Under the pieces are notes generated by a model. That model saw only the letters and a list, made by a program, of their open reading frames with translations. It was not told where the DNA came from and ran no database searches. A program made the position numbers and the translations under genes. From NCBI RefSeq assembly GCF_000010625.1, contig NC_010296.1, forward strand, positions 360,001 through 392,000: a DNA stretch of 32,000 nucleotides, in the 5' to 3' direction. Below are positions 1 through 32,000 of the stretch, one piece after another; position 1 is the first letter of the stretch, and each line of letters starts with the position of its first letter. This stretch comes from Microcystis aeruginosa NIES-843. Lineage in GTDB: Bacteria > Cyanobacteriota > Cyanobacteriia > Cyanobacteriales > Microcystaceae.

Positions 1-326
1 ATGCCGAGAATAGCTGTTTTTTGGTGGAAGGAATCGAAAACGCCAGGGGCGATGATGGTTTAGAATTAGAGGGAACCCTGGCGCTCAATTCCCCACTATT
101 TGGAGAAGGATACTGGCTCAATTATGGTACACCCAAAGACTCGGAATTAAGGCAACAATTCCCCGAACCCGATTTGTATTCCGATTGGATGAAAATGGGA
201 GAATATTTTTATCGTCTCAGTGGGGCATTAATTGCCCGGGAGGAGTATGATTATCCTAATTGCCGTCAAGATATTTCCCCATCGGAAGCGGTTAAAATAA
301 TCGAATCTTTCGGAGATAACAATTAA
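1..326 (+). CDS. 3' end of an unidentified protein-coding gene, probably truncated by the left window edge
   Basis: The frame is open from base 3 to TAA at 324-326 with no upstream stop. The ORF track shows only 21..326. No family recognised. Confidence 0.45.
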   Translation, partial: AENSCFLVEGIENARGDDGLELEGTLALNSPLFGEGYWLNYGTPKDSELRQQFPEPDLYSDWMKMGEYFYRLSGALIAREEYDYPNCRQDISPSEAVKIIESFGDNN

Positions 327-327
327 A

Positions 328-2007
328 TTGAATTTATCTACAGTCATTTCTGATCTACAACAAAGAAGCAAGGAGCGGTTAGCTTGGTCTGATTTTTGCT
401 GGTTAGGATTAGTAATAATTTTGGGACTGGTTATTAGGTTAACACAATTAACTAGCAAACCTCCCTGGACGGATGAATTTGCCACTATGGTTTTTAGTAT
501 TGGCAATAATTACCAGATAGTGCCGTTAAATCAAATAATTTCCCTAGACACTTTATTAGCACCTCTTCAGAGCAACCATCAGGCAACTATTGCCGATGTA
601 ATTAAATTAGTTATTCAGGAGGACAATCATCCACCTTTATATTTTATTTTCGCCTATCTCTGGAATAAATTATTCTTTGATCGGGGAGAATATGTGTCTT
701 TAGAAGGAATGCGATTGCTGGCAGTTTTTTGGGGAGTTATTTCGATTCCTTTAATTTATTTTATCAGTAAATTGGTCTTTAAATCCGGCTTGATCGCTTT
801 TCTGTCGGCGATTTTAATGGCGGTTTCTCCCTATGCGGTTTTTATCTCCCAAGAAGCGCGTCATTATACTTTAGCGGTTGTATTTGTCCTCATATCTTTA
901 GGCTGTTTTCTTAGGGCAAGCAGCAAAATTATCGACCATAAGAGAATATCCCATACTTTGGTTTTTTTCTGGTTAATTGTCAACTGTCTAGGGTTATTAG
1001 TCCACTATTTTTTTAGTTTAACTATCCTAGCGGAAGCAATAACTTTATTATTGATTTTATTCAAGCAAATCCAACAAAAAAACTTTTGGATAACTAATTG
1101 GTGGCGTTTAAGTTTAGTTTTTTTAGGTAACTTGAGCTTTATTATTATTTGGTTTATCAGCTTTGTACCCAAAGATTATGGCAATCAGATGACTGGTTGG
1201 ATTCAGAGAGACAATGATAGTTTTTTAGCAGTAATTAGCCCCTTTTTTCAATTGCTGGGAACATTAATCACCATGCTTTCCCTGCTCCCCGTTGAATCAG
1301 AATCTTTAATAATTATCTTGATTTCTGGCGCAATAATGATCGGGTTTTTTCTCTGGATTATCCCACAATTAAAAACAGCGTGGCTAGACTCCTATAAATC
1401 AGAATTAGGCATTCTCTCGGCATTTTTTCTCAGTTCAATTGCTATTTTCTTTGTCATCACTTATCTGCTTTTGATCGATATTACCCGGGGAGCTAGATAT
1501 AGTTTTGTTTACTTTCCCTCGGTAATTTTAATTCTAGCAATTTTATTAGACAATTGTTGGCAAAGGAAGCAGAAAAGAATAGTAATTATTGTCATTATCA
1601 TGGCTTTAGTTAGTTCCCTAAGTGTGACTTTTAATTTAGGCTATCGTAAGTATTATCGCCCAGATAAATTAGTTACCACTATCGAAAATAATAGCCGTTA
1701 TCCGTTAGTAATTGCCACTAGCTATAGGAGTTTGGTGCAGGTGGGAGAAATGATGGGAATTGCTTGGGAATTTAACCAAAAATTTCCCGATAAAAACCCT
1801 AAGTTTATCTTAGTTAACCCAGAACAAAAGCCAAATTTTAATCTGTCATCTTCTCTTGCTTTTGAATTATGGTTAATTAATTTCCATTCTTCAATAGATT
1901 TATCGGACTGTCAACCTTCAGAGTTATCCTCCAATTATGTAACAGGTTATGAATATCAAAAGTTTCTCTGTGGGCGATCGATGGATTATAATAGTAAAGT
2001 TAAGTAG
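328..2007 (+). CDS. Polytopic membrane glycosyltransferase, GT39 / ArnT / PMT_2-like
   Basis: 559-aa ORF with many hydrophobic segments. The N-terminal motifs (KPPWTDEF, HPPLYFIFAYLW) look like lipid-linked sugar transferases of the ArnT/PMT type. The TTG start lies 2 nt after the upstream stop. Confidence 0.6.
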   Translation: MNLSTVISDLQQRSKERLAWSDFCWLGLVIILGLVIRLTQLTSKPPWTDEFATMVFSIGNNYQIVPLNQIISLDTLLAPLQSNHQATIADVIKLVIQEDNHPPLYFIFAYLWNKLFFDRGEYVSLEGMRLLAVFWGVISIPLIYFISKLVFKSGLIAFLSAILMAVSPYAVFISQEARHYTLAVVFVLISLGCFLRASSKIIDHKRISHTLVFFWLIVNCLGLLVHYFFSLTILAEAITLLLILFKQIQQKNFWITNWWRLSLVFLGNLSFIIIWFISFVPKDYGNQMTGWIQRDNDSFLAVISPFFQLLGTLITMLSLLPVESESLIIILISGAIMIGFFLWIIPQLKTAWLDSYKSELGILSAFFLSSIAIFFVITYLLLIDITRGARYSFVYFPSVILILAILLDNCWQRKQKRIVIIVIIMALVSSLSVTFNLGYRKYYRPDKLVTTIENNSRYPLVIATSYRSLVQVGEMMGIAWEFNQKFPDKNPKFILVNPEQKPNFNLSSSLAFELWLINFHSSIDLSDCQPSELSSNYVTGYEYQKFLCGRSMDYNSKVK

Positions 2008-2018
2008 GGCTATTAACT

Positions 2019-2228
2019 ATGATTATTTGGGTAAATGAACAGATTGACCCCTGCGGTTTAGTACAAGCTTGTATTGCCTGTCAAGATGAACAAGCAGCAA
2101 AAGATTGTCATCAAAGTTGGTTAACCAGTCTTACGGACGAACAAAAACAAGCGGGGTGGGTAGCAGTTTTAAGAACCGTAGAATCTTGGGATGATGTACC
2201 AGTAAATGCTCTGAAGTTAAGTTATTAA
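2019..2228 (+). CDS. Small hypothetical protein (69 aa)
   Basis: ATG ORF directly downstream of the glycosyltransferase. No recognisable family. Confidence 0.35.
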   Translation: MIIWVNEQIDPCGLVQACIACQDEQAAKDCHQSWLTSLTDEQKQAGWVAVLRTVESWDDVPVNALKLSY

Positions 2229-2235
2229 CTATAAC

Positions 2236-2300
2236 TAGGGTTTGCGGCAAAAAGTTTTGCGTGGGAAGTGGGAAGTGGGGACAAGGGAGCGGGTTTTTAA
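2236..2300. repeat. Partial copy of the G-heptamer MITE-like repeat (left arm only)
   Basis: tagggtttgcggcaaaaagtttt matches the left end of the element at 22527. It is followed by GGGAAGT heptamers instead of GGGTGTR. No right arm was found. Confidence 0.4.
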
Positions 2301-2427
2301 AGCTGGATTAGGAGTTAATCGCACTATTAACAACGTCAATCGATGACAAAAATTTGGCTGGCAGAGCTTTTAGAGCAAAAACAGGCGAAAAAATGCAAGA
2401 GGGCAGGTTTTACCCCACCCTTTGGTC

Positions 2428-2922
2428 TTATTTTAAACGAATTACTAACCGGCGATCGGGTTCCACGCCGCGACTTTCCGTGGTTAAATCGTTTTCTTCC
2501 TGAAAAAAGGCATGGATTTGGCGACGTTCCGCCGAAGATAGGGCTTTTAATTCTATTTCCTGTCCTGTTTGCCGCACTTGCGTCGCCGCTTGATTCACCC
2601 AGTCGAAAAGTTCTGCCTGTTTTTGTTGACGATAGCCATTGATTTCGACAATATAGAACTGATGTTCTGCCGCCTCGACACCAATATTCAGAATCGTATT
2701 AGCTAGGGATTGAATCGCATCCAGTCCCTCACCCTTGTTAGCGAGGAGAAGTTCCACTTGTTGGGGACTCAATTGACTGCTATCAATAATTAACCAACAG
2801 GAGGAAGGTCCAGTTCCCAATTCCTGCACACCAATCTGGACATCTGTGGGCATGGCCATCAACTTTAGCAGTTTTTCCAGCCATTGTTTAGCTTTCTCGC
2901 TATTTTGCTCCCATATACTCAT
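2428..2922 (-). CDS. jag: Jag-like KH/R3H single-stranded nucleic-acid-binding protein
   Basis: 164-aa ORF immediately downstream of yidC with a 1-nt overlap. The C-terminal R3H-like motif is LSSAERRQIHAFF. The yidC-jag order is conserved. Confidence 0.75.
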   Translation of the reverse strand: MSIWEQNSEKAKQWLEKLLKLMAMPTDVQIGVQELGTGPSSCWLIIDSSQLSPQQVELLLANKGEGLDAIQSLANTILNIGVEAAEHQFYIVEINGYRQQKQAELFDWVNQAATQVRQTGQEIELKALSSAERRQIHAFFQEENDLTTESRGVEPDRRLVIRLK

Positions 2923-4070
2923 TACGATGTTTTTTCCTTTTTCTTGCTAGAACGTTTTTCAAAGGGGAGAGCATCGCGGGATTTTTCCGTTTTTTCCTGT
3001 TCCGCTACCAATTTTTGCAGGTTTTCCGGTAACGGTTCCCGCATCAAAATCACCGTTTGAATAGTTTGGAAGATGTTCGCAGTTAAGATATACATCAATA
3101 CCCCCGCTGGTAAGGGGAAAAACAGGAACATCATACTAAAAATTATCGGGGTGATTTTATTCACCGTTTGCTGTTGTTGGGCTGCTCCCCCCGAAGGCGC
3201 ACCGGCACCGGATAACTCTTGGTTAACATAGATACTAATGCCGAAAGCGATCACCATCGCCAAGATATCCCAGTGAATTTCACCATCTGGACCGGTTGCC
3301 CCAATTCTTCCCAGGGCCTCAATAAAGAGAAAACCCGTATTAGCGGCAATCCCCGGCACGATAACTTTAATACTGGCATCTCCGGGGGCTAAAGCGACGA
3401 TGGAACCGTCTTCATTAACTTGCACCAGTTCTTGACCTTTAACCACCTCGTAGGTGGGTTTTAGGTTATTTTCGGGTGCTTCCGTGGCTAATTGGCTTAA
3501 AGACTTGCCCTGGTCGTTTTGCAGGTCGATTTTTACCTGTTCTCCCGGGGCGATTTTATTGCCTTGGGGTAAAAAAGCGGTGATGGGATAGTGGAGAGAC
3601 TCGTCAATATAAACGTTTTGGGGTTTGGTGGCATAGAGTTGGCGCTGCACCATGGCGATTTGTTCGCTCGGCAACACCTGTAAATCGACGGTGTAGTTAA
3701 TATCCGAGAAGGGGGAACCCCGCAGCGTCGCAAATAAAGCCAAAAGAATCGGCATTTGTAATAACAGGGGTAAACAACCCGCTAGGGGATTGCCCAACTC
3801 CTGCATTAATTTGCCCATTTCCTCCTGTTGTTTTTGCGGGTCATTTTTGTAGCGTTGTTGAATTTCTGTCTGTCTTTCCTTCATTAAGGGTTGAGTGATT
3901 CGCATTTTTCTCATATTGCGAATCTGGCCGGCACTGAGGGGAAAGACGGCAAATCTGACCACCAGCGTTAAAGCAATGATGGCGAAACCGTAACTATGCA
4001 CAATCCGAAAGAAAAAATCTAGGATTGGCAACATGATATTTGTGGAAATAAATCCGACTCCAAAATCCAT
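2922..4070 (-). CDS. yidC: Membrane protein insertase YidC (Alb3/Oxa1 family)
   Basis: 382 aa with the typical cyanobacterial YidC core ([27 protein letters not shown]) and a basic C-terminal tail. It sits in the rnpA-yidC-jag cluster. Confidence 0.9.
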
Positions 4071-4154
4071 GGGTTTAATCTATGCCTTCTCGTTTAATAG
4101 GGGTTCACTTTGACAAATCTAATTTATCGAATCTCGGCGATCGATTATTTTGTT

Positions 4155-4550
4155 TTATTGACTGATGATCGATTCTAGGGGACGACCGGTTTTATCGGCG
4201 ACTCTTTCGGCAATATAGTCATGAATTTCCCGGAATTTCGGCATCGCCCGCATTTCTAAACGACTTCTATCCTTGAGAGTTACGACAATATCCCCCCAAA
4301 GACCAATTCCTCTCGGCATTTTCGCCACTTTTGCCACTTCTGAATAGATAATATCTGTGCGATCTCGTCCCATCCAACCCCCGGTGATCGAAATCCGCCG
4401 ATCGGTTATCTTATATCTTAACCAGATTGCCCGTACTACTGCCCCAACGGTCAAAGGTAAACAAATCACCGTAAATCCTAGCAGTATATTGATGATTAGG
4501 TCGCCGATGTGCGGACCCCCTTCATAAAAAGTTTCTTCTTTAATGCCCAT
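4155..4550 (-). CDS. Membrane-anchored bacterial PH (bPH_2/YdbS-like) domain protein
   Basis: 131 aa with one or two N-terminal TM helices followed by the motif [21 protein letters not shown]. It lies between rnpA and yidC, as in other cyanobacteria, and overlaps the rnpA stop. Confidence 0.65.
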
Positions 4551-4902
4551 GAATTATATTGGCCTTCACTAACAACTGCTTTAATTCTCGCAAAAAATGT
4601 TCATAATTGCACTCGATCGCCCCTGGACGGATAATGATTATCCCTCGCCATCCTGCCGCTATTTCTGGCAATAACTCCCGAATTACCGCTCTTATTTGTC
4701 TTTTTAGTCGATTACGAACCACCGCTTTTTTACTAACTTTCTTGCTAATCGAGATACCAAAACGACTGGGGCCGGGGGCATCTGGGCAAGAATCCTCTAA
4801 ACTAATTAAGGTTAAGTGGGAACCGTGATAACGCTTCCCTGTTCCATAGACAGCTTGAAAATCCTGTCGATGTTTTAAGCGATGAATTTGGGGTAGTCCC
4901 AC
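4540..4902 (-). CDS. rnpA: Ribonuclease P protein component
   Basis: 120 aa, basic, with [12 protein letters not shown] and the [11 protein letters not shown] (RNR) motif. It is located downstream of rpmH. Confidence 0.85.
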
Positions 4903-4928
4903 GAAAATTAGTCGGTTCCCAGAATAAC

Positions 4929-5066
4929 CTAAACACTTAAACGATAGCGCCCTCTTTTCCGACGAGCTTTAATTACTTTGCGTCCGTTGACGCTACGCAT
5001 TCTCGCTCTAAATCCAGAAGTGCGCTTCTGTTTGCGCGTGGTTCCTTCTAAAGTACGTTTACTCAC
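4929..5066 (-). CDS. rpmH: 50S ribosomal protein L34
   Basis: Not in the ORF track because it is too short. My translation of the minus strand is (GTG)[45 protein letters not shown]. An AGGAGG Shine-Dalgarno lies ~9 nt upstream. It is immediately upstream of rnpA. Confidence 0.9.
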
Positions 5067-5156
5067 TGCTGATTTTCCTCCTTAAGATAGAGTTACTCTA
5101 TAGATATAAAGACACAATTTTCTATTATAACAAAATTACTAGGAATTGGGAAGCCC

Positions 5157-7121
5157 ATGGTCAAGCTCCGTTTTGGTCGAGATATCTGTAATTGTCTCCC
5201 AGTGGCTGAAAAGCGCGAATGGTTAGTCACTAATGGTATTGGTGGTTTTGCCGCGGGAACTGTGGCCGGATTGCTAACTCGCTGTTATCATGGTCTCTTG
5301 ATCGCTGCTTTGGCTCCACCGACGCAAAGAACGCTTCTTGTGACTAAAATCGATGAATCGATACAATATAACCAGAAAATTTATCATCTGGCCAGCAATC
5401 GCTGGTTAGGTGCTACGATCGAACCGCAAGGCTATATTAATATCGAAAGTTTTCATCTGGAAGGCACAATTCCCGTCTGGACTTTTACCTGTGGGGATGC
5501 CTTACTAGAAAAGCGTATCTGGATGGAACAGGGAGAAAATACCACCTATACTCACTATACCTACCGTCGTGGCAATTCTCCCCTAACTCTCAATCTGACT
5601 GCTTTTGTCAATTATCGTGATTTTCACGGCAATACCCAGGGTTTTAACTGGCAAATGGCTATTAGTCCCCTAGAAAAAGGAGTCAGAGTGATTGCCTATG
5701 ACAATGCTGTACCTTTTTATCTATTAATCAGTCAGGGAGAGGTTTTTCCCGCTCATATCTGGTATTATCGCTTTGATTTGGCCGTGGAACGTTATCGTGG
5801 TTTAATCGATCGGGAAAATCATCTCCATGCCGCTAGTTTTTCGGCTACTCTTAAAGTGGGAGAATCGGTGACAATTGCCGCTAGTACCCGTCCCGATCCC
5901 AGTTTAGACGGTCAATCTTCTCTAGAGTCTCGCTATCGCTACGAAAATAGTCTGATTAATCCCCAGCAGCCCGAATGGATTCAACAACTTACCCTCGCTG
6001 CCGACCAGTTTATCGTTAGTCGTCCTCTCCGGGATCAACCGGAGGGCAAAACGATAATCGCGGGTTATCCTTGGTTTGGTGATTGGGGTCGCGATACGAT
6101 GATCTCCCTAAGAGGATTAACTTTGACTACAGGCAGACCTGCGATCGCCCGTCAGATTTTACTAACTTTTTCCCGTTATCTAGACCGGGGTTTATTGCCG
6201 AATTTACTGCCCGATGGGGGAGAAATGCCCGAATATAACGCTGTCGATGCTATTCTTTGGTATTTTGAAGCCATTCGTTCCTATTTTAACCAAAGCCAAG
6301 ATTTTGAGTTTCTCAGAACTATTTATCCCGCTTTAAAGGAAGTGATCGCTTGGTTTCGTCGCGGCACTCGCTACAATATTCACCTAGATGACGATGGTTT
6401 GATCTATGCCGGCGAAGCGGGAGTACAATTGACTTGGATGGATGCCAAAGTTGATGATCTGGTGATTACTCCCCGCATCGGCAAACCCGTAGAAATTAAT
6501 GCCCTTTGGTTCAATGCCCTCAAAATAATGGTTCAATTTGCCCATTATTTGGGCATGGATGCCACTGATTACGAAAAAATGAGAAAAATGACCCTAAAAG
6601 GGTTCTCTCGCTTCTGGGATGATTCTCTGGGGTATTGTTACGATGTTTTAGATACGGACAAGGGCAATGATGCCAGTTTACGACCGAATCAACTTTTTGC
6701 CGTGTCTTTGTCGGTGGAGGAGTTATTAAATTCCCCACAGAAAAAGGCCATTGTCGATATTTGTGCTTTAAAATTGTTGACTTCTCGCGGTTTGCGATCG
6801 CTAGATGCCGATCATCCTGATTACCGTGGCGTTTACAGTGGCGATCGCTTAAAAAGAGATAGTGCCTACCATCAGGGGACAGTCTGGGGATGGTTATTAG
6901 GGGCATTTATCGAGGCCCATCTGAAAGTCTATCGCGATCCCATCCTAGCTGAGAGTTTTTTAACACCGATGATCGACCATCTTCGGGATAGCTGTATCGG
7001 TAATTTAAGTGAAATTTTCGATGGTAATGCCCCTTTTACCCCTAGGGGTGCTTTTGCCCAAGCATGGACGGTGGCAGAGGTATTAAGAGTTTGGCAAGCG
7101 ATCCGAGAATTTTCGCCATAA
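5157..7121 (+). CDS. Glycogen debranching enzyme (amylo-alpha-1,6-glucosidase, archaeal-type GDE)
   Basis: 654 aa. The N-terminal GDE_N-like region and C-terminal (alpha/alpha)6 region carry GYPWFGDWGRDTMISL and YHQGTVWGWLLG, typical of this family. Confidence 0.8.
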   Translation: MVKLRFGRDICNCLPVAEKREWLVTNGIGGFAAGTVAGLLTRCYHGLLIAALAPPTQRTLLVTKIDESIQYNQKIYHLASNRWLGATIEPQGYINIESFHLEGTIPVWTFTCGDALLEKRIWMEQGENTTYTHYTYRRGNSPLTLNLTAFVNYRDFHGNTQGFNWQMAISPLEKGVRVIAYDNAVPFYLLISQGEVFPAHIWYYRFDLAVERYRGLIDRENHLHAASFSATLKVGESVTIAASTRPDPSLDGQSSLESRYRYENSLINPQQPEWIQQLTLAADQFIVSRPLRDQPEGKTIIAGYPWFGDWGRDTMISLRGLTLTTGRPAIARQILLTFSRYLDRGLLPNLLPDGGEMPEYNAVDAILWYFEAIRSYFNQSQDFEFLRTIYPALKEVIAWFRRGTRYNIHLDDDGLIYAGEAGVQLTWMDAKVDDLVITPRIGKPVEINALWFNALKIMVQFAHYLGMDATDYEKMRKMTLKGFSRFWDDSLGYCYDVLDTDKGNDASLRPNQLFAVSLSVEELLNSPQKKAIVDICALKLLTSRGLRSLDADHPDYRGVYSGDRLKRDSAYHQGTVWGWLLGAFIEAHLKVYRDPILAESFLTPMIDHLRDSCIGNLSEIFDGNAPFTPRGAFAQAWTVAEVLRVWQAIREFSP

Positions 7122-7468
7122 TCCTTTAAAATAAGCAATTGTTAGGTGTGTTAGACCAGCTAAAGGACCGACCCTAAAACCCACTTTCCGCACTTCTTAA
7201 CATTCAATTGATAATTTTTACTAATACATTGCTTACAACCCTTTGCCAGTAAAGATTGTAGCTACAAGGATCGATTTTCATCAAGGTGAAGAATTGTAAT
7301 TTGTTTTCTCAGAAAAAATCAATTATTGAAAATGTTCTCAATAGTAGTTTCTACAATGAAGCTTTTTCGTCAAAACATCTTGGGGAATGTAAAAATATAT
7401 AAAGGTATATGAAGATGTGCGGAATGTCGGCTAAAAACCTCAGTCAGACCGTTATAGACAAAACTCTC

Positions 7469-8137
7469 ATGGAGAAACCGCAAGTTATTTTTCTCGATGC
7501 TGTGGGTACTCTTTTTGGAGTAAAAGGCAGTGTCGGAGCAATTTATAGTCAAATAGCAGCTGATTTTGGGGTAGAGGTGGCGGCCGAGAGTCTAGAACAA
7601 TCTTTCTTGGCTATTTTCCCCACTTCTCCCCCCCTAGCTTTTCCTAAGGTTGAACCTGCACAAATTCCCGAGTTAGAGTATCGCTGGTGGCGATCGCTGA
7701 CTGGGGCAGTTTTTCATAATTTAGGTTATCTGGAACGATTTCCCGATTTTGAGGCTTTTTTTGGCGAACTTTACCGTCATTTTGCCACGGCCGAGCCTTG
7801 GGTCCTGTACGAGGATGTCATTCCCGCTTTAAGACTCTGGCAGATTCAGGGGATCGAGTTGGGCATTATTTCTAATTTTGATAGTCGTATCTACCAAGTT
7901 TTGGCCGAATTAGGCTTAGAATATTTTTTTCGATCGATCACGATTTCTTCCCATGCAGGAGCAGCTAAACCCGATGCTGAAATTTTTCAAATCGCCCTGC
8001 AAAAACATGATTGTTCCCCCGCACAAGCTTGGCATATTGGCGATAGTAAAAAAGAGGACTACCAAGGGGCAAAAGCCTTGGGTATGGAAGCATTTTTAAT
8101 TAAAAGATCAATCGGTCAAGAGAGAAAAAGTCTCTGA
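7469..8137 (+). CDS. HAD-superfamily hydrolase (subfamily IA, REG-2-like)
   Basis: Carries HAD motif I (VIFLDAVGTLF), motif II (ISNFD) and motif III/IV (KPDAEIF..HIGDS). The ORF opens at 7409, but the ATG at 7469 just before motif I is the more plausible start. Confidence 0.75.
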   Translation: MEKPQVIFLDAVGTLFGVKGSVGAIYSQIAADFGVEVAAESLEQSFLAIFPTSPPLAFPKVEPAQIPELEYRWWRSLTGAVFHNLGYLERFPDFEAFFGELYRHFATAEPWVLYEDVIPALRLWQIQGIELGIISNFDSRIYQVLAELGLEYFFRSITISSHAGAAKPDAEIFQIALQKHDCSPAQAWHIGDSKKEDYQGAKALGMEAFLIKRSIGQERKSL

Positions 8138-8139
8138 GC

Positions 8140-8167
8140 GGGGATGGGGGATAGGGGATAGGGAGGG
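8140..8167. repeat. G-rich heptamer tandem repeat (GGGGATR x3-4)
   Basis: The sequence ggggatg ggggata ggggata gggaggg lies directly after the HAD stop codon. Confidence 0.8.
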
Positions 8168-8226
8168 AATACATATCCTACCGGCTAATACCTAACCCTC
8201 AAAATGCTTTAATCCCCATCGGGATT

Positions 8227-8949
8227 TTAGACTAATTCCTGCGATGGAATGTAACTAGATTCTGACTGATCAGCGTTAGGATCTGTCTCTTTGGGGGCGG
8301 CCACTTTTACCAAAGCATGACGCAAAACATCTTCTCCGAGAGTGTATCCTCGCACTAACTGCTCGACCACCGTGCCTTCGGGATGTTCATCGGTGTACTC
8401 CCGCATCATCGCTTCGTGGTAGGTGGGATCAAAGGGTTGACCTTCCGGACGCATGGGGGAAACACCTAAACGCTTGAGACTCTCTACTAAGATTTTATAG
8501 ACCCCTTGGTAACTCTTGTGAATACCCATCTCGCCATCATTAGCCGGTTTAATTTGAGTACGGGCGCGCTCAAAATTATCCACCACGCCAAGAATTTCCA
8601 TCAGGGTTTTGCCCTTGATTTTTGTTTCCAGTTCCTCTTTTTCCTTGGCTGTGCGTTTGCGAAAATTGTCGAACTCGGCTGCTAGAGTGATATAGAGTTT
8701 CTTGTAGGCATCAACCTGTTGGGTTTGTTCCTCTAACTGCTGTTTGAGAGTGTCGATTTCCTCTTGTAGAGCATCGATAGTCATTCCCCCTAGAAGGGAA
8801 AATTCCTCGCTAGAGGCTGCCTGGTTAGTCACCGTTTTGGCTTCATCGGTGACAGTGGCTTCCGATTCGGTTGTAAGGGATTCGGGGGAATTAGGAAAGG
8901 ATTCTTGGTTTTCGTCGAAAATTACTGAGTTATTCGGTTCTGCAATCAT
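8227..8949 (-). CDS. grpE: Nucleotide exchange factor GrpE
   Basis: Acidic N-terminus, a coiled-coil region ([29 protein letters not shown]) and a C-terminal beta domain ([23 protein letters not shown]). The ATG at 8949 is preferred over the TTG at 8979. Confidence 0.9.
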
Positions 8950-9120
8950 AGTATACAATTTTAGTGGGTAATTTTGCAATATATGACCATTTACTGCTAA
9001 TTTTGGTCTTTAAGTACCAGCTAATAATCAAGGTTTAACCTTTAATGTAACATTTTGTGGACAAGATCCGTAACTGGATATAAGCGACCCCGATAGATAA
9101 TCGGTGATCTAGAAAAATTT

Positions 9121-9149
9121 TTGCTAGAATATAGTTCTATTAGTAAAAT
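9121..9149 (+). promoter_or_regulatory. Candidate sigma70-type promoter for pilB
   Basis: TTGCTA (9121-9126), a 17-nt spacer, then TAAAAT (9144-9149). A GGAGAGG Shine-Dalgarno lies at ~9170 and the ATG at 9190. Confidence 0.35.
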
Positions 9150-9189
9150 TGGGAACATTTAAGGGTAGTGGAGAGGTTAAGAATCGTCT

Positions 9190-11205
9190 ATGACATTTTC
9201 TTCCAAGAAAACCCGTGCCGTTGCCCTGCGCAATTACTTTTCGCCCTTTGGTAACAAGTTGGTGCAGTCGGGCTATATCGGTGCCGACCAGATGCAACGG
9301 GCCTTAGTGGAAACACGGAAATCGGGACGATCGCTAGTAGAAATATTACAACAACTAACCGGGCGCCCTTTGCCCCCGGATTTACAGCGACAGTATAAGA
9401 AAAACCAGTTATTTGAACTAAAAATTCTCTACGGAGTCGAATCGATCGACCCCGAATTAACCGATGTGGATGGACTGGAAATAGCCCGATTGATCGATTC
9501 TTTGATTCCGATCGATCTTTGTCGTCGCTATCGTCTCATCCCCCTGAGTCGGATCGAAGGAGAGCCGGCTGCGATTTTGATAGCCATGGTCGATCCCGAC
9601 AACCTCGAGGCTACCGACGATATCAATCGTATCCTCCGCCCCAGGGAGTTAGGTTTACAGCGTTTGGTGATTACCAGCGAAGATTATGAAAGATTACTGG
9701 AAAAATTCCACTCGGTCCAATCGGAGCTAGAACAGGAAAAAGCCCGACTGCAAAAAGAAAAAGAACTGGCAAAACTCTCGGATCTCACTGGTATTGTCAG
9801 CAATATTGAGGTGGCCTCTGGTGCTGCTAACGATGAAGTGGCCGATGATCTCGGAGAAGGGGAAGCTAATCAAGCTCCCGTCATCAACCTCGTCAATAAA
9901 ATTCTAGCTAAAGCCCTACAGGAAGGGACTTCCGATATTCACATCGAACCCCAAGAAGAATTCCTGAAAATTCGCTTTCGCAAAGATGGAGTTCTTCATC
10001 AAGCTTTTGAGCCACTGCCGAAAAAAATTACCCCGGCGGTCACTGCCCGTTTTAAAATCATGGCCGATCTCGATATCGCCGAACGTCGTCTTCCCCAGGA
10101 TGGTAAAATCCGGCGGCTTTATCAAGGGCGAACAGTGGATTTTCGGGTTAATACCCTGCCCAGTCGCTACGGGGAAAAAGTCTGTTTACGGATTCTCGAT
10201 AACTCGGCTACCCAGTTGGGTTTAGATAAACTGATCACCGATCAAAAGACCCTGCAAATCGTCCGAGACTTGGCCAGTCACCCTTTTGGTCTGTTACTGG
10301 TGACGGGCCCCACCGGTTCGGGGAAATCCACCACTTTATACTCGGTGTTAGCGGAAAGAAATCACCCTGGAGTTAATATTAGTACCGCCGAAGACCCGAT
10401 CGAATATTCTCTACCAGGCATCACCCAGGTGCAGGTAATTCGGGAAAAAGGCATGGATTTCGCCTCGATTCTGCGGGCATTCATGCGACAAGATCCGGAT
10501 GTGATTCTGGTGGGAGAAACTAGGGACAAGGAAACGGCTAAAACAGCGATCGAGGCCGCCCTAACTGGTCACTTGGTCCTCACTACCCTACACACCAACG
10601 ATGCCGCTGGTGCGATCGCTCGTCTCGATAAGATGGGGGTTGAACCGTTTATGATTTCTGGTTCTCTCTTGGGAGTCTTGGCCCAGCGTCTCGTGCGGCG
10701 CGTCTGTAGCCAATGTCGAGTCGCCTATAACCCCAGCCAAGGGGAATTAGCCCGTTTTGGTCTTGCCGCCGCCAATGAACGGGAAGTGACCTTTTATAAG
10801 GCTAATACCCTGACCCTAGAGGAAATTCAACAGGCGCGAAAACAGGGCAATCTCTGCCTTAAGTGTAGCGGCAGCGGTTATAAAGGTCGCATTGGTGTCT
10901 ATGAGGTAATGCAAAATAGTGAACGACTACAGCAGCTAATTTACCAAGGGGCAACCACTGATCGCATTAAGGAGGCGGCCGTCGATGAGGGCATGGTGAC
11001 ACTCCTAGCCTATAGTTTAAATCTGGTGCGCGAGGGTTACACCACCCTCGAAGAAGTGGAACGGGTGACATTTACCGATTCCGGTCTGGAAGCGGAACTA
11101 AAAGCCAAACGGAAAAGCGGTTTAATCTGTCGTGGTTGTCGCGCCGAACTACAACCAGAATGGCTCGATTGTCCCTATTGTATGACACCGCGATTTAGTG
11201 ATTAA
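9190..11205 (+). CDS. pilB: Type IV pilus assembly ATPase PilB (GspE family)
   Basis: 671 aa with an N-terminal T2SSE_N/MshEN-like domain, Walker A (GPTGSGKST), Asp/His boxes and an internal tetracysteine motif. It heads the pilB-pilT-pilC cluster. Confidence 0.9.
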   Translation: MTFSSKKTRAVALRNYFSPFGNKLVQSGYIGADQMQRALVETRKSGRSLVEILQQLTGRPLPPDLQRQYKKNQLFELKILYGVESIDPELTDVDGLEIARLIDSLIPIDLCRRYRLIPLSRIEGEPAAILIAMVDPDNLEATDDINRILRPRELGLQRLVITSEDYERLLEKFHSVQSELEQEKARLQKEKELAKLSDLTGIVSNIEVASGAANDEVADDLGEGEANQAPVINLVNKILAKALQEGTSDIHIEPQEEFLKIRFRKDGVLHQAFEPLPKKITPAVTARFKIMADLDIAERRLPQDGKIRRLYQGRTVDFRVNTLPSRYGEKVCLRILDNSATQLGLDKLITDQKTLQIVRDLASHPFGLLLVTGPTGSGKSTTLYSVLAERNHPGVNISTAEDPIEYSLPGITQVQVIREKGMDFASILRAFMRQDPDVILVGETRDKETAKTAIEAALTGHLVLTTLHTNDAAGAIARLDKMGVEPFMISGSLLGVLAQRLVRRVCSQCRVAYNPSQGELARFGLAAANEREVTFYKANTLTLEEIQQARKQGNLCLKCSGSGYKGRIGVYEVMQNSERLQQLIYQGATTDRIKEAAVDEGMVTLLAYSLNLVREGYTTLEEVERVTFTDSGLEAELKAKRKSGLICRGCRAELQPEWLDCPYCMTPRFSD

Positions 11206-11215
11206 GACAGTTTTT

Positions 11216-11243
11216 CAGTTATCAGTTATCAGTTATCAGTTAT
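11216..11243. repeat. Heptamer tandem repeat CAGTTAT x4
   Basis: Four perfect units lie directly after the pilB stop. Confidence 0.9.
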
Positions 11244-11350
11244 GAGATTTGAGTTTTAAGTAAGGAGTATTAAGTGAGTAGTCTTAAATAGCACTTTCCC
11301 AATGTCTTTTCACTGTTCACTGATTTTACCTTATAGATGGGGTTTAACTT

Positions 11351-12451
11351 ATGGAATTAATGATCGAAGATTTAATGGAACAATTGGTCGAGATGGGCGG
11401 TTCCGATATGCACATTCAGTCTGGGGCGCCGGTCTATTTTCGCATTAGTGGCAAACTGTCCCCGATTAATGAAGAATCTTTAACCCCGCAAGATTGTCAG
11501 AAATTGATTTTTAGTATGCTCAATAATACCCAAAGAAAAGAGTTAGAGCAGAATTGGGAATTAGACTGTTCCTACGGGGTGAAAGGATTAGCAAGATTTA
11601 GGGTCAATGTTTATAAAGAAAGGGGGGCTTATGCAGCTTGTTTACGGGCTTTGTCCTCTAAAATTCCTAACTTTGAACAATTAAATTTACCTAGAGTAGT
11701 ACGGGAGTTATCGGAAAGACCGAGGGGATTAATTCTCGTAACTGGCCAAACAGGTTCAGGTAAAACTACCACTTTAGCGGCAATTTTAGACTTAATTAAT
11801 CGGACTAGGTCTGAACATATTTTAACTGTAGAAGACCCAATTGAATACGTTTTTCCTAATATAAAAAGTCTGTTTCACCAACGACAAAAAGGAGAAGATA
11901 CCAAGAGTTTTGCTAACGCTTTAAGAGCATCTTTACGGGAAGATCCTGATATTATCCTTGTGGGAGAAATGCGGGATTTAGAAACAATTAGTTTGGCAAT
12001 CACGGCGGCAGAAACTGGTCACTTAGTCTTCGGAACCCTACACACTAGCTCGGCAGCGGGAACAGTGGATCGGATTATTGACGTTTTTCCTGCTAACCAA
12101 CAGGCACAAATTCGCGCCATGTTATCCAATTCTTTACTAGCAGTTTTTAGTCAAAACCTAGTCAAGAAAAAAAATCCTAAACCGGGGGAATTTGGTCGGG
12201 CAATGGTACAGGAAATCATGGTGGTAACTCCAGCGATCGCTAACCTAATTCGGGAAGGAAAAGCCCCCCAAGTCTATTCAGCAATTCAAACGGGAATGAA
12301 GTTAGGAATGCAAACCATGGAACAGGGATTAGCTAATTTAGTTGTTAGGGGTGTTGTCTCTTTGGAAGAGGCCATTTCTAAAAGCGGTAAACCCGATGAA
12401 TTACAACGTCTTATCGCCGGGGCCGGCGCTAACGCTAAAGCCCGGATTTAA
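11351..12451 (+). CDS. pilT: Type IV pilus retraction (twitching motility) ATPase PilT
   Basis: 366 aa with Walker A (GQTGSGKTTT) and the motifs REDPDIILVGEMRD and GHLVFGTLHT, typical of PilT. Confidence 0.9.
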   Translation: MELMIEDLMEQLVEMGGSDMHIQSGAPVYFRISGKLSPINEESLTPQDCQKLIFSMLNNTQRKELEQNWELDCSYGVKGLARFRVNVYKERGAYAACLRALSSKIPNFEQLNLPRVVRELSERPRGLILVTGQTGSGKTTTLAAILDLINRTRSEHILTVEDPIEYVFPNIKSLFHQRQKGEDTKSFANALRASLREDPDIILVGEMRDLETISLAITAAETGHLVFGTLHTSSAAGTVDRIIDVFPANQQAQIRAMLSNSLLAVFSQNLVKKKNPKPGEFGRAMVQEIMVVTPAIANLIREGKAPQVYSAIQTGMKLGMQTMEQGLANLVVRGVVSLEEAISKSGKPDELQRLIAGAGANAKARI

Positions 12452-12489
12452 TAACAAATAGTAACCTTTAAGCGTTCGTCAGCCCCTAT

Positions 12490-12524
12490 CAGTTATCAGT
12501 GAACAGTAACCAGTAATCAGTGAA
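12490..12524. repeat. Degenerate heptamer array CAGTNAN x5
   Basis: The units are cagttat cagtgaa cagtaac cagtaat cagtgaa, located in the pilT-pilC spacer. Confidence 0.8.
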
Positions 12525-12577
12525 AAGAAAGTACCGAAGTTTTCACTTAACACTATCTACCCACTTAAAACTCCAAT

Positions 12578-12610
12578 CTGATAACTGATAACTGATAACT
12601 GATAACTGAT
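12578..12610. repeat. Heptamer array CTGATAA x4.7 (reverse complement of the CAGTTAT unit)
   Basis: The array is ctgataa x4 plus ctgat. It ends 7 nt before the pilC ATG and is inverted relative to 12490-12524. Confidence 0.9.
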
Positions 12611-12617
12611 TTGTCCT

Positions 12618-13832
12618 ATGCCTAATTTTGTCGCACAAGTTAAAAACGGCTCTGGAAAAGTTTTCCAAGAGAAAGTTGAGGCCATGTCTCCCGAACAGGC
12701 CAGGACGATGCTGAAGGCGAAATATGCCGCCGTCGGTAAGGTCAAAAAAGTGGGGGGAGAGATCGATCTTTCCGGTTTAAAGTTGATGTTTACCAGCATT
12801 TCCATCAAAGATAAAGCGGTTTTTTCCCGTCAATTTTCGGTGATGATTAATGCTGGTGTGGCGATTGTGAGATGTTTGGGAGTTTTGGGGGATCAATGCG
12901 GTAACCTCAAGATGAAAAAAGCCCTACAAGCGATTAGTGCTGAGGTACAGCAAGGGACTCCGTTATCGGAAGCGATGGCCAAACATCCCGAATGTTTTGA
13001 TGAACTTTATGTCAGTATGGTCGAAGCTGGAGAGACGGGGGGGGTACTCGATGAAGTGCTGAACCGTCTCTCGAAACTTTTGGAAGATATGGCCCGCTTG
13101 AAAAACCAGATTAAATCGGCGATGACCTATCCGGTAGCGGTGGGAATTTTGGCGGTAATTGTGTTTTTCGGGATGACGATCTTTTTAATTCCCGTGTTTG
13201 CGAAAATTTTCACCGATTTAAACGTGCCGCTACCAGCTTTAACGCAATTTATGCTCTTTTTAAGTAGTGTGATGCGTAGTTGGTTGATTTTAATTCCGAT
13301 TGTCACCATTGTTGCCACGGTTTTTTTACTACGTCGCTATTACAAAACCCCGATGGGTCGTCTACAAATTGACCACTTTTTCCTTAAAATGCCTCTTTTT
13401 GGTGATTTGAATGAAAAGTCAGCTGTGGCTAGATTTTGCCGGGTTTTTGGGACTCTGACGCGTTCTGGTGTCCCGATTTTAAGTTCTCTCGACATCGTTT
13501 GTAATACGGTGGGTAATCAGGTAATTGCCAATGCGATCGCCGGTGCCAAGGCGGAAATTCAGCAGGGGGGAATGATGAGTTTGGCCCTACAAAAAGCCAA
13601 TGTTTTCCCACCTTTGGCAATTCAAATGATTAGTATTGGGGAGGAAACGGGAGAATTAGATGCCATGATGATGAAAGTGGCGGATTTCTACGAAGATGAG
13701 GTGGAACAGGCCGTTAAAGCTTTAACCAGTATCATTGAACCCTTGATGATGATTGGTGTTGCGGGGATGGTGGGAATTATTCTTTTGTCTATGTACTTGC
13801 CCATGTTTAAAATCTTCGATGCGTTGGGATAA
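12618..13832 (+). CDS. pilC: Type IV pilus inner-membrane platform protein PilC (GspF family)
   Basis: 404 aa with two T2SSF repeats, each followed by TM helices, and the GEETGELD motif. Confidence 0.9.
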   Translation: MPNFVAQVKNGSGKVFQEKVEAMSPEQARTMLKAKYAAVGKVKKVGGEIDLSGLKLMFTSISIKDKAVFSRQFSVMINAGVAIVRCLGVLGDQCGNLKMKKALQAISAEVQQGTPLSEAMAKHPECFDELYVSMVEAGETGGVLDEVLNRLSKLLEDMARLKNQIKSAMTYPVAVGILAVIVFFGMTIFLIPVFAKIFTDLNVPLPALTQFMLFLSSVMRSWLILIPIVTIVATVFLLRRYYKTPMGRLQIDHFFLKMPLFGDLNEKSAVARFCRVFGTLTRSGVPILSSLDIVCNTVGNQVIANAIAGAKAEIQQGGMMSLALQKANVFPPLAIQMISIGEETGELDAMMMKVADFYEDEVEQAVKALTSIIEPLMMIGVAGMVGIILLSMYLPMFKIFDALG

Positions 13833-13834
13833 GT

Positions 13835-13860
13835 TGATCAGTGATCAAGTGATCAGTGAC
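13835..13860. repeat. Short tandem repeat TGATCAG/TGATCAAG x3
   Basis: The sequence tgatcag tgatcaag tgatcag tgac lies right after the pilC stop. Confidence 0.7.
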
Positions 13861-14006
13861 TATTGCCGGTAGCTGGAAATCAGCAAGATTTTAATTTTCA
13901 TCTCCTTTTATTTGATTAGGTGAATCTGTGTCTTACGAAACTTTATTAGCGGAATATAGCTGTCGTGAGCGGGCGATCGAATTATTGCGACAATATCGCC
14001 CCTATT

Positions 14007-14223
14007 TAGGGTCTGCTGAAAAAGTTTTTCCTGGGGGCAGGGTGTGGGGTGTGGGGTGTGGGGTGTGGGGTTTTACCGGTTTTGAGGTGGCCAATTACCT
14101 AATTTTCAGGGAAAAAGTCCCTGAATTTTCCCCCTGATCACTCCCATGCCGGGGACTTTTTGATTGACAAAAAGTCTAAAAGTCTTACCCAACAAGGTTT
14201 TTAGATTTATTCAGCCAACCCTA
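14007..14223. mobile_element. MITE-like dispersed repeat with GGGTGTG x4 heptamer core (copy A)
   Basis: About 217 bp and collinear with 22527-22751. The terminal inverted repeats are tagggtctgctg / cagccaacccta. There is an internal hairpin, aaaaagtccc..ggggactttt. No coding capacity. Confidence 0.65.
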
Positions 14224-14242
14224 TTTAGAGTTAATTCCTAGT

Positions 14243-14683
14243 ATGCGTCGTCCTGAAGAGAGTTTAATTACTATTCCCTTGCCCTTGGTCAGAATTCGTC
14301 CATCTTCTGCCCTTGAATCTAGAAAGACGGTACAATTAGCCTGTGATTTGGCTATTCTGATGTGTGATCCGGAATGGAAAATTAAATTAGGTTCAGAAAT
14401 CCTGATTTTTATCCATCGTCCGGGGGAAGATTTTTCTGATTTGTTGAAACGCTGGCGCGAAACACAAATATGTTTAGATAAAGAATATGAATGGTTAATG
14501 CCCCCCAGAGAACAACATATGTTTAGTGAAGGTGCAGAAACAATTCATCCTTTATTTGTGGTTTTTGATCAAACGGCCGAGAGAATAAAAAAGGGTTTAA
14601 GAGGGGCTTTTTTACCGATGGTTGTTCAAAGTTATCGGCCAGCTTTGATTGATGATTGCTTAGAATTAGTCGATCAAGATTAG
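14243..14683 (+). CDS. Hypothetical protein (146 aa)
   Basis: ATG ORF convergent with the radical-SAM gene. No family recognised by eye. Confidence 0.45.
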   Translation: MRRPEESLITIPLPLVRIRPSSALESRKTVQLACDLAILMCDPEWKIKLGSEILIFIHRPGEDFSDLLKRWRETQICLDKEYEWLMPPREQHMFSEGAETIHPLFVVFDQTAERIKKGLRGAFLPMVVQSYRPALIDDCLELVDQD

Positions 14684-14725
14684 CTGACTCTCTGGGGTTA
14701 GTATAAAGGGAACAGTTGACGATGG

Positions 14726-17296
14726 TTAAGTTCCTAAAATCAAGCACTGACGATGGCAATTAAGCAGCGAAATTTCCTGTCCAGAAACCCTTTCTAACAT
14801 CTCGACGAGATGATCGGGCTGTAGTAAAGTGCCATCATTGCGACAACTGCCCACATAGCACAAAACGGCTTCCTTGTCAACAGTTTTTAACTCTAATTCA
14901 TATAATTGTTCTCGCAGATTAATCGTGACTTTTTTGCCGGATTTGGTGGTTTTTTCCCGTTCCATCACCGTTGCTTGCTTAATCGCCTCGATCCAATTTT
15001 GCCATTGTTGGCAGTCAATTCCCTCACTGTTAAAAGTGAGCAAATACTCGGCTTTTTCTAACAAACGGGTGGCAGCGGGGGCATTTAAGGGAATTTCTTC
15101 CACCTGATAAACTGGTAGATCTGCGGGCAATTGTGCGCTTAATTGCTGTTTAAACCTCTCTAAATCGATCACTTTTGTCAATTCAAAATCGACAATCTCA
15201 CCGCTACTGGTTGCTCCCAAGGATAAAGCATTGGCGATCGAAATGCGCGGACCAGGGTGAAATCCACCGGTAAAGGAAATGGGAATAGCAGCGCGACGGA
15301 CGACGCGATCAAATAAACGCACCAGATCCAAGTGGCTAACTAAGGCCATTTCGCCAATTTTGCCAAACCAAACCCGAATTCTTTGGGCGCGTTCTTGATT
15401 GGGTTGAAAATGTCCAGCAAAAGCGGGAATCGCAGGCGCTTCAATGACGATATTATGACCAAAATCGAGGCTACAAACGCCACAATGGGAACAACCCTCA
15501 AAAGAACAATCGGGGACTGTTGCCGCGTCTAGGGCGCGTTTTAAGTCCTCCTGTAGCCATTTTTTATCGATACCGGTATCCAGATGATCCCAGGGCAAAG
15601 GACGCTCTAAAATATCTTTGTCTGCATCGGCAAAAATATGCCATTCTCCCTGTTCTATCCGACGATATTTCCAAGTTAAACCGGATTCTTCGATCGCCTG
15701 TGACCATGCTTGATAGGCTTTTTCCGTATTATCCCACCAAGCATCCATCCCGGCTCCCAATTGCCAAGCGCGCAGCACCACTTTCCCTAAACTTCTGTCA
15801 CCGCGACCGATAAAATCTTCCATAGCCGAGATGCGGACATCGGTATAATTGACTTTTACCCCTCTCATGCCTTGGAATTCCTGTCTTAATAACTCCTGTT
15901 TGCGGATAAATTCGGCCGTCGAGACGGAATGCCACTGGAAGGGGGTATGGGGTTTGGGCGTAAAATTAGAGATAGTTAGGGTAAAATCGAGGGGTTTCCG
16001 CTTCGGTAAACGACATTCCCGACGCAACCAACGCACCGTTTCCGCGATACCGATGACATCCACATCGGTTTCCCCTGGCAAACCAATCATAAAATAGAGT
16101 TTGACCTTATCCCAACCCTGTTCGACGGCAGTTTTTATCCCTCTGAGTAATTCTTCGTTGGTTAACCCTTTGTTAATCACATCGCGCATTCGTTGGGTTC
16201 CCGCTTCCGGTGCAAAGGTTAAACCCGATTGACGATTGCCCCCAATTATGTTAGCAATATTTTCGTCAAAGCGATCGACTCTTTGACTGGGTAAGGATAG
16301 AGATATATTCTCATTCTGGAGACGGTTTTTAATCTCCATACCCACGGCAGGTAAAGCTAGATAATCGGAGCAACTGAGAGATAATAGAGAAAATTCGTTA
16401 TATCCCGTCGCTCGCATTCCTTTTTCAATCGATTCGATTACTGCTTCCGGTTGCACATCCCGCGCGGGACGGGTTAACATCCCCGGTTGACAAAAACGAC
16501 ATCCCCGAGTGCAACCGCGACGAATTTCCACCACCAGGCGATCGTGAACCGTTTCCACGAAGGGAACTAAACCGATAGAATAGGCTGGGATAGGAGTGGC
16601 TACCCGGCGTAAAATTCTTTTCGGTACATCGTCACGATTGGGGATAACTGCACCGATTGGGGTGACATCGTAGAAACGCGGGACATATACCCCCGGAATT
16701 TGGGCTAAATCTAGTAATAGTTCTTCTTTGCTTAGATTAGCTAGTTTACCTTCTTCTAAAATTAAACCGATTTCTGGCAATAATTCTTCGCCATCACCAA
16801 GGGCGATAAAATCAAAAAAGTCGGCATAGGGTTCGGGGTTAGAGGTGGCAGTTTGTCCCCCGGCAAAAATTAGCGGATAGTTACCCGAGTCTCTTGCTCT
16901 CCAAGTCAAGGGAATTGCCGCTAGGTCGAGCATTTCTAAAATATTGGTGGCTCCTAGCTCATAACTGAGACTAAAACCCAGAATATCAAAATCTGTGAGG
17001 CAACGACGGGATTCTAGGGCAAATAAGGGGGTTTTTGTCTGTTTGAGTTTTTGGGCTAAATCCGGTGCGGGTAAATAAGTGCGATCGCAGAGTTGGCGGG
17101 GTTGAGCATTGAGGATATTGTAGAGGATAATATGGCCGAGGTTAGATGCCCCCACTTCGTACACTTCCGGATAGGTTAACACCCAACGAACCACAGCACT
17201 TGCCCATTCTTTATGTTTAGCGCCTAACTCGTTGCCCAAATAACGCGCTGGTCGAAAAATGTCGGGGGTAAGCAGTTGGTCTAAAGCAATAGTCAC
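14726..17296 (-). CDS. Radical SAM protein fused to a DUF2344-like C-terminal domain (B12-binding-like N-terminus)
   Basis: 856 aa with the radical-SAM cluster motif CTRGCRFCQPG. The C-terminal ~230 aa resemble the DUF2344 / TIGR03936-type domain, which usually accompanies TIGR03960-type rSAM proteins. Confidence 0.8.
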   Translation of the reverse strand: MTIALDQLLTPDIFRPARYLGNELGAKHKEWASAVVRWVLTYPEVYEVGASNLGHIILYNILNAQPRQLCDRTYLPAPDLAQKLKQTKTPLFALESRRCLTDFDILGFSLSYELGATNILEMLDLAAIPLTWRARDSGNYPLIFAGGQTATSNPEPYADFFDFIALGDGEELLPEIGLILEEGKLANLSKEELLLDLAQIPGVYVPRFYDVTPIGAVIPNRDDVPKRILRRVATPIPAYSIGLVPFVETVHDRLVVEIRRGCTRGCRFCQPGMLTRPARDVQPEAVIESIEKGMRATGYNEFSLLSLSCSDYLALPAVGMEIKNRLQNENISLSLPSQRVDRFDENIANIIGGNRQSGLTFAPEAGTQRMRDVINKGLTNEELLRGIKTAVEQGWDKVKLYFMIGLPGETDVDVIGIAETVRWLRRECRLPKRKPLDFTLTISNFTPKPHTPFQWHSVSTAEFIRKQELLRQEFQGMRGVKVNYTDVRISAMEDFIGRGDRSLGKVVLRAWQLGAGMDAWWDNTEKAYQAWSQAIEESGLTWKYRRIEQGEWHIFADADKDILERPLPWDHLDTGIDKKWLQEDLKRALDAATVPDCSFEGCSHCGVCSLDFGHNIVIEAPAIPAFAGHFQPNQERAQRIRVWFGKIGEMALVSHLDLVRLFDRVVRRAAIPISFTGGFHPGPRISIANALSLGATSSGEIVDFELTKVIDLERFKQQLSAQLPADLPVYQVEEIPLNAPAATRLLEKAEYLLTFNSEGIDCQQWQNWIEAIKQATVMEREKTTKSGKKVTINLREQLYELELKTVDKEAVLCYVGSCRNDGTLLQPDHLVEMLERVSGQEISLLNCHRQCLILGT

Positions 17297-17411
17297 GGCA
17301 ATCTACCTCAGATATCGTCAGCAATGGGTGCTTTTCTACTATAGCAGCCAGCCTTTTCAGTGATCAGATCCTGAAGGACGCTACGCGCCCTAAAAAGAAA
17401 AAGAGAAACTA

Positions 17412-18633
17412 GTGGTCTGTCAAAGCAACAATGATGGATAATAGGAGAGGTAAATTCTCCCCAATCTGCTTAAAAATGCCAGCTAAAAAATATATCGTCT
17501 CTTTAACTGAGAAGGAACGCCAAGAACTCGAAGAATTAACCCAAAAGGGAAAATCGGCTGCCCGAAAAATCAATCATGCTCGTATCTTACTCAAGGCAGA
17601 CATTAATCAAATCAATGGGGGATGGAATGATCAAATGATTAGTCAAACATTGGACATAAGTACCAGAACCATTGAGAGAGTGAGGCAAAGATTTGTGGAA
17701 GAAGGATTAGAACAATCACTGAATCCCCGTCCGAAAAACTTGTCAAAACTCAGAAAGATAGATGGGGAAGCAGAAGCCCATTTAATCGCCTTGGCCTGTT
17801 CGGAAGCTCCCACAGGGTATAGCCGTTGGACTTTACGATTATTAGCCGAACAAATGGTCGTTTTAGAGTATGTAGAAACGATTTCCCATGAAAGCGTCAG
17901 ACAAGTCTTAAAAAAAACGAAATTAAACCTTGGCTACAAGAATGTTGGGTAATTCCCCCTCAAGCCAATGCAGAGTTTGTTGGCCAGAGGTCAGAAATTT
18001 TAGAACTCTACACTCGTCCTTATAATCCAGCTTATCCCTTAGTTTGCTTTGATGAAAGCTGCAAGCAACTCATTTCAGAAATCCGACAACCCTTAACTGC
18101 CGAACCAGGAAAACCTGAAGGTTTTGATTATCAATACGAGCGAGAAGGAGTTAGTAATTTATTCATGTTTTTTGAACCCTTAAAAGCTTGGAGACACGTT
18201 GAGGTCACTTCACTGTCACTGACCGACGTACCAGCATTGACTATGCCCAACAAATGAAATACTTAGTGGATGAACGTTATCCAGAGGCTCAAAAAATCCG
18301 AGGGGTTCAAGATAACCTTAATACTCATGTTAAAGCTTCATTATACAAAGCATTTCCCCCTCGTGAAGCTCGTCGAATACTGGACAAGTTAGAATTTTAT
18401 TACACTCCTAAGCATGGAAGTTGGTTGAATATGGCTGAAATTGAGTTAAGTGTTCTCAATAGACAATGCCTTAACCGACGCATTCCTTCCCAAGAGATTT
18501 TAATCCAAGAAGTGGAGGCTTGGGAACAACAAAGAAATCAAACTTCTTCTCCTGTTGATTGGCAGTTTACTACCGAAGATGCTCGCATCAAATTAACTCA
18601 ATTATATCTGTCAATTTTAACTTGACAAACCAG
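17412..18633 (+). mobile_element. IS630-family insertion sequence (copy 1, transposase disrupted)
   Basis: The imperfect terminal inverted repeats are gtggtctgtcaaag (left) and cttgacaaaccag (right). Each is flanked by TA (17410-11 and 18634-35), the IS630 target. Internally there are HTH and DDE transposase reading frames. Confidence 0.75.
17476..18625 (+). pseudogene. IS630-family transposase split over three frames
   Basis: Frame 1 encodes the HTH part up to an A8 run (17910-17917). The -1 frame continues as KKNEIKPWLQECWVIPP...WRHVEVT. An 11-nt extra segment (about 18210-18220, tcactgtcact) then shifts the frame before DRRTSIDYAQQMKYLVDERYP (ORF 18254..18625). Confidence 0.75.
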
Positions 18634-18661
18634 TAGAAACGGCGGCTAAGTTTTTGAGCAT
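18634..18661 (-). pseudogene. 5' remnant (9 codons, MLKNLAAVS) of a PEP-CTERM protein gene cut by IS630 copy 1
   Basis: Bases 18634-18702 are nearly identical to 26003-26073, the start codon region and 5' leader of the intact gene 25310..26029. Confidence 0.7.
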
Positions 18662-18714
18662 TTTAACCTCTCTTTTTTGCTAAATATTTTGATTGCGATC
18701 GCTATCATCGCACC

Positions 18715-18829
18715 CAGGTCAAGCAACAGCCCAACTAGGTGCCAAAGGCGGACAACAAAACAATACATACTACCCCCTCACAACTGTATCTTATGTTACA
18801 TTTTAATAAATCTTTATATTTCTCTCCCC
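18715..18829 (+). repeat. J1 junction element, copy a
   Basis: Matches the consensus GGTCAAGCAAYAGCCCAACCCAA..AAGGCGGA..ACAATACAYA..CCCCCACAAMTGTATCAAAAGCTACAATTTAATAAATNTTT..ATTCCTNTCCC. This is the most diverged copy. Confidence 0.65.
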
Positions 18830-18878
18830 AACCAGCGATTGAGATTTTGGGGTTTTTGGGGAGTTCAAGAGCTTGGAA

Positions 18879-18900
18879 TTGTACAATAAAGTTGTACAAG
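18879..18900. promoter_or_regulatory. Palindromic TGTACA operator upstream of yefM copy 1 (one mismatch)
   Basis: The sequence is ttgtacaa-taaag-ttgtacaag, with a TACAAT -10-like hexamer inside the left half-site. Confidence 0.5.
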
Positions 18901-18915
18901 TCTCCCCTAAAAATC

Positions 18916-19200
18916 ATGTTAAGCAAAGAAACCACCTACTCTCAGGCGAGAATGAATTTAGCCAGTATCTTAGATCAGGTGTGTGACGAATCTCAAATTA
19001 TCGTCATTAAGCGTCGCAATCAGAAAAATGTCGCCTTAATTGCTGAAGATGAGCTTTCCAGTTTATTAGAGTGTGTTTATTTATTGCGCTCGCCAGAAAA
19101 TGCCCAGCGCTTATTTCGCTCTTTAGCATGGACCCAGACAGAAGATGCAACTCCTCAAACATTAGCTGAATTGAAAGAGGAGTTAGGAATTGAGTCCTAA
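18916..19200 (+). CDS. yefM: Phd/YefM-family type II antitoxin (copy 1)
   Basis: 94 aa, MLSKETTYSQARMNLASILDQV..IVIKRRNQKNVALIAEDELSSLLECVYLLRSPENAQRL, typical of YefM. The ORF-track N-terminal extension from 18739 runs over J1 and is rejected. Confidence 0.85.
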   Translation: MLSKETTYSQARMNLASILDQVCDESQIIVIKRRNQKNVALIAEDELSSLLECVYLLRSPENAQRLFRSLAWTQTEDATPQTLAELKEELGIES

Positions 19201-19698
19201 AAGAGAAAATAAGCCAGATAAACCTAAAAACAATCCTATTCATAGTTATTTGCCCGTTTTTAGTCCTGATTTCAAAGCAGATTTAGCTTGGTGGTATCGG
19301 AACGAACCGAAAAAAGGCGATAAAATCTTAGACTTAGTAGCAGATATTTTGGATGCCGATCCGTTTACAGGATTGGGTAGGCCCGAACCTCTTAAGTATA
19401 TTGCTGCCGACACTTGGTCACGACGGATCGACTTAGTGGGACTTAGGCGTTTTCGGTCAGCAAAAAAGGCTCAAACCATTACGGGACAAAGGGTTAACCT
19501 CGATTTATGATTTTCCTTGATATATCTGGGTTTCAGCGATTTTGGGCTTCTCGAAGTAAATCCCAAGCGGGGATTGGAGTTGAAGCTTTTCTCGATTTGT
19601 TTTTTGTCTAAGTCCCATTAGAGCATCGTTTGGTTTATAAAGTCACAGGAAATAAGGTTTATTTTTTACAAGCTCGTTATCATTATCAATCAGGCTAA
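19190..19698 (+). pseudogene. yoeB: Txe/YoeB-family toxin interrupted by a 182-bp MITE (copy 1)
   Basis: The reading frame ...DPFTGLGRPEPLKYIAADTWSRRIDL is broken at 19435 and resumes at 19621 as EHRLVYKVTGNKVYFLQARYHYQSG*. Removing 185 nt restores a 324-nt ORF. The real start may be the TTG at 19250. Confidence 0.85.
19436..19617. mobile_element. 182-bp MITE inside yoeB copy 1
   Basis: The terminal inverted repeats are (g)tgggacttag ... ctaagtccca. It is flanked by a duplicated TTA/TA (19433-35 and 19618-20). It is absent from the otherwise identical copy 2. Confidence 0.85.
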
Positions 19699-19762
19699 AC
19701 TCAGACAAACCTATTAAGAACTGTTACAGGAGAAAGGGGACAAAGAACGTAGTACGTTCCCC

Positions 19763-19883
19763 CTCGCAGCTTGGGTTAAGCGATAGCCCAACCCAACACT
19801 AAAGGCGGATAGTAGAACAATACACACTCCCCCCCACAAATGTATCAAAAGCTACAATTTATAAATCTTTACATTCCTGTCCC
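19763..19883 (+). repeat. J1 junction element, copy b
   Basis: The sequence is ctcgcagcttgggttaagcgatagcccaacccaacactaaaggcggatagtagaacaatacacactcccccccacaaatgtatcaaaagctacaatttataaatctttacattcctgtccc. Confidence 0.7.
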
Positions 19884-19970
19884 TGATGGCTTACGCTGGT
19901 ATCTGTACTACTCCCTTGACAGCATCAGGATTTTCAGTGATCTGGGGATTTGATTGACACTCTAGCTAAA

Positions 19971-20276
19971 ATGTCAGAAAATGAGGGCATAAAAACAATT
20001 CGATGGAGTCAAGAAAAGAACAGACAACTTCAACAAGAACGAGGGCTAACATTTGAGATGGTCGTTACAGCAATACAACAAGGAAATGTCCTAGAAGATC
20101 TCGTCCATCCCAATGTTACTAAATATCCTAACCAGCGCATGATGGTTGTAAGAATTGGTAGTTATGCTTTTCTGGTTCCCTATATAGATTCGCCATCAGA
20201 ACTATTTCTCAAAACAATTATTCCCTCAAGAAAAGCGACAAAGAAATATCTTGGACTCCAGAAAAATAATGACTAA
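19971..20276 (+). CDS. brnT: BrnT-like (DUF497) type II toxin
   Basis: IRWSQEKNRQLQQERGLTFEMV and the C-terminal IIPSRKATKKY resemble the DUF497/BrnT pattern (W..K...N..KHG..F ... ISARKAT..E). Start is uncertain: TTG 19950 or ATG 19971. Confidence 0.6.
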   Translation: MSENEGIKTIRWSQEKNRQLQQERGLTFEMVVTAIQQGNVLEDLVHPNVTKYPNQRMMVVRIGSYAFLVPYIDSPSELFLKTIIPSRKATKKYLGLQKNND

Positions 20277-20550
20277 GCTTAATCAAGAAGAACAAGAAAT
20301 TCTCGATTCTTATGAAAAAGATGAGTGGCTTTCTGTCACCACACCAGAGAGAATCACCGAGATACAATCCTATGGGAAAGCTACCCTAAATAAGGATAAG
20401 AAAGTTACTTTGCGTTTGTCTTCCCTTGATCTGGATGCTCTTCAATCTAAAGCAATAGAGGAAGGTATCCCCTATCAGACACTTATCTCTAGTATCCTGC
20501 ACAAATATATCACGGGTGAGCTAGTTGAAAGTAATTTCAAAAAAGGGTAA
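20269..20550 (+). CDS. brnA: BrnA/CopG-like RHH antitoxin
   Basis: EEQEILDSYEKDEWLSV ... KKVTLRLSSLDLDALQSKAIEEGIPYQTLISSILHKYITG matches the CopG-antitoxin/BrnA pattern. Its ATG overlaps the brnT stop (ATGACTAA). Confidence 0.7.
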   Translation: MTKLNQEEQEILDSYEKDEWLSVTTPERITEIQSYGKATLNKDKKVTLRLSSLDLDALQSKAIEEGIPYQTLISSILHKYITGELVESNFKKG

Positions 20551-20557
20551 ACCAAAA

Positions 20558-20650
20558 CAACGCAACCCAACACCAAGAGACACATTCACACATACTACCC
20601 GACAACTGTATCAAAAGCTACAATTTAATAAATCTTTGCATTCCTCTCCC
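20558..20650 (+). repeat. J1 junction element, copy c (left arm shortened)
   Basis: The sequence is aacgcaacccaacaccaagagacacattcacacatactacccgacaactgtatcaaaagctacaatttaataaatctttgcattcctctccc. Confidence 0.7.
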
Positions 20651-20689
20651 TTCAGATTTTGGGGTTTTTGGGGAGTTCAAGAGCTTGGA

Positions 20690-20712
20690 CTTGTACAATA
20701 AAGTTGTACAAG
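20690..20712. promoter_or_regulatory. Perfect 9-bp inverted repeat operator upstream of yefM copy 2
   Basis: The sequence is cttgtacaa-taaag-ttgtacaag. A TACAAT hexamer is embedded and the yefM ATG is 16 nt downstream. Confidence 0.55.
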
Positions 20713-20727
20713 TCTCCCCTAAAAATC

Positions 20728-21012
20728 ATGTTAAGCAAAGAAACCACCTACTCTCAGGCGAGAATGAATTTAGCGAGTCTCTTAGATCAGGTGTGTGACG
20801 AATCCCAAATTATCGTCATTAAGCGTCGCAATCAGAAAAATGTCGCCTTAATTGCTGAAGATGAGCTTTCCAGTTTATTAGAGTGTGTTTATTTATTGCG
20901 CTCGCCAGAAAATGCCCAACGCTTATTTCGCTCTTTAGCATGGGCCCAGACAGAAGATGCAACTCCTCAAACATTAGCTGAATTGAAAGAGGAGTTAGGA
21001 ATTGAGTCCTAA
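20728..21012 (+). CDS. yefM: Phd/YefM-family type II antitoxin (copy 2)
   Basis: 94 aa, differing from copy 1 by a few residues only. Confidence 0.85.
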   Translation: MLSKETTYSQARMNLASLLDQVCDESQIIVIKRRNQKNVALIAEDELSSLLECVYLLRSPENAQRLFRSLAWAQTEDATPQTLAELKEELGIES

Positions 21013-21414
21013 AAGAGAAAATAAGCCAGATAAACCTAAAAACAATTCTATTCATAGTTATTTGCCCGTTTTTAGTCCTGATTTCAAAGCAGATTTAGCT
21101 TGGTGGTATCGGAACGAACCGAAAAAAGGCGATAAAATCTTAGACTTAGTAAGCTTAGACGCATTTAAGTTTCCTACTCGTATCCCTATCTACAAGGCGT
21201 TCCAGGATATTAAAGTGCAATGTAAGTGCGTCTAAGCTTAGCAGATATTTTGGATGCCGATCCGTTTACAGGATTGGGTAGGCCCGAACCTCTTAAGTAT
21301 ATTGCTGCCGACACTTGGTCACGACGGATCGACTTAGAGCATCGTTTGGTTTATAAAGTCACAGGAAATAAGGTTTATTTTTTACAAGCTCGTTATCATT
21401 ATCAATCAGGCTAA
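21002..21414 (+). pseudogene. yoeB: Txe/YoeB-family toxin interrupted by an 87-bp MITE (copy 2)
   Basis: The frame is broken after ..KKGDKILDLV at 21151 and resumes at 21241 (ADILDADPFTGLGRPEPLKY...RYHYQSG*). Removing 89 nt restores the same 324-nt ORF as in copy 1. Confidence 0.85.
21152..21238. mobile_element. 87-bp MITE inside yoeB copy 2
   Basis: The terminal inverted repeats are agcttagacgca(t)ttaag ... (c)ttacgtgcgtctaagct in reverse-complement sense, about 15 bp. It is flanked by a duplicated TA (21150-51 and 21239-40). Confidence 0.85.
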
Positions 21415-21506
21415 ACTCAGACAAACCTATTAAGAACTGTTACAGGAGAAAGGAGACAAAGAACGTATTTTGTCGGTTATTTTTCGGTGAAGTTGGCGGG
21501 GTTGAC

Positions 21507-22007
21507 TTATTGATTTTCATCAATTTCTTGCGCCGATCTTAATAGATATAAATACAATCTTTGATTAACAAGGAAACCTGCTTTTAAAATTAAATCATCC
21601 ATTAATGGCTGAATGGCAGCAATTAATCTTCTTCTTTTGGCAATTAATAAAATACCTAAAATTCCCATAACATTCAAGCCTAAACTCATAGCTTTCTTTC
21701 TGCCAGGGTTCTCATCTATAATGACTCTATCAGCATTTAGAGAAATAGCTAAAGCTATCGTTTCTGATTCTCCTCGGTGTAATTCCTTCTGTAAATCTTT
21801 CAATAATAAACGATCTTTTAACTCTCGCTTTTCTATCCAAGATAGGGTTTGAACTTCAATAGTGCCTGGAACTGAATAACCTAATCCTGTCATTTCTTCA
21901 TAAACAGCTACTGGAATAATAATTGTTCCATAAATATCAGGCAGCAAGTTAAGATAGCCGATAGCAGCTAAACTGGTAATAGGAGAGGTGTTACTAACAA
22001 CAATCAC
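21507..22007 (-). CDS. DUF3368-type PIN-like toxin (full length, catalytic-site variant)
   Basis: 166 aa from a GTG that overlaps the upstream stop (GTGA). It aligns over its full length by eye with the paralog at 23968..24477, but the N-terminal motif reads VVSNTSP instead of VVSDTSP. Confidence 0.7.
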   Translation of the reverse strand: MIVVSNTSPITSLAAIGYLNLLPDIYGTIIIPVAVYEEMTGLGYSVPGTIEVQTLSWIEKRELKDRLLLKDLQKELHRGESETIALAISLNADRVIIDENPGRKKAMSLGLNVMGILGILLIAKRRRLIAAIQPLMDDLILKAGFLVNQRLYLYLLRSAQEIDENQ

Positions 22008-22249
22008 AGATCGCCTAAGCTTTTTAGCGTTTCTAATTCTTGTTGCCAATCTACACTATCATAATTTACACAAATATTCCTCTTGGCGAGTTCTTGACGA
22101 AATTAAATTAAAGATAAGTTGGCAAAATCAGCCGCTTTTGCGCTACTGATATGATAATCTCTAAACATAATGATTGCCAGTTCTAGTCGCAACAGTTGCT
22201 CGTTTTTTCCTGTTGCTTGTATAATTTCGTTGGGAATCACAATAGTCAT
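22004..22249 (-). pseudogene. UPF0175-family antitoxin with premature stop (E49*)
   Basis: Collinear with the intact copy at 26745..26990. Base 22105 is A where the intact copy has C, changing GAA to TAA at codon 49. This is why no ORF appears here in the track. Confidence 0.8.
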
Positions 22250-22342
22250 TGAATTTTACGATATCGATCTGAGAGTTGCCATTATATCACAAAAAACTAC
22301 TTGTGAACAATTAATTAATAAAAATTAATGATTAGAAACACG

Positions 22343-22493
22343 GGCAAAAAAATAAACCCACTCAAGATTGAATGAAGGGGCATTTATGGTATTTTTAGAG
22401 GCAATTTAGCCGAATTTTGTGGTTTTTTTTTCGGTGGATTTAGAGGGTTTTAGTTTACGCTTCAGGGTTGAAGTTGTGGCGAAGAGGTCGAGG
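22343..22493 (-). repeat. J2 junction element copy 1, with a PEP-CTERM tail remnant
   Basis: The minus strand reads ..LFATTSTLKRKLKPSKSTEKKTTKFG* (stop at 22406-08). It is followed by the conserved hairpin and T-run. No upstream body of the gene is present. Confidence 0.7.
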
Positions 22494-22526
22494 ACGATTT
22501 GAGGAAAACTGTTAAATGTGATTAAA

Positions 22527-22751
22527 TAGGGTTTGCGGCAAAAAGTTTTTCCTGGGGGCAGGGTGTGGGGTGTAGGGTGTAGGGTGTAGGGTGTAGGGTT
22601 TTAGCGATTTTGAGGGGGTCAATTACCTAATTTTCAGGGAAAAAGTCCAGGAATTTTCCACCCGATCACTCCCAGATCTGGCACTTTTTGGTTTCCAAAA
22701 AGTCTAAAAGTCTTACCCAACAAGGTTTTTAGATTTATTCAGCAAGCCCTA
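22527..22751. mobile_element. MITE-like dispersed repeat with GGGTGTR x5 heptamer core (copy B)
   Basis: Collinear with 14007-14223. The inverted termini are tagggtttgcgg / cagcaagcccta. The heptamer number differs (5 versus 4). Confidence 0.65.
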
Positions 22752-22800
22752 AATAGAGTACAATGAAAGTTGAAGATACACCTAGTTACCTAGTTAAGCC

Positions 22801-23007
22801 ATGAAACAAGTTCTCAAAAATATTAAGGTATCGGAGATTCCTACACTAATCGCTCAGTTAGGTCTTTCTCCTGAACAAGAAGTTAATCTGACGATTGAGG
22901 AAAATTCAGAAAGTCTTATCTCAATTATGGATAAAGTCGGCAAAAAAGCTCAAGCTAAAGGTTTGACAGAAGATAAACTAACAGAACTATTAGCAGATGA
23001 ATCCTAA
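22801..23007 (+). CDS. Putative antitoxin (68 aa) of the downstream PIN toxin
   Basis: Small acidic ORF overlapping the PIN gene start by 11 nt. Family not recognised. Confidence 0.55.
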   Translation: MKQVLKNIKVSEIPTLIAQLGLSPEQEVNLTIEENSESLISIMDKVGKKAQAKGLTEDKLTELLADES

Positions 23008-23407
23008 TCGAGTTGTTATAGATACCAATGTTTTTATTAGTGCTTTACTCAATCCACTAGGAACACCCAAAAAAGTAATCAATATAGCAGTCAGTCAATT
23101 TACCATTCTCCAGAGCGAGGCAACTTATCAAGAATTGGCAACGAGAATAAGTAAAAAGAAATTTGACAAATATTTAGAAAAAGATGATAGGTTAGATTTC
23201 TTGTCGTCTCTTAAAAATAGGAGCTTATTTGTTGATATATTGCATGAAACGAGAGTGTGTTCCGATTTAGATGATAATAAATTCTTAGAATTAGCTGTAT
23301 CTGGAATGGCACAATACATCATAACAGGCGATAAGGATCTTTTAATTCTCAATACTTATCAAGGGATTCCAATTATTACTCCAGCAGAGTTTTTAGCTAT
23401 TTTCTAG
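22997..23407 (+). CDS. PIN-domain toxin (PIN_3 / TIGR00305-like)
   Basis: 136 aa with VVIDTNVFISALL at the N-terminus and ITGDKDLL near the C-terminus, the hallmark of this PIN subgroup. Confidence 0.75.
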   Translation: MNPNRVVIDTNVFISALLNPLGTPKKVINIAVSQFTILQSEATYQELATRISKKKFDKYLEKDDRLDFLSSLKNRSLFVDILHETRVCSDLDDNKFLELAVSGMAQYIITGDKDLLILNTYQGIPIITPAEFLAIF

Positions 23408-23435
23408 TGTCACTGAGAATTTTTTGAGGGAGGAA

Positions 23436-23536
23436 GGCAAAAAAATAAACCCCTTCAAGTGACTGATTGAAGGGGCATTGATGGTATTTTTAGAGGCAAT
23501 TTAGCCGACTTTTGTGGTTGCTTTTTCGGTGGATTG
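23436..23536 (-). repeat. J2 junction element copy 2
   Basis: The sequence is ggcaaaaaaataaaccccttcaag..gaaggggcattgatggtatttttagaggcaatttagccgacttttgtggttgctttttcggtggatt. Confidence 0.7.
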
Positions 23537-23544
23537 GGAGGGGT

Positions 23545-23612
23545 TTATTTGGCAACTGATAATAAAGCCTCTTCTATTGGCTTTGGTAACTCAATAGCAT
23601 AAAACCGATTCT
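23545..23612 (-). pseudogene. 3' remnant (about 22 codons) of a paralog of the 27190..27429 gene
   Basis: The minus strand reads NRFYAIELPKPIEEALLSVAK*, compared with NRFHPIELPKPIEEALLSMAN* in the intact gene. It has the same junction to J2. Confidence 0.65.
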
Positions 23613-23640
23613 TAATGTGTAAAATGTGTAAGAGGAAGAG

Positions 23641-23690
23641 ACGCAAAAAATAAACCTGCTCAACTGACTAAATGAAGGGGGTTATGATAT
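23641..23690 (-). repeat. J2 junction element copy 3 (hairpin part only)
   Basis: The sequence acgcaaaaaataaacctgctcaactgactaaatgaagggggttatgat resembles the A-run plus hairpin portion of J2. Confidence 0.45.
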
Positions 23691-23725
23691 CATTCCAATA
23701 GGAAGGGATAGATAGGGTTATAGCC

Positions 23726-23971
23726 ATGAGTATTGATATCTCCGATGAAATTCTCAGTGCAACACGCATGACTGAAGCTGAGATGAGGCAGGAAATTGCG
23801 GTCATGCTCTTTCAAAAAGAGAAGCTCACCCTTGCTCAAGCGAGTCGATTTGCAGGAATGAATCGTATTGCTTTTCAACACCTACTTGCAAGTCGTCAAA
23901 TTCCGGTACACTACGATGTCGAAGATTTTGAACAGGATATTAAGAACTTGCGGGAGATGGGAAGATTGTGA
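23726..23971 (+). CDS. UPF0175-family antitoxin
   Basis: 81 aa, MSIDISDEILSATRMTEAEMRQEIAVMLFQKEKLTLAQASRFAGMNRIAFQHLLASRQIPVHYD. It has a 4-nt overlap with the downstream PIN-like gene. Confidence 0.75.
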   Translation: MSIDISDEILSATRMTEAEMRQEIAVMLFQKEKLTLAQASRFAGMNRIAFQHLLASRQIPVHYDVEDFEQDIKNLREMGRL

Positions 23972-24477
23972 TTGTTGTCAGTGATACATCCCCTATCAAC
24001 AATCTTGCCGCCATTAATCAACTTCATCTGCTACAACAACTTTACGAAATAGTTTTTATTCCTGAAGCAGTTTATCGAGAATTAACTGAGCCTGATTTTC
24101 CAGTAGCAGGTTCAATAGAAGTCCAAACCTTAGATTGGATTCAAACTCGAACGGTAACTAACCGCACGGTGATTAAAGCTCTTGCTGATGAACTAGATAA
24201 GGGAGAAGCTGAGGCTATTGCTTTAGCACTTGAGTTGGGAGCAGATCAAGTTTTGATTGATGAGCGTCGTGGTCGTAGAATTGCTGCTAGACTTAATCTT
24301 CGATACACAGGAATTCTGGGCATTTTAGTTGAGGCGAAGAATCGAGGGTTAATCTCTGAGGTGAAACCCTTGCTAGACGCTTTGATTGATCGAGCAGGAT
24401 TTTGGGTTGCTGCACCTTTATACAGCAGTGTTTTACAGATTGTTGATGAAGAAAAAAATAAACCCCCTCAAGATTGA
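23968..24477 (+). CDS. DUF3368-type PIN-like toxin
   Basis: 169 aa with MIVVSDTSPINNLAAI and GEAEAIALA..DERRGR motifs. The last ~8 codons (EEKNKPPQD*) are encoded by J2 copy 4. Confidence 0.75.
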   Translation: MIVVSDTSPINNLAAINQLHLLQQLYEIVFIPEAVYRELTEPDFPVAGSIEVQTLDWIQTRTVTNRTVIKALADELDKGEAEAIALALELGADQVLIDERRGRRIAARLNLRYTGILGILVEAKNRGLISEVKPLLDALIDRAGFWVAAPLYSSVLQIVDEEKNKPPQD

Positions 24478-24536
24478 AGAAGGGGCATTGATGGTATTTT
24501 TAGAGGCAATTTAGCCTACTTTTGTGGTTTCTTTTT
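24451..24536 (-). repeat. J2 junction element copy 4
   Basis: The sequence is gaaaaaaataaaccccctcaagattgaagaaggggcattgatggtatttttagaggcaatttagcctacttttgtggtttcttttt. Confidence 0.7.
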
Positions 24537-24578
24537 AATGGCGATACAATGAAGTTACCACCACTTAATGAAACCTCT

Positions 24579-24887
24579 ATGAGCCTCATCCTTCCCTCTG
24601 AACTTCTGCAAACAGTACAAATGACTGAAGCTCAAATGCTCACGGAAATCGCTATCATGCTCTATCAGCAGCAACGTCTTCAATTTGAACAAGCAGCCGA
24701 ACTAACGGGAATGGCGATCGATGATTTCTACCAATTGCTAGTATCGCGTAATATCCTCACTCCACCCACGGACCCCGACGACGAACCAAAAGAACTCATC
24801 CTCACCAGTCTTCGTATTTCTCTTCAGCAAGTTAAAGAGGGCAAAGTACATCCCATCTCTGAACTGTGGGATGGCATAGATGACTGA
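24579..24887 (+). CDS. Antitoxin with a UPF0175-like N-terminal domain (partner of the RelE-like toxin)
   Basis: MSLILPSELLQTVQMTEAQMLTEIAIMLYQQQRLQFEQAAELTGM aligns with the UPF0175 proteins of this window. The upstream part of ORF 24522 lies in J2 and is rejected. Confidence 0.6.
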   Translation: MSLILPSELLQTVQMTEAQMLTEIAIMLYQQQRLQFEQAAELTGMAIDDFYQLLVSRNILTPPTDPDDEPKELILTSLRISLQQVKEGKVHPISELWDGIDD

Positions 24888-25233
24888 AGGAATCCCCTCT
24901 ATTAAAATCCTTTTCTCTGATGAATTCAAGGATCGACTTCGCATCCTCGCCAAACGCTATCGGAGCATTCGTACTGATATACAACCCCTAATTGATGACC
25001 TTCAGATAGGCAAATTCATCGGCGATAAAATACCAGGAATAGGCTACACTGTTTTTAAAGTTCGCCTCAAAAACAGCGATATTCAAAAGGGCAAAAGTAG
25101 CGGCTATCGTGTTATCTATCAACTTAAAGACAATAGTTATGTTTTGATGCTCCTCATCTATGCCAAATCTGACCAAACGGACATCCCAGCGCAGCAAATT
25201 CAAGACATCATTAATAAGTTTGACAGTTTTTAG
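24880..25233 (+). CDS. RelE/ParE-superfamily type II toxin
   Basis: 117 aa. FKVRLKNSDIQKGKSSGYRVIYQL....LMLLIYAKSDQTDI is the typical RelE/HigB-like core. Its ATG overlaps the antitoxin stop. Confidence 0.7.
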   Translation: MTEGIPSIKILFSDEFKDRLRILAKRYRSIRTDIQPLIDDLQIGKFIGDKIPGIGYTVFKVRLKNSDIQKGKSSGYRVIYQLKDNSYVLMLLIYAKSDQTDIPAQQIQDIINKFDSF

Positions 25234-25249
25234 AAGTATTAATAGATGC

Positions 25250-25284
25250 CAAAAATAAACCTCCTCAAGATTGAATTAAGGGGG
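25250..25284 (-). terminator. Rho-independent terminator of the PEP-CTERM gene (part of J2 copy 5, 25249-25350)
   Basis: The minus strand reads CCCCCTTAA-ttcaatc-TTGAGGAGG followed by TTTATTTTTGG. Confidence 0.6.
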
Positions 25285-25309
25285 CATTTATGGTATTTTT
25301 AGAAGCAAT

Positions 25310-26029
25310 TTATCCTATTTCTGTGGTTTCTTTTTCAGTGGATTGAGAGGACTTTAGTTTGCGTTTGAGGGTTGAAGCTGCGCCGAGAGTGCCGAGGGCA
25401 AGGAGACTGAGGGTTGAGGTGGGTTCAGGGACTGAGGTTGGTGCGTTGCTTCCTGTCAAAGTTCCTTGCAATCTTACTCCTTCTAGGAAGTTATCTGTTG
25501 GATCAATAATCCGAATGGTTAGTTGATTCTGTCCTTGATTGAGAAGTGCAGCCGTGGAAGAACCTGCGGCAAGAGAAAATGGTGTTAAACTACCCCAAGC
25601 GCCAGCACTTAGTGAGGCAATCTGTTGCCCATTGAGAGCCAAAATACCAGTATCATCTACCGCCCAACTCCCTGTAATAGAGACTGTCGAGAGATCGACC
25701 CCAGTCAGATCAAAGGCACGAGTATAAGTTCCAAGTCCATTAGCTGGTGTATTGGCATCTCTAGCAATCCAAGTGGAATTAGGCCCATTAGCCAACCATC
25801 CACCAAACCAATTTGGATTGCCCGGATAGACTGTTTGAGCCGGAGTAGTAGTTGAACTGCCTTGAGGGTTATCTACAGTCCAGTGAGCGTCAGATTGTGC
25901 TCCTGTTGTGATTAAGGTATTGGAAGCATCTAATCCTGTTGCTAAATTAATAGTGATCGCTTGAGCTTGAGTCGGAAAAAATAAAAAAGGAATGACTAGA
26001 GTAGAAACGGCGGCTAAGTTTTTTAGCAT
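25310..26029 (-). CDS. Secreted PEP-CTERM sorting-domain protein
   Basis: It has a signal peptide (MLKNLAAVSTLVIPFLFFPTQAQA). The C-terminal VPEPTSTLSLLALGTLGAASTLKRKLK gives the PEP motif, a TM helix and a basic cluster, followed by a 13-aa tail. Confidence 0.85.
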   Translation of the reverse strand: MLKNLAAVSTLVIPFLFFPTQAQAITINLATGLDASNTLITTGAQSDAHWTVDNPQGSSTTTPAQTVYPGNPNWFGGWLANGPNSTWIARDANTPANGLGTYTRAFDLTGVDLSTVSITGSWAVDDTGILALNGQQIASLSAGAWGSLTPFSLAAGSSTAALLNQGQNQLTIRIIDPTDNFLEGVRLQGTLTGSNAPTSVPEPTSTLSLLALGTLGAASTLKRKLKSSQSTEKETTEIG

Positions 26030-26085
26030 TCTAACCTCTCTTTTTTGCTAAATATATTGTTAAGTGCGATCGCCCTTTAGCCATT

Positions 26086-26198
26086 AGGTGAAGCAACAAC
26101 CCAACCCAACACCAAAGGCGGATAGTAGAACAATACACACTCCCCCCCCACAAATGTATCAAAAGCTACAATTTAATAAATATTTGCATTCCTATCCC
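26086..26198 (+). repeat. J1 junction element, copy d
   Basis: The sequence is aggtgaagcaacaacccaacccaacaccaaaggcggatagtagaacaatacacactccccccccacaaatgtatcaaaagctacaatttaataaatatttgcattcctatccc. Confidence 0.7.
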
Positions 26199-26237
26199 TT
26201 CAGATTTTGGGGTTTTTGGGGAGTTCAAGAGCTTGGA

Positions 26238-26260
26238 CTTGTACAATAAAGTTGTACAAG
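26238..26260. promoter_or_regulatory. Perfect inverted-repeat operator upstream of yefM copy 3
   Basis: The sequence is cttgtacaa-taaag-ttgtacaag, with TACAAT at 26242-26247. Confidence 0.55.
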
Positions 26261-26275
26261 TCTCCCCTAAAAATC

Positions 26276-26560
26276 ATGTTAAGCAAAGAAACCACCTACT
26301 CTCAGGCGAGAATGAATTTAGCCAGTATCTTAGATCAGGTGTGTGACGAATCTCAAATTATCGTCATTAAGCGTCGCAATCAGAAAAATGTGGCGTTAAT
26401 TGCTGAAGATGAGCTTTCCAGTTTATTAGAGTGTGTTTATTTATTGCGATCTCCGGAAAATGCCCAACGCTTATTTCGCTCTTTAGCATGGACCCAGACA
26501 GAAGATGCAACTCCTCAAACATTAGCTGAATTGAAAGAGGAGTTAGGAATTGAGTCCTAA
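26276..26560 (+). CDS. yefM: Phd/YefM-family type II antitoxin (copy 3)
   Basis: 94 aa, near-identical to copies 1 and 2. Confidence 0.85.
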   Translation: MLSKETTYSQARMNLASILDQVCDESQIIVIKRRNQKNVALIAEDELSSLLECVYLLRSPENAQRLFRSLAWTQTEDATPQTLAELKEELGIES

Positions 26561-26597
26561 AAGAGAAAATAAGCCAGATAAACCTAAAAACAATCCT
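26550..26597 (+). pseudogene. yoeB: 16-codon 5' stub of yoeB (copy 3)
   Basis: Homology with copies 1 and 2 stops after ..aaaaacaatcct. The sequence then jumps into the inverted PIN-like gene. Confidence 0.8.
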
Positions 26598-26748
26598 CAA
26601 TAGTACCTGGAACTGAATAACCTAATCCTGTCATTTCTTCATAAACAGCTACTGGAATAATAATTGTTCCATAAATATCATGGAGCAAGTTAAGATAGCC
26701 GATAGCAGCTAAACTGGTAATAGGAGAGGTGTTACTAACAACAATCAC
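26598..26748 (-). pseudogene. 5' fragment (about 50 codons) of the DUF3368 PIN-like toxin
   Basis: Collinear with 21857-22007 of the full-length copy. The 3' two-thirds are deleted. Confidence 0.8.
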
Positions 26749-26990
26749 AGATCACCTAAAGTTTTTAAGGTTTCTAATTCTTGTTGCCAATCTACACTAT
26801 CATAATTTACGCAAATATTCCTCTTGGCGATTTCTTGACGAAATTCAATTAAAGATAAGTTGGCAAAATCAGCCGCTTTTGCGCTACTGATATGATAATC
26901 TCTAAACATAATGATTGCCAGTTCTAGTCGCAACAGTTGCTCGTTTTTTCCTGTTGCTTGTATAATTTCGTTGGGAATCACAATAGTCAT
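26745..26990 (-). CDS. UPF0175-family antitoxin (intact copy)
   Basis: 81 aa, MTIVIPNEIIQATGKNEQLLRLELAIIMFRDYHISSAKAADFANLSLIEFRQEIAKRNICVNYD. Confidence 0.75.
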   Translation of the reverse strand: MTIVIPNEIIQATGKNEQLLRLELAIIMFRDYHISSAKAADFANLSLIEFRQEIAKRNICVNYDSVDWQQELETLKTLGDL

Positions 26991-27082
26991 TGAATTTTAC
27001 GATATTAAACTGAGAGCCATTATTGTATCACAAAAACTACTTGCGAGCAATTAATTAAGAAAAATTAATGATTGGAAACACG

Positions 27083-27189
27083 GGCAAAAAAATAAACCCA
27101 CTCAAAATTGAATGAAGGAGCATTTATAGTATTTTTAGAGGCAATTTAGCCTACTTTTGTGGTTTCTTTTTCGGTGGATTGGCAGGATT
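27083..27189 (-). repeat. J2 junction element copy 6
   Basis: The sequence is ggcaaaaaaataaacccactcaaaattgaatgaaggagcatttatagtatttttagaggcaatttagcctacttttgtggtttctttttcggtggatt. It abuts the stop of the 27190 gene. Confidence 0.7.
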
Positions 27190-27429
27190 TTAGTTGGCCA
27201 TTGATAACAATGCCTCTTCTATTGGCTTTGGTAACTCAATAGGATGAAACCGATTCACAGAAAAAGCGTAATCTTCACCACTTTCATCAATAACCCGAAT
27301 TAGACCGTTTATTTCTGCTGTCTCATCAGGGACAACGCGGTATATTTTGCCCACCTCTAGTGAAGCTTCGTAGCCTTCATTATTGAGACAAACTGCGAAC
27401 TTATTTGTTGGAGATGACTCTATTTTCAT
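27190..27429 (-). CDS. Small conserved hypothetical protein (79 aa), second gene of an unclassified two-gene module
   Basis: MKIESSPTNKFAVCLNNEGYEASLEVGKIYRVVPDETAEINGLIRVIDESGEDYAFSVNRFHPIELP. The ATG is 2 nt after the upstream stop. A decayed second copy of its 3' end lies at 23545-23612. Confidence 0.6.
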   Translation of the reverse strand: MKIESSPTNKFAVCLNNEGYEASLEVGKIYRVVPDETAEINGLIRVIDESGEDYAFSVNRFHPIELPKPIEEALLSMAN

Positions 27430-27431
27430 GG

Positions 27432-27668
27432 TCAATCTAGAAACGGTAACTTGAGCTTAAATTCTTTTTTGCCGATGCCATGAGCTTCATACCAATGGAC
27501 TTCAGCTAACCTTACTATACCATTGGGAAGCTGAACTTGGGCTATGCCCTTTAATTTTCTCCATTTACCTTTGCCATACTGTTTTTGCAACCGTTCCCGA
27601 TTACGAATTCCTGTTCCTATGGCAATAATCTCGATATTCGTGATATCGCTGATAATCTCAAAGTCCAC
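27432..27668 (-). CDS. Small basic hypothetical protein (78 aa), first gene of the module
   Basis: MDFEIISDITNIEIIAIGTGIRNRERLQKQYGKGKWRKLKGIAQVQLPNGIVRLAEVHWYEAHGIGKKEFKLK. No named family recognised. Confidence 0.6.
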   Translation of the reverse strand: MDFEIISDITNIEIIAIGTGIRNRERLQKQYGKGKWRKLKGIAQVQLPNGIVRLAEVHWYEAHGIGKKEFKLKLPFLD

Positions 27669-27732
27669 GATCGAGCAAGCAATCTTAAAGAGTGGCCTTT
27701 CACTATAGCATCTATTGCCAAAAAAGAGATAT

Positions 27733-27768
27733 AAAAAAACAAAACCCCCTCAAGATTGATTGAAGGGG
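27733..27768 (-). terminator. Rho-independent terminator (part of J2 copy 7, 27733-27830)
   Basis: The minus strand has a 9-bp stem, CCCCTTCAA-tcaatc-TTGAGGGGG, followed by TTTTGTTTTTTTAT. Confidence 0.65.
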
Positions 27769-27793
27769 TATTTATGGTATTTTTAGAAACAAT

Positions 27794-28179
27794 TTAGCCG
27801 ACTTTTGTGGTTTCTTTTTCAGTGGATTTAGAGGGTTTTAGTTTGCGTTTGAGGGTTGAAGCTGCTCCTAGTGTGCCGAGGGTTAATAAGCTGATGACTG
27901 TAGAGGGTTCGGGTATACATTCTCCAACATCGAATGCAGGTACTAGGGCTTGTGATACATAGACTATTGAGTTAGGGTCACCCGTAAAAACTGATAAGTC
28001 ATATCCAGGAAGAAGGTTTGGAAGATCAGCTAACGTGGATGTTACATTCAAGAAGGAAGTATAAATTGTACCCGTTTTTCTCCCTATAAATAATTCATCA
28101 GAAAGAGGCACAATTTGAGGATCAATAGCATTAAAACCTGTTTGTAAAGGAACGTCGTCTGGATTACCAGATGGATTTA
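27794..28179 (-). pseudogene. C-terminal half of a PEP-CTERM protein gene split by IS630 copy 2
   Basis: Encodes ..NPSGNPDDVPLQ...CIPEPSTVISLLTLGTLGAASTLKRKLKPSKSTEKETTKVG*. The first ~16 codons of ORF 27794..28228 are IS sequence. Confidence 0.85.
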
Positions 28180-29213
28180 TAGCAATTCTCTGACTTATGA
28201 GGTACAGTAGCAACAGTGAGTAAACCAATTGCGAATATCTTTTTGAGTAACTTCTAACATAGCCAATTCAATCCCTTCTATTAAGTCTTTGTAAGTTCTC
28301 GCCTTCAGTTTTCTTAACGTCGCTTTCACTTTTGACCAAAAGTTTTCAATAGGAGAGAATTCGGGAGAATAAGGAGGTAAATAGATGAGTCTAGCTTTTT
28401 CTTGTTCGATTATTTCTCTGACCATTTCTCCGAGATGAATCTTGGCGTTATCCATGATCAGACAGTCTCCTTCTTTAATTTTTGGCAGCACTTCCTTTAG
28501 AATAAATCCTTCAAATGTTACCGCATCCACTGCACCGTATATGTTGACTGATGCGACAACTTTTTCTAAGCTTATAGCACTAATTATTGAAATATTTCTC
28601 CCTCTTTTTTGTGGTTTTCTTCCCCGAGCTCTTCGGCCAATTAAGGCTCTAGCATAGAGTCTCAAAAGGGCTAAATTTACCCCCGATTCATCGATGAAAA
28701 TTAGTTTTGATGCCTCAATTTCCCGAACTTCTGACCAGTATTCCACTCTTTTTTGCTGTACCCTGTCACTTTCTTTTTCCGCCGCGTGTAGTGTTTTTTT
28801 TTGAAACTGTAATTGAGTTTTTGCGTAAGCCGCCCCAGGGTGGCTCTACTGACTTTCACCTGTGTCTTTTCATACAGTAAGTCCGATAATTCTTCGAGAG
28901 TTGCATCATTGTTAGCTTCGATGATTTCTATTAAAATTATCAGTTGTTCACTATTTAACTTGGTTGGCGGACTTCCCCCTTGCGGACGAGGACGGATATC
29001 TCCTGTTTCTTTATGTTGCTTCAATAACTTCTGAATAAAGCTTTTAGCCACGTCAAATCTCTGGGCTAGTCCTCGAATGGAAATTTTTTCTTTCTTCCAG
29101 ACATCGATAATTTTTTGGCGAAAATCTACGGAATAGGGTCTCATAGGAAGCCGGTAAGTTCTATTATTTGTCTATTTGCTTTCCATTGTACCTCATAGCT
29201 CCAAGAATTGCTA
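28180..29213 (-). mobile_element. IS630-family insertion sequence (copy 2, apparently intact)
   Basis: The ~27-bp imperfect terminal inverted repeats are tagcaattct..tatgaggtaca at both ends. A TA duplication flanks it (28178-79 and 29214-15). Two overlapping transposase ORFs lie inside. Confidence 0.85.
28195..29144 (-). CDS. IS630/Tc1-mariner-type transposase made from two frames (-1 shift at an A9 run)
   Basis: OrfA (HTH, 28701..29144) and OrfB (DDE, 28195..28746) overlap. The -1 frame is open from the A9 run (T9 on the plus strand, 28794-28802), giving ..LNYSFKKK/TLHAAEKESDRVQQKRVEYWSEV.. Confidence 0.8.
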
Positions 29214-29546
29214 TAAGTCAAGAGACCAAACATCAGTCAACACAACTTGGCTATTAGGATCAACATTTCCTAGAGTTACTTTGATATCTATATATGTACT
29301 TGCGAATACTGGGACGGGAATTTTAATTGTAAAATCTCTGCTGTCTTTAATCCCACATTTAAAGCAAAGACCAAATTTTCCTAGGTCAACTCCCAAAAAA
29401 GTCTCCAAAGTAACTTTCTTACTTTCAAATACAAATCCTTTAAAATCTGGAAAAGGTCCAAGTTTTAAAGCAGATGCCGGTTGAGCTAGTAAGGCAAAGG
29501 ATACTGTACCTAAAAGACTACCTACAAAGACATTTCTACGATTCAT
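29214..29546 (-). pseudogene. N-terminal half of the PEP-CTERM protein gene split by IS630 copy 2
   Basis: It begins MNRRNVFVGSLLGTVSFALLAQPASA (signal peptide) and continues to ...VLTDVWSLDL, then runs into a TAG created by the IS end. The real start is ATG 29546, not 29645. Confidence 0.85.
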
Positions 29547-29592
29547 AAAATAAGCCTCAAATTTGTATGTAAGTGTGACAAAAACACAATAG

Positions 29593-29704
29593 ATCGAGCA
29601 ACAACCCAACCCAAGACACAAGGCAGACAATAGAACAATACACATTCCCCCCCCACAACTGTATTAAAAGCTACAATTTAATAAAGTCTTTATATTTTTC
29701 TCCC
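29593..29704 (+). repeat. J1 junction element, copy e
   Basis: The sequence is gatcgagcaacaacccaacccaagacacaaggcagacaatagaacaatacacattccccccccacaactgtattaaaagctacaatttaataaagtctttatatttttctccc. Confidence 0.7.
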
Positions 29705-29844
29705 TAGCTTAGGGGTTGACAGAGCAGGGAGTCTCAGGTGTTTTCCACTGTTTTACTCCTTCTCAGACGAACTATCCTCTTCCTTGAGTTATTGTGGCGC
29801 GGTCTGTCGGATTCGCCTTTGCGTTCATCTCTGTCTCGAAGTTG

Positions 29845-29873
29845 TTGAAGCAGATTCTCTATTTTGTTATAAT
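29845..29873 (+). promoter_or_regulatory. Candidate promoter of the 29893-30311 gene pair
   Basis: TTGAAG (29845-50), a 17-nt spacer, then TATAAT (29868-73). A GGGAGGG Shine-Dalgarno follows at ~29895. Confidence 0.4.
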
Positions 29874-29892
29874 TAGTGTCATTCGTTCGGTT

Positions 29893-30078
29893 TTGGGAGG
29901 GAAAAATATTCCGACACTTGCACAACTCTTACAATGTTATACCCTATCTTGTTGGGCAACAAGGTTTTATTTACCAATTAACTTAATAAGATTGGATGAG
30001 CGTACTAAAAATATTTTCATGTTAATTGGTGAAGGTATTGAGATTGAAATTAAACCTAATGGACAATGGATAAAATGA
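29893..30078 (+). CDS. Small cyanobacterial protein (about 61 aa), possibly DUF6888-like
   Basis: PTLAQLLQCYTLSCWATRFYLPINLIRLDERTKNIFMLIGEGIEIEIKPNGQWIK resembles, from memory, a cyanobacteria-restricted family. The start is uncertain (TTG 29893). The upstream part of ORF 29794 is probably non-coding. Confidence 0.45.
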   Translation: MGGKNIPTLAQLLQCYTLSCWATRFYLPINLIRLDERTKNIFMLIGEGIEIEIKPNGQWIK

Positions 30079-30311
30079 ATCAAAAACCTAATTTTAAAAC
30101 TATGACATCTCAAGAATTAAAAAGTTATGTATTATCTCATCGTGAGGATGACGAGGCTTTTTATGCTTATGTAGATAAGGTAAATGAAAGAAAAGATCGA
30201 GTAGTTTATCCACCTTTAAACTCATTAGAAGAACTGGAAAAATATCCCGAAGTTATTGAACAAATGCGTCAAGATTCCCGTCATAATTTTCAGCAAAATG
30301 AGTTAACTTAG
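30066..30311 (+). CDS. Small cyanobacterial protein (81 aa), possibly DUF6887-like
   Basis: KPNFKTMTSQELKSYVLSHREDDEAFYAYVDKV resembles, from memory, the family usually paired with the upstream one. It overlaps the upstream gene by 13 nt. Confidence 0.55.
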   Translation: MDKMNQKPNFKTMTSQELKSYVLSHREDDEAFYAYVDKVNERKDRVVYPPLNSLEELEKYPEVIEQMRQDSRHNFQQNELT

Positions 30312-30331
30312 ATACAGTGCGATCGCACTCT

Positions 30332-30456
30332 CTCGCAGTCAGGTCAAGCAATAGCCCAACCCAAGACAGAAGGAGGACAGTGAAAAATACACATTTTTTA
30401 CTCTAAGACTGTAGCCTAAGCTACAATTTAATAAATATTTACATTCCTCCTTTCTC
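30332..30456 (+). repeat. J1 junction element, copy f (island boundary next to asnS)
   Basis: The sequence is ctcgcagtcaggtcaagcaatagcccaacccaagacagaaggaggacag..aaaaatacacat..gactgtagcctaagctacaatttaataaatatttacattcctcc. No plus-strand gene follows it. Confidence 0.65.
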
Positions 30457-30477
30457 CTGTCGATCCTAGACATCATT

Positions 30478-31842
30478 CTAAAAGTCGGCACTTAAAGGGG
30501 TACGGGGGAAAGGAATCACATCGCGAATATTGGTCATTCCGGTCATGAATTGTACCAGACGCTCGAATCCTAAACCAAAACCAGCGTGGGGAACGGAACC
30601 GTAGCGACGCAGATCTAAATACCACCACAAATCATCGGGATTCATTCCCTGTTCCTGCATTCTTTGGATTAATACATCTAATCGTTCTTCCCGTTGGGAA
30701 CCGCCGATAATTTCGCCGATCTTGGGTGCTAAAATATCCATAGCGGAAACGGTTTTATTATTGTCATCTAGACGCATATAAAAAGCTTTGATTGTCTTGG
30801 GATAATTGGTGACAATCACGGGTTTTTTAAATAGTTCCTCCGCTAGATAACGTTCGTGTTCTGACTGTAAATCTACGCCCCATTCTACCGGAAACTCGAA
30901 CTGACGATCGGCTTTTTCTAATAACTCGATCGCTTCACTGTAGGTAATCCGGCCAAACTCACTATTAACGATATTCTCGGCCGTACTTAACACCGTTTTA
31001 TCGATACGTTCGTTAAAAAACTGCAAATCTTCGGGACAATTTTCTAAGACGAATTTAAAGATATATTTCAGAAAAGCTTCCGCTAAATCCTGATCTCCTT
31101 CCAGATCACAAAAAGCCATTTCCGGTTCCACCATCCAAAACTCGGCCAGATGACGGGAAGTATTAGAATTTTCGGCGCGAAAAGTCGGGCCAAAAGTGTA
31201 AACATTAGATAAAGCCATGGCCATTACTTCCGCTTGTAATTGTCCACTGACGGTTAAATAGGCCCGTTTACCAAAGAAATCCTCGGCAAAATTGGCGGGT
31301 TTTTTTAAATCTAAACTGGTGACAGTAAATAATTCCCCCGCACCTTCGCAGTCGTTAGCGGTAATAATGGGAGTATGTACCCAAATAAAGCCCTTTTCTT
31401 GGAAAAAACTGTGGATAGCGGTGGCGCAAGCGTTTCTAACCCGCATTACTGCCCCTAGGGTGTTGGTTCTTGCTCGCAGATGGGCAATAGTTCTTAGGAA
31501 TTCAAAGGAATGACGTTTCTTTTGTAGGGGATAATCCGGGGGACAGTCACCATAAAGGGTGATTTCGGCCGCTTTTAACTCGATATTTTGCCCTTTACCC
31601 GGGGAAGGAACCAAATTTCCCGAAACAGCGATCGCTGCTCCTGTACTAATTGTTTTTAGTACATTTTCATAATCGGGTAAAGTCGGTTCGAGGATAACTT
31701 GTAAGTTGGCTAGGGATGAGCCATCATTAACTTCCAGGAAAGTAAATTCTTTTAATTCTCGTTTTGTTCTCACCCAACCCTGCACGGTGACGGATTGATC
31801 GGGTTGTCCTGTTTGAAAGATTTCCTTGATTCTGGTAGTCAT
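30478..31842 (-). CDS. asnS: Asparagine--tRNA ligase
   Basis: 454 aa with an N-terminal OB fold and class II motifs, including [21 protein letters not shown] and GFGLGFERL. Confidence 0.9.
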
Positions 31843-31884
31843 CGCTTATCCCTATGTTAGAACCAAAGAGTATTTTAACTGAAT

Positions 31885-31923
31885 GTCAGCAAAAGTCCCT
31901 CGCTTTTATGGACTTCTGCTGAC
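31885..31923. other. 14-bp inverted repeat (hairpin) upstream of asnS
   Basis: The sequence is gtcagcaaaagtcc-ctcgcttttat-ggacttctgctgac, with 13 of 14 positions complementary. Confidence 0.5.
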
Positions 31924-32000
31924 TTTGTATATAGACAATTCTCGAAAACCATGTTATCATAGTTATAGTTTCTTGATAACTCTTATGTACAAAGCGTACA

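What the first reader, a model, noticed from the sequence alone, without database searches (positions are those of the whole stretch)
17410..30470. About 13-kb toxin-antitoxin cassette island between the radical-SAM gene and asnS with a cassette-array-like layout
Two housekeeping genes flank a block with a completely different architecture. It holds 2 IS630 elements, 2 tiny MITEs, 3 PEP-CTERM genes or remnants and about 10 small two-gene modules. The modules are 3x yefM-yoeB, brnTA, 3x UPF0175-DUF3368 PIN, antitoxin-PIN, antitoxin-RelE, the 27190-27668 pair and the 29893-30311 pair. Almost every module is bounded by one of only two conserved non-coding elements, J1 (6 copies, all in the same orientation) or J2 (7 copies, all in the same orientation). 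The outermost J1 copies (18715 and 30332) sit at the two island edges as direct repeats. They share the specific left arm caggtcaagcaaYagcccaac. This resembles a gene-cassette array in which conserved junctions mediate gain, loss and shuffling. No integrase or recombinase is encoded in the window, so the mechanism is open: homologous recombination between junctions, or an unlinked site-specific recombinase.
Basis: partly seen in the sequence, partly recalled or inferred. Interest (0 to 1): 0.75.

Follow-up and report, generated by a model that had tools for sequence, protein, structure and literature searches.

The report
Toxin-antitoxin cassette array in Microcystis
A 13-kb stretch of a Microcystis genome is a stack of small toxin-antitoxin modules separated by two repeated ~110-base elements that are really the front and back flanks of surface-protein (PEP-CTERM) genes, and strains across the genus carry the same modules in different orders at these repeats, an arrangement I could not find described.

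Summary
The block 17410-30470, between a radical-SAM gene and asnS, holds 2 IS630 copies, 2 MITEs, 2 PEP-CTERM genes plus 2 remnants, about 11 two-gene modules, 6 J1 copies, and 6 full plus 2 partial J2 copies. All J copies point the same way.

The J elements are not anonymous junctions. J2 is the last 16 codons, 3'UTR and terminator hairpin of a PEP-CTERM gene family. J1 lies 47-59 nt upstream of PEP-CTERM genes and keeps an invariant TGTA-N8-TACA palindrome.

Both elements are scattered through Microcystis genomes. In about 174 loci there was no orientation conflict. J2-to-J1 intervals mostly hold a PEP-CTERM gene. J2-J2 and J1-J1 intervals hold toxin-antitoxin pairs.

The same cassettes recur with exact lengths but different neighbours in different strains. 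Homology ends fall in J far above chance (38 of 65 against 13.6% expected). The positions are scattered across each element.

J does not fold like attC, and no integrase lies in or near the arrays. J was not found in phage or plasmid collections.

Best reading: cassettes are exchanged by ordinary homologous recombination between repeated gene flanks. A dedicated, unlinked recombinase is not excluded. I rate it a new variant of a known kind.

The parts
14726..17296 (-). Radical-SAM/DUF2344 gene, the conserved left flank
   Evidence: Pfam Radical_SAM_N2, Radical_SAM and DUF2344. The identical protein occurs in 29 index blocks of the assembly collection; 22 contigs were read.
17410..18630 (+). 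IS630-family element, transposase frameshifted (17431-17952 HTH part; 18254-18625 DDE_3 part)
   Evidence: Pfam HTH_32 and DDE_3. Present at 99.8-99.9% identity in L006 and L007.
18632..18691 (-). 5' remnant (5'UTR and first codons) of a PEP-CTERM gene, cut off by the IS630
   Evidence: 95% identical to 26000-26059, the start of the intact PEP-CTERM gene (family D14).
18714..18829 (+). J1a
   Evidence: nhmmer 102 bits; alignment A1.
18916..19700 (+). yefM-yoeB copy 1. yefM is 18916-19200. yoeB starts at 19190 and is interrupted by a 182-bp MITE at 19437-19617.
   Evidence: Pfam PhdYeFM_antitox and YoeB_toxin. The MITE is absent in L006. A TGTACA-type operator palindrome lies at 18876-18902.
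19771..19884 (+). J1b
   Evidence: nhmmer 105 bits.
19950..20550 (+). brnT-brnA module (cassette K10)
   Evidence: Pfam BrnT_toxin, CopG_antitoxin and BrnA_antitoxin, all below their gathering scores. The same 672-nt cassette occurs in L006 and L071.
20556..20651 (+). J1c, with the left arm missing
   Evidence: nhmmer, model positions 12-115, 67.5 bits.
20728..21420 (+). yefM-yoeB copy 2. yoeB is interrupted by an 88-bp MITE at 21151-21238.
   Evidence: Pfam YoeB_toxin on 21226-21414. The MITE is absent in L006 and in NIES-102.
21464..21508 (+). J2a, a partial copy (right end only)
   Evidence: the repeat finder family D8.
21507..22249 (-). DUF3368 PIN-like gene (21507-22049) with a truncated UPF0175 gene (22103-22249)
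   Evidence: Pfam.
22345..22455 (+). J2b
   Evidence: nhmmer 110 bits.
22456..23407 (+). Cassette K5. It holds a PEP-CTERM 3' remnant (about 22456-22510), a repeat-rich spacer, an antitoxin (22801-23007) and a PIN_3 toxin (22997-23407).
   Evidence: Pfam PIN_3 4e-19. The alignment of J2 flanks shows the PEP-CTERM remnant. K5 recurs in L006, L038, L088 and L094.
23440..23550 (+). J2c
   Evidence: nhmmer 107 bits. A terminator-like site on the minus strand lies at 23476-23449.
23551..24477 (+). Cassette K7. It holds a remnant of the 3' end of a K1-type gene, a partial J2 (23645-23680), UPF0175 (23726-23971) and DUF3368 (23968-24477).
   Evidence: Pfam; the repeat finder D13. K7 is absent between K5 and K2 in L038.
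24452..24536 (+). J2d, truncated at model position 85. This truncated form precedes cassette K2 in every K2 locus inspected (model end at 85 or 91).
   Evidence: nhmmer positions 1-85. The truncated form is seen before K2 in L007, L038, L043, L082, L088 and L094.
24522..25233 (+). Cassette K2: UPF0175-type antitoxin (24522-24887) and RelE/ParE-type toxin (24880-25233)
   Evidence: Pfam UPF0175; RelE and ParE_toxin below their gathering scores; NCBIfam RelE/ParE, weak.
25251..25359 (+). J2e. It contains the stop codon and the last 16 codons of the PEP-CTERM gene.
   Evidence: nhmmer 102 bits; read directly from the sequence.
25310..26029 (-). Intact PEP-CTERM protein gene (239 aa)
   Evidence: NCBIfam TIGR02595 at 19.6 bits, above the cut-off of 16. 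Pfam PEP-CTERM at 20.0 bits, just under its cut-off of 20.7.
26084..26199 (+). J1d, 55 nt upstream of the PEP-CTERM start codon
   Evidence: nhmmer 110 bits.
26276..26990 (.). Composite cassette K11. yefM (26276-26560, +) and a truncated yoeB are joined at 26597 to a truncated DUF3368 gene (-) and UPF0175 (26745-26990, -).
   Evidence: Pfam; duplications D1 and D4. The same composite occurs in L025 and L088.
27087..27195 (+). J2f
   Evidence: nhmmer 109 bits.
27190..27668 (-). Cassette K1: two overlapping small genes (81 and 78 aa) with no family assigned. The stop codon lies in the right end of J2f.
   Evidence: No Pfam or NCBIfam hit. It occurs as a 539-540-nt cassette in 11 loci with different neighbours. 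The pair is also adjacent on a Thiodictyon plasmid.
27735..27843 (+). J2g
   Evidence: nhmmer 109 bits. A terminator-like site on the minus strand lies at 27769-27744.
27794..29546 (-). PEP-CTERM gene (27794-28179 plus 29214-29546) interrupted by an IS630 element (about 28180-29213)
   Evidence: NCBIfam TIGR02595 at 23.7 bits; Pfam DDE_3 and HTH_32; terminal inverted repeats I1. L025 carries the uninterrupted gene.
29589..29703 (+). J1e, 43 nt upstream of the PEP-CTERM start codon
   Evidence: nhmmer 97.5 bits.
29794..30311 (+). Cassette K0: DUF6888 (29794-30078) and DUF6887 (30066-30311)
   Evidence: Pfam 4.7e-26 and 1.2e-23. It lies between two J1 copies in 12 loci.
30339..30453 (+). J1f, abutting the 3' end of asnS
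   Evidence: nhmmer 94 bits. Four of the five contigs carrying this exact asnS protein end 58 nt after its stop codon, inside J1f; the fifth runs 147 nt.
30478..31842 (-). asnS, the conserved right flank
   Evidence: Pfam tRNA-synt_2 and tRNA_anti-codon.

Best explanation
The block is one of several Microcystis arrays built on the flanks of PEP-CTERM surface-protein genes.

What the elements are. J1 is the shared upstream element of these genes. It is probably a promoter reading on the minus strand, with a TGTA-N8-TACA activator site of the NtcA/CRP type. J2 is their shared 3' end: the last 16 codons, the 3'UTR and a terminator hairpin.

How the array is arranged. A J2-to-J1 interval usually holds one PEP-CTERM gene with an unrelated gene body. 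Small self-contained modules, nearly all type II toxin-antitoxin pairs, sit between duplicated J2 copies downstream of the gene or between duplicated J1 copies upstream of it.

How it works. Every J in a locus is a direct repeat of about 110 nt. Ordinary homologous recombination between any two copies can therefore delete, duplicate, excise as a circle, re-insert or swap the interval between them. This can happen within a chromosome, between chromosome copies, or with DNA taken up from other strains.

Shown: what the J elements are, their polarity, their genus-wide dispersal, the shuffling of cassettes, and the clustering of breakpoints in J.

Inferred: that general (RecA-type) recombination does the work and not a dedicated enzyme, and that J1 is a promoter.
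For: J2 identity. The stop codon and C-terminal tail (KLKPSxSTEKETTxxG*) of both PEP-CTERM genes lie inside J2 (sequence reading; TIGR02595 passes its cut-off). Terminator-like hairpins on the minus strand lie in 3 J2 copies.

J1 identity.
- J1 lies 43-55 nt upstream of the window's PEP-CTERM genes and 47-59 nt upstream of PEP-CTERM genes at solo-J1 loci.
- 18 of 18 unique J1 copies found without using the motif keep TGTA-N8-TACA while the N8 varies.
- 14 of those 18 have a TAnnnT within the 17-26 nt scanned downstream on the minus strand, 12 of them at 19-21 nt.

Array grammar.
- No locus among about 174 mixes orientations.
- Neighbour pairs count J2>J1 44+71, J2>J2 31+49, J1>J1 30+24 and J1>J2 7+7.
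- 36 of 37 members of the PEP-CTERM-type protein cluster C0 lie in J2>J1 intervals (44 such intervals).
- Like-J intervals hold toxin-antitoxin pairs.

Shuffling.
- The same cassettes recur with exact lengths in different orders. Examples are K2-K1 against K1-K2, and K5-K2 against K2-K5.
- K7 is present or absent between K5 and K2, with exactly one J2 left at the joint.
- Homology end points fall in J for 38 of 65 cases against 13.6% expected, p=3e-17, and are scattered along J.
- Linkage of J sequence variants to the neighbouring cassette decays gradually.

No dedicated machinery seen.
- No integrase lies in the window.
- None is recurrent among 127 clusters of flank proteins.
- J1 shows no single-strand folding signal, and J2 has only a 9-bp hairpin.
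- J is absent from viral, phage and plasmid collections.
Against: - J copies are only 62-95% alike and about 110 nt long, which makes them poor substrates for RecA. Exact runs of 20-28 nt do exist.
- Homologous recombination does not explain how the first module came to lie between two like J copies.
- Copies of a cassette in different contexts are 96-99% identical, about the divergence of the core genome. Exchange is therefore slow or old, and no recent event was caught.
- Homology end points are not crossover points.
- Many compared contigs are short-read or MAG assemblies that could be mis-joined at repeats. The pattern does hold in the complete genomes NIES-102 and BLCC-F210.
- The promoter role of J1 rests on motifs only. 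The generic sigma-70 scan reported no match with hexamers inside J1a-J1e, and the region's total was at the shuffle level.
Confidence: 0.6

Rival explanations
1. A dedicated site-specific recombination system encoded elsewhere in the genome recognises a core site inside J1 and J2. It inserts and excises J-bearing cassette circles, in the manner of integron cassettes or Xer-dependent dif modules.
For: - All J copies are strictly co-oriented in about 174 loci.
- Cassette lengths are exact (540, 714, 881-884, 903 nt).
- Each cassette type is tied to one J type.
- Sequence blocks inside J stay invariant although J no longer serves a gene in the toxin-antitoxin context.
- J identity of 62-95% is low for RecA.
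Against: - No recombinase lies in or near the arrays.
- There is no attC-like folding and no RYYYAAC...GTTRRRY pair (and sequence reading).
- End points are scattered over the whole element and linkage decays gradually, with no sharp switch.
- Many ragged partial J copies and gene remnants lie inside cassettes.
Confidence: 0.15
2. J1 and J2 are kept alike only because they are a working promoter and terminator of PEP-CTERM genes. The arrays arose by tandem duplication of PEP-CTERM units and piecemeal replacement of gene bodies. Breakpoints appear to fall in J only because J is the only alignable sequence.
For: - J1 and J2 flank real PEP-CTERM genes.
- PEP-CTERM remnants lie inside some cassettes, namely K5 and K6.
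- Three of the four J1 copies that lack the TAnnnT have a toxin-antitoxin cassette, not a PEP-CTERM gene, on their transcribed (left) side; the neighbour of the fourth was not determined.
Against: - The same cassette occurs with different neighbours on both sides and in inverted order.
- A one-cassette difference leaves one intact J2.
- J2 copies beside toxin-antitoxin modules keep the now useless coding tail at 85-95% identity.
- Duplication alone would give J2-gene-J1 repeats, not J2-J2 and J1-J1 runs.
Confidence: 0.15
3. The J copies are by-products of one recent segmental duplication inside this island.
For: Some copies do lie in larger duplications: J1 plus yefM occurs three times at 97-98%, and 21856-22155 matches 26597-26896 at 96%.
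Against: Most J copies bound unrelated modules. J occurs at many loci in many genomes. The flanks beyond J are not homologous.
Confidence: 0.02

Closest known systems
Chromosomal integron cassette arrays and integrase-less attC clusters (CALINs), such as the Vibrio superintegron (from my own knowledge)
   Same: Long arrays of small cassettes, many of them toxin-antitoxin pairs. A conserved repeat of about 110-125 nt, in one orientation, lies at every boundary. Content varies between strains.
   Different: There is no IntI integrase. J does not fold as an attC hairpin and has no R/L boxes. Cassettes lie in both orientations and carry their own promoters. There are two junction types, and each is the flank of a resident gene family.
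Acinetobacter dif (pdif) modules (PMC13141974, PMC6449649)
   Same: Discrete modules, often toxin-antitoxin pairs, are bounded by short conserved sites. They are shuffled between replicons without any recombinase encoded in the module.
   Different: pdif sites are 28-bp XerC/XerD sites that alternate in orientation and lie on plasmids. J elements are about 110 nt, all direct, chromosomal, and no Xer-type site was recognised in them.
Neisseria minimal mobile elements and intergenic mosaic repeat arrays (from my own knowledge)
   Same: Gene cassettes differ between strains at a fixed chromosomal site. They have no mobility genes and are thought to move by transformation and homologous recombination at conserved flanks.
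   Different: In Neisseria the homology is supplied by whole flanking genes, with one cassette per site. Here short repeated gene flanks give multi-cassette arrays at several sites.
Tandem accretion of integrative elements at the 3' end of a target gene (from my own knowledge)
   Same: Direct repeats that copy the 3' end of a gene separate successive inserts downstream of that gene. The J2 runs look like this.
   Different: Those elements carry or borrow a tyrosine integrase and are kilobases long. Here the inserts are 0.5-1 kb with no integrase, and the 5' flank (J1) behaves in the same way.

Membership tests
Integron / CALIN | An IntI tyrosine recombinase gene with attI next to the array (not required for a CALIN) | tested here: not met
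   No integrase domain in any window ORF scanned. None among the top families of 127 flank-protein clusters from 66 loci.
Integron / CALIN | attC sites: imperfect inverted repeats (RYYYAAC ... GTTRRRY) that fold as one long single-strand hairpin | tested here: not met
   Single-strand DNA folding of J1 gives z from +0.6 to -0.7. J2 has only a local 9-bp hairpin. No GTTRRRY partner at the far end (sequence reading of A1 and A2).
Integron / CALIN | Cassettes co-oriented and mostly without promoters | tested here: not met
   Cassettes lie on both strands. yefM keeps its own operator palindrome.
Integron / CALIN | A conserved repeat in one orientation at each cassette boundary | tested here: met
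   no locus of about 174 mixes orientations.
dif (pdif) modules | 28-bp XerC-spacer-XerD sites at module ends | not testable with these tools
   The Microcystis dif sequence is not known to me and no whole genome could be scanned. By eye, the J1 block ATTTAATAAAT matches 8 of 11 bases of the E. coli XerD arm, which is not evidence.
dif (pdif) modules | Flanking sites alternate in orientation | tested here: not met
   All J copies are direct repeats.
MITE / composite transposon | Terminal inverted repeats and target-site duplication around the unit | tested here: not met
   No inverted pairing between J copies. The two true MITEs and the IS630 copies in the island are separate insertions.
PEP-CTERM proteins | C-terminal PEP-CTERM sorting domain | tested here: met
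   TIGR02595 at 19.6 and 23.7 bits against a cut-off of 16.
PEP-CTERM proteins | An exosortase in the same genome | not testable with these tools
   Only a 32-kb window was available.
Type II toxin-antitoxin modules | Adjacent small genes matching known toxin and antitoxin families | tested here: met
   PhdYeFM/YoeB, UPF0175/DUF3368 and PIN_3 match above their cut-offs. BrnT/BrnA and RelE match below theirs. DUF6888/6887 and the 27190-27668 pair have no assigned toxin function.
Homology-bounded cassette exchange (minimal mobile element type) | Different gene content between the same conserved flanks in different strains, with no mobility genes | tested here: met
Homology-bounded cassette exchange (minimal mobile element type) | Transfer by DNA uptake and RecA-dependent recombination | not testable with these tools
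   This needs experiments.

The most novel reading that the evidence does not exclude
Microcystis has a dedicated cassette-capture system that is analogous to integrons but unrelated to them. An unlinked recombinase would act on core sites embedded in the promoter element (J1) and the terminator element (J2) of PEP-CTERM genes. It would stockpile and reshuffle toxin-antitoxin or defence cassettes next to surface-protein genes.
Probability: 0.13. Interest if true: 0.9.

Novelty: new variant of a known kind. Interest (0 to 1): 0.62.

Why it matters
Microcystis is the main freshwater bloom former. It has one of the most plastic bacterial genomes and one of the largest toxin-antitoxin loads, and how that load turns over is unexplained.

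These arrays give a concrete and testable route. About 110-nt gene flanks, repeated many times per genome, act as junctions at which small modules are gained, lost and reordered without any element-encoded enzyme.

The arrays also link the toxin-antitoxin pool physically to PEP-CTERM genes. One genome report counts 62 clusters of such proteins (PMC7498433). Another study finds these genes more highly expressed in colonies (PMC12642866). The gene bodies of these PEP-CTERM genes are themselves swapped between the same conserved flanks.

There is a practical consequence. J repeats break short-read assemblies exactly at these loci, so this variation is under-sampled in existing data.

Tried and rejected
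- Rfam at gathering thresholds found no known RNA family in the window.
- The attC/integron reading was rejected on folding and motifs.
- The recent-segmental-duplication reading was rejected.
- Phage or plasmid carriage of J: the viral-contig pattern hits were chance matches with no HMM support. Phage records gave no match, and plasmid records matched only inside toxin-antitoxin coding sequence.
- A recurrent recombinase was sought in array flanks and not seen among the 25 commonest families. Single occurrences would not have been listed.
- I tried to locate a sharp crossover point from the linkage of J variants to their neighbours. The samples were small (26 and 5 informative pairs for J2) and showed only gradual decay.
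- Exact look-up of the asnS protein gave only contigs of 1.4-2.1 kb.
- L007 is a scaffold with runs of N at two junctions, so I did not use its shorter island as evidence.
- The generic sigma-70 scan gave no more promoter-like sites than shuffled sequence. The J1 promoter call therefore rests on the activator-type motif only.
- Four literature searches found no description of these elements. A fifth, on Microcystis and PEP-CTERM, gave only context papers.

Full report
OBSERVATION

Pfam and NCBIfam identify:
- three yefM-yoeB pairs;
- brnTA (below the family cut-offs);
- three UPF0175-DUF3368 pairs;
- an antitoxin with a PIN_3 toxin;
- UPF0175 with a RelE/ParE-type toxin (weak match);
- DUF6888-DUF6887;
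- an unassigned pair at 27190-27668;
- two IS630 elements;
- two PEP-CTERM genes. One is intact at 25310-26029. The other is split by an IS630.

Two further PEP-CTERM remnants lie at 18632-18691 and at about 22456-22510. The two small insertions in yoeB (19437-19617 and 21151-21238) have terminal inverted repeats and are missing at the same sites in a related strain, so they are MITEs.

The two repeat families are real:
- J1 has 6 copies.
- J2 has 6 full copies plus 2 partial ones.
- All copies lie on the + strand, and none lies in the 17 kb of housekeeping DNA to the left.
- Core motifs give 4 to 6 matches against 0 in shuffled sequence.

WHAT J1 AND J2 ARE

J2, read on the minus strand, is the end of a gene. 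The stop codons of both PEP-CTERM genes lie inside it. Its right-hand ~50 nt encode their last 16 residues (KLKPSxSTEKETTxxG). The rest is a 3'UTR that ends in a 9-bp G+C hairpin followed by a run of T (sequence reading). The terminator scan finds this hairpin on the minus strand in three copies.

J1 lies 43-55 nt upstream of the PEP-CTERM start codons in the window. At loci elsewhere that have a J1 but no J2, the nearest gene on that side is in most cases a minus-strand PEP-CTERM gene of another subfamily, starting 47-59 nt away.

J1 motifs:
- All 18 distinct J1 sequences from loci that were not retrieved through the motif keep TGTA-N8-TACA, while the eight central bases vary.
- 14 of the 18 have a TAnnnT within the 17-26 nt scanned downstream on the minus strand, 12 of them at 19-21 nt.
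- This is the layout of NtcA-type activated promoters as I know them. That step is inference; no transcript data were available, and the generic sigma-70 scan added nothing.

Between J2 and J1, conservation stops about 60-80 nt inside the gene on the J2 side and at the J1 edge on the other side. The gene bodies are unrelated at the DNA level.

SPREAD

The window is 99.7-100% identical, block by block, to Microcystis viridis NIES-102. It differs from that genome by IS and MITE insertions.

Genome collection.
- 66 loci had a true J1 by profile. 64 are labelled Microcystis and 2 are contigs of one Merismopediaceae MAG.
- The other 54 loci, from unrelated taxa, had no profile hit.
- In complete chromosomes J1 lies at sites megabases apart: BLCC-F210 at 1.58, 3.29 and 3.58 Mb, and FBCC-A1114 at 0.62, 0.70, 0.94 and 3.88 Mb.

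Metagenome collection. An independent scan with a J2 pattern gave 108 loci with a true J2, of which 72 also had a J1.

ARRAY GRAMMAR

No locus in either sample mixes orientations.

Neighbour pairs (genome sample + metagenome sample):
- J2 then J1: 44 + 71
- J2 then J2: 31 + 49
- J1 then J1: 30 + 24
- J1 then J2: 7 + 7

Spacings cluster at a few values (533-540, 648-650, 709-715, 757-760, 803, 881-884, 903-912 nt).

Content of the intervals:
- 36 of the 37 members of one minus-strand PEP-CTERM-type protein cluster lie in J2-to-J1 intervals, of which there are 44.
- Like-J intervals hold two-gene toxin-antitoxin modules of many families, on either strand.

The typical unit is therefore (J2-cassette)n - J2 - PEP-CTERM gene - J1 - (cassette-J1)m.

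SHUFFLING

I clustered the intervals at 85% identity and wrote each locus as a string.
- The same cassettes recur with exact lengths but with different neighbours and orders. Examples are K2-K1 in BLCC-F210 against K1-K2 in M015S2, and K5-K2 in NIES-4325 against K2-K5 in T1-4.
- Each recurrent cassette type is tied to one J type.
- At least 11 genomes have an array next to asnS, and the arrays differ. Other arrays lie away from asnS.
- The window has K5-J2-K7-J2-K2, whereas NIES-4325 has K5-J2-K2. Both flanks are conserved and a single J2 sits at the joint.

Homology end points. Of 65 distinct end points between the window island and all other loci, 38 lie in J plus or minus 15 nt. That zone covers 13.6% of the island (p=3e-17). 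Many of the rest fall at MITE or IS insertion points, just inside the PEP-CTERM domain next to J2, or at an internal duplication joint. Within J the end points are scattered.

Linkage. The left part of a J travels with its left neighbour, and the association decays gradually (small samples).

Age. Copies of one cassette in different contexts are 96-99% identical. That is about the divergence of asnS between the same genomes (97-98.5%), so no very recent transfer was caught.

MECHANISM

Direct repeats of about 110 nt, with exact runs of 20-28 nt, are sufficient substrates for homologous recombination. Such recombination can delete, duplicate, excise as a circle, re-insert or replace the interval between two copies. 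This accounts for four features:
- the constant orientation;
- the tie of each cassette to one J type;
- the location of arrays on both sides of PEP-CTERM genes;
- the scattered break positions and the many ragged partial J copies and gene remnants.

Evidence against a dedicated enzyme:
- No integrase lies in the window.
- None is recurrent among 127 clusters of flank proteins.
- J shows no attC-like folding.
- J is absent from viral contigs, phage records and plasmid records.

Evidence still in favour of one:
- the strict polarity;
- the exact cassette lengths;
- the conservation of J where it no longer serves a gene;
- the modest identity between copies.

I put homologous recombination at about 0.6 and a dedicated, unlinked recombinase at about 0.15. 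I give another 0.15 to the view that J is only a conserved regulatory flank with no role in mobility.

COMPARISON WITH KNOWN SYSTEMS

- The array works like an integron cassette array or an Acinetobacter dif-module array (PMC13141974, PMC6449649). It fails the defining tests of both that could be run here. There is no IntI and no attC structure, the cassettes are not co-oriented, and the sites do not alternate in orientation. Xer-type sites could not be tested.
- The nearest mechanistic relative is the homology-bounded cassette site known from Neisseria (my own knowledge). Here the homology is supplied by short repeated gene flanks instead of whole genes.
- Literature searches found nothing that describes these elements.
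- Related facts are that toxin-antitoxin genes show horizontal transfer between Microcystis lineages (10.1101/541755) and that PEP-CTERM genes are numerous and more highly expressed in colonies (PMC7498433, PMC12642866).

CAVEATS

- The J1 scan required the palindrome. Its invariance was therefore judged only on loci found in other ways.
- Many compared contigs are short-read or MAG assemblies that could be mis-joined at repeats. The complete genomes show the same kind of differences.
- L007 has runs of N at two junctions.
- Homology end points are not crossover points, and the compared loci are not independent.

VERDICT

The main additions are the identity of J1 and J2 as PEP-CTERM gene flanks and the genus-wide, multi-locus scale of the arrays. 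I rate it a new variant of a known kind, with interest 0.62.

Noticed in passing
window 19190-19700, 21002-21420, 26550-26597: All three yoeB toxin genes are inactivated: two by different MITEs and one by truncation at a joint with a truncated DUF3368 gene. All three yefM antitoxin genes and their TGTACA operator palindromes are intact. In L006 the corresponding yoeB genes are whole (107 aa).
   Followed up: partly
window 14007-14231 and 22527-22759: A repeat of about 230 nt (86-88% identity in cross-matches) lies both inside the island and in the housekeeping DNA between the pilC-like gene and the ORF at 14243-14683. The island copy contains tandem GGGTGTA heptamers at 22554-22602.
   Followed up: no
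window 18695-18702, 26066-26073, 30319-30326: A HIP1 site (GCGATCGC) lies 10-12 nt to the left of three of the six J1 copies.
   Followed up: no
L001-L005 (contigs carrying the exact asnS protein): Four of these five contigs end 58 nt after the asnS stop codon, inside J1f, and the fifth runs 147 nt. The repeats break assemblies at exactly these arrays.
   Followed up: partly
L104 4015-4181 (M. ichthyoblabe FBCC-A1114, 3.88 Mb): A partial J2 (model positions 7-88) abuts a partial J1 (31-114) with 1 nt between them. This is a slot with no gene, presumably left by a deletion.
   Followed up: no
L008 and L016 (M. viridis NIES-102) against the window: NIES-102 differs from the window only by insertions. 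It has about 1.3 kb at window position 18921, about 190 nt in the DUF3368 gene at 24124, and about 2.2 kb in the PEP-CTERM gene 25310-26029. It lacks the 88-bp MITE at 21151-21238. An IS605 OrfB gene lies just beyond asnS in NIES-102.
   Followed up: partly
window 20556-20651; L006 J1 after the second yefM-yoeB; L007 J1 copies at 18952 and 19974 (reverse-complement coordinates): Three of the four J1 copies that lack the TAnnnT box have a toxin-antitoxin cassette, not a PEP-CTERM gene, on their transcribed (left) side. The neighbour of the fourth (L025 at 3805) was not determined. All four keep TGTA-N8-TACA. The numbers are small.
   Followed up: partly
L017-L019, left flank: In some strains the array next to asnS is bounded on the far side by a MoaA-like radical-SAM gene and a DDE_Tnp_1 transposase, not by the DUF2344 radical-SAM gene. 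The chromosome has therefore been rearranged with a breakpoint at the array.
   Followed up: no
window 27190-27668; plasmid NZ_CP020372.1 74983-75312: Part of the unassigned two-gene cassette K1 (window 27269-27593, spanning the junction of its two genes) matches at 69% DNA identity a stretch of a Candidatus Thiodictyon plasmid annotated with two hypothetical proteins. This fits a conserved two-gene module of unknown family.
   Followed up: no

What the first reader, a model, noticed from the sequence alone, without database searches (positions are those of the whole stretch)
18715..30456. J1: a ~110-120 bp conserved non-coding element in six same-orientation copies upstream of unrelated cassettes
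The copies lie at 18715-18829, 19763-19883, 20558-20650, 26086-26198, 29593-29704 and 30332-30456. Four blocks are shared: GCAAYAGCCCAACCCAAsAC, AAGGCGGA..ACAATACAYA, a C-run plus ACAAMTGTATCAAAAGC, and TACAATTTAATAAATnTTT..ATTCCTnTCCC. The downstream sequence differs: yefM in three copies, brnT, the DUF6888-like pair, or nothing before asnS. The upstream sequence also differs. In three cases it is the 5' leader of a divergent secreted or PEP-CTERM gene. In the other three it is the end of a plus-strand gene. The element itself is therefore the conserved unit. It has no terminal inverted repeats and no conserved ORF (an ATG is present in only 2 of 6 copies). It contains a good -10 hexamer (TACAAT). 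It could be a portable, possibly bidirectional, promoter or leader, a recombination site, or a small RNA gene. I cannot assign it to a described element.
Basis: seen in the sequence. Interest (0 to 1): 0.7.

Follow-up and report, generated by a model that had tools for sequence, protein, structure and literature searches.

The report
Shared promoter module of Microcystis PEP-CTERM genes
The six repeats are real, but they are best read on the opposite strand, as the common control region in front of a family of Microcystis secreted (PEP-CTERM) surface-protein genes, with a nitrogen-regulator-type binding box and a slippery run of C's; the toxin-antitoxin cassettes simply sit next to them.

Summary
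Observation confirmed: six same-orientation copies of a ~115-nt repeat (J1), one of them 5'-truncated. J1 is specific to Microcystis. I recovered 67 further copies from 41 loci in 12 genomes.

The interpretation needs turning round. The TACAAT "-10" is half of a perfect TGTA-N8-TACA palindrome, the NtcA/CRP-family consensus. It occurs six times in the window, only in J1, against 0.25 expected. On the minus strand the box is followed by a poly-G run (poly-C on plus) and then a TAN3T hexamer 19-24 nt away. That holds in 45 of 72 copies, against 0 of 72 on the plus strand. About 50 nt further lies the start codon of a signal-peptide PEP-CTERM protein. 24 of 28 PEP-CTERM ORFs in the held DNA have J1 upstream.

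J1 is therefore most likely an activator-dependent promoter plus leader for PEP-CTERM genes. c4, c5 and c1 still face such genes, two of them cut by IS630. c2, c3 and c6 are orphans.

J1 also behaves as a recombination junction: the same TA cassettes abut many different PEP-CTERM genes, and the cassette at the asnS locus differs between strains. J1 is not an attC site, MITE or structured RNA.

The C-tract length varies between strains. A 2026 preprint reports a (C)12->11 change upstream of a PEP-CTERM gene.

The parts
18694..18829 (-). J1 copy 1 (with HIP1-containing left extension). Faces the first 30 nt of a PEP-CTERM CDS, which is cut off by IS630.
   Evidence: box 18785-18800, C5 tract 18773-18777, minus-strand TATTGT 18760-18765
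19757..19885 (-). J1 copy 2, orphan. Its left neighbour is the 3' end of the yefM-yoeB cassette.
   Evidence: box 19841-19856, C7 tract 19829-19835, TATTGT 19817-19822
20556..20652 (-). J1 copy 3, orphan and 5'-truncated (model positions 11-116). The C tract and -10 are lost.
   Evidence: box 20607-20622
26063..26200 (-). J1 copy 4. An intact module 55 nt upstream of the intact PEP-CTERM gene 25310-26029(-).
   Evidence: box 26155-26170, C8 tract 26142-26149, TATTGT 26130-26135
29591..29706 (-). J1 copy 5. An intact module 44 nt upstream of a signal-peptide gene that is split by IS630.
   Evidence: box 29660-29675, C8 tract 29647-29654, TATTGT 29635-29640
30318..30456 (-). J1 copy 6, the asnS-adjacent variant (box TGTAGCCTAAGCTACA, no C tract). 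Orphan. Conserved at this position in other strains.
   Evidence: box 30410-30425
25310..26029 (-). PEP-CTERM protein gene (239 aa; signal peptide; tail VPEPTSTLSLLALGTLGAASTLKRKLKSSQSTEKETTEIG) served by J1 copy 4.
   Evidence: TIGR02595 19.6 bits against a cut-off of 16; PF07589
29211..29546 (-). N-terminal fragment (with signal peptide) of the gene served by J1 copy 5.
27794..28228 (-). PEP-CTERM C-terminal ORF on the far side of the IS630 copy. Read here as the other half of the gene that starts at 29546 (inferred from position, not tested).
   Evidence: TIGR02595 23.7 bits; IS630 inverted repeats 28174-28213 / 29180-29219 (I5)
18632..18661 (-). Remnant of a PEP-CTERM CDS start (MLKNLAAVST), truncated by IS630.
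   Evidence: 18632-19237 matches 26000-26597 at 90%
17431..18625 (+). IS630-family transposase ORFs (HTH_32 part and C-terminal part) abutting J1 copy 1.
   Evidence: HTH_32 for 17431-17952
28174..29219 (-). IS630-family element (DDE_3 and HTH_32 ORFs, 40-nt terminal inverted repeats) lying between the two PEP-CTERM gene fragments.
   Evidence: (I5)
22292..22455 (-). J2 copy a. J2 is the 3' module of the PEP-CTERM transcription unit: tail-coding remnant plus minus-strand terminator hairpin. Further copies at 23387-23550, 24452-24536, 25196-25359, 27032-27195 and 27680-27843.
   Evidence: (D2, D3, D9)
18839..19751 (+). yefM-yoeB cassette bounded by J1 copies 1 and 2. Repeated after copies 3 and 4 (20651-21467, 26199-26597).
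   Evidence: (D1, D11, D14)
19950..20550 (+). brnT-brnA cassette between J1 copies 2 and 3.
29794..30311 (+). DUF6888-DUF6887 cassette between J1 copies 5 and 6. Replaced by yefM-yoeB at the same locus in other strains.

Best explanation
J1, read on the minus strand, is the shared upstream control module of a Microcystis family of secreted PEP-CTERM (exosortase-sorted) protein genes.

Its order, 5' to 3' on the minus strand, is:
1. a highly conserved A/T-rich block;
2. a TGTA-N8-TACA box of the NtcA/CRP family type;
3. a poly-G run of variable length (poly-C on the plus strand);
4. a TAN3T -10 hexamer about 20 nt after the box;
5. a ~45-nt conserved leader segment;
6. a variable ~50-nt linker ending at the start codon.

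This is the architecture of a class II activator-dependent cyanobacterial promoter. The most likely activator is the nitrogen-control factor NtcA. It would recruit RNA polymerase and start transcription about 7 nt downstream of the -10, near 26123 on the minus strand for copy 4.

The homopolymer sets the box-to-hexamer distance, so slippage could tune or switch individual genes.

The module is multi-copy. Together with the equally conserved 3' module J2 (PEP-CTERM tail plus terminator) it supplies dispersed homology. Recombination at that homology moves toxin-antitoxin cassettes and PEP-CTERM genes between loci, and leaves orphan and truncated copies such as c2, c3 and c6.

Shown here: the repeat, the box, the strand-specific -10, the association with PEP-CTERM genes, the combinatorial flanks and the tract-length polymorphism.

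Inferred: transcription start, NtcA as the protein, an effect of tract length, and homologous recombination as the shuffling mechanism.
For: - **Box.** TGTA-N8-TACA occurs six times in 32 kb, exactly once in each J1 copy, against 0.25 expected. 71 of 73 copies keep GTA-N8-TA[CA]. In the 20 copies not selected by my search pattern, GTA and TAC are at least 90% conserved, while three spacer positions are conserved at only 50-70%. Copy 1 has a different spacer but the same half-sites.
- **Direction.** TAN3T lies 19-24 nt beyond the box in 45 of 72 copies on the minus strand and in 0 of 72 on the plus strand, with 9 expected from shuffles. The figure is 17 of 23 for copies that face an intact PEP-CTERM ORF.
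- **Published consensus.** Canonical NtcA-activated promoters have GTAN8TAC centred near -41.5 and a TAN3T -10 (PMC3898017).
- **Target genes.** 24 of 28 PEP-CTERM ORFs in the held Microcystis DNA have J1 upstream in divergent orientation. The 36 downstream ORFs carry many unrelated N-terminal regions, and most have signal peptides and the tail VPEP..LALGTLGAASTLKRKLK. TIGR02595 passes its cut-off for the window genes.
- **Short forms.** 5'-truncated J1 forms that keep only the box, tract and -10 still sit 30-65 nt before signal-peptide genes.
- **J2.** It carries minus-strand terminator hairpins and the tail codons.
- **Junction behaviour.** The yefM flank meets at least 11 different left flanks. 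The DUF6888 flank meets at least 10. The asnS flank meets 4. The cassette next to asnS differs between strains.
- **Tract lengths.** They range from 4 to 13 and differ among copies that share the same left gene: 8/7, 6/7/8/9, 9/6/8 and 8/7/9/6. C5 tracts are stable.
- **Context from the literature.** Haft et al. 2006 found a shared upstream cis-element for PEP-CTERM genes only in Proteobacteria and said other motifs remained to be found (PMC1569441).
Against: - No transcription-start, binding or expression data exist for any copy. The box could bind another CRP-family protein, or none.
- The box-to-hexamer gap is mostly 19-21 nt, slightly short of the canonical ~22.
- The A/T-rich block beyond the box (AATTTAATAAATCTTTACATTCCTCTCCCT) is as conserved as the box itself. 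A simple NtcA promoter does not explain that.
- The loci were collected by a J1 pattern, so the 24 of 28 figure is biased. Two unselected PEP-CTERM genes (L006 at 3698, L015 at 530) lack J1.
- Copies that share the same left gene are only 76-94% identical outside the tract, so tract variation is not demonstrably faster than other change.
- The very sharp right edge, and the many solo J1 and J2 copies between TA cassettes (36 of 54 J2 copies are solo), are not fully explained by promoter function plus random recombination.
Confidence: 0.65

Rival explanations
1. J1 (with J2) is the recombination site of a dedicated, integron-like cassette system. TA cassettes are excised and inserted by a site-specific recombinase acting at the conserved right end of J1, and the PEP-CTERM association is secondary.
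For: - The repeats form same-orientation arrays at 650-1900 bp spacing with small TA cassettes between them, in the window and in L005, L012, L021 and L041.
- The right edge is sharp and always retained, while the left end is variably truncated.
- The same cassette sits next to at least 11 different left flanks.
- Cassettes are replaced at the asnS locus.
Against: - The window holds no integrase or other recombinase. It has only two IS630 transposases, and both interrupt genes.
- J1 is strand-asymmetric (C/A-rich). c4 folds no better than shuffled sequence as single-stranded DNA or RNA (z +0.61, -0.70, +0.36, -0.06), unlike attC sites.
- Most loci hold a single J1 in front of a PEP-CTERM gene.
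- The J1 copies after yoeB share a left part (GGGTTAAGCGATAGCCC...) but carry different right parts, c4-like or c6-like, by eye. That points to crossovers inside J1, as in homologous recombination.
Confidence: 0.1
2. One reading: J1 is a portable rightward promoter or 5' leader that uses TACAAT as its -10 and drives the plus-strand cassettes.
For: - TACAAT is nearly invariant.
- The ~30 nt to its right are highly conserved, and homology ends just before the cassettes.
- In about a dozen copies, including c5, a hairpin plus T-run follows on the plus strand. A ~75-nt plus-strand transcript is therefore conceivable.
Against: - TACAAT is the right half-site of the palindrome.
- The consensus scan finds no plus-strand sigma-70-type promoter in J1.
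- No TAN3T lies at activator distance on the plus strand, in 0 of 72 copies.
- The right-hand neighbours include the 3' end of convergent asnS and cassettes on either strand.
- yefM has its own operator-promoter.
Confidence: 0.08
3. J1 has no function of its own. It is upstream DNA carried along when PEP-CTERM genes duplicated, kept similar by gene conversion among paralogues.
For: - Microcystis genomes are repeat-rich and recombinogenic.
- J1 copies that share the same left gene are mosaic, at only 76-94% identity.
- The coding tails and J2 are homogenised in the same way.
Against: - Conservation is uneven in the way expected of protein-binding DNA: half-sites are fixed and the spacer is free.
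- The unrelated coding regions and linkers next to J1 show no comparable homogenisation.
- Short forms retain exactly the box, tract and -10.
Confidence: 0.1
4. J1 encodes a small or cis-acting structured RNA, on either strand.
For: - A 6-bp hairpin (UUGGGU...ACCyAA) in the minus-strand leader is kept in most of 32 sequences, and 3 of its pairs show double changes.
- Copy 2 on the minus strand folds with z -2.5.
Against: - There is no Rfam match at gathering threshold or at E up to 10.
- The consensus fold is only -3.6 kcal/mol.
- Copies 4 and 5 show no excess stability on either strand.
- The short J1 forms lack the hairpin region altogether.
Confidence: 0.04

Closest known systems
Canonical NtcA-activated (class II) cyanobacterial promoters, e.g. 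glnA, nirA, urtA
   Same: A GTA-N8-TAC palindrome (here the extended TGTA-N8-TACA), no -35 element, and a TAN3T -10 about 20 nt downstream. The geometry is compatible with a box centre near -41.5 (PMC3898017).
   Different: The targets are secreted PEP-CTERM proteins, not nitrogen-assimilation genes. The spacer is a homopolymer of variable length. A further ~30-nt block upstream of the box is equally conserved. The whole ~115-140 nt is repeated as a unit. No binding or start-site data exist.
PEP-CTERM upstream cis-regulatory element of Proteobacteria (PrsR enhancer site plus sigma-54 -24/-12 motif; Haft et al. 2006, PMC1569441)
   Same: A family-wide conserved non-coding element in the long upstream region of single-gene PEP-CTERM operons, at a similar distance from the start codon.
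   Different: The sequence and the logic are unrelated. J1 has no GG-N10-GC motif, and cyanobacteria are not known to use sigma-54 (general knowledge). J1 has an activator box and -10 of the sigma-70 class II type. Haft et al. found their motif only in Proteobacteria.
[quoted passage not shown]
   Same: A homopolymeric C/G tract lies between an activator site and the -10 of genes for surface structures. Its length differs between strains (PMC1891110).
   Different: A different organism and activator (BvgA). For J1, no within-clone switching or effect on transcription has been shown. The only experimental hint is a (C)12->11 change in M. aeruginosa NIES-298 at a site I could not align to J1.
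Integron attC sites and chromosomal cassette arrays (e.g. Vibrio cholerae repeats)
   Same: ~120-bp conserved repeats in one orientation separate small, strain-variable cassettes rich in toxin-antitoxin pairs.
   Different: There is no integrase. J1 has no imperfect-palindrome structure. The repeats are functional gene ends (promoter and terminator modules). Most copies are solitary.

Membership tests
NtcA-activated class II promoter | Binding box GTA-N8-TAC | tested here: met
   Perfect TGTA-N8-TACA in all six window copies against 0.25 expected. Present in 71 of 73 copies. Half-sites are conserved and the spacer is variable.
NtcA-activated class II promoter | -10 box TAN3T about 22 nt downstream of the box, with no -35 element | tested here: met
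   TAN3T at 19-24 nt in 45 of 72 copies on the minus strand and 0 of 72 on the plus strand. Window copies 1, 2, 4 and 5 have TATTGT at 19-20 nt. The consensus scan calls no sigma-70 -35/-10 pair. The spacing is 1-3 nt shorter than canonical.
NtcA-activated class II promoter | Box centred about 41.5 nt upstream of a mapped transcription start | not testable with these tools
   No primary-transcriptome data for Microcystis turned up in the library.
NtcA-activated class II promoter | NtcA binding (enhanced by 2-oxoglutarate) and nitrogen-dependent expression | not testable with these tools
   Needs EMSA or ChIP and expression data. No paper links NtcA to PEP-CTERM genes.
Integron attC / cassette array | Integron integrase (intI) adjacent to the array | tested here: not met
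   Pfam scans of the window ORFs find housekeeping genes, TA genes and IS630 transposases only.
Integron attC / cassette array | The repeat folds as an imperfect palindrome (R''-L''/L'-R') in a single strand | tested here: not met
   For c4, DNA and RNA folds have z-scores of +0.61, -0.70, +0.36 and -0.06. The base composition is strand-asymmetric.
Integron attC / cassette array | Variable cassettes separated by repeats in the same orientation | tested here: met
MITE / transposable element | Terminal inverted repeats and target-site duplication | tested here: not met
   No inverted-repeat pair spans any J1 copy. Flanks show no duplicated target.
Described RNA family (Rfam 15) | Match to a covariance model | tested here: not met
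   No hit at gathering score over the window. Only chance-level hits at E up to 10 around copy 4.
Proteobacterial PEP-CTERM upstream element (PrsR/sigma-54) | Conserved non-coding element upstream of most PEP-CTERM genes of a genome | tested here: met
   24 of 28 PEP-CTERM ORFs in held DNA. The sample is biased because the loci were chosen by J1.
Proteobacterial PEP-CTERM upstream element (PrsR/sigma-54) | -24 GG / -12 GC sigma-54 motif plus a 17-nt enhancer motif ending in TTTACA | tested here: not met
   By eye, the J1 consensus has no GG-N10-GC element at promoter distance. No formal motif scan was run. The TTTACA within J1 lies upstream of the box and is not followed by a sigma-54 site. 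Haft et al. saw their motif only in Proteobacteria.
Phase-variable promoter with homopolymeric spacer (Bordetella fim type) | Homopolymer located between the activator site and the -10 | tested here: met
   The C/G run lies 6 nt from the box and ends 6 nt from the hexamer.
Phase-variable promoter with homopolymeric spacer (Bordetella fim type) | Tract-length polymorphism | tested here: met
   Range 4-13. Lengths differ among copies that share the same left gene in 5 of the 6 groups with tracts longer than C5. Assembly error in homopolymers cannot be excluded.
Phase-variable promoter with homopolymeric spacer (Bordetella fim type) | Reversible within-clone switching that changes transcription | not testable with these tools
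   The only lead is (C)12->11 between a PEP-CTERM gene and a Uma2 gene in NIES-298 lineages, at 94-96% of reads. I could not retrieve that sequence.
RpaB HLR1 site | Two (G/T)TTACA(T/A)(T/A) repeats separated by 2 nt | tested here: not met
   J1 has TTTACATT (8 of 8), but the partner TTTAATAA matches 6 of 8 and lies at 3-nt spacing (consensus from PMC6525291; J1 consensus).

The most novel reading that the evidence does not exclude
The poly-C/G run inside J1 is a contingency locus. Slipped-strand changes alter the distance between an NtcA-type box and the -10, and so switch individual PEP-CTERM surface proteins on or off, gene by gene. A Microcystis population would then carry nitrogen-gated, stochastically varied cell surfaces that affect colony formation and phage adsorption. 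The (C)12->11 change fixed in the phage-resistant low-nitrogen NIES-298 lineages would be one such event.
Probability: 0.2. Interest if true: 0.75.

Novelty: new member of a known kind. Interest (0 to 1): 0.5.

Why it matters
- **Biological relevance.** PEP-CTERM proteins are thought to be exported into the exopolysaccharide layer. In Microcystis field transcriptomes they are over-represented in colonies (PMC12642866).
- **An open gap.** How these genes are controlled in cyanobacteria is unknown. Haft et al. 2006 found the cis-element only in Proteobacteria and left this question open.
- **A testable hypothesis.** A family-wide module with an NtcA-type box links nitrogen status to the cell surface of a bloom-forming cyanobacterium.
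- **Possible variation.** The embedded homopolymer suggests heritable gene-by-gene variation.
- **Practical use.** It gives a reason to revisit intergenic C-tract mutations that are currently dismissed as 'far from any gene'.
- **Annotation.** Much of the apparent cassette structure of Microcystis TA islands can be read as recombination at the conserved ends of PEP-CTERM transcription units.

Tried and rejected
- **Rfam:** no family, at gathering score over the whole window or at E up to 10 around copy 4.
- **tRNA/tmRNA scan:** none.
- **Generic sigma-70 promoter scan:** no J1 promoter on either strand. The total number of sites was no higher than in shuffles. This is uninformative for activator-dependent promoters.
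- **attC-like or structured-RNA folding:** no excess stability for c4 and c5. Only variant-specific signals for c2 and c6.
- **RNAalifold on 32 non-redundant leaders:** a single weak 6-bp hairpin.
- **J1 in plasmid and phage collections (blastn) and in IMG/VR (pattern scan):** nothing.
- **HLR1/RpaB reading of the A/T-rich block:** spacing and one repeat do not fit.
- **Intrastrand-triplex repeat literature (PMC4666352):** generic, not about this element.
- **Correlating J1 halves with their flanks to show mosaicism:** correlations were weak (rho 0.09-0.27) and my thresholds were too strict. Clustering of the flanks was more informative.
- **Reaching the NIES-298 C-tract site through Uma2 homologues:** I found J1 between PEP-CTERM and Uma2 genes in L003, L004, L043 and L044. 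In L053 a further 102-aa ORF lies between J1 and Uma2. I did not reach the NIES-298 sequence itself, and the most common Uma2 locus (L042, L045-L052) has no J1.
- **Literature on Microcystis start-site mapping, or on NtcA control of PEP-CTERM genes:** none found.

Full report
**1. The observation.** The six copies exist at the stated coordinates.
- The repeat finder, a self-BLAST and a profile built from the six copies all recover them.
- The alignment has 73% mean column identity and 47 invariant columns.
- Copy 3 is 5'-truncated.
- There are no terminal inverted repeats and no conserved ORF.
- The neighbours are as described: yefM-yoeB three times, brnT-brnA, DUF6888-DUF6887 and convergent asnS.
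- Two refinements apply. The left edge really lies ~25 nt further left and includes the cyanobacterial HIP1 palindrome GCGATCGC. The right edge is sharp, at ...TCTCCCT.

**2. Where it occurs.** A 22-base pattern from the core (TGTA-N4-AAGCTACAATTTAATAAA) was scanned across one genome for each of 185,579 species.
- It matched 41 stretches, all from Microcystis apart from one Merismopediaceae metagenome bin.
- The profile finds 67 copies in those loci and 7 more in loci fetched later.
- Nothing was found in plasmids, phages or viral contigs.
- The left half of the window is ordinary chromosome: yidC, glgX, grpE, pilB/T/C and a radical-SAM gene.
- The repeat-rich island lies between the radical-SAM gene and asnS.

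**3. What sits next to J1.** I oriented all copies alike.
- The commonest neighbour is an ORF on the opposite strand whose start codon lies ~40-60 nt beyond J1's left end (clusters 0, 14 and 25).
- These ORFs have many unrelated N-terminal and mature regions, and most begin with signal peptides.
- Most end in VPEP..LALGTLGAASTLKRKLK, often followed by SSQSTEKETTKVG. The window examples pass the curated PEP-CTERM model TIGR02595.
- Conversely, 24 of 28 PEP-CTERM ORFs in all held DNA have J1 upstream in divergent orientation. The loci were chosen by J1, so this figure is biased. Two PEP-CTERM genes that merely happened to lie in the flanks lack J1.
- In the window, copy 4 faces the intact gene 25310-26029.
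- Copy 5 faces a signal-peptide gene fragment. An IS630 element (28174-29219) lies between it and a PEP-CTERM C-terminal ORF, which I read as the other half of the same gene.
- Copy 1 faces the first 30 nt of such a gene, cut off by another IS630.

**4. The anatomy.**
- The pattern occurs six times in the window, once per J1 copy, against 0.25 expected by chance.
- 71 of 73 copies keep GTA-N8-TA[CA].
- In the 20 copies that my search pattern did not force, the half-sites are at least 90% conserved, while three spacer positions are conserved at only 50-70%. Copy 1 has a quite different spacer with intact half-sites.
- This is the published consensus for NtcA, the CRP-family nitrogen regulator of cyanobacteria. 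Its canonical activated promoters have the box centred near -41.5 and a TAN3T -10, with no -35 (PMC3898017).
- On the minus strand of J1 the box is followed by a poly-G run (poly-C on plus) and then TATTGT or a similar TAN3T hexamer.
- A TAN3T lies 19-24 nt beyond the box in 45 of 72 copies on the minus strand and in none on the plus strand, with 9 expected from shuffles.
- 5'-truncated 'short forms' keep exactly the box, tract and hexamer, and still precede signal-peptide genes.
- The module therefore points left, at the PEP-CTERM genes, and not right at the cassettes.
- Transcription starts, NtcA binding and nitrogen responsiveness are all inferred. No primary-transcriptome data for Microcystis turned up.

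**5. What the module does not look like.**
- No Rfam family matches.
- Copies 4 and 5 fold no better than shuffled sequence on either strand, as RNA or (for c4) as DNA.
- An alignment fold of 32 leaders yields only a weak 6-bp hairpin.
- There is no integrase in the window and no attC-like palindrome.
- There are no MITE ends.
- The strongly conserved A/T-rich block beyond the box (AATTTAATAAATCTTTACATTCCTCTCCCT) remains unexplained. An RpaB/HLR1 reading does not fit the published spacing. It may be an UP-like element or a second protein site.

**6. The 3' partner.** A second repeat, J2, has six copies in the window (22292-27843).
- It is the other end of the same transcription units. Its right part encodes the tail ...KLKSSQSTEKETTKVG* on the minus strand, and its left part is a minus-strand terminator hairpin.
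- Of 54 copies in the held DNA, 18 are attached to an intact PEP-CTERM tail and 36 are solo.

**7. Why the arrays.** J1 is a junction at which left and right flanks are combined freely.
- The yefM flank meets at least 11 different left flanks. The DUF6888 flank meets at least 10. The asnS flank meets 4.
- Next to asnS, some strains have J1-DUF6888-DUF6887-J1, as the window does. Others have J1-yefM-yoeB-J1 or other content.
- The J1 copies that follow yoeB share a left part but carry different right parts, by eye. That suggests crossovers inside J1.
- Truncated J1 copies always keep the right end, and J2 copies always keep the terminator end.
- The simplest reading is that the conserved promoter and terminator modules of a multigene family provide dispersed homology. 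Recombination at that homology duplicates, deletes and swaps what lies between, and selfish TA pairs accumulate in the unconstrained DNA between transcription units.
- A dedicated site-specific system is not excluded, but it has no recombinase and no structured site to support it.

**8. The C tract.** Its length ranges from 4 to 13.
- It differs among copies that share the same left gene (8/7, 6/7/8/9, 9/6/8, 8/7/9/6), while C5 tracts are stable.
- Those copies are only 76-94% identical elsewhere, and homopolymer assembly errors are possible. Excess mutability is therefore not shown.
- The layout, a homopolymer between an activator site and the -10 of surface-protein genes, matches the Bordetella fim 'C-stretch' promoters (PMC1891110).
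- A 2026 preprint on M. aeruginosa NIES-298 reports that phage-resistant, low-nitrogen lineages share a (C)12->11 change in the intergenic region between a PEP-CTERM gene (leftward) and a Uma2 endonuclease gene (rightward), at 94-96% of reads. The authors set it aside as too far from genes (10.64898/2026.07.12.738045).
- That strand layout is the one J1 has. J1 does lie between PEP-CTERM and Uma2 genes in L003, L004, L043 and L044. In L053 a further 102-aa ORF lies between them.
- I could not retrieve the NIES-298 sequence, and the stated distances (199 and 259 nt) are longer than in those loci. This is a lead and not a demonstration.

**9. Comparison and novelty.**
- In how it works, J1 is closest to a canonical NtcA class II promoter.
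- In its role, it is the cyanobacterial counterpart of the PrsR/sigma-54 element that Haft et al. found upstream of proteobacterial PEP-CTERM genes. They noted that other motifs remained to be found (PMC1569441).
- I found no description of it.
- It is a new member of a known kind, a family-specific activator-dependent promoter module, with two less ordinary features: a homopolymer spacer and use as recombination homology.
- Interest is moderate. Nothing here is mechanistically strange, but it gives a specific and cheap-to-test link between nitrogen status, surface proteins, colony biology and phage resistance in a major bloom-former.

Noticed in passing
window 22292-22455, 23387-23550, 24452-24536, 25196-25359, 27032-27195, 27680-27843: A second same-orientation repeat family (J2, ~110-165 nt). 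On the minus strand it encodes the last ~13 codons of PEP-CTERM proteins (..SSQSTEKETTKVG*), followed by a terminator hairpin. Four of the six window copies are solo and sit between TA cassettes. The held Microcystis DNA has 54 copies, of which 36 are solo.
   Followed up: partly
window 19437-19617: A 181-bp insertion with terminal inverted repeats (TGGGACTTAG...CTAAGTCCCA) interrupts the first yoeB copy. It looks like a MITE.
   Followed up: partly
window 21151-21238: An 88-bp insertion with terminal inverted repeats (AAGCTTAGACGCA...TGCGTCTAAGCTT) interrupts the second yoeB copy at a different position. All three yoeB copies in the window are therefore damaged: two by small insertions and one by truncation at 26597.
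   Followed up: partly
window 21856-22455 and 26597-27195: A 600-bp segmental duplication at 94% identity (part of the DUF3368 gene, UPF0175 and J2). It brackets the cassettes in between. The cassette order in L020 is a circular permutation of the window order, which suggests tandem duplication or a circular intermediate.
   Followed up: partly
window 11206-11281 and 12487-12610: Arrays of the heptamer TCAGTTA in inverted orientation flank the pilT-like gene 11351-12451 (47-nt arms, 96% complementary). The same heptamer array (GGTAACTGATAACTGATAACTGA) lies just upstream of Uma2 endonuclease genes in L004, L042 and L043.
   Followed up: no
window 14033-14231 and 22561-22759; also 2232-2265, 14003-14036, 22523-22556: Another dispersed intergenic repeat (199 nt at 86% identity, preceded by TAAATAGGGTTTGCGGCAAAAAGTTTTTCC). 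It is unrelated to J1 and J2.
   Followed up: no
window 29706-29775 (right of J1 copy 5); about a dozen loci such as L036, L030 and L023: A conserved segment follows J1 directly: GCTTAGGGATTCACAGGGGAAAGAGTTTCAGGTATTTTCCCCTGTTTTAC. It contains a plus-strand hairpin plus T-run (degenerate in the window copy) and precedes the DUF6888-DUF6887 pair. Its first bases pair with the end of J1 (CCCTA-GCT-TAGGG).
   Followed up: no
window 30410-30425 and the equivalent position in L016, L018, L019, L021, L027, L031, L041: The asnS-adjacent J1 variant has a longer perfect palindrome (TGTAGC-CTAA-GCTACA) and no C tract. It starts 22 nt after the asnS stop codon and is conserved at that position whatever cassette lies on its other side.
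   Followed up: partly
window 18876-18902, 20688-20714, 26236-26262: A 27-nt palindrome, GA(A/C)TTGTACAATAAAGTTGTACAAGTC, lies ~15 nt before each yefM start. It is presumably the YefM-YoeB operator, and it shows that these cassettes carry their own promoter.
   Followed up: no

What the first reader, a model, noticed from the sequence alone, without database searches (positions are those of the whole stretch)
21507..26990. Reciprocal decay of a duplicated UPF0175-PIN (DUF3368) module: one copy keeps only the toxin, the other only the antitoxin
The segment ~20560-22340 is duplicated at ~26090-27075. In the first copy the antitoxin (22004-22249) carries a nonsense codon (GAA to TAA at codon 49, base 22105), whereas the PIN-like toxin (21507-22007) is full length. 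In the second copy the antitoxin (26745-26990) is intact. There, an ~0.8-kb deletion fuses the yoeB stub to codon ~50 of the toxin (junction 26597/26598) and removes its 3' two-thirds. The only intact antitoxin and the only full-length toxin of this pair are now 4.7 kb apart in different transcription units. This is a trans-acting split TA arrangement that could lock both segments into the genome.
Basis: seen in the sequence. Interest (0 to 1): 0.65.

Follow-up and report, generated by a model that had tools for sequence, protein, structure and literature searches.

The report
Eroding toxin-antitoxin pair with spare antitoxin
In a Microcystis toxin-antitoxin island, one copy of a predicted PIN-type module keeps its toxin but has a stop codon in its antitoxin, while an old, widespread toxin-deleted allele 4.7 kb away supplies an almost identical intact antitoxin; this is mostly ordinary gene decay, with one rare step that the spare antitoxin may make survivable.

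Summary
The sequence observation is correct. Copy A has a full-length DUF3368 toxin (21507-22007) and a UPF0175 antitoxin with GAA->TAA at codon 49 (base 22105). Copy B has an intact antitoxin (26745-26990) and a toxin cut after codon 50, fused to a yoeB stub at 26594-26597.

The proposed history is not supported. Copy B is an old, widespread toxin-deleted allele. The same junction occurs in many Microcystis genomes, where it often sits at copy A's own locus with no copy-A-type toxin in the locus. A and B differ at dS about 0.1 with dN/dS about 0.1. The window lineage probably joined the two alleles by recombination at 85-nt repeats.

The stop codon is real: it occurs in at least six independent contigs, including the complete genome AP019314.1. 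The "D-to-N" concern is moot, because N is the majority state in this subfamily (39 of 47).

In a tblastn survey, broken toxin with intact antitoxin was common (12-13 loci) and the reverse was absent (0 of 30). The reverse turned up only in targeted look-ups, and where the context is readable a spare antitoxin is present.

Trans-neutralisation by antitoxin B (2 residues different) is plausible but untested. Only B would be held hostage, not both segments. This matches the known model of toxin-first TA erosion. Interest is modest.

The parts
21507..22007 (-). Copy A toxin: full-length 166-aa DUF3368 / COG2405 PIN-like protein. GTG start overlaps the antitoxin stop by 4 nt.
   Evidence: ORF and Pfam DUF3368 at 38.9 bits. 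AF2 pLDDT 94.6; best PDB fold matches are the VapC4 PIN domain 5h4g and SSO1118 2mdt. Differs by 2 residues (N104K, D154Y) from P0001 of intact modules in other strains.
22004..22249 (-). Copy A antitoxin (UPF0175) pseudogene. TAA at 22103-22105 (codon 49) leaves a 48-aa product.
   Evidence: The stop falls at the start of the predicted recognition helix (H47-56) and removes it together with the C-terminal helix H65-78. The same allele is present in AP019314.1 and in metagenomes.
22281..22286 (-). Inferred extended -10 element (TGTGATATAAT) of the copy A operon, 31 nt upstream of the ATG.
   Evidence: Read from the sequence. The element is conserved in most Microcystis alleles compared. The consensus scan itself was uninformative. 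Inference only.
26745..26990 (-). Copy B antitoxin: intact 81-aa UPF0175 protein. Differs from the reconstructed antitoxin A only at L54I and S77T.
   Evidence: The exact protein is found in 85 index blocks, including NIES-843 (B0JN91) and several complete genomes.
26584..26748 (-). Copy B toxin stub: codons 1-50 of the DUF3368 gene, then 4 foreign codons and a stop.
   Evidence: No Pfam hit remains.
26594..26597 (.). Deletion junction between yoeB codon 15 and toxin codon 50.
   Evidence: BLAST breakpoints. The 24-nt junction string is unique in the window. It is shared by L011, L012, L013, L015, L016, L020, L026 and L031.
26276..26594 (+). Copy B yefM (intact, 94 codons, 26276-26560) plus a 15-codon yoeB stub (26550-26594).
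20728..21414 (+). Copy A yefM (intact) and yoeB. The yoeB is interrupted by an 89-nt MITE-like insertion at about 21150-21238.
   Evidence: The insertion is absent from L001/L002, where YoeB is 107 aa.
23726..24477 (+). Intact paralogous UPF0175 (81 aa) - DUF3368 (169 aa) module lying between copies A and B. It has D at toxin position 6.
24452..24536 (.). Left copy of the 85-nt repeat (3' end of a PEP-CTERM gene plus terminator hairpin) that bounds the 2.55-kb segment absent from L001/L002.
27087..27171 (.). Right copy of the same 85-nt repeat, immediately upstream of the copy B operon.

Best explanation
**Setting.** The window is a Microcystis chromosome segment. It carries a hypervariable toxin-antitoxin island between a radical-SAM gene and aspS.

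**What the two copies are.** They are two old alleles of one predicted type II module: a UPF0175/COG2886 HTH antitoxin followed by a DUF3368/COG2405 PIN-like toxin. The module lies convergent with a yefM-yoeB pair.

**Proposed order of events.**
1. Long ago, a single deletion of about 0.72 kb removed the 3' ends of yoeB and of the PIN-like toxin. This created a toxin-deleted allele (copy B type), which spread widely in Microcystis.
2. In the window lineage this allele was placed next to an intact allele (copy A type). The likely route is homologous recombination using the paralogous module and the 85-nt PEP-CTERM-tail repeats.
3. Copy A's antitoxin then acquired E49* through a G->T change at a quasi-repeat.

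**Why the third step is tolerated.** An allele with a broken antitoxin and an intact toxin is normally counter-selected. My favoured reason it survives is that antitoxin B, only 2 residues different, neutralises toxin A in trans. Reduced toxin translation may also help, because the stop codon breaks translational coupling.

**Consequence.** If that is right, toxin A holds antitoxin B hostage, but the toxin segment itself is not protected.

**Shown versus inferred.** Shown: the anatomy, the allele distribution, the age of the deletion and the reality of the stop codon. Inferred: the recombination route, toxicity, and trans-neutralisation.
For: **Ancestral intact state exists.** L001 and L002 are 98.9-99.8% identical to window 14219-23596. 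They carry an 81-aa antitoxin, a 166-aa toxin and intact YoeB, with no copy B.

**Copy B allele is old and widespread.**
- The identical junction occurs in L011-13, 15, 16, 20, 26 and 31. L014, L045 and L052 carry it with SNPs.
- In L011-13 and L020 it sits at the copy A locus, next to the PIN_3 module.

**A and B are diverged alleles.** Antitoxin dS 0.11, dN 0.011. yefM dS 0.10, dN 0.007.

**Recombination signature.** The 2.55-kb extra segment is flanked by two copies of a repeat that is single in L001. Window 23853-27195 is collinear with L012 at 97.9%.

**E49* is real and segregating.** It occurs in at least 6 contigs and on at least 3 upstream haplotypes. In AP019314.1, as in the window, it co-occurs with antitoxin B.

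**Decay order.**
- In the tblastn-ascertained sample the counts were: both intact 11; antitoxin intact with toxin broken 12-13; both broken 5; antitoxin broken with toxin intact 0.
- About 10 independent toxin-first events against 0 antitoxin-first gives roughly p = 0.02 under a neutral 1:2 target-size model (my calculation).
- All three yoeB genes in the window are broken while all three yefM genes are intact.

**A second antitoxin-first case also has a spare.** In L012 the paralog toxin is full length, its antitoxin is truncated, and an intact antitoxin copy lies 4.5 kb away.

**Literature.** The same two-step erosion, and compensation by similar TA systems, are described for Photorhabdus (PMC13617665).
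Against: **Toxicity is unproven.** No experiment shows that any COG2405/DUF3368 protein is toxic. The family is listed only as 'potential toxins' with 2-5 active-site residues retained (PMC5499597).

**The active site looks atypical.** The first canonical PIN acidic position is N in 39 of 47 relatives, including this toxin. Copy-A-type toxins also carry L at position 146, where 39 of 47 relatives have R.

**The co-occurrence test is weak.** E49* and antitoxin B can be checked together only in the window and AP019314.1. These are 99.8-99.9% identical, so they count as one lineage.

**The survey has limits.** It is small, partly non-independent, and metagenome contigs cannot show whether a spare antitoxin exists elsewhere in the genome.

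**Expression is unknown.** No expression data were available and the promoter scans were uninformative.
Confidence: 0.6

Rival explanations
1. Neutral decay of a harmless module. The DUF3368 protein is not toxic, or is no longer toxic, in this lineage. The antitoxin stop codon is then selectively neutral, antitoxin B is irrelevant to it, and both copies are simply eroding.
For: - N replaces the first catalytic Asp of canonical PIN domains in this toxin and in most relatives. Copy-A-type toxins also carry R146L at a well-conserved position.
- The family is only a predicted toxin, with a variably conserved active site.
- The island is full of decaying TA genes.
- E49* has persisted long enough to sit on several haplotypes.
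Against: - The asymmetry of decay argues that losing the antitoxin first is selected against: many independent toxin-first losses, and no antitoxin-first loss in the tblastn-ascertained sample.
- Both antitoxin-first cases that were found have a spare antitoxin nearby.
- Antitoxin and toxin N-terminus show dN/dS of about 0.1 between alleles.
- No disabling change separates toxin A from the toxins of intact modules. The exact window toxin also occurs downstream of an antitoxin ORF that is open through codon 49, in L027, where the contig cuts off its first 24 codons.
Confidence: 0.27
2. Polar silencing. The toxin start (GTG) overlaps the antitoxin stop by 4 nt and has at best a weak Shine-Dalgarno sequence. 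Terminating 96 nt upstream at codon 49 would abolish translational coupling, so too little toxin A is made to matter, with or without antitoxin B.
For: - The 4-nt GTGA overlap and the absence of a clear SD are read directly from the sequence.
- Polar effects are one of the explanations offered for antitoxin-defective, toxin-intact loci in Photorhabdus.
Against: - Nothing was measured here.
- Many cyanobacterial genes are translated without an SD (general knowledge).
- Loss of the autorepressing antitoxin would be expected to raise transcription of the operon.
- This rival is not exclusive of trans-neutralisation.
Confidence: 0.1
3. A module was duplicated within this genome, each copy then lost the complementary gene, and the resulting split pair locks both segments in place.
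For: The present-day anatomy fits this reading: one copy has the only full-length toxin and the other has the only intact antitoxin.
Against: - The copy B deletion junction is shared across many strains that lack copy A, and in those strains it sits at the copy A locus.
- Divergence between the copies is dS about 0.1. Each copy is 98-99.8% identical to its counterpart in other strains.
- Toxin genes are not protected by any TA logic, and they are lost repeatedly in the survey.
Confidence: 0.03

Closest known systems
COG2886 (UPF0175, HTH antitoxin) - COG2405 (DUF3368, PIN-like) predicted type II toxin-antitoxin pair (Makarova et al. 2009, PMC2701414; Matelska et al. 2017, PMC5499597)
   Same: - Antitoxin-then-toxin gene order with a 4-nt overlap.
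- Pfam matches to both families.
- PIN-like fold of the toxin model and helix-turn-helix in the antitoxin model.
- Enrichment of the pair in cyanobacteria.
   Different: - In this window no copy of this allele class is a complete pair.
- The first canonical acidic residue is N.
- The family itself has no experimental validation that I could find.
Two-step erosion of chromosomal TA systems, toxin first and antitoxin later (Belot et al. 2026, PMC13617665; they cite Mine et al. 2009 on ccdO157)
   Same: - Copy B, all three yoeB genes and many alleles in other strains show the toxin broken with the antitoxin intact.
- The state with a defective antitoxin and an intact toxin is rare. [quoted passage not shown]
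   Different: Here the candidate compensating antitoxin is identifiable: 2 residues different and 4.7 kb away. It belongs to a toxin-deleted allele of the same locus that was brought in by recombination.
Orphan antitoxins and anti-addiction modules (reviewed in PMC7354431; Klebsiella population survey PMC7192599)
   Same: Antitoxin B is an intact antitoxin without a cognate toxin. It is conserved at 100% protein identity in many genomes.
   Different: - Whether it protects against anything is untested.
- Its conservation could reflect recent spread or gene conversion between copies. The first 48 codons are identical in DNA between A and B.

Membership tests
Type II TA, COG2886/UPF0175 - COG2405/DUF3368 (VapBC-like) | Two small co-oriented genes, antitoxin upstream, with overlapping stop and start | tested here: met
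   In copy A, in copy B and in the intact modules of other strains, an 81-codon antitoxin is followed by a GTG start overlapping its stop by 4 nt.
Type II TA, COG2886/UPF0175 - COG2405/DUF3368 (VapBC-like) | Profile matches above the curated cut-offs | tested here: met
   DUF3368 38.9 bits against 27.3. UPF0175 58.6 bits against 27.9, and 29.7 bits for the 48-aa fragment.
Type II TA, COG2886/UPF0175 - COG2405/DUF3368 (VapBC-like) | Toxin has a PIN-like fold | tested here: met
   AF2 model pLDDT 94.6. Foldseek top hits are the VapC4 PIN domain 5h4g (E 9e-4) and SSO1118 2mdt (target-normalised TM-score 0.74), which Matelska et al. list as the COG2405 structure.
Type II TA, COG2886/UPF0175 - COG2405/DUF3368 (VapBC-like) | Canonical PIN set of conserved acidic active-site residues | tested here: inconclusive
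   E38, E51, E80, E82, D98 and D137 are conserved. The first position (residue 6) is N in 39 of 47 relatives and D in 7. The family is reported to keep 2-5 active-site residues. The three-dimensional arrangement was not inspected.
Type II TA, COG2886/UPF0175 - COG2405/DUF3368 (VapBC-like) | Toxin arrests growth and the cognate antitoxin rescues | not testable with these tools
   No experimental report was found for this family. The only indirect support is the toxin-first decay asymmetry.
Split or trans-acting TA (antitoxin B neutralises toxin A) | The non-adjacent antitoxin binds and neutralises the toxin, and its loss is deleterious | not testable with these tools
   Only proxies are available: 2 amino-acid differences between antitoxins A and B, and co-occurrence in the window and AP019314.1.
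YefM-YoeB type II TA | Phd/YefM antitoxin followed by a full-length YoeB toxin | tested here: not met
   The Pfam families match. However, all three yoeB genes in the window are disrupted, by a 185-nt insertion, an 89-nt insertion and a deletion. L001/L002 have 107-aa YoeB at each site.

The most novel reading that the evidence does not exclude
A natural, traceable case of compensated antitoxin loss. A toxin-deleted allele, imported by recombination next to an intact allele of the same locus, allowed the resident antitoxin to be knocked out. The result is a distributed TA pair in which the imported cassette's antitoxin has become essential, held hostage by the resident toxin. A further possibility is that widespread orphan antitoxins of this type act as standing 'antidotes' that let Microcystis populations dismantle or resist related modules.
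Probability: 0.35. Interest if true: 0.45.

Novelty: new member of a known kind. Interest (0 to 1): 0.3.

Why it matters
If trans-neutralisation holds, this locus is a clean natural example of how antitoxin-first loss, normally forbidden, becomes possible. It would also show how recombination between alleles can turn an orphan antitoxin into an essential gene.

The locus comes with ready-made natural controls. There are strains with the intact module, strains with only the toxin-deleted allele, and strains with both.

It would also give the first functional handle on the unvalidated COG2405/COG2886 family, which is abundant in bloom-forming cyanobacteria.

If it does not hold, the locus is simply another piece of an eroding TA island.

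Tried and rejected
**Sequencing error at 22105.** Rejected. The same 48-aa allele is present in AP019314.1 and in at least 5 metagenome contigs.

**D-to-N as a lineage-specific inactivation.** Rejected. N is the majority state.

**Recent in-situ duplication.** Rejected on divergence and on allele distribution.

**Cross-neutralisation by the paralogous antitoxin at 23726-23971.** Considered unlikely at 36% identity. Not tested.

**Sequence search of PDB for both proteins.** Nothing significant by sequence. 2mdt scored only E 0.11.

**Promoter and terminator consensus scans.** No more hits than in shuffled sequence.

**Operator palindrome covarying with antitoxin residue 54.** TTGTTCACAA in copy A against TTGCTCGCAA in copy B suggested this. 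It was dropped because other alleles do not keep a palindrome and the haplotypes are shuffled.

**Metagenome scan for the exact junction string.** Returned no hits, even though the string is present in fetched loci. The replacement protein-based scan gave 18 loci.

**Chimeric contig L026 (E49* antitoxin plus copy-B-type stub).** Not used as evidence. It could be an assembly chimera between the two near-identical copies.


Full report
**1. Checking the observation**

- The duplication is real. Window 20598-21046 matches 26146-26594 at 97.1%, and 21856-22455 matches 26597-27195 at 94.2%.
- Copy B lacks the stretch corresponding to 21047-21855 of copy A.
- The junction at 26594-26597 fuses the first 15 codons of yoeB to codon 50 of the minus-strand toxin. 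This leaves a 54-codon ORF at 26584-26748.
- Copy A's antitoxin differs from copy B's at base 22105. On the coding strand this is GAA->TAA at codon 49, giving a 48-aa ORF instead of 81 aa.
- Pfam confirms the families: DUF3368 for the 166-aa toxin, UPF0175 for both antitoxins, PhdYeFM and YoeB for the neighbouring pair.
Its toxin is 52% and its antitoxin 36% identical.

**2. Organism and ancestral state**

- The closest proteins are from Microcystis. P0001, from M. aeruginosa PCC 9809, is 99% identical to toxin A.
- Two contigs from other strains, L001 (GCA_977017405.1) and L002 (GCA_003389435.1), are collinear with window 14219-23596 at 98.9-99.8%.
- At copy A's position they carry an intact 81-aa antitoxin, a 166-aa toxin and intact 107-aa YoeB genes. 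They have no copy B.
- Relative to these strains the window has three insertions:
  - a 185-nt MITE-like element in yoeB copy 0;
  - an 89-nt MITE-like element in yoeB copy A;
  - a 2.55-kb segment (24537-27086) containing the UPF0175-RelE-like pair, a PEP-CTERM gene and copy B.
- The 2.55-kb segment is flanked by two copies of an 85-nt repeat that is single in L001.

**3. Copy B is an old, widespread allele**

- The exact 81-aa antitoxin B is on record in 85 index blocks. These include several complete Microcystis genomes and NIES-843.
- In nearly all of them it is followed by the same toxin stub. The 24-nt junction string is shared by L011, L012, L013, L015, L016, L020, L026 and L031. L014, L045 and L052 carry it with SNPs.
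- In L011-L013 and L020 this toxin-deleted allele sits next to the PIN_3 module, which is where copy A sits in L001. No copy-A-type toxin is present in those loci; each still carries a paralogous DUF3368 toxin of 163-170 aa.
- Within the window the two copies have diverged under purifying selection:

| Gene | dS | dN |
|---|---|---|
| Antitoxin | 0.11 | 0.011 |
| yefM | 0.10 | 0.007 |
| Toxin codons 1-50 | 0.055 | 0.009 |

- By contrast, each copy is 98-99.8% identical to its counterpart in other strains.
- Window 23853-27195 is collinear with L012 at 97.9%.
- The simplest history is therefore not duplication followed by reciprocal decay. An L001-like haplotype and an L012-like haplotype recombined, with the paralogous module and the 85-nt repeats serving as homology. 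This route is an inference.

**4. The stop codon**

- The 48-aa allele occurs in AP019314.1 (L016/L021). That genome is 99.8-99.9% identical to the window but differs by several indels, so it is an independent assembly.
- It also occurs in JGI and ENA metagenome contigs from several samples.
- It sits on at least three different upstream haplotypes. It is therefore a segregating natural allele, not an error.
- The mutation turns TTAATTGAATTT into TTAATTTAATTT. The same change at the same codon is seen in divergent homologues from other cyanobacteria (L041, L057, L063), where the toxin is also broken. This suggests a mutational hotspot.
- In the AF2 model of the antitoxin (pLDDT 81) the stop removes the predicted recognition helix (47-56) and the C-terminal helix (65-78).

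**5. The D-to-N concern**

- In 47 homologues, position 6 is N in 39 and D in 7. TSP at positions 7-9, E38, E51, E80, E82, D98 and D137 are conserved.
- N is therefore the normal state of this subfamily and is shared by copies A and B. It is not a recent inactivation.
- It does leave open whether these proteins are nucleases at all. Matelska et al. list COG2405 only as "potential toxins" with 2-5 active-site residues.
- The toxin model is a confident PIN-like fold: pLDDT 94.6, with top hits VapC4 5h4g and SSO1118 2mdt.

**6. Is there evidence of toxicity?**

The evidence is indirect only. I classified every related locus retrieved by tblastn from genome and metagenome collections, which is unbiased with respect to ORF integrity.

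| Antitoxin | Toxin | Loci |
|---|---|---|
| intact | intact | 11 |
| intact | broken | 12-13 |
| broken | broken | 5 |
| broken | intact | 0 |

- The broken toxins arose in about 10 independent ways: different deletions, stop codons and insertions.
- Under neutral decay with a 1:2 target size, 0 of 10 antitoxin-first events has a probability of about 0.02 (my calculation). This is suggestive, not decisive.
- The same bias appears inside the window, where three yoeB genes are broken and three yefM genes are intact.
- The state with a broken antitoxin and an intact toxin turned up only in two places:
  - the E49* allele. Where the surrounding genome can be read, in the window and AP019314.1, antitoxin B is present. 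These two count as effectively one lineage;
  - the paralogous module of L012, where another intact antitoxin copy lies 4.5 kb away.
- This pattern is what an addictive TA would produce. It matches the two-step erosion described for Photorhabdus, where the counts were toxin-only 185, both 186 and antitoxin-only 8. Those authors suggest compensation by similar TA systems, or polar effects, for the rare class.

**7. Mechanism and rivals**

- Favoured (inferred). Antitoxin B differs from antitoxin A only at L54I and S77T, and neutralises toxin A in trans.
- The stop codon also uncouples toxin translation, because the GTG start overlaps the antitoxin stop and has at best a weak Shine-Dalgarno sequence. 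This may lower toxin dosage.
- Rival 1: the toxin is harmless, given N6, R146L in copy-A-type toxins and an unvalidated family.
- Rival 2: polar silencing alone explains the tolerance.
- None of these could be separated with the tools at hand.
- Even under the favoured model, only antitoxin B is held hostage. Nothing stabilises the toxin gene, and the survey shows toxins being lost freely.

**8. Verdict**

- This is a new instance of a known kind: erosion of a predicted type II TA module in a TA-rich cyanobacterial island.
- Its one uncommon feature is antitoxin-first loss with an identifiable spare antitoxin, which makes a tidy experimental test case.
- Interest is modest, at 0.3.

Noticed in passing
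window 19190-19510, 21002-21414, 26550-26594: All three yoeB toxin genes are inactivated, each in a different way, while all three yefM antitoxins are intact. The three causes are: a 185-nt insertion with TIR TGGGACTTAGGC/GTCTAAGTCCCA and a TTAG duplication at 19437-19617; an 89-nt insertion with TIR AGCTTAGACGCA/TGCGTCTAAGCT and a TA duplication at about 21150-21238; and a deletion after codon 15. Strains L001/L002 have all three intact.
   Followed up: partly
window 22347-22431, 23442-23526, 24452-24536, 25251-25335, 27087-27171, 27735-27819: An 85-nt repeat occurs six times. It is the 3' end of PEP-CTERM protein genes (..EKETTKVG*) plus their terminator hairpin. Most copies are orphan tails that separate TA cassettes. 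Two copies flank the 2.55-kb segment absent from other strains, so the repeat looks like a recombination substrate for cassette gain and loss.
   Followed up: partly
window 22103-22105; L041 3069-3311, L057 1421-1663, L063 4001-4147: The same G->T change at antitoxin codon 49 (TTAATTGAATTT to TTAATTTAATTT, creating a perfect TTTAA-TTTAA-TTT repeat) recurs in divergent homologues from other cyanobacteria (73-88% identity). This suggests a quasi-repeat mutational hotspot.
   Followed up: partly
L012 10520-11271 and 5806-6539 (GCA_977017025.1): This is a second example of the rare state. The paralogous 169-aa DUF3368 toxin is full length but its antitoxin has lost its N-terminal half, while another intact antitoxin of the same type lies 4.5 kb away. 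In the related L013 that toxin is already broken (74 aa).
   Followed up: partly
window 22250-22345 and 26991-27086; loci L001-L060: Upstream (promoter) haplotypes and antitoxin 3' haplotypes are shuffled among strains. Codons 1-48 of antitoxins A and B are identical in DNA, and all seven differences lie in codons 49-79. This points to frequent recombination or gene conversion among these alleles. A conserved TGTGATA(C/T)AAT element lies 31 nt upstream of the ATG in most Microcystis alleles.
   Followed up: partly
window 24522-25233: A longer UPF0175 protein (121 aa) is followed by a weak RelE/ParE-like protein (117 aa; Pfam scores below the curated cut-offs). This may be the cyanobacteria-specific COG2886-RelE pairing noted by Makarova et al. 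2009.
   Followed up: no
window 18712-18810, 19769-19867, 26082-26180, 29587-29685: A roughly 99-nt repeat (ending ...CCCCCCCACAAATGTATCAAAAGCTACAATTTAATAAA) lies just upstream of several TA cassettes or yefM copies. It may be a shared promoter or leader, or a cassette boundary.
   Followed up: no
window 14007-14231 and 22527-22759: A 233-nt repeat (87% identity) links the region upstream of the 146-aa ORF at 14243-14683 with the spacer between the copy A operon and the PIN_3 module. Its nature is unknown.
   Followed up: no
L026 472-878 (JGI 3300020172): This contig combines the E49* copy-A-type antitoxin with the copy-B-type toxin stub and junction. It is either a real recombinant between the two copies or a metagenome assembly chimera.
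   Followed up: no

What the first reader, a model, noticed from the sequence alone, without database searches (positions are those of the whole stretch)
22343..27830. J2: the 3' tail plus terminator of PEP-CTERM genes reused seven times as a junction behind unrelated genes on both strands
The copies lie at 22343, 23436, 23641 (partial), 24451, 25249, 27083 and 27733. In two copies (25249 and 27733) the element is the genuine 3' end of a PEP-CTERM gene, with codons for ..KSTEKETT(E/K)(I/V)G*, then about 25 nt, then a 9-bp-stem terminator and T-run. In copy 1 only a headless tail (..STLKRKLKPSKSTEKKTTKFG*) remains. In copies 2 and 6 the same DNA follows the stop of the unrelated 79-aa gene. In copies 2, 4 and 5 it lies directly downstream of plus-strand TA operons, and copy 4 even supplies the last 8 codons of the PIN gene 23968..24477. 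The element has an outer inverted repeat (AAAAAATAAACC ... GGTTTCTTTTT) around the inner hairpin, so it is a structured unit of about 95 bp. The nucleotide conservation of a protein tail in non-coding contexts suggests selection at the DNA or RNA level. Possible roles are a bidirectional terminator, a recombination hotspot, or an attC-like folded site.
Basis: seen in the sequence. Interest (0 to 1): 0.65.

Follow-up and report, generated by a model that had tools for sequence, protein, structure and literature searches.

The report
Shared gene-tail repeat that shuffles cassettes
A 85-180 bp repeat derived from the 3' end and terminator of Microcystis PEP-CTERM genes separates small gene cassettes (mostly toxin-antitoxin pairs) in a variable chromosomal island, and strain comparisons show that cassettes are swapped at a ~40-bp core inside it, like an integron with no integrase in sight.

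Summary
The window holds six full J2 copies, one right half (23641) and one left half (~21464), all in the same orientation. The core 24-mer occurs 6 times against 0 expected.

The organism is Microcystis. J2 is genus-wide: about 80 copies were found in 38 fetched loci. It is absent from other genera, phages and plasmids. About 23 copies are the true 3' end of different PEP-CTERM genes: the last codons ..KRKLKPSKSTEKETTKVG*, a 25-nt A-rich spacer, then a hairpin and T-run. The other copies are headless tails, each cut at a point specific to its cassette.

Across genomes, 35 left-flank classes and 22 right-flank classes are combined freely. Polymorphisms at or left of -19 follow the left flank. 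Those at or right of +27 follow the right flank. Those from -17 to +23 follow neither. So the exchanges fall inside a ~40-bp core.

There is no integrase, no attC-like fold, no fixed MITE ends and no Rfam match. Headless copies diverge twice as fast as genuine ones.

Best reading: J2 is a family-wide 3' terminator module that also serves as a portable homology patch. Recombination at it, probably homologous, shuffles cassettes. The recombination-hotspot idea is supported. The attC idea and the "95-bp structured unit" idea are not.

The parts
21464..21508 (-). c0: degenerate left half of J2 (about -50 to -3) directly behind the DUF3368/PIN gene 21507-22049. It is fused near the stop-codon position to the 3' flank of the YoeB cassette.
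   Evidence: Repeat family D5; alignments. In L021 and L046 the asnS flank joins here, at window 21467.
22347..22497 (-). c1: headless J2, homology -89 to +62. It keeps ..TSTLKRKLKPSKSTEKKTTKFG* without a PEP motif or gene body. Left-flank class 6, right-flank class 9 (head of the UPF0175/PIN cassette).
23440..23553 (-). c2: J2, homology -50 to +62, joined to a remnant of the 3' end of the 81-aa gene (23553-23620). On its T-run side lies the end of the plus-strand PIN_3 TA operon 22801-23407.
   Evidence: terminator-like site 23476-23449.
23641..23680 (-). c3: right half of J2 only (hairpin and T-run, about +28 to +62).
   Evidence: Repeat family D7, 83% to the c2 hairpin; alignment; orthologous partial hits in L027, L007 and L008.
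24453..24536 (-). c4: minimal J2, -23 to +62. On the plus strand it supplies the last ~8 codons and the stop of PIN/DUF3368 gene 23968-24477. It ends 12 nt before the ATG (24549) of the RelN-like/RelE-like TA operon.
   Evidence: terminator-like site 24482-24463.
25251..25432 (-). c5: genuine 3' end of the intact PEP-CTERM gene 25310-26029. It comprises the PEP motif, TM helix, KRK, a 15-aa extension, the stop, a spacer and the terminator.
   Evidence: PEP_CTERM TIGR02595 and PF07589 hits cover residues 199-224 of 239, so the last 15 aa lie beyond the domain..
27087..27204 (-). c6: J2, homology -56 to +62, fused to the 3' end of the 81-aa gene 27190-27435 (cassette B, with the 78-aa gene 27432-27668).
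   Evidence: Part of the segmental duplication with c1 (D1, 91%).
27735..27913 (-). c7: 3' end of a PEP-CTERM gene whose body is split by an IS630-family element (C-terminal part 27794-28228, N-terminal part 29211-29645).
   Evidence: inverted repeat I1.
27773..27813 (-). Exchange core, shown for c7: positions -17 to +23 around the stop codon (AAACCACAAAAGT.GGCTAAATTG..TCTAAAAATACCAT). Its polymorphisms are linked to neither flank.
27734..27769 (-). Intrinsic-terminator hairpin (10 pairs) plus T-run of c7. The same feature is present in every full copy.
   Evidence: RNA fold; 53 variants, mean -13.3 kcal/mol against -4.7 for shuffles.
22801..23407 (+). Cassette G: 68-aa antitoxin-like ORF plus a PIN_3 toxin, between c1 and c2.
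23726..24477 (+). Cassette F: UPF0175 antitoxin plus a DUF3368/PIN toxin, between c3 and c4.
24549..25233 (+). Cassette E: UPF0175/RelN-like antitoxin plus a RelE/ParE-like toxin, between c4 and c5. In FBCC-A1114 cassette B occupies this slot.
27190..27668 (-). Cassette B: 78-aa and 81-aa genes with no family match, between c7 and c6.

Best explanation
J2 is the common 3' module of a large, fast-diversifying family of Microcystis PEP-CTERM genes. It consists of the last codons (a 15-aa extension LKPSKSTEKETTKVG beyond the sorting domain), the stop codon, a 25-nt A-rich spacer, and a GC-rich hairpin with a T-run that should terminate minus-strand transcripts.

In the variable island downstream of asnS, and at other loci, cassettes are separated by J2 copies that all point the same way. 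The cassettes are TA pairs, a 78/81-aa gene pair and PEP-CTERM genes. Each non-PEP cassette carries a truncated J2 whose coding-side breakpoint is specific to that cassette. That breakpoint was made once, by an illegitimate join that replaced a PEP-CTERM gene body.

Because all copies share a nearly identical ~40-55 bp core, they act as portable patches of homology. Recombination between them deletes, inserts, replaces and reorders cassettes. It is most likely RecA-type homologous recombination or gene conversion, either within a chromosome or with DNA taken up from other strains.

Shown: the anatomy, the genus-wide distribution, the free combination of flanks, and the position of the exchange zone.

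Inferred: that the exchange is homologous rather than enzyme-specific, that the hairpin terminates transcription, and that the TA cassettes persist because they counteract repeat-mediated deletion.
For: Distribution and identity:
- There are 6 core matches in the window against 0 expected.
- The core pattern occurs in 38 Microcystis loci (two of them filed under misbinned MAGs) among 185,579 species genomes.
- nhmmer finds about 80 copies in those loci.
- 23 copies end full-length PEP-CTERM genes with unrelated bodies. The rest are headless.

Boundaries and shuffling:
- Left boundaries fall in discrete classes (-96, -92, -89, -73, -61, -57, -56, -50, -46, -36, -23). Each class has its own constant flank.
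- 35 left classes and 22 right classes are combined freely. The 81-aa-gene junction meets 5 different right flanks, the RelN junction 6, and the head of cassette B 7 left flanks.
- Divergence at -60..-21 is halved only in pairs that share the left flank. At +36..+62 it is halved or better only in pairs that share the right flank. At -20..+35 it is the same in all categories.
- The per-site permutation test gives the same picture.
- The pattern holds when only the window, two complete genomes and isolate drafts are used.

A worked example: in FBCC-A1114 the order is F-J2-B-J2-D, where the window has F-J2-E-J2-D. Both orders E-J2-B (L008, L019) and B-J2-E (L021) exist.

Other support:
- All copies share one orientation in each of the 21 multi-copy loci.
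- The hairpin is kept in 53 variants, and a terminator is predicted on the minus strand.
- Headless copies are twice as diverged as genuine ones.
- No recombinase is found in the window or recurrently in the J2 loci.
Against: - The core is short. Perfect identity between typical pairs runs only ~12-27 nt, which is marginal for RecA-dependent exchange (inference from established MEPS values).
- Within-genome copies are no more alike than between-genome copies (8.3% against 8.0%). So there is no signal of intragenomic gene conversion.
- The core (-23..+35) is more conserved than the adjacent coding region even in headless copies. Homology-driven exchange alone does not fully explain that.
- No experimental 3'-end or recombination data exist.
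- Many loci come from MAGs or short-read drafts, where repeats can cause chimeric joins. The check with complete genomes rests on only 18 copies.
- Only 8-kb stretches around exact pattern matches were sampled. Diverged copies and distant recombinase genes would be missed.
Confidence: 0.6

Rival explanations
1. Passive scars. J2 copies are only what is left of PEP-CTERM genes destroyed by insertions of TA cassettes. The terminator is kept because neighbouring genes need it. J2 itself plays no part in the rearrangements.
For: - Headless copies show relaxed constraint: 9.5% core divergence against 5.1%, and 12.3% against 5.6% in the former codons.
- Truncation points are variable and cassette-specific.
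- The hairpin is retained everywhere.
- Half copies c0 and c3 have breakpoints at different positions, which indicates illegitimate joins.
Against: - The same cassette-specific left junction occurs next to up to 6 different right flanks, and the reverse also holds.
- The linkage switch lies inside the conserved core. Independent insertions would not recreate identical left junctions or place the switch there.
- Uniform orientation in 21 of 21 multi-copy loci is not expected from random scars.
Confidence: 0.17
2. Integron-like site-specific system. J2 is the recombination site of an unidentified recombinase encoded elsewhere in the genome, which excises and inserts cassettes.
For: - The array architecture resembles a sedentary chromosomal integron: repeats in one orientation, 650-1900 bp spacing, enrichment in TA cassettes, and shuffled cassette order between strains.
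- A ~40-bp core is conserved more strongly than its surroundings.
- The outer repeat contains AAC...GTT triplets.
Against: - There is no integrase or resolvase in the 32-kb window, and none recurs among 65 ORF families of at least 200 aa around the J2 loci.
- The element does not fold as an attC-like ssDNA hairpin (z-scores +0.6 to -2.0 across RNA and DNA folds).
- The sequence fits neither RYYYAAC nor GTTRRRY.
- The element splits between the two neighbouring cassettes instead of staying with one.
- Core polymorphisms are linked to neither side, so there is no single crossover point.
- The half sites c0 and c3 break at different positions.
Confidence: 0.1
3. Functional RNA element. The conserved core is a 3'-UTR regulatory site or a 3'-derived small RNA (an A-rich single strand plus a terminator hairpin) shared by the PEP-CTERM regulon. 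Its conservation reflects RNA function, and the recombination is incidental. This reading can coexist with the best explanation.
For: - The most conserved stretch spans the stop codon and the non-coding spacer.
- Genuine genes keep it at 5% divergence although their bodies are unrelated.
- The anatomy, an A-rich region followed by a terminator, is typical of 3'-derived sRNAs (own knowledge).
Against: - No Rfam match, even at E-values up to 5.
- No conserved structure beyond the terminator, and no covariation.
- Headless copies decay.
- No expression data.
Confidence: 0.1
4. MITE. J2 is a ~85-95 bp non-autonomous transposable element with terminal inverted repeats AAAAAGAAACC / GGTTTATTTTT that inserted behind many genes, including PEP-CTERM genes.
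For: - The minimal copy (c4 class, -23..+62) starts and ends exactly at the inverted repeat.
- Microcystis is rich in MITEs (PMC2779907, found). A real 89-bp MITE lies in this window at 21149-21237.
Against: - The left end differs between classes (-23 to -120) instead of being fixed.
- No target-site duplications are seen at the junctions.
- One 'TIR' is Lys/Glu/Thr codons and the other is the terminator T-run. They do not covary when the T-run changes (listing).
- Copies occur only in arrays of one orientation.
- J2 is absent from phages and plasmids.
Confidence: 0.03

Closest known systems
Chromosomal integron cassette arrays with homogeneous attC sites (e.g. Vibrio cholerae repeats, VCR) and integrase-less attC clusters (CALINs)
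   Same: - Arrays of short cassettes separated by a ~100-bp repeat in one orientation.
- Many TA cassettes.
- Cassette content and order differ between strains.
- The repeat overlaps the 3' end of the upstream ORF.
   Different: - No IntI.
- No attC hairpin or core sites.
- Exchange happens in the middle of the repeat, so each half travels with a different neighbour.
- Genes lie on both strands and have their own promoters.
- The repeat is recognisably the 3' end of one gene family.
Neisseria intergenic mosaic elements (dRS3/RS repeats) and 'minimal mobile elements' exchanged by homologous recombination after transformation
   Same: Short conserved repeats between genes serve as homology for exchanging the intervening genes, without any dedicated recombinase in the element.
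   Different: - J2 derives from a coding 3' end plus a terminator.
- It forms ordered arrays.
- Its cassettes carry cassette-specific truncated copies.
152-bp direct repeats fencing a ParE/ParD-like TA module in M. aeruginosa PCC 7806 (Klemencic et al. 2021, PMC7935541)
   Same: Same genus, and a TA module bounded on both sides by a direct repeat.
   Different: - It is a different sequence (it contains GGGCGAAGCATTCGGA inverted repeats).
- Only one locus was described.
- It has no link to PEP-CTERM genes and no comparative shuffling analysis.
Intrinsic (Rho-independent) terminators, including bidirectional ones at convergent genes
   Same: A GC-rich hairpin followed by a T-run, with an A-rich tract upstream that is complementary to the T-run. 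It sits between convergent genes (PEP-CTERM on the minus strand, TA operons on the plus strand).
   Different: - The A-tract is 9 nt away from the stem, and the plus-strand tail fails a simple terminator rule.
- Ordinary terminators are not conserved at 90-95% across dozens of unrelated genes.
REP/BIME and similar extragenic palindromic repeats
   Same: A repeated hairpin-containing element at gene ends, which can act as a terminator or stabiliser and as a recombination substrate.
   Different: - J2 includes coding sequence.
- It has far fewer copies per genome. The fetched loci held 2-10 per genome, and because only stretches around exact pattern matches were read this is a lower bound.
- It is clustered in arrays.
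- No RAYT-type transposase is implicated.

Membership tests
Integron attC site / cassette array | An integron integrase (intI) and attI next to the array | tested here: not met
   The Pfam scan of all large ORFs of the window finds only housekeeping genes, TA genes and two IS630 transposases. No recombinase family recurs among 65 ORF families of at least 200 aa in the J2 loci.
Integron attC site / cassette array | An imperfect palindrome (R''-L''...L'-R') that folds as a single-stranded hairpin spanning the whole site | tested here: not met
   ssDNA folds of three copies on both strands show only the terminator hairpin, with z-scores +0.1 to -2.0. RNA folds agree.
Integron attC site / cassette array | Core sites RYYYAAC and GTTRRRY | tested here: not met
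   By inspection, the outer repeat reads AATAAAC ... GTTTCTT (plus strand) or AAGAAAC ... GTTTATT (minus strand). The AAC/GTT triplets are present, but the adjacent positions do not fit.
Integron attC site / cassette array | Crossover at the 3' end of the site, so that the site stays with its upstream cassette | tested here: not met
   Positions -60..-21 follow the left flank and +36..+62 follow the right flank. The switch lies at -17..+23.
Integron attC site / cassette array | Repeats in one orientation at cassette-size spacing | tested here: met
   Spacings are 1095, 1010, 799, 1836 and 648 bp in the window. Orientation is uniform in all 21 multi-copy loci.
MITE | Fixed ends with terminal inverted repeats in every copy | tested here: not met
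   The left boundary varies from -23 to -120 in discrete classes. The inverted repeat is present but is not the boundary in most copies.
MITE | Target-site duplication flanking the element | tested here: not met
   No duplicated bases are seen at the junctions listed.
Intrinsic transcription terminator | A GC-rich stem-loop immediately followed by a U-run on the transcribed strand | tested here: met
   Sites are predicted on the minus strand at c2, c4 and c7. The hairpin is kept in 53 variants, with mean -13.3 kcal/mol against -4.7 for shuffles.
Intrinsic transcription terminator | Transcript 3' ends at the U-run in vivo, on one or both strands | not testable with these tools
   No transcriptome data were available. 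The plus-strand tail CATTTATGGTATTTTT fails the scan rule.
PEP-CTERM sorting domain (TIGR02595 / PF07589) | A C-terminal PEP motif, hydrophobic helix and basic cluster | tested here: met
   c5 gene: residues 199-224 of 239 match. c7 gene: TIGR02595 at 23.7 bits against a cut-off of 16. 23 family members end ..PEP..LALGTLGAASTLKRK... The 15-aa extension after KRK lies outside the model.
PEP-CTERM sorting domain (TIGR02595 / PF07589) | A cognate exosortase in the genome | not tested
Known RNA families (Rfam 15) | A match to a curated covariance model | tested here: not met
   No hit at gathering score. Only chance-level hits at E-values of 1.3-3.2.

The most novel reading that the evidence does not exclude
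J2 arrays are a cyanobacterial counterpart of the integron. In this reading, a dedicated recombination activity not yet identified and encoded elsewhere recognises the conserved ~40-bp core spanning the stop codon and 3' spacer of PEP-CTERM genes. It uses that core to capture, excise and reorder cassettes. This would make surface-protein genes and TA or defence modules interchangeable units of one cassette system.
Probability: 0.1. Interest if true: 0.85.

Novelty: new variant of a known kind. Interest (0 to 1): 0.55.

Why it matters
Microcystis genomes are known for extreme plasticity and for very large numbers of TA systems, but the routes by which small accessory genes are exchanged are poorly defined. 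Three things follow if a gene-family 3' end plus terminator really acts as the shared junction.

First, it gives a concrete and testable mechanism for part of that plasticity. The test needs only outward-facing PCR or long reads across J2 arrays.

Second, it shows that integron-like cassette arrays can arise without an integrase, from ordinary homology embedded in terminators.

Third, it links the diversification of exported PEP-CTERM surface proteins, which are candidates for colony matrix and phage or grazer interaction, with TA modules that may stabilise the array against repeat-mediated deletion.

There is also a practical point. J2 is a likely cause of assembly breaks and chimeric joins in Microcystis MAGs.

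Tried and rejected
- **attC-like site.** Rejected after the ssDNA and RNA folds, the linkage analysis and the absence of an integrase.
- **MITE.** Rejected because the left ends vary and there are no target duplications.
- **Known RNA family.** None found.
- **Consensus structure.** RNAalifold on 35 variants predicted only a 3-pair stem around the stop codon, with no covariation. MAFFT misaligned the hairpins because their loop lengths differ. I therefore folded each variant separately.
- **Phage or plasmid origin.** No blastn match in either collection. The one viral-contig pattern hit (L048) is a chance AT-rich match with no tail or hairpin.
- **Insertion into the J2 hairpin.** In six loci I suspected that a mobile element had inserted into the hairpin (the flank GTTAGTTTAGAGTGCGG...). 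In L027 this flank is the 3' end and own terminator of a convergent OprB-type porin gene, and the 3' arm of J2 is degenerate there.
- **Intragenomic concerted evolution.** Not seen. Same-genome divergence is 8.3% and different-genome divergence is 8.0%.
- **Literature.** Searches for the sequence, the peptide tail, Microcystis with PEP-CTERM, and Microcystis repeats, cassettes or TA found no description of J2.
- **Plus-strand mini-ORF.** MVFLEAI* with an upstream AAGGGG lies in the core, but it is not kept in c5, so I did not pursue it.
- **Searches not run.** I ran no protein homology search and no metagenome scan, because the DNA scan had already answered the distribution question.

Full report

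Yes. Reading 22000-28200 and the repeat search show six full copies and one partial copy at the stated places, all in one orientation. The core GGTATTTTTAGAGGCAATTTAGCC, with up to 3 mismatches, occurs 6 times against 0.00 expected in shuffles.

Local alignment to a family consensus gives these homology spans:

| Copy | Span | Note |
|---|---|---|
| c1 | 22347-22497 | headless tail |
| c2 | 23440-23553 | behind a remnant of the 81-aa gene |
| c3 | 23641-23680 | hairpin and T-run only |
| c4 | 24453-24536 | minimal copy |
| c5 | 25251-25432 | end of an intact PEP-CTERM gene |
| c6 | 27087-27204 | behind the 81-aa gene |
| c7 | 27735-27913 | end of a disrupted PEP-CTERM gene |

- c5 ends an intact 239-aa PEP-CTERM gene.
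- c7 ends a PEP-CTERM gene that is split by an IS630-family element (inverted repeat I1).
- c1 is a headless tail.
- c2 and c6 follow the 81-aa gene, of which c2 keeps only a remnant.
- c4 supplies the last codons and the stop of the DUF3368/PIN gene.
- c2, c4 and c5 abut plus-strand TA operons: PIN_3, UPF0175/DUF3368, and RelN-like/RelE-like.

One caveat applies. c1 and c6 sit at the end of a segmental duplication (20556-22455 ~ 26095-27195), so they are not independent copies.

**2. Anatomy**

Read on the minus strand, a genuine copy runs:

..VPEPxxxLSLLALGTLGAASTLKRK | LKPSKSTEKETTKVG* | ATTGCTTCTAAAAATACCATAAATG | CCCCTTCA-loop-TGAGGGGG | TTTATTTTTT

The PEP-CTERM models end at KRK, so the last 15 residues are an extension outside the sorting domain. 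The hairpin plus T-run is called as a minus-strand terminator at c2, c4 and c7.

Across 53 distinct sequence variants the hairpin is retained. Mean folding energy is -13.3 kcal/mol against -4.7 for shuffles, and several alternative stems and loops occur.

Nothing else folds consistently. Whole-element RNA and ssDNA folds have z-scores between +0.6 and -2.9, and the outer inverted repeat appears in the minimum-energy structure of only some copies. RNAalifold finds no covarying structure. Rfam has no match.

**3. Where else is it?**

I scanned one genome per species (185,579 species) with the degenerate core pattern. This returned 47 stretches.
- 36 are labelled Microcystis.
- Two more (L022, L023) carry true J2 copies but are filed under other taxa. 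L023 matches a Microcystis contig in J2 and flanks (same nhmmer score; same flanks), so these are misbinned.
- The other nine hits show no J2 by profile search and are chance matches.

A profile search of the fetched loci finds about 80 copies. J2 is absent from the phage and plasmid collections, and the one viral-contig hit is a chance match. J2 is therefore a genus-wide Microcystis element, present at two or more distant chromosomal sites per genome.

**4. What are the copies?**

About 23 of 75 analysed copies are the 3' ends of full-length PEP-CTERM genes. Their bodies are unrelated, but they share the last ~40 codons at the nucleotide level.

The others are headless. Their homology to the family consensus stops at discrete points: -96, -92, -89, -73, -61, -57, -56, -50, -46, -36 and -23 relative to the stop codon. 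Each point is tied to one constant left flank.
- -50/-56 is always the 81-aa gene.
- -23 is always the start of the RelN-like/RelE-like operon.
- -89 is always the tail that follows the heptamer-repeat region.

So each left junction arose once and has since been propagated together with its cassette. The right boundary is the end of the T-run in nearly all copies. That is simply where family-wide homology ends.

**5. Shuffling**

I clustered 45 nt on each side of every copy. This gives 35 left classes and 22 right classes, and they are combined almost freely.
- The 81-aa-gene junction is followed by five different right flanks.
- The RelN junction is followed by six.
- The head of cassette B is preceded by seven different left flanks.

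Fourteen of the 16 left classes seen more than once have two or more right partners.

Here is a clean example. In the complete genome FBCC-A1114 (L027 and L046 are contiguous) the order is F-J2-B-J2-D. The window has F-J2-E-J2-D, and homology breaks inside the two J2 copies. Both orders, E-J2-B (L008, L019) and B-J2-E (L021), exist.

In L021 and L046 the asnS flank joins the YoeB cassette directly at window position 21467, the c0 half-site. The window therefore carries 8.9 kb of extra cassettes there.

**6. Where is the exchange?**

I compared three kinds of pairs: pairs that share only the left flank, pairs that share only the right flank, and pairs that share neither.

| Positions | Share left only | Share right only | Share neither |
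|---|---|---|---|
| -60..-21 | 7-16% | same as neither | 11-25% |
| -20..+35 | 2-13% | 2-13% | 2-13% |
| +36..+62 | same as neither | 6-13% | 18-36% |

Per-site permutation tests agree. Sites at or left of -19 are linked to the left flank (z up to 4.9). Sites at or right of +27 are linked to the right flank (z up to 8). Sites from -17 to +23 are linked to neither.

So the exchange zone is a ~40-bp core around the stop codon and spacer, not the end of the element. The same pattern holds when only the window, two complete genomes and isolate drafts are used. This argues against MAG chimeras as the sole cause.

**7. Constraint**

Headless copies are about twice as diverged in the core as genuine gene ends: 9.5% against 5.1%. 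In the former codons the figures are 12.3% against 5.6%. They therefore behave as decaying remnants and not as a separately selected structured element.

Copies within one genome are no more alike than copies from different genomes (8.3% against 8.0%). So there is no sign of purely intragenomic homogenisation. The pool looks genus-wide.

**8. Mechanism**

No integrase or resolvase is in the window. None recurs among 65 families of ORFs of at least 200 aa around J2 in other genomes, where the flanks are ordinary core genes.

Three further points argue against an integron-like or other single-site mechanism: the missing attC fold, the mid-element linkage switch, and half-sites (c0, c3) broken at different positions. 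The MITE reading fails on variable left ends and absent target duplications.

The best-supported reading is this. J2 is a family-wide 3' terminator module that doubles as a portable homology patch. Recombination between copies deletes, inserts, replaces and reorders cassettes. It is probably homologous, either within a chromosome or with incoming DNA.

Integration of a J2-bearing circle or fragment by a single or double crossover would also explain why all copies in each of the 21 multi-copy loci share one orientation. The abundance of TA cassettes fits stabilisation of a repeat-rich, deletion-prone array. That parallel with chromosomal integrons comes from my own knowledge.

What remains inferred:
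- the enzymology, because the core is short for RecA;
- terminator activity in vivo;
- why the core is more conserved than the adjacent codons even in headless copies.

**9. Comparison and novelty**

The architecture works like a sedentary chromosomal integron, but it fails four of the five defining tests for attC/integron membership. It is closer in principle to repeat-mediated cassette exchange, such as the Neisseria mosaic and minimal mobile elements (own knowledge).

A different direct repeat fencing a TA module has been reported in M. aeruginosa PCC 7806 (PMC7935541). I found no description of J2, its sequence or the KSTEKETTKVG tail in the searchable literature.

I rate it a new variant of a known kind and of moderate interest. 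The most novel reading that is not excluded, a dedicated but unidentified recombination system acting on the core, gets about 10%.

Noticed in passing
window 20556-20700, 26082-26250, 29587-29700, 30371-30448 (and a diverged copy at ~18694-18800): A second junction repeat. It is the upstream region of PEP-CTERM genes (..AACAACCCAACCCAACACCAA..CCCCCCCCACAA..AAGCTACAATTTAATAAATATTTGCATTCCT). On its other side it also precedes the YefM/YoeB operons and marks the asnS-proximal edge of the island. The 31-mer is found 3 times against 0 expected. Cassettes thus seem bounded by two kinds of family-derived repeat, one from the 5' side and one from the 3' side.
   Followed up: partly
window 21149-21237: An 89-bp insertion inside the YoeB toxin gene, absent from the orthologues in L046, L021, L008 and L009. 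It has perfect 14-bp terminal inverted repeats (TAAGCTTAGACGCA / TGCGTCTAAGCTTA) and an apparent TA duplication. This looks like an IS630/mariner-type MITE, and it splits the toxin ORF into 21002-21235 and 21226-21414.
   Followed up: partly
window 28229-29200 and 17431-18625: Two IS630-family elements (HTH_32 plus DDE_3). The first has 40-nt imperfect inverted ends (28174-28213 / 29180-29219) and interrupts the PEP-CTERM gene that ends in c7. The second is split and lies at the other edge of the island.
   Followed up: partly
window 20556-22455 vs 26095-27195; also 18694-19510: A segmental duplication of the block YefM - (YoeB) - DUF3368/PIN - UPF0175 - J2. The second copy lacks 21050-21856, so YoeB is gone and the PIN is truncated to 54 aa. 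A third YefM/YoeB copy lies at 18739-19510. An orphan antitoxin and a truncated toxin suggest ongoing decay of the TA cassettes.
   Followed up: partly
window 22554-22602: A tandem heptamer array (GGGTGTA)n, i.e. CCCTACA on the minus strand, directly upstream of the c1 headless tail. In L027 the surrounding stretch, about 22532-22750, is missing.
   Followed up: no
L024 (whole 4525-bp contig, MAG M131): This contig is a circular permutation of the window segment between c1 and c6 (4740 bp). It starts and ends inside the same PIN gene (window 24339 and 24110) and contains a C-J2-G junction. It could reflect a tandem duplication, an excised circle, or an assembler walking through the collapsed H/C repeat. 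These cannot be told apart here.
   Followed up: partly
window 24487-24510 and the equivalent place in other copies (plus strand): The J2 core encodes a mini-ORF on the plus strand, ATG GTA TTT TTA GAG GCA ATT TAG (MVFLEAI*), 5 nt after AAGGGG. It is not preserved in c5, where TAG is TAT and the frame reads on. It is probably fortuitous.
   Followed up: no
window 27190-27668 (minus strand): The 78-aa and 81-aa overlapping gene pair (cassette B) has no Pfam or NCBIfam match, yet it is one of the most frequently shuffled cassettes. It is found next to J2 in at least eight loci. It may be an undescribed TA-like pair.
   Followed up: no
L022 and L023: Contigs filed under a Bacteroidales MAG and a Crocinitomicaceae MAG carry typical Microcystis J2 copies and PEP-CTERM tails. 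L023 has the same J2 and flanking sequence as L039. They are likely binning contaminants.
   Followed up: partly
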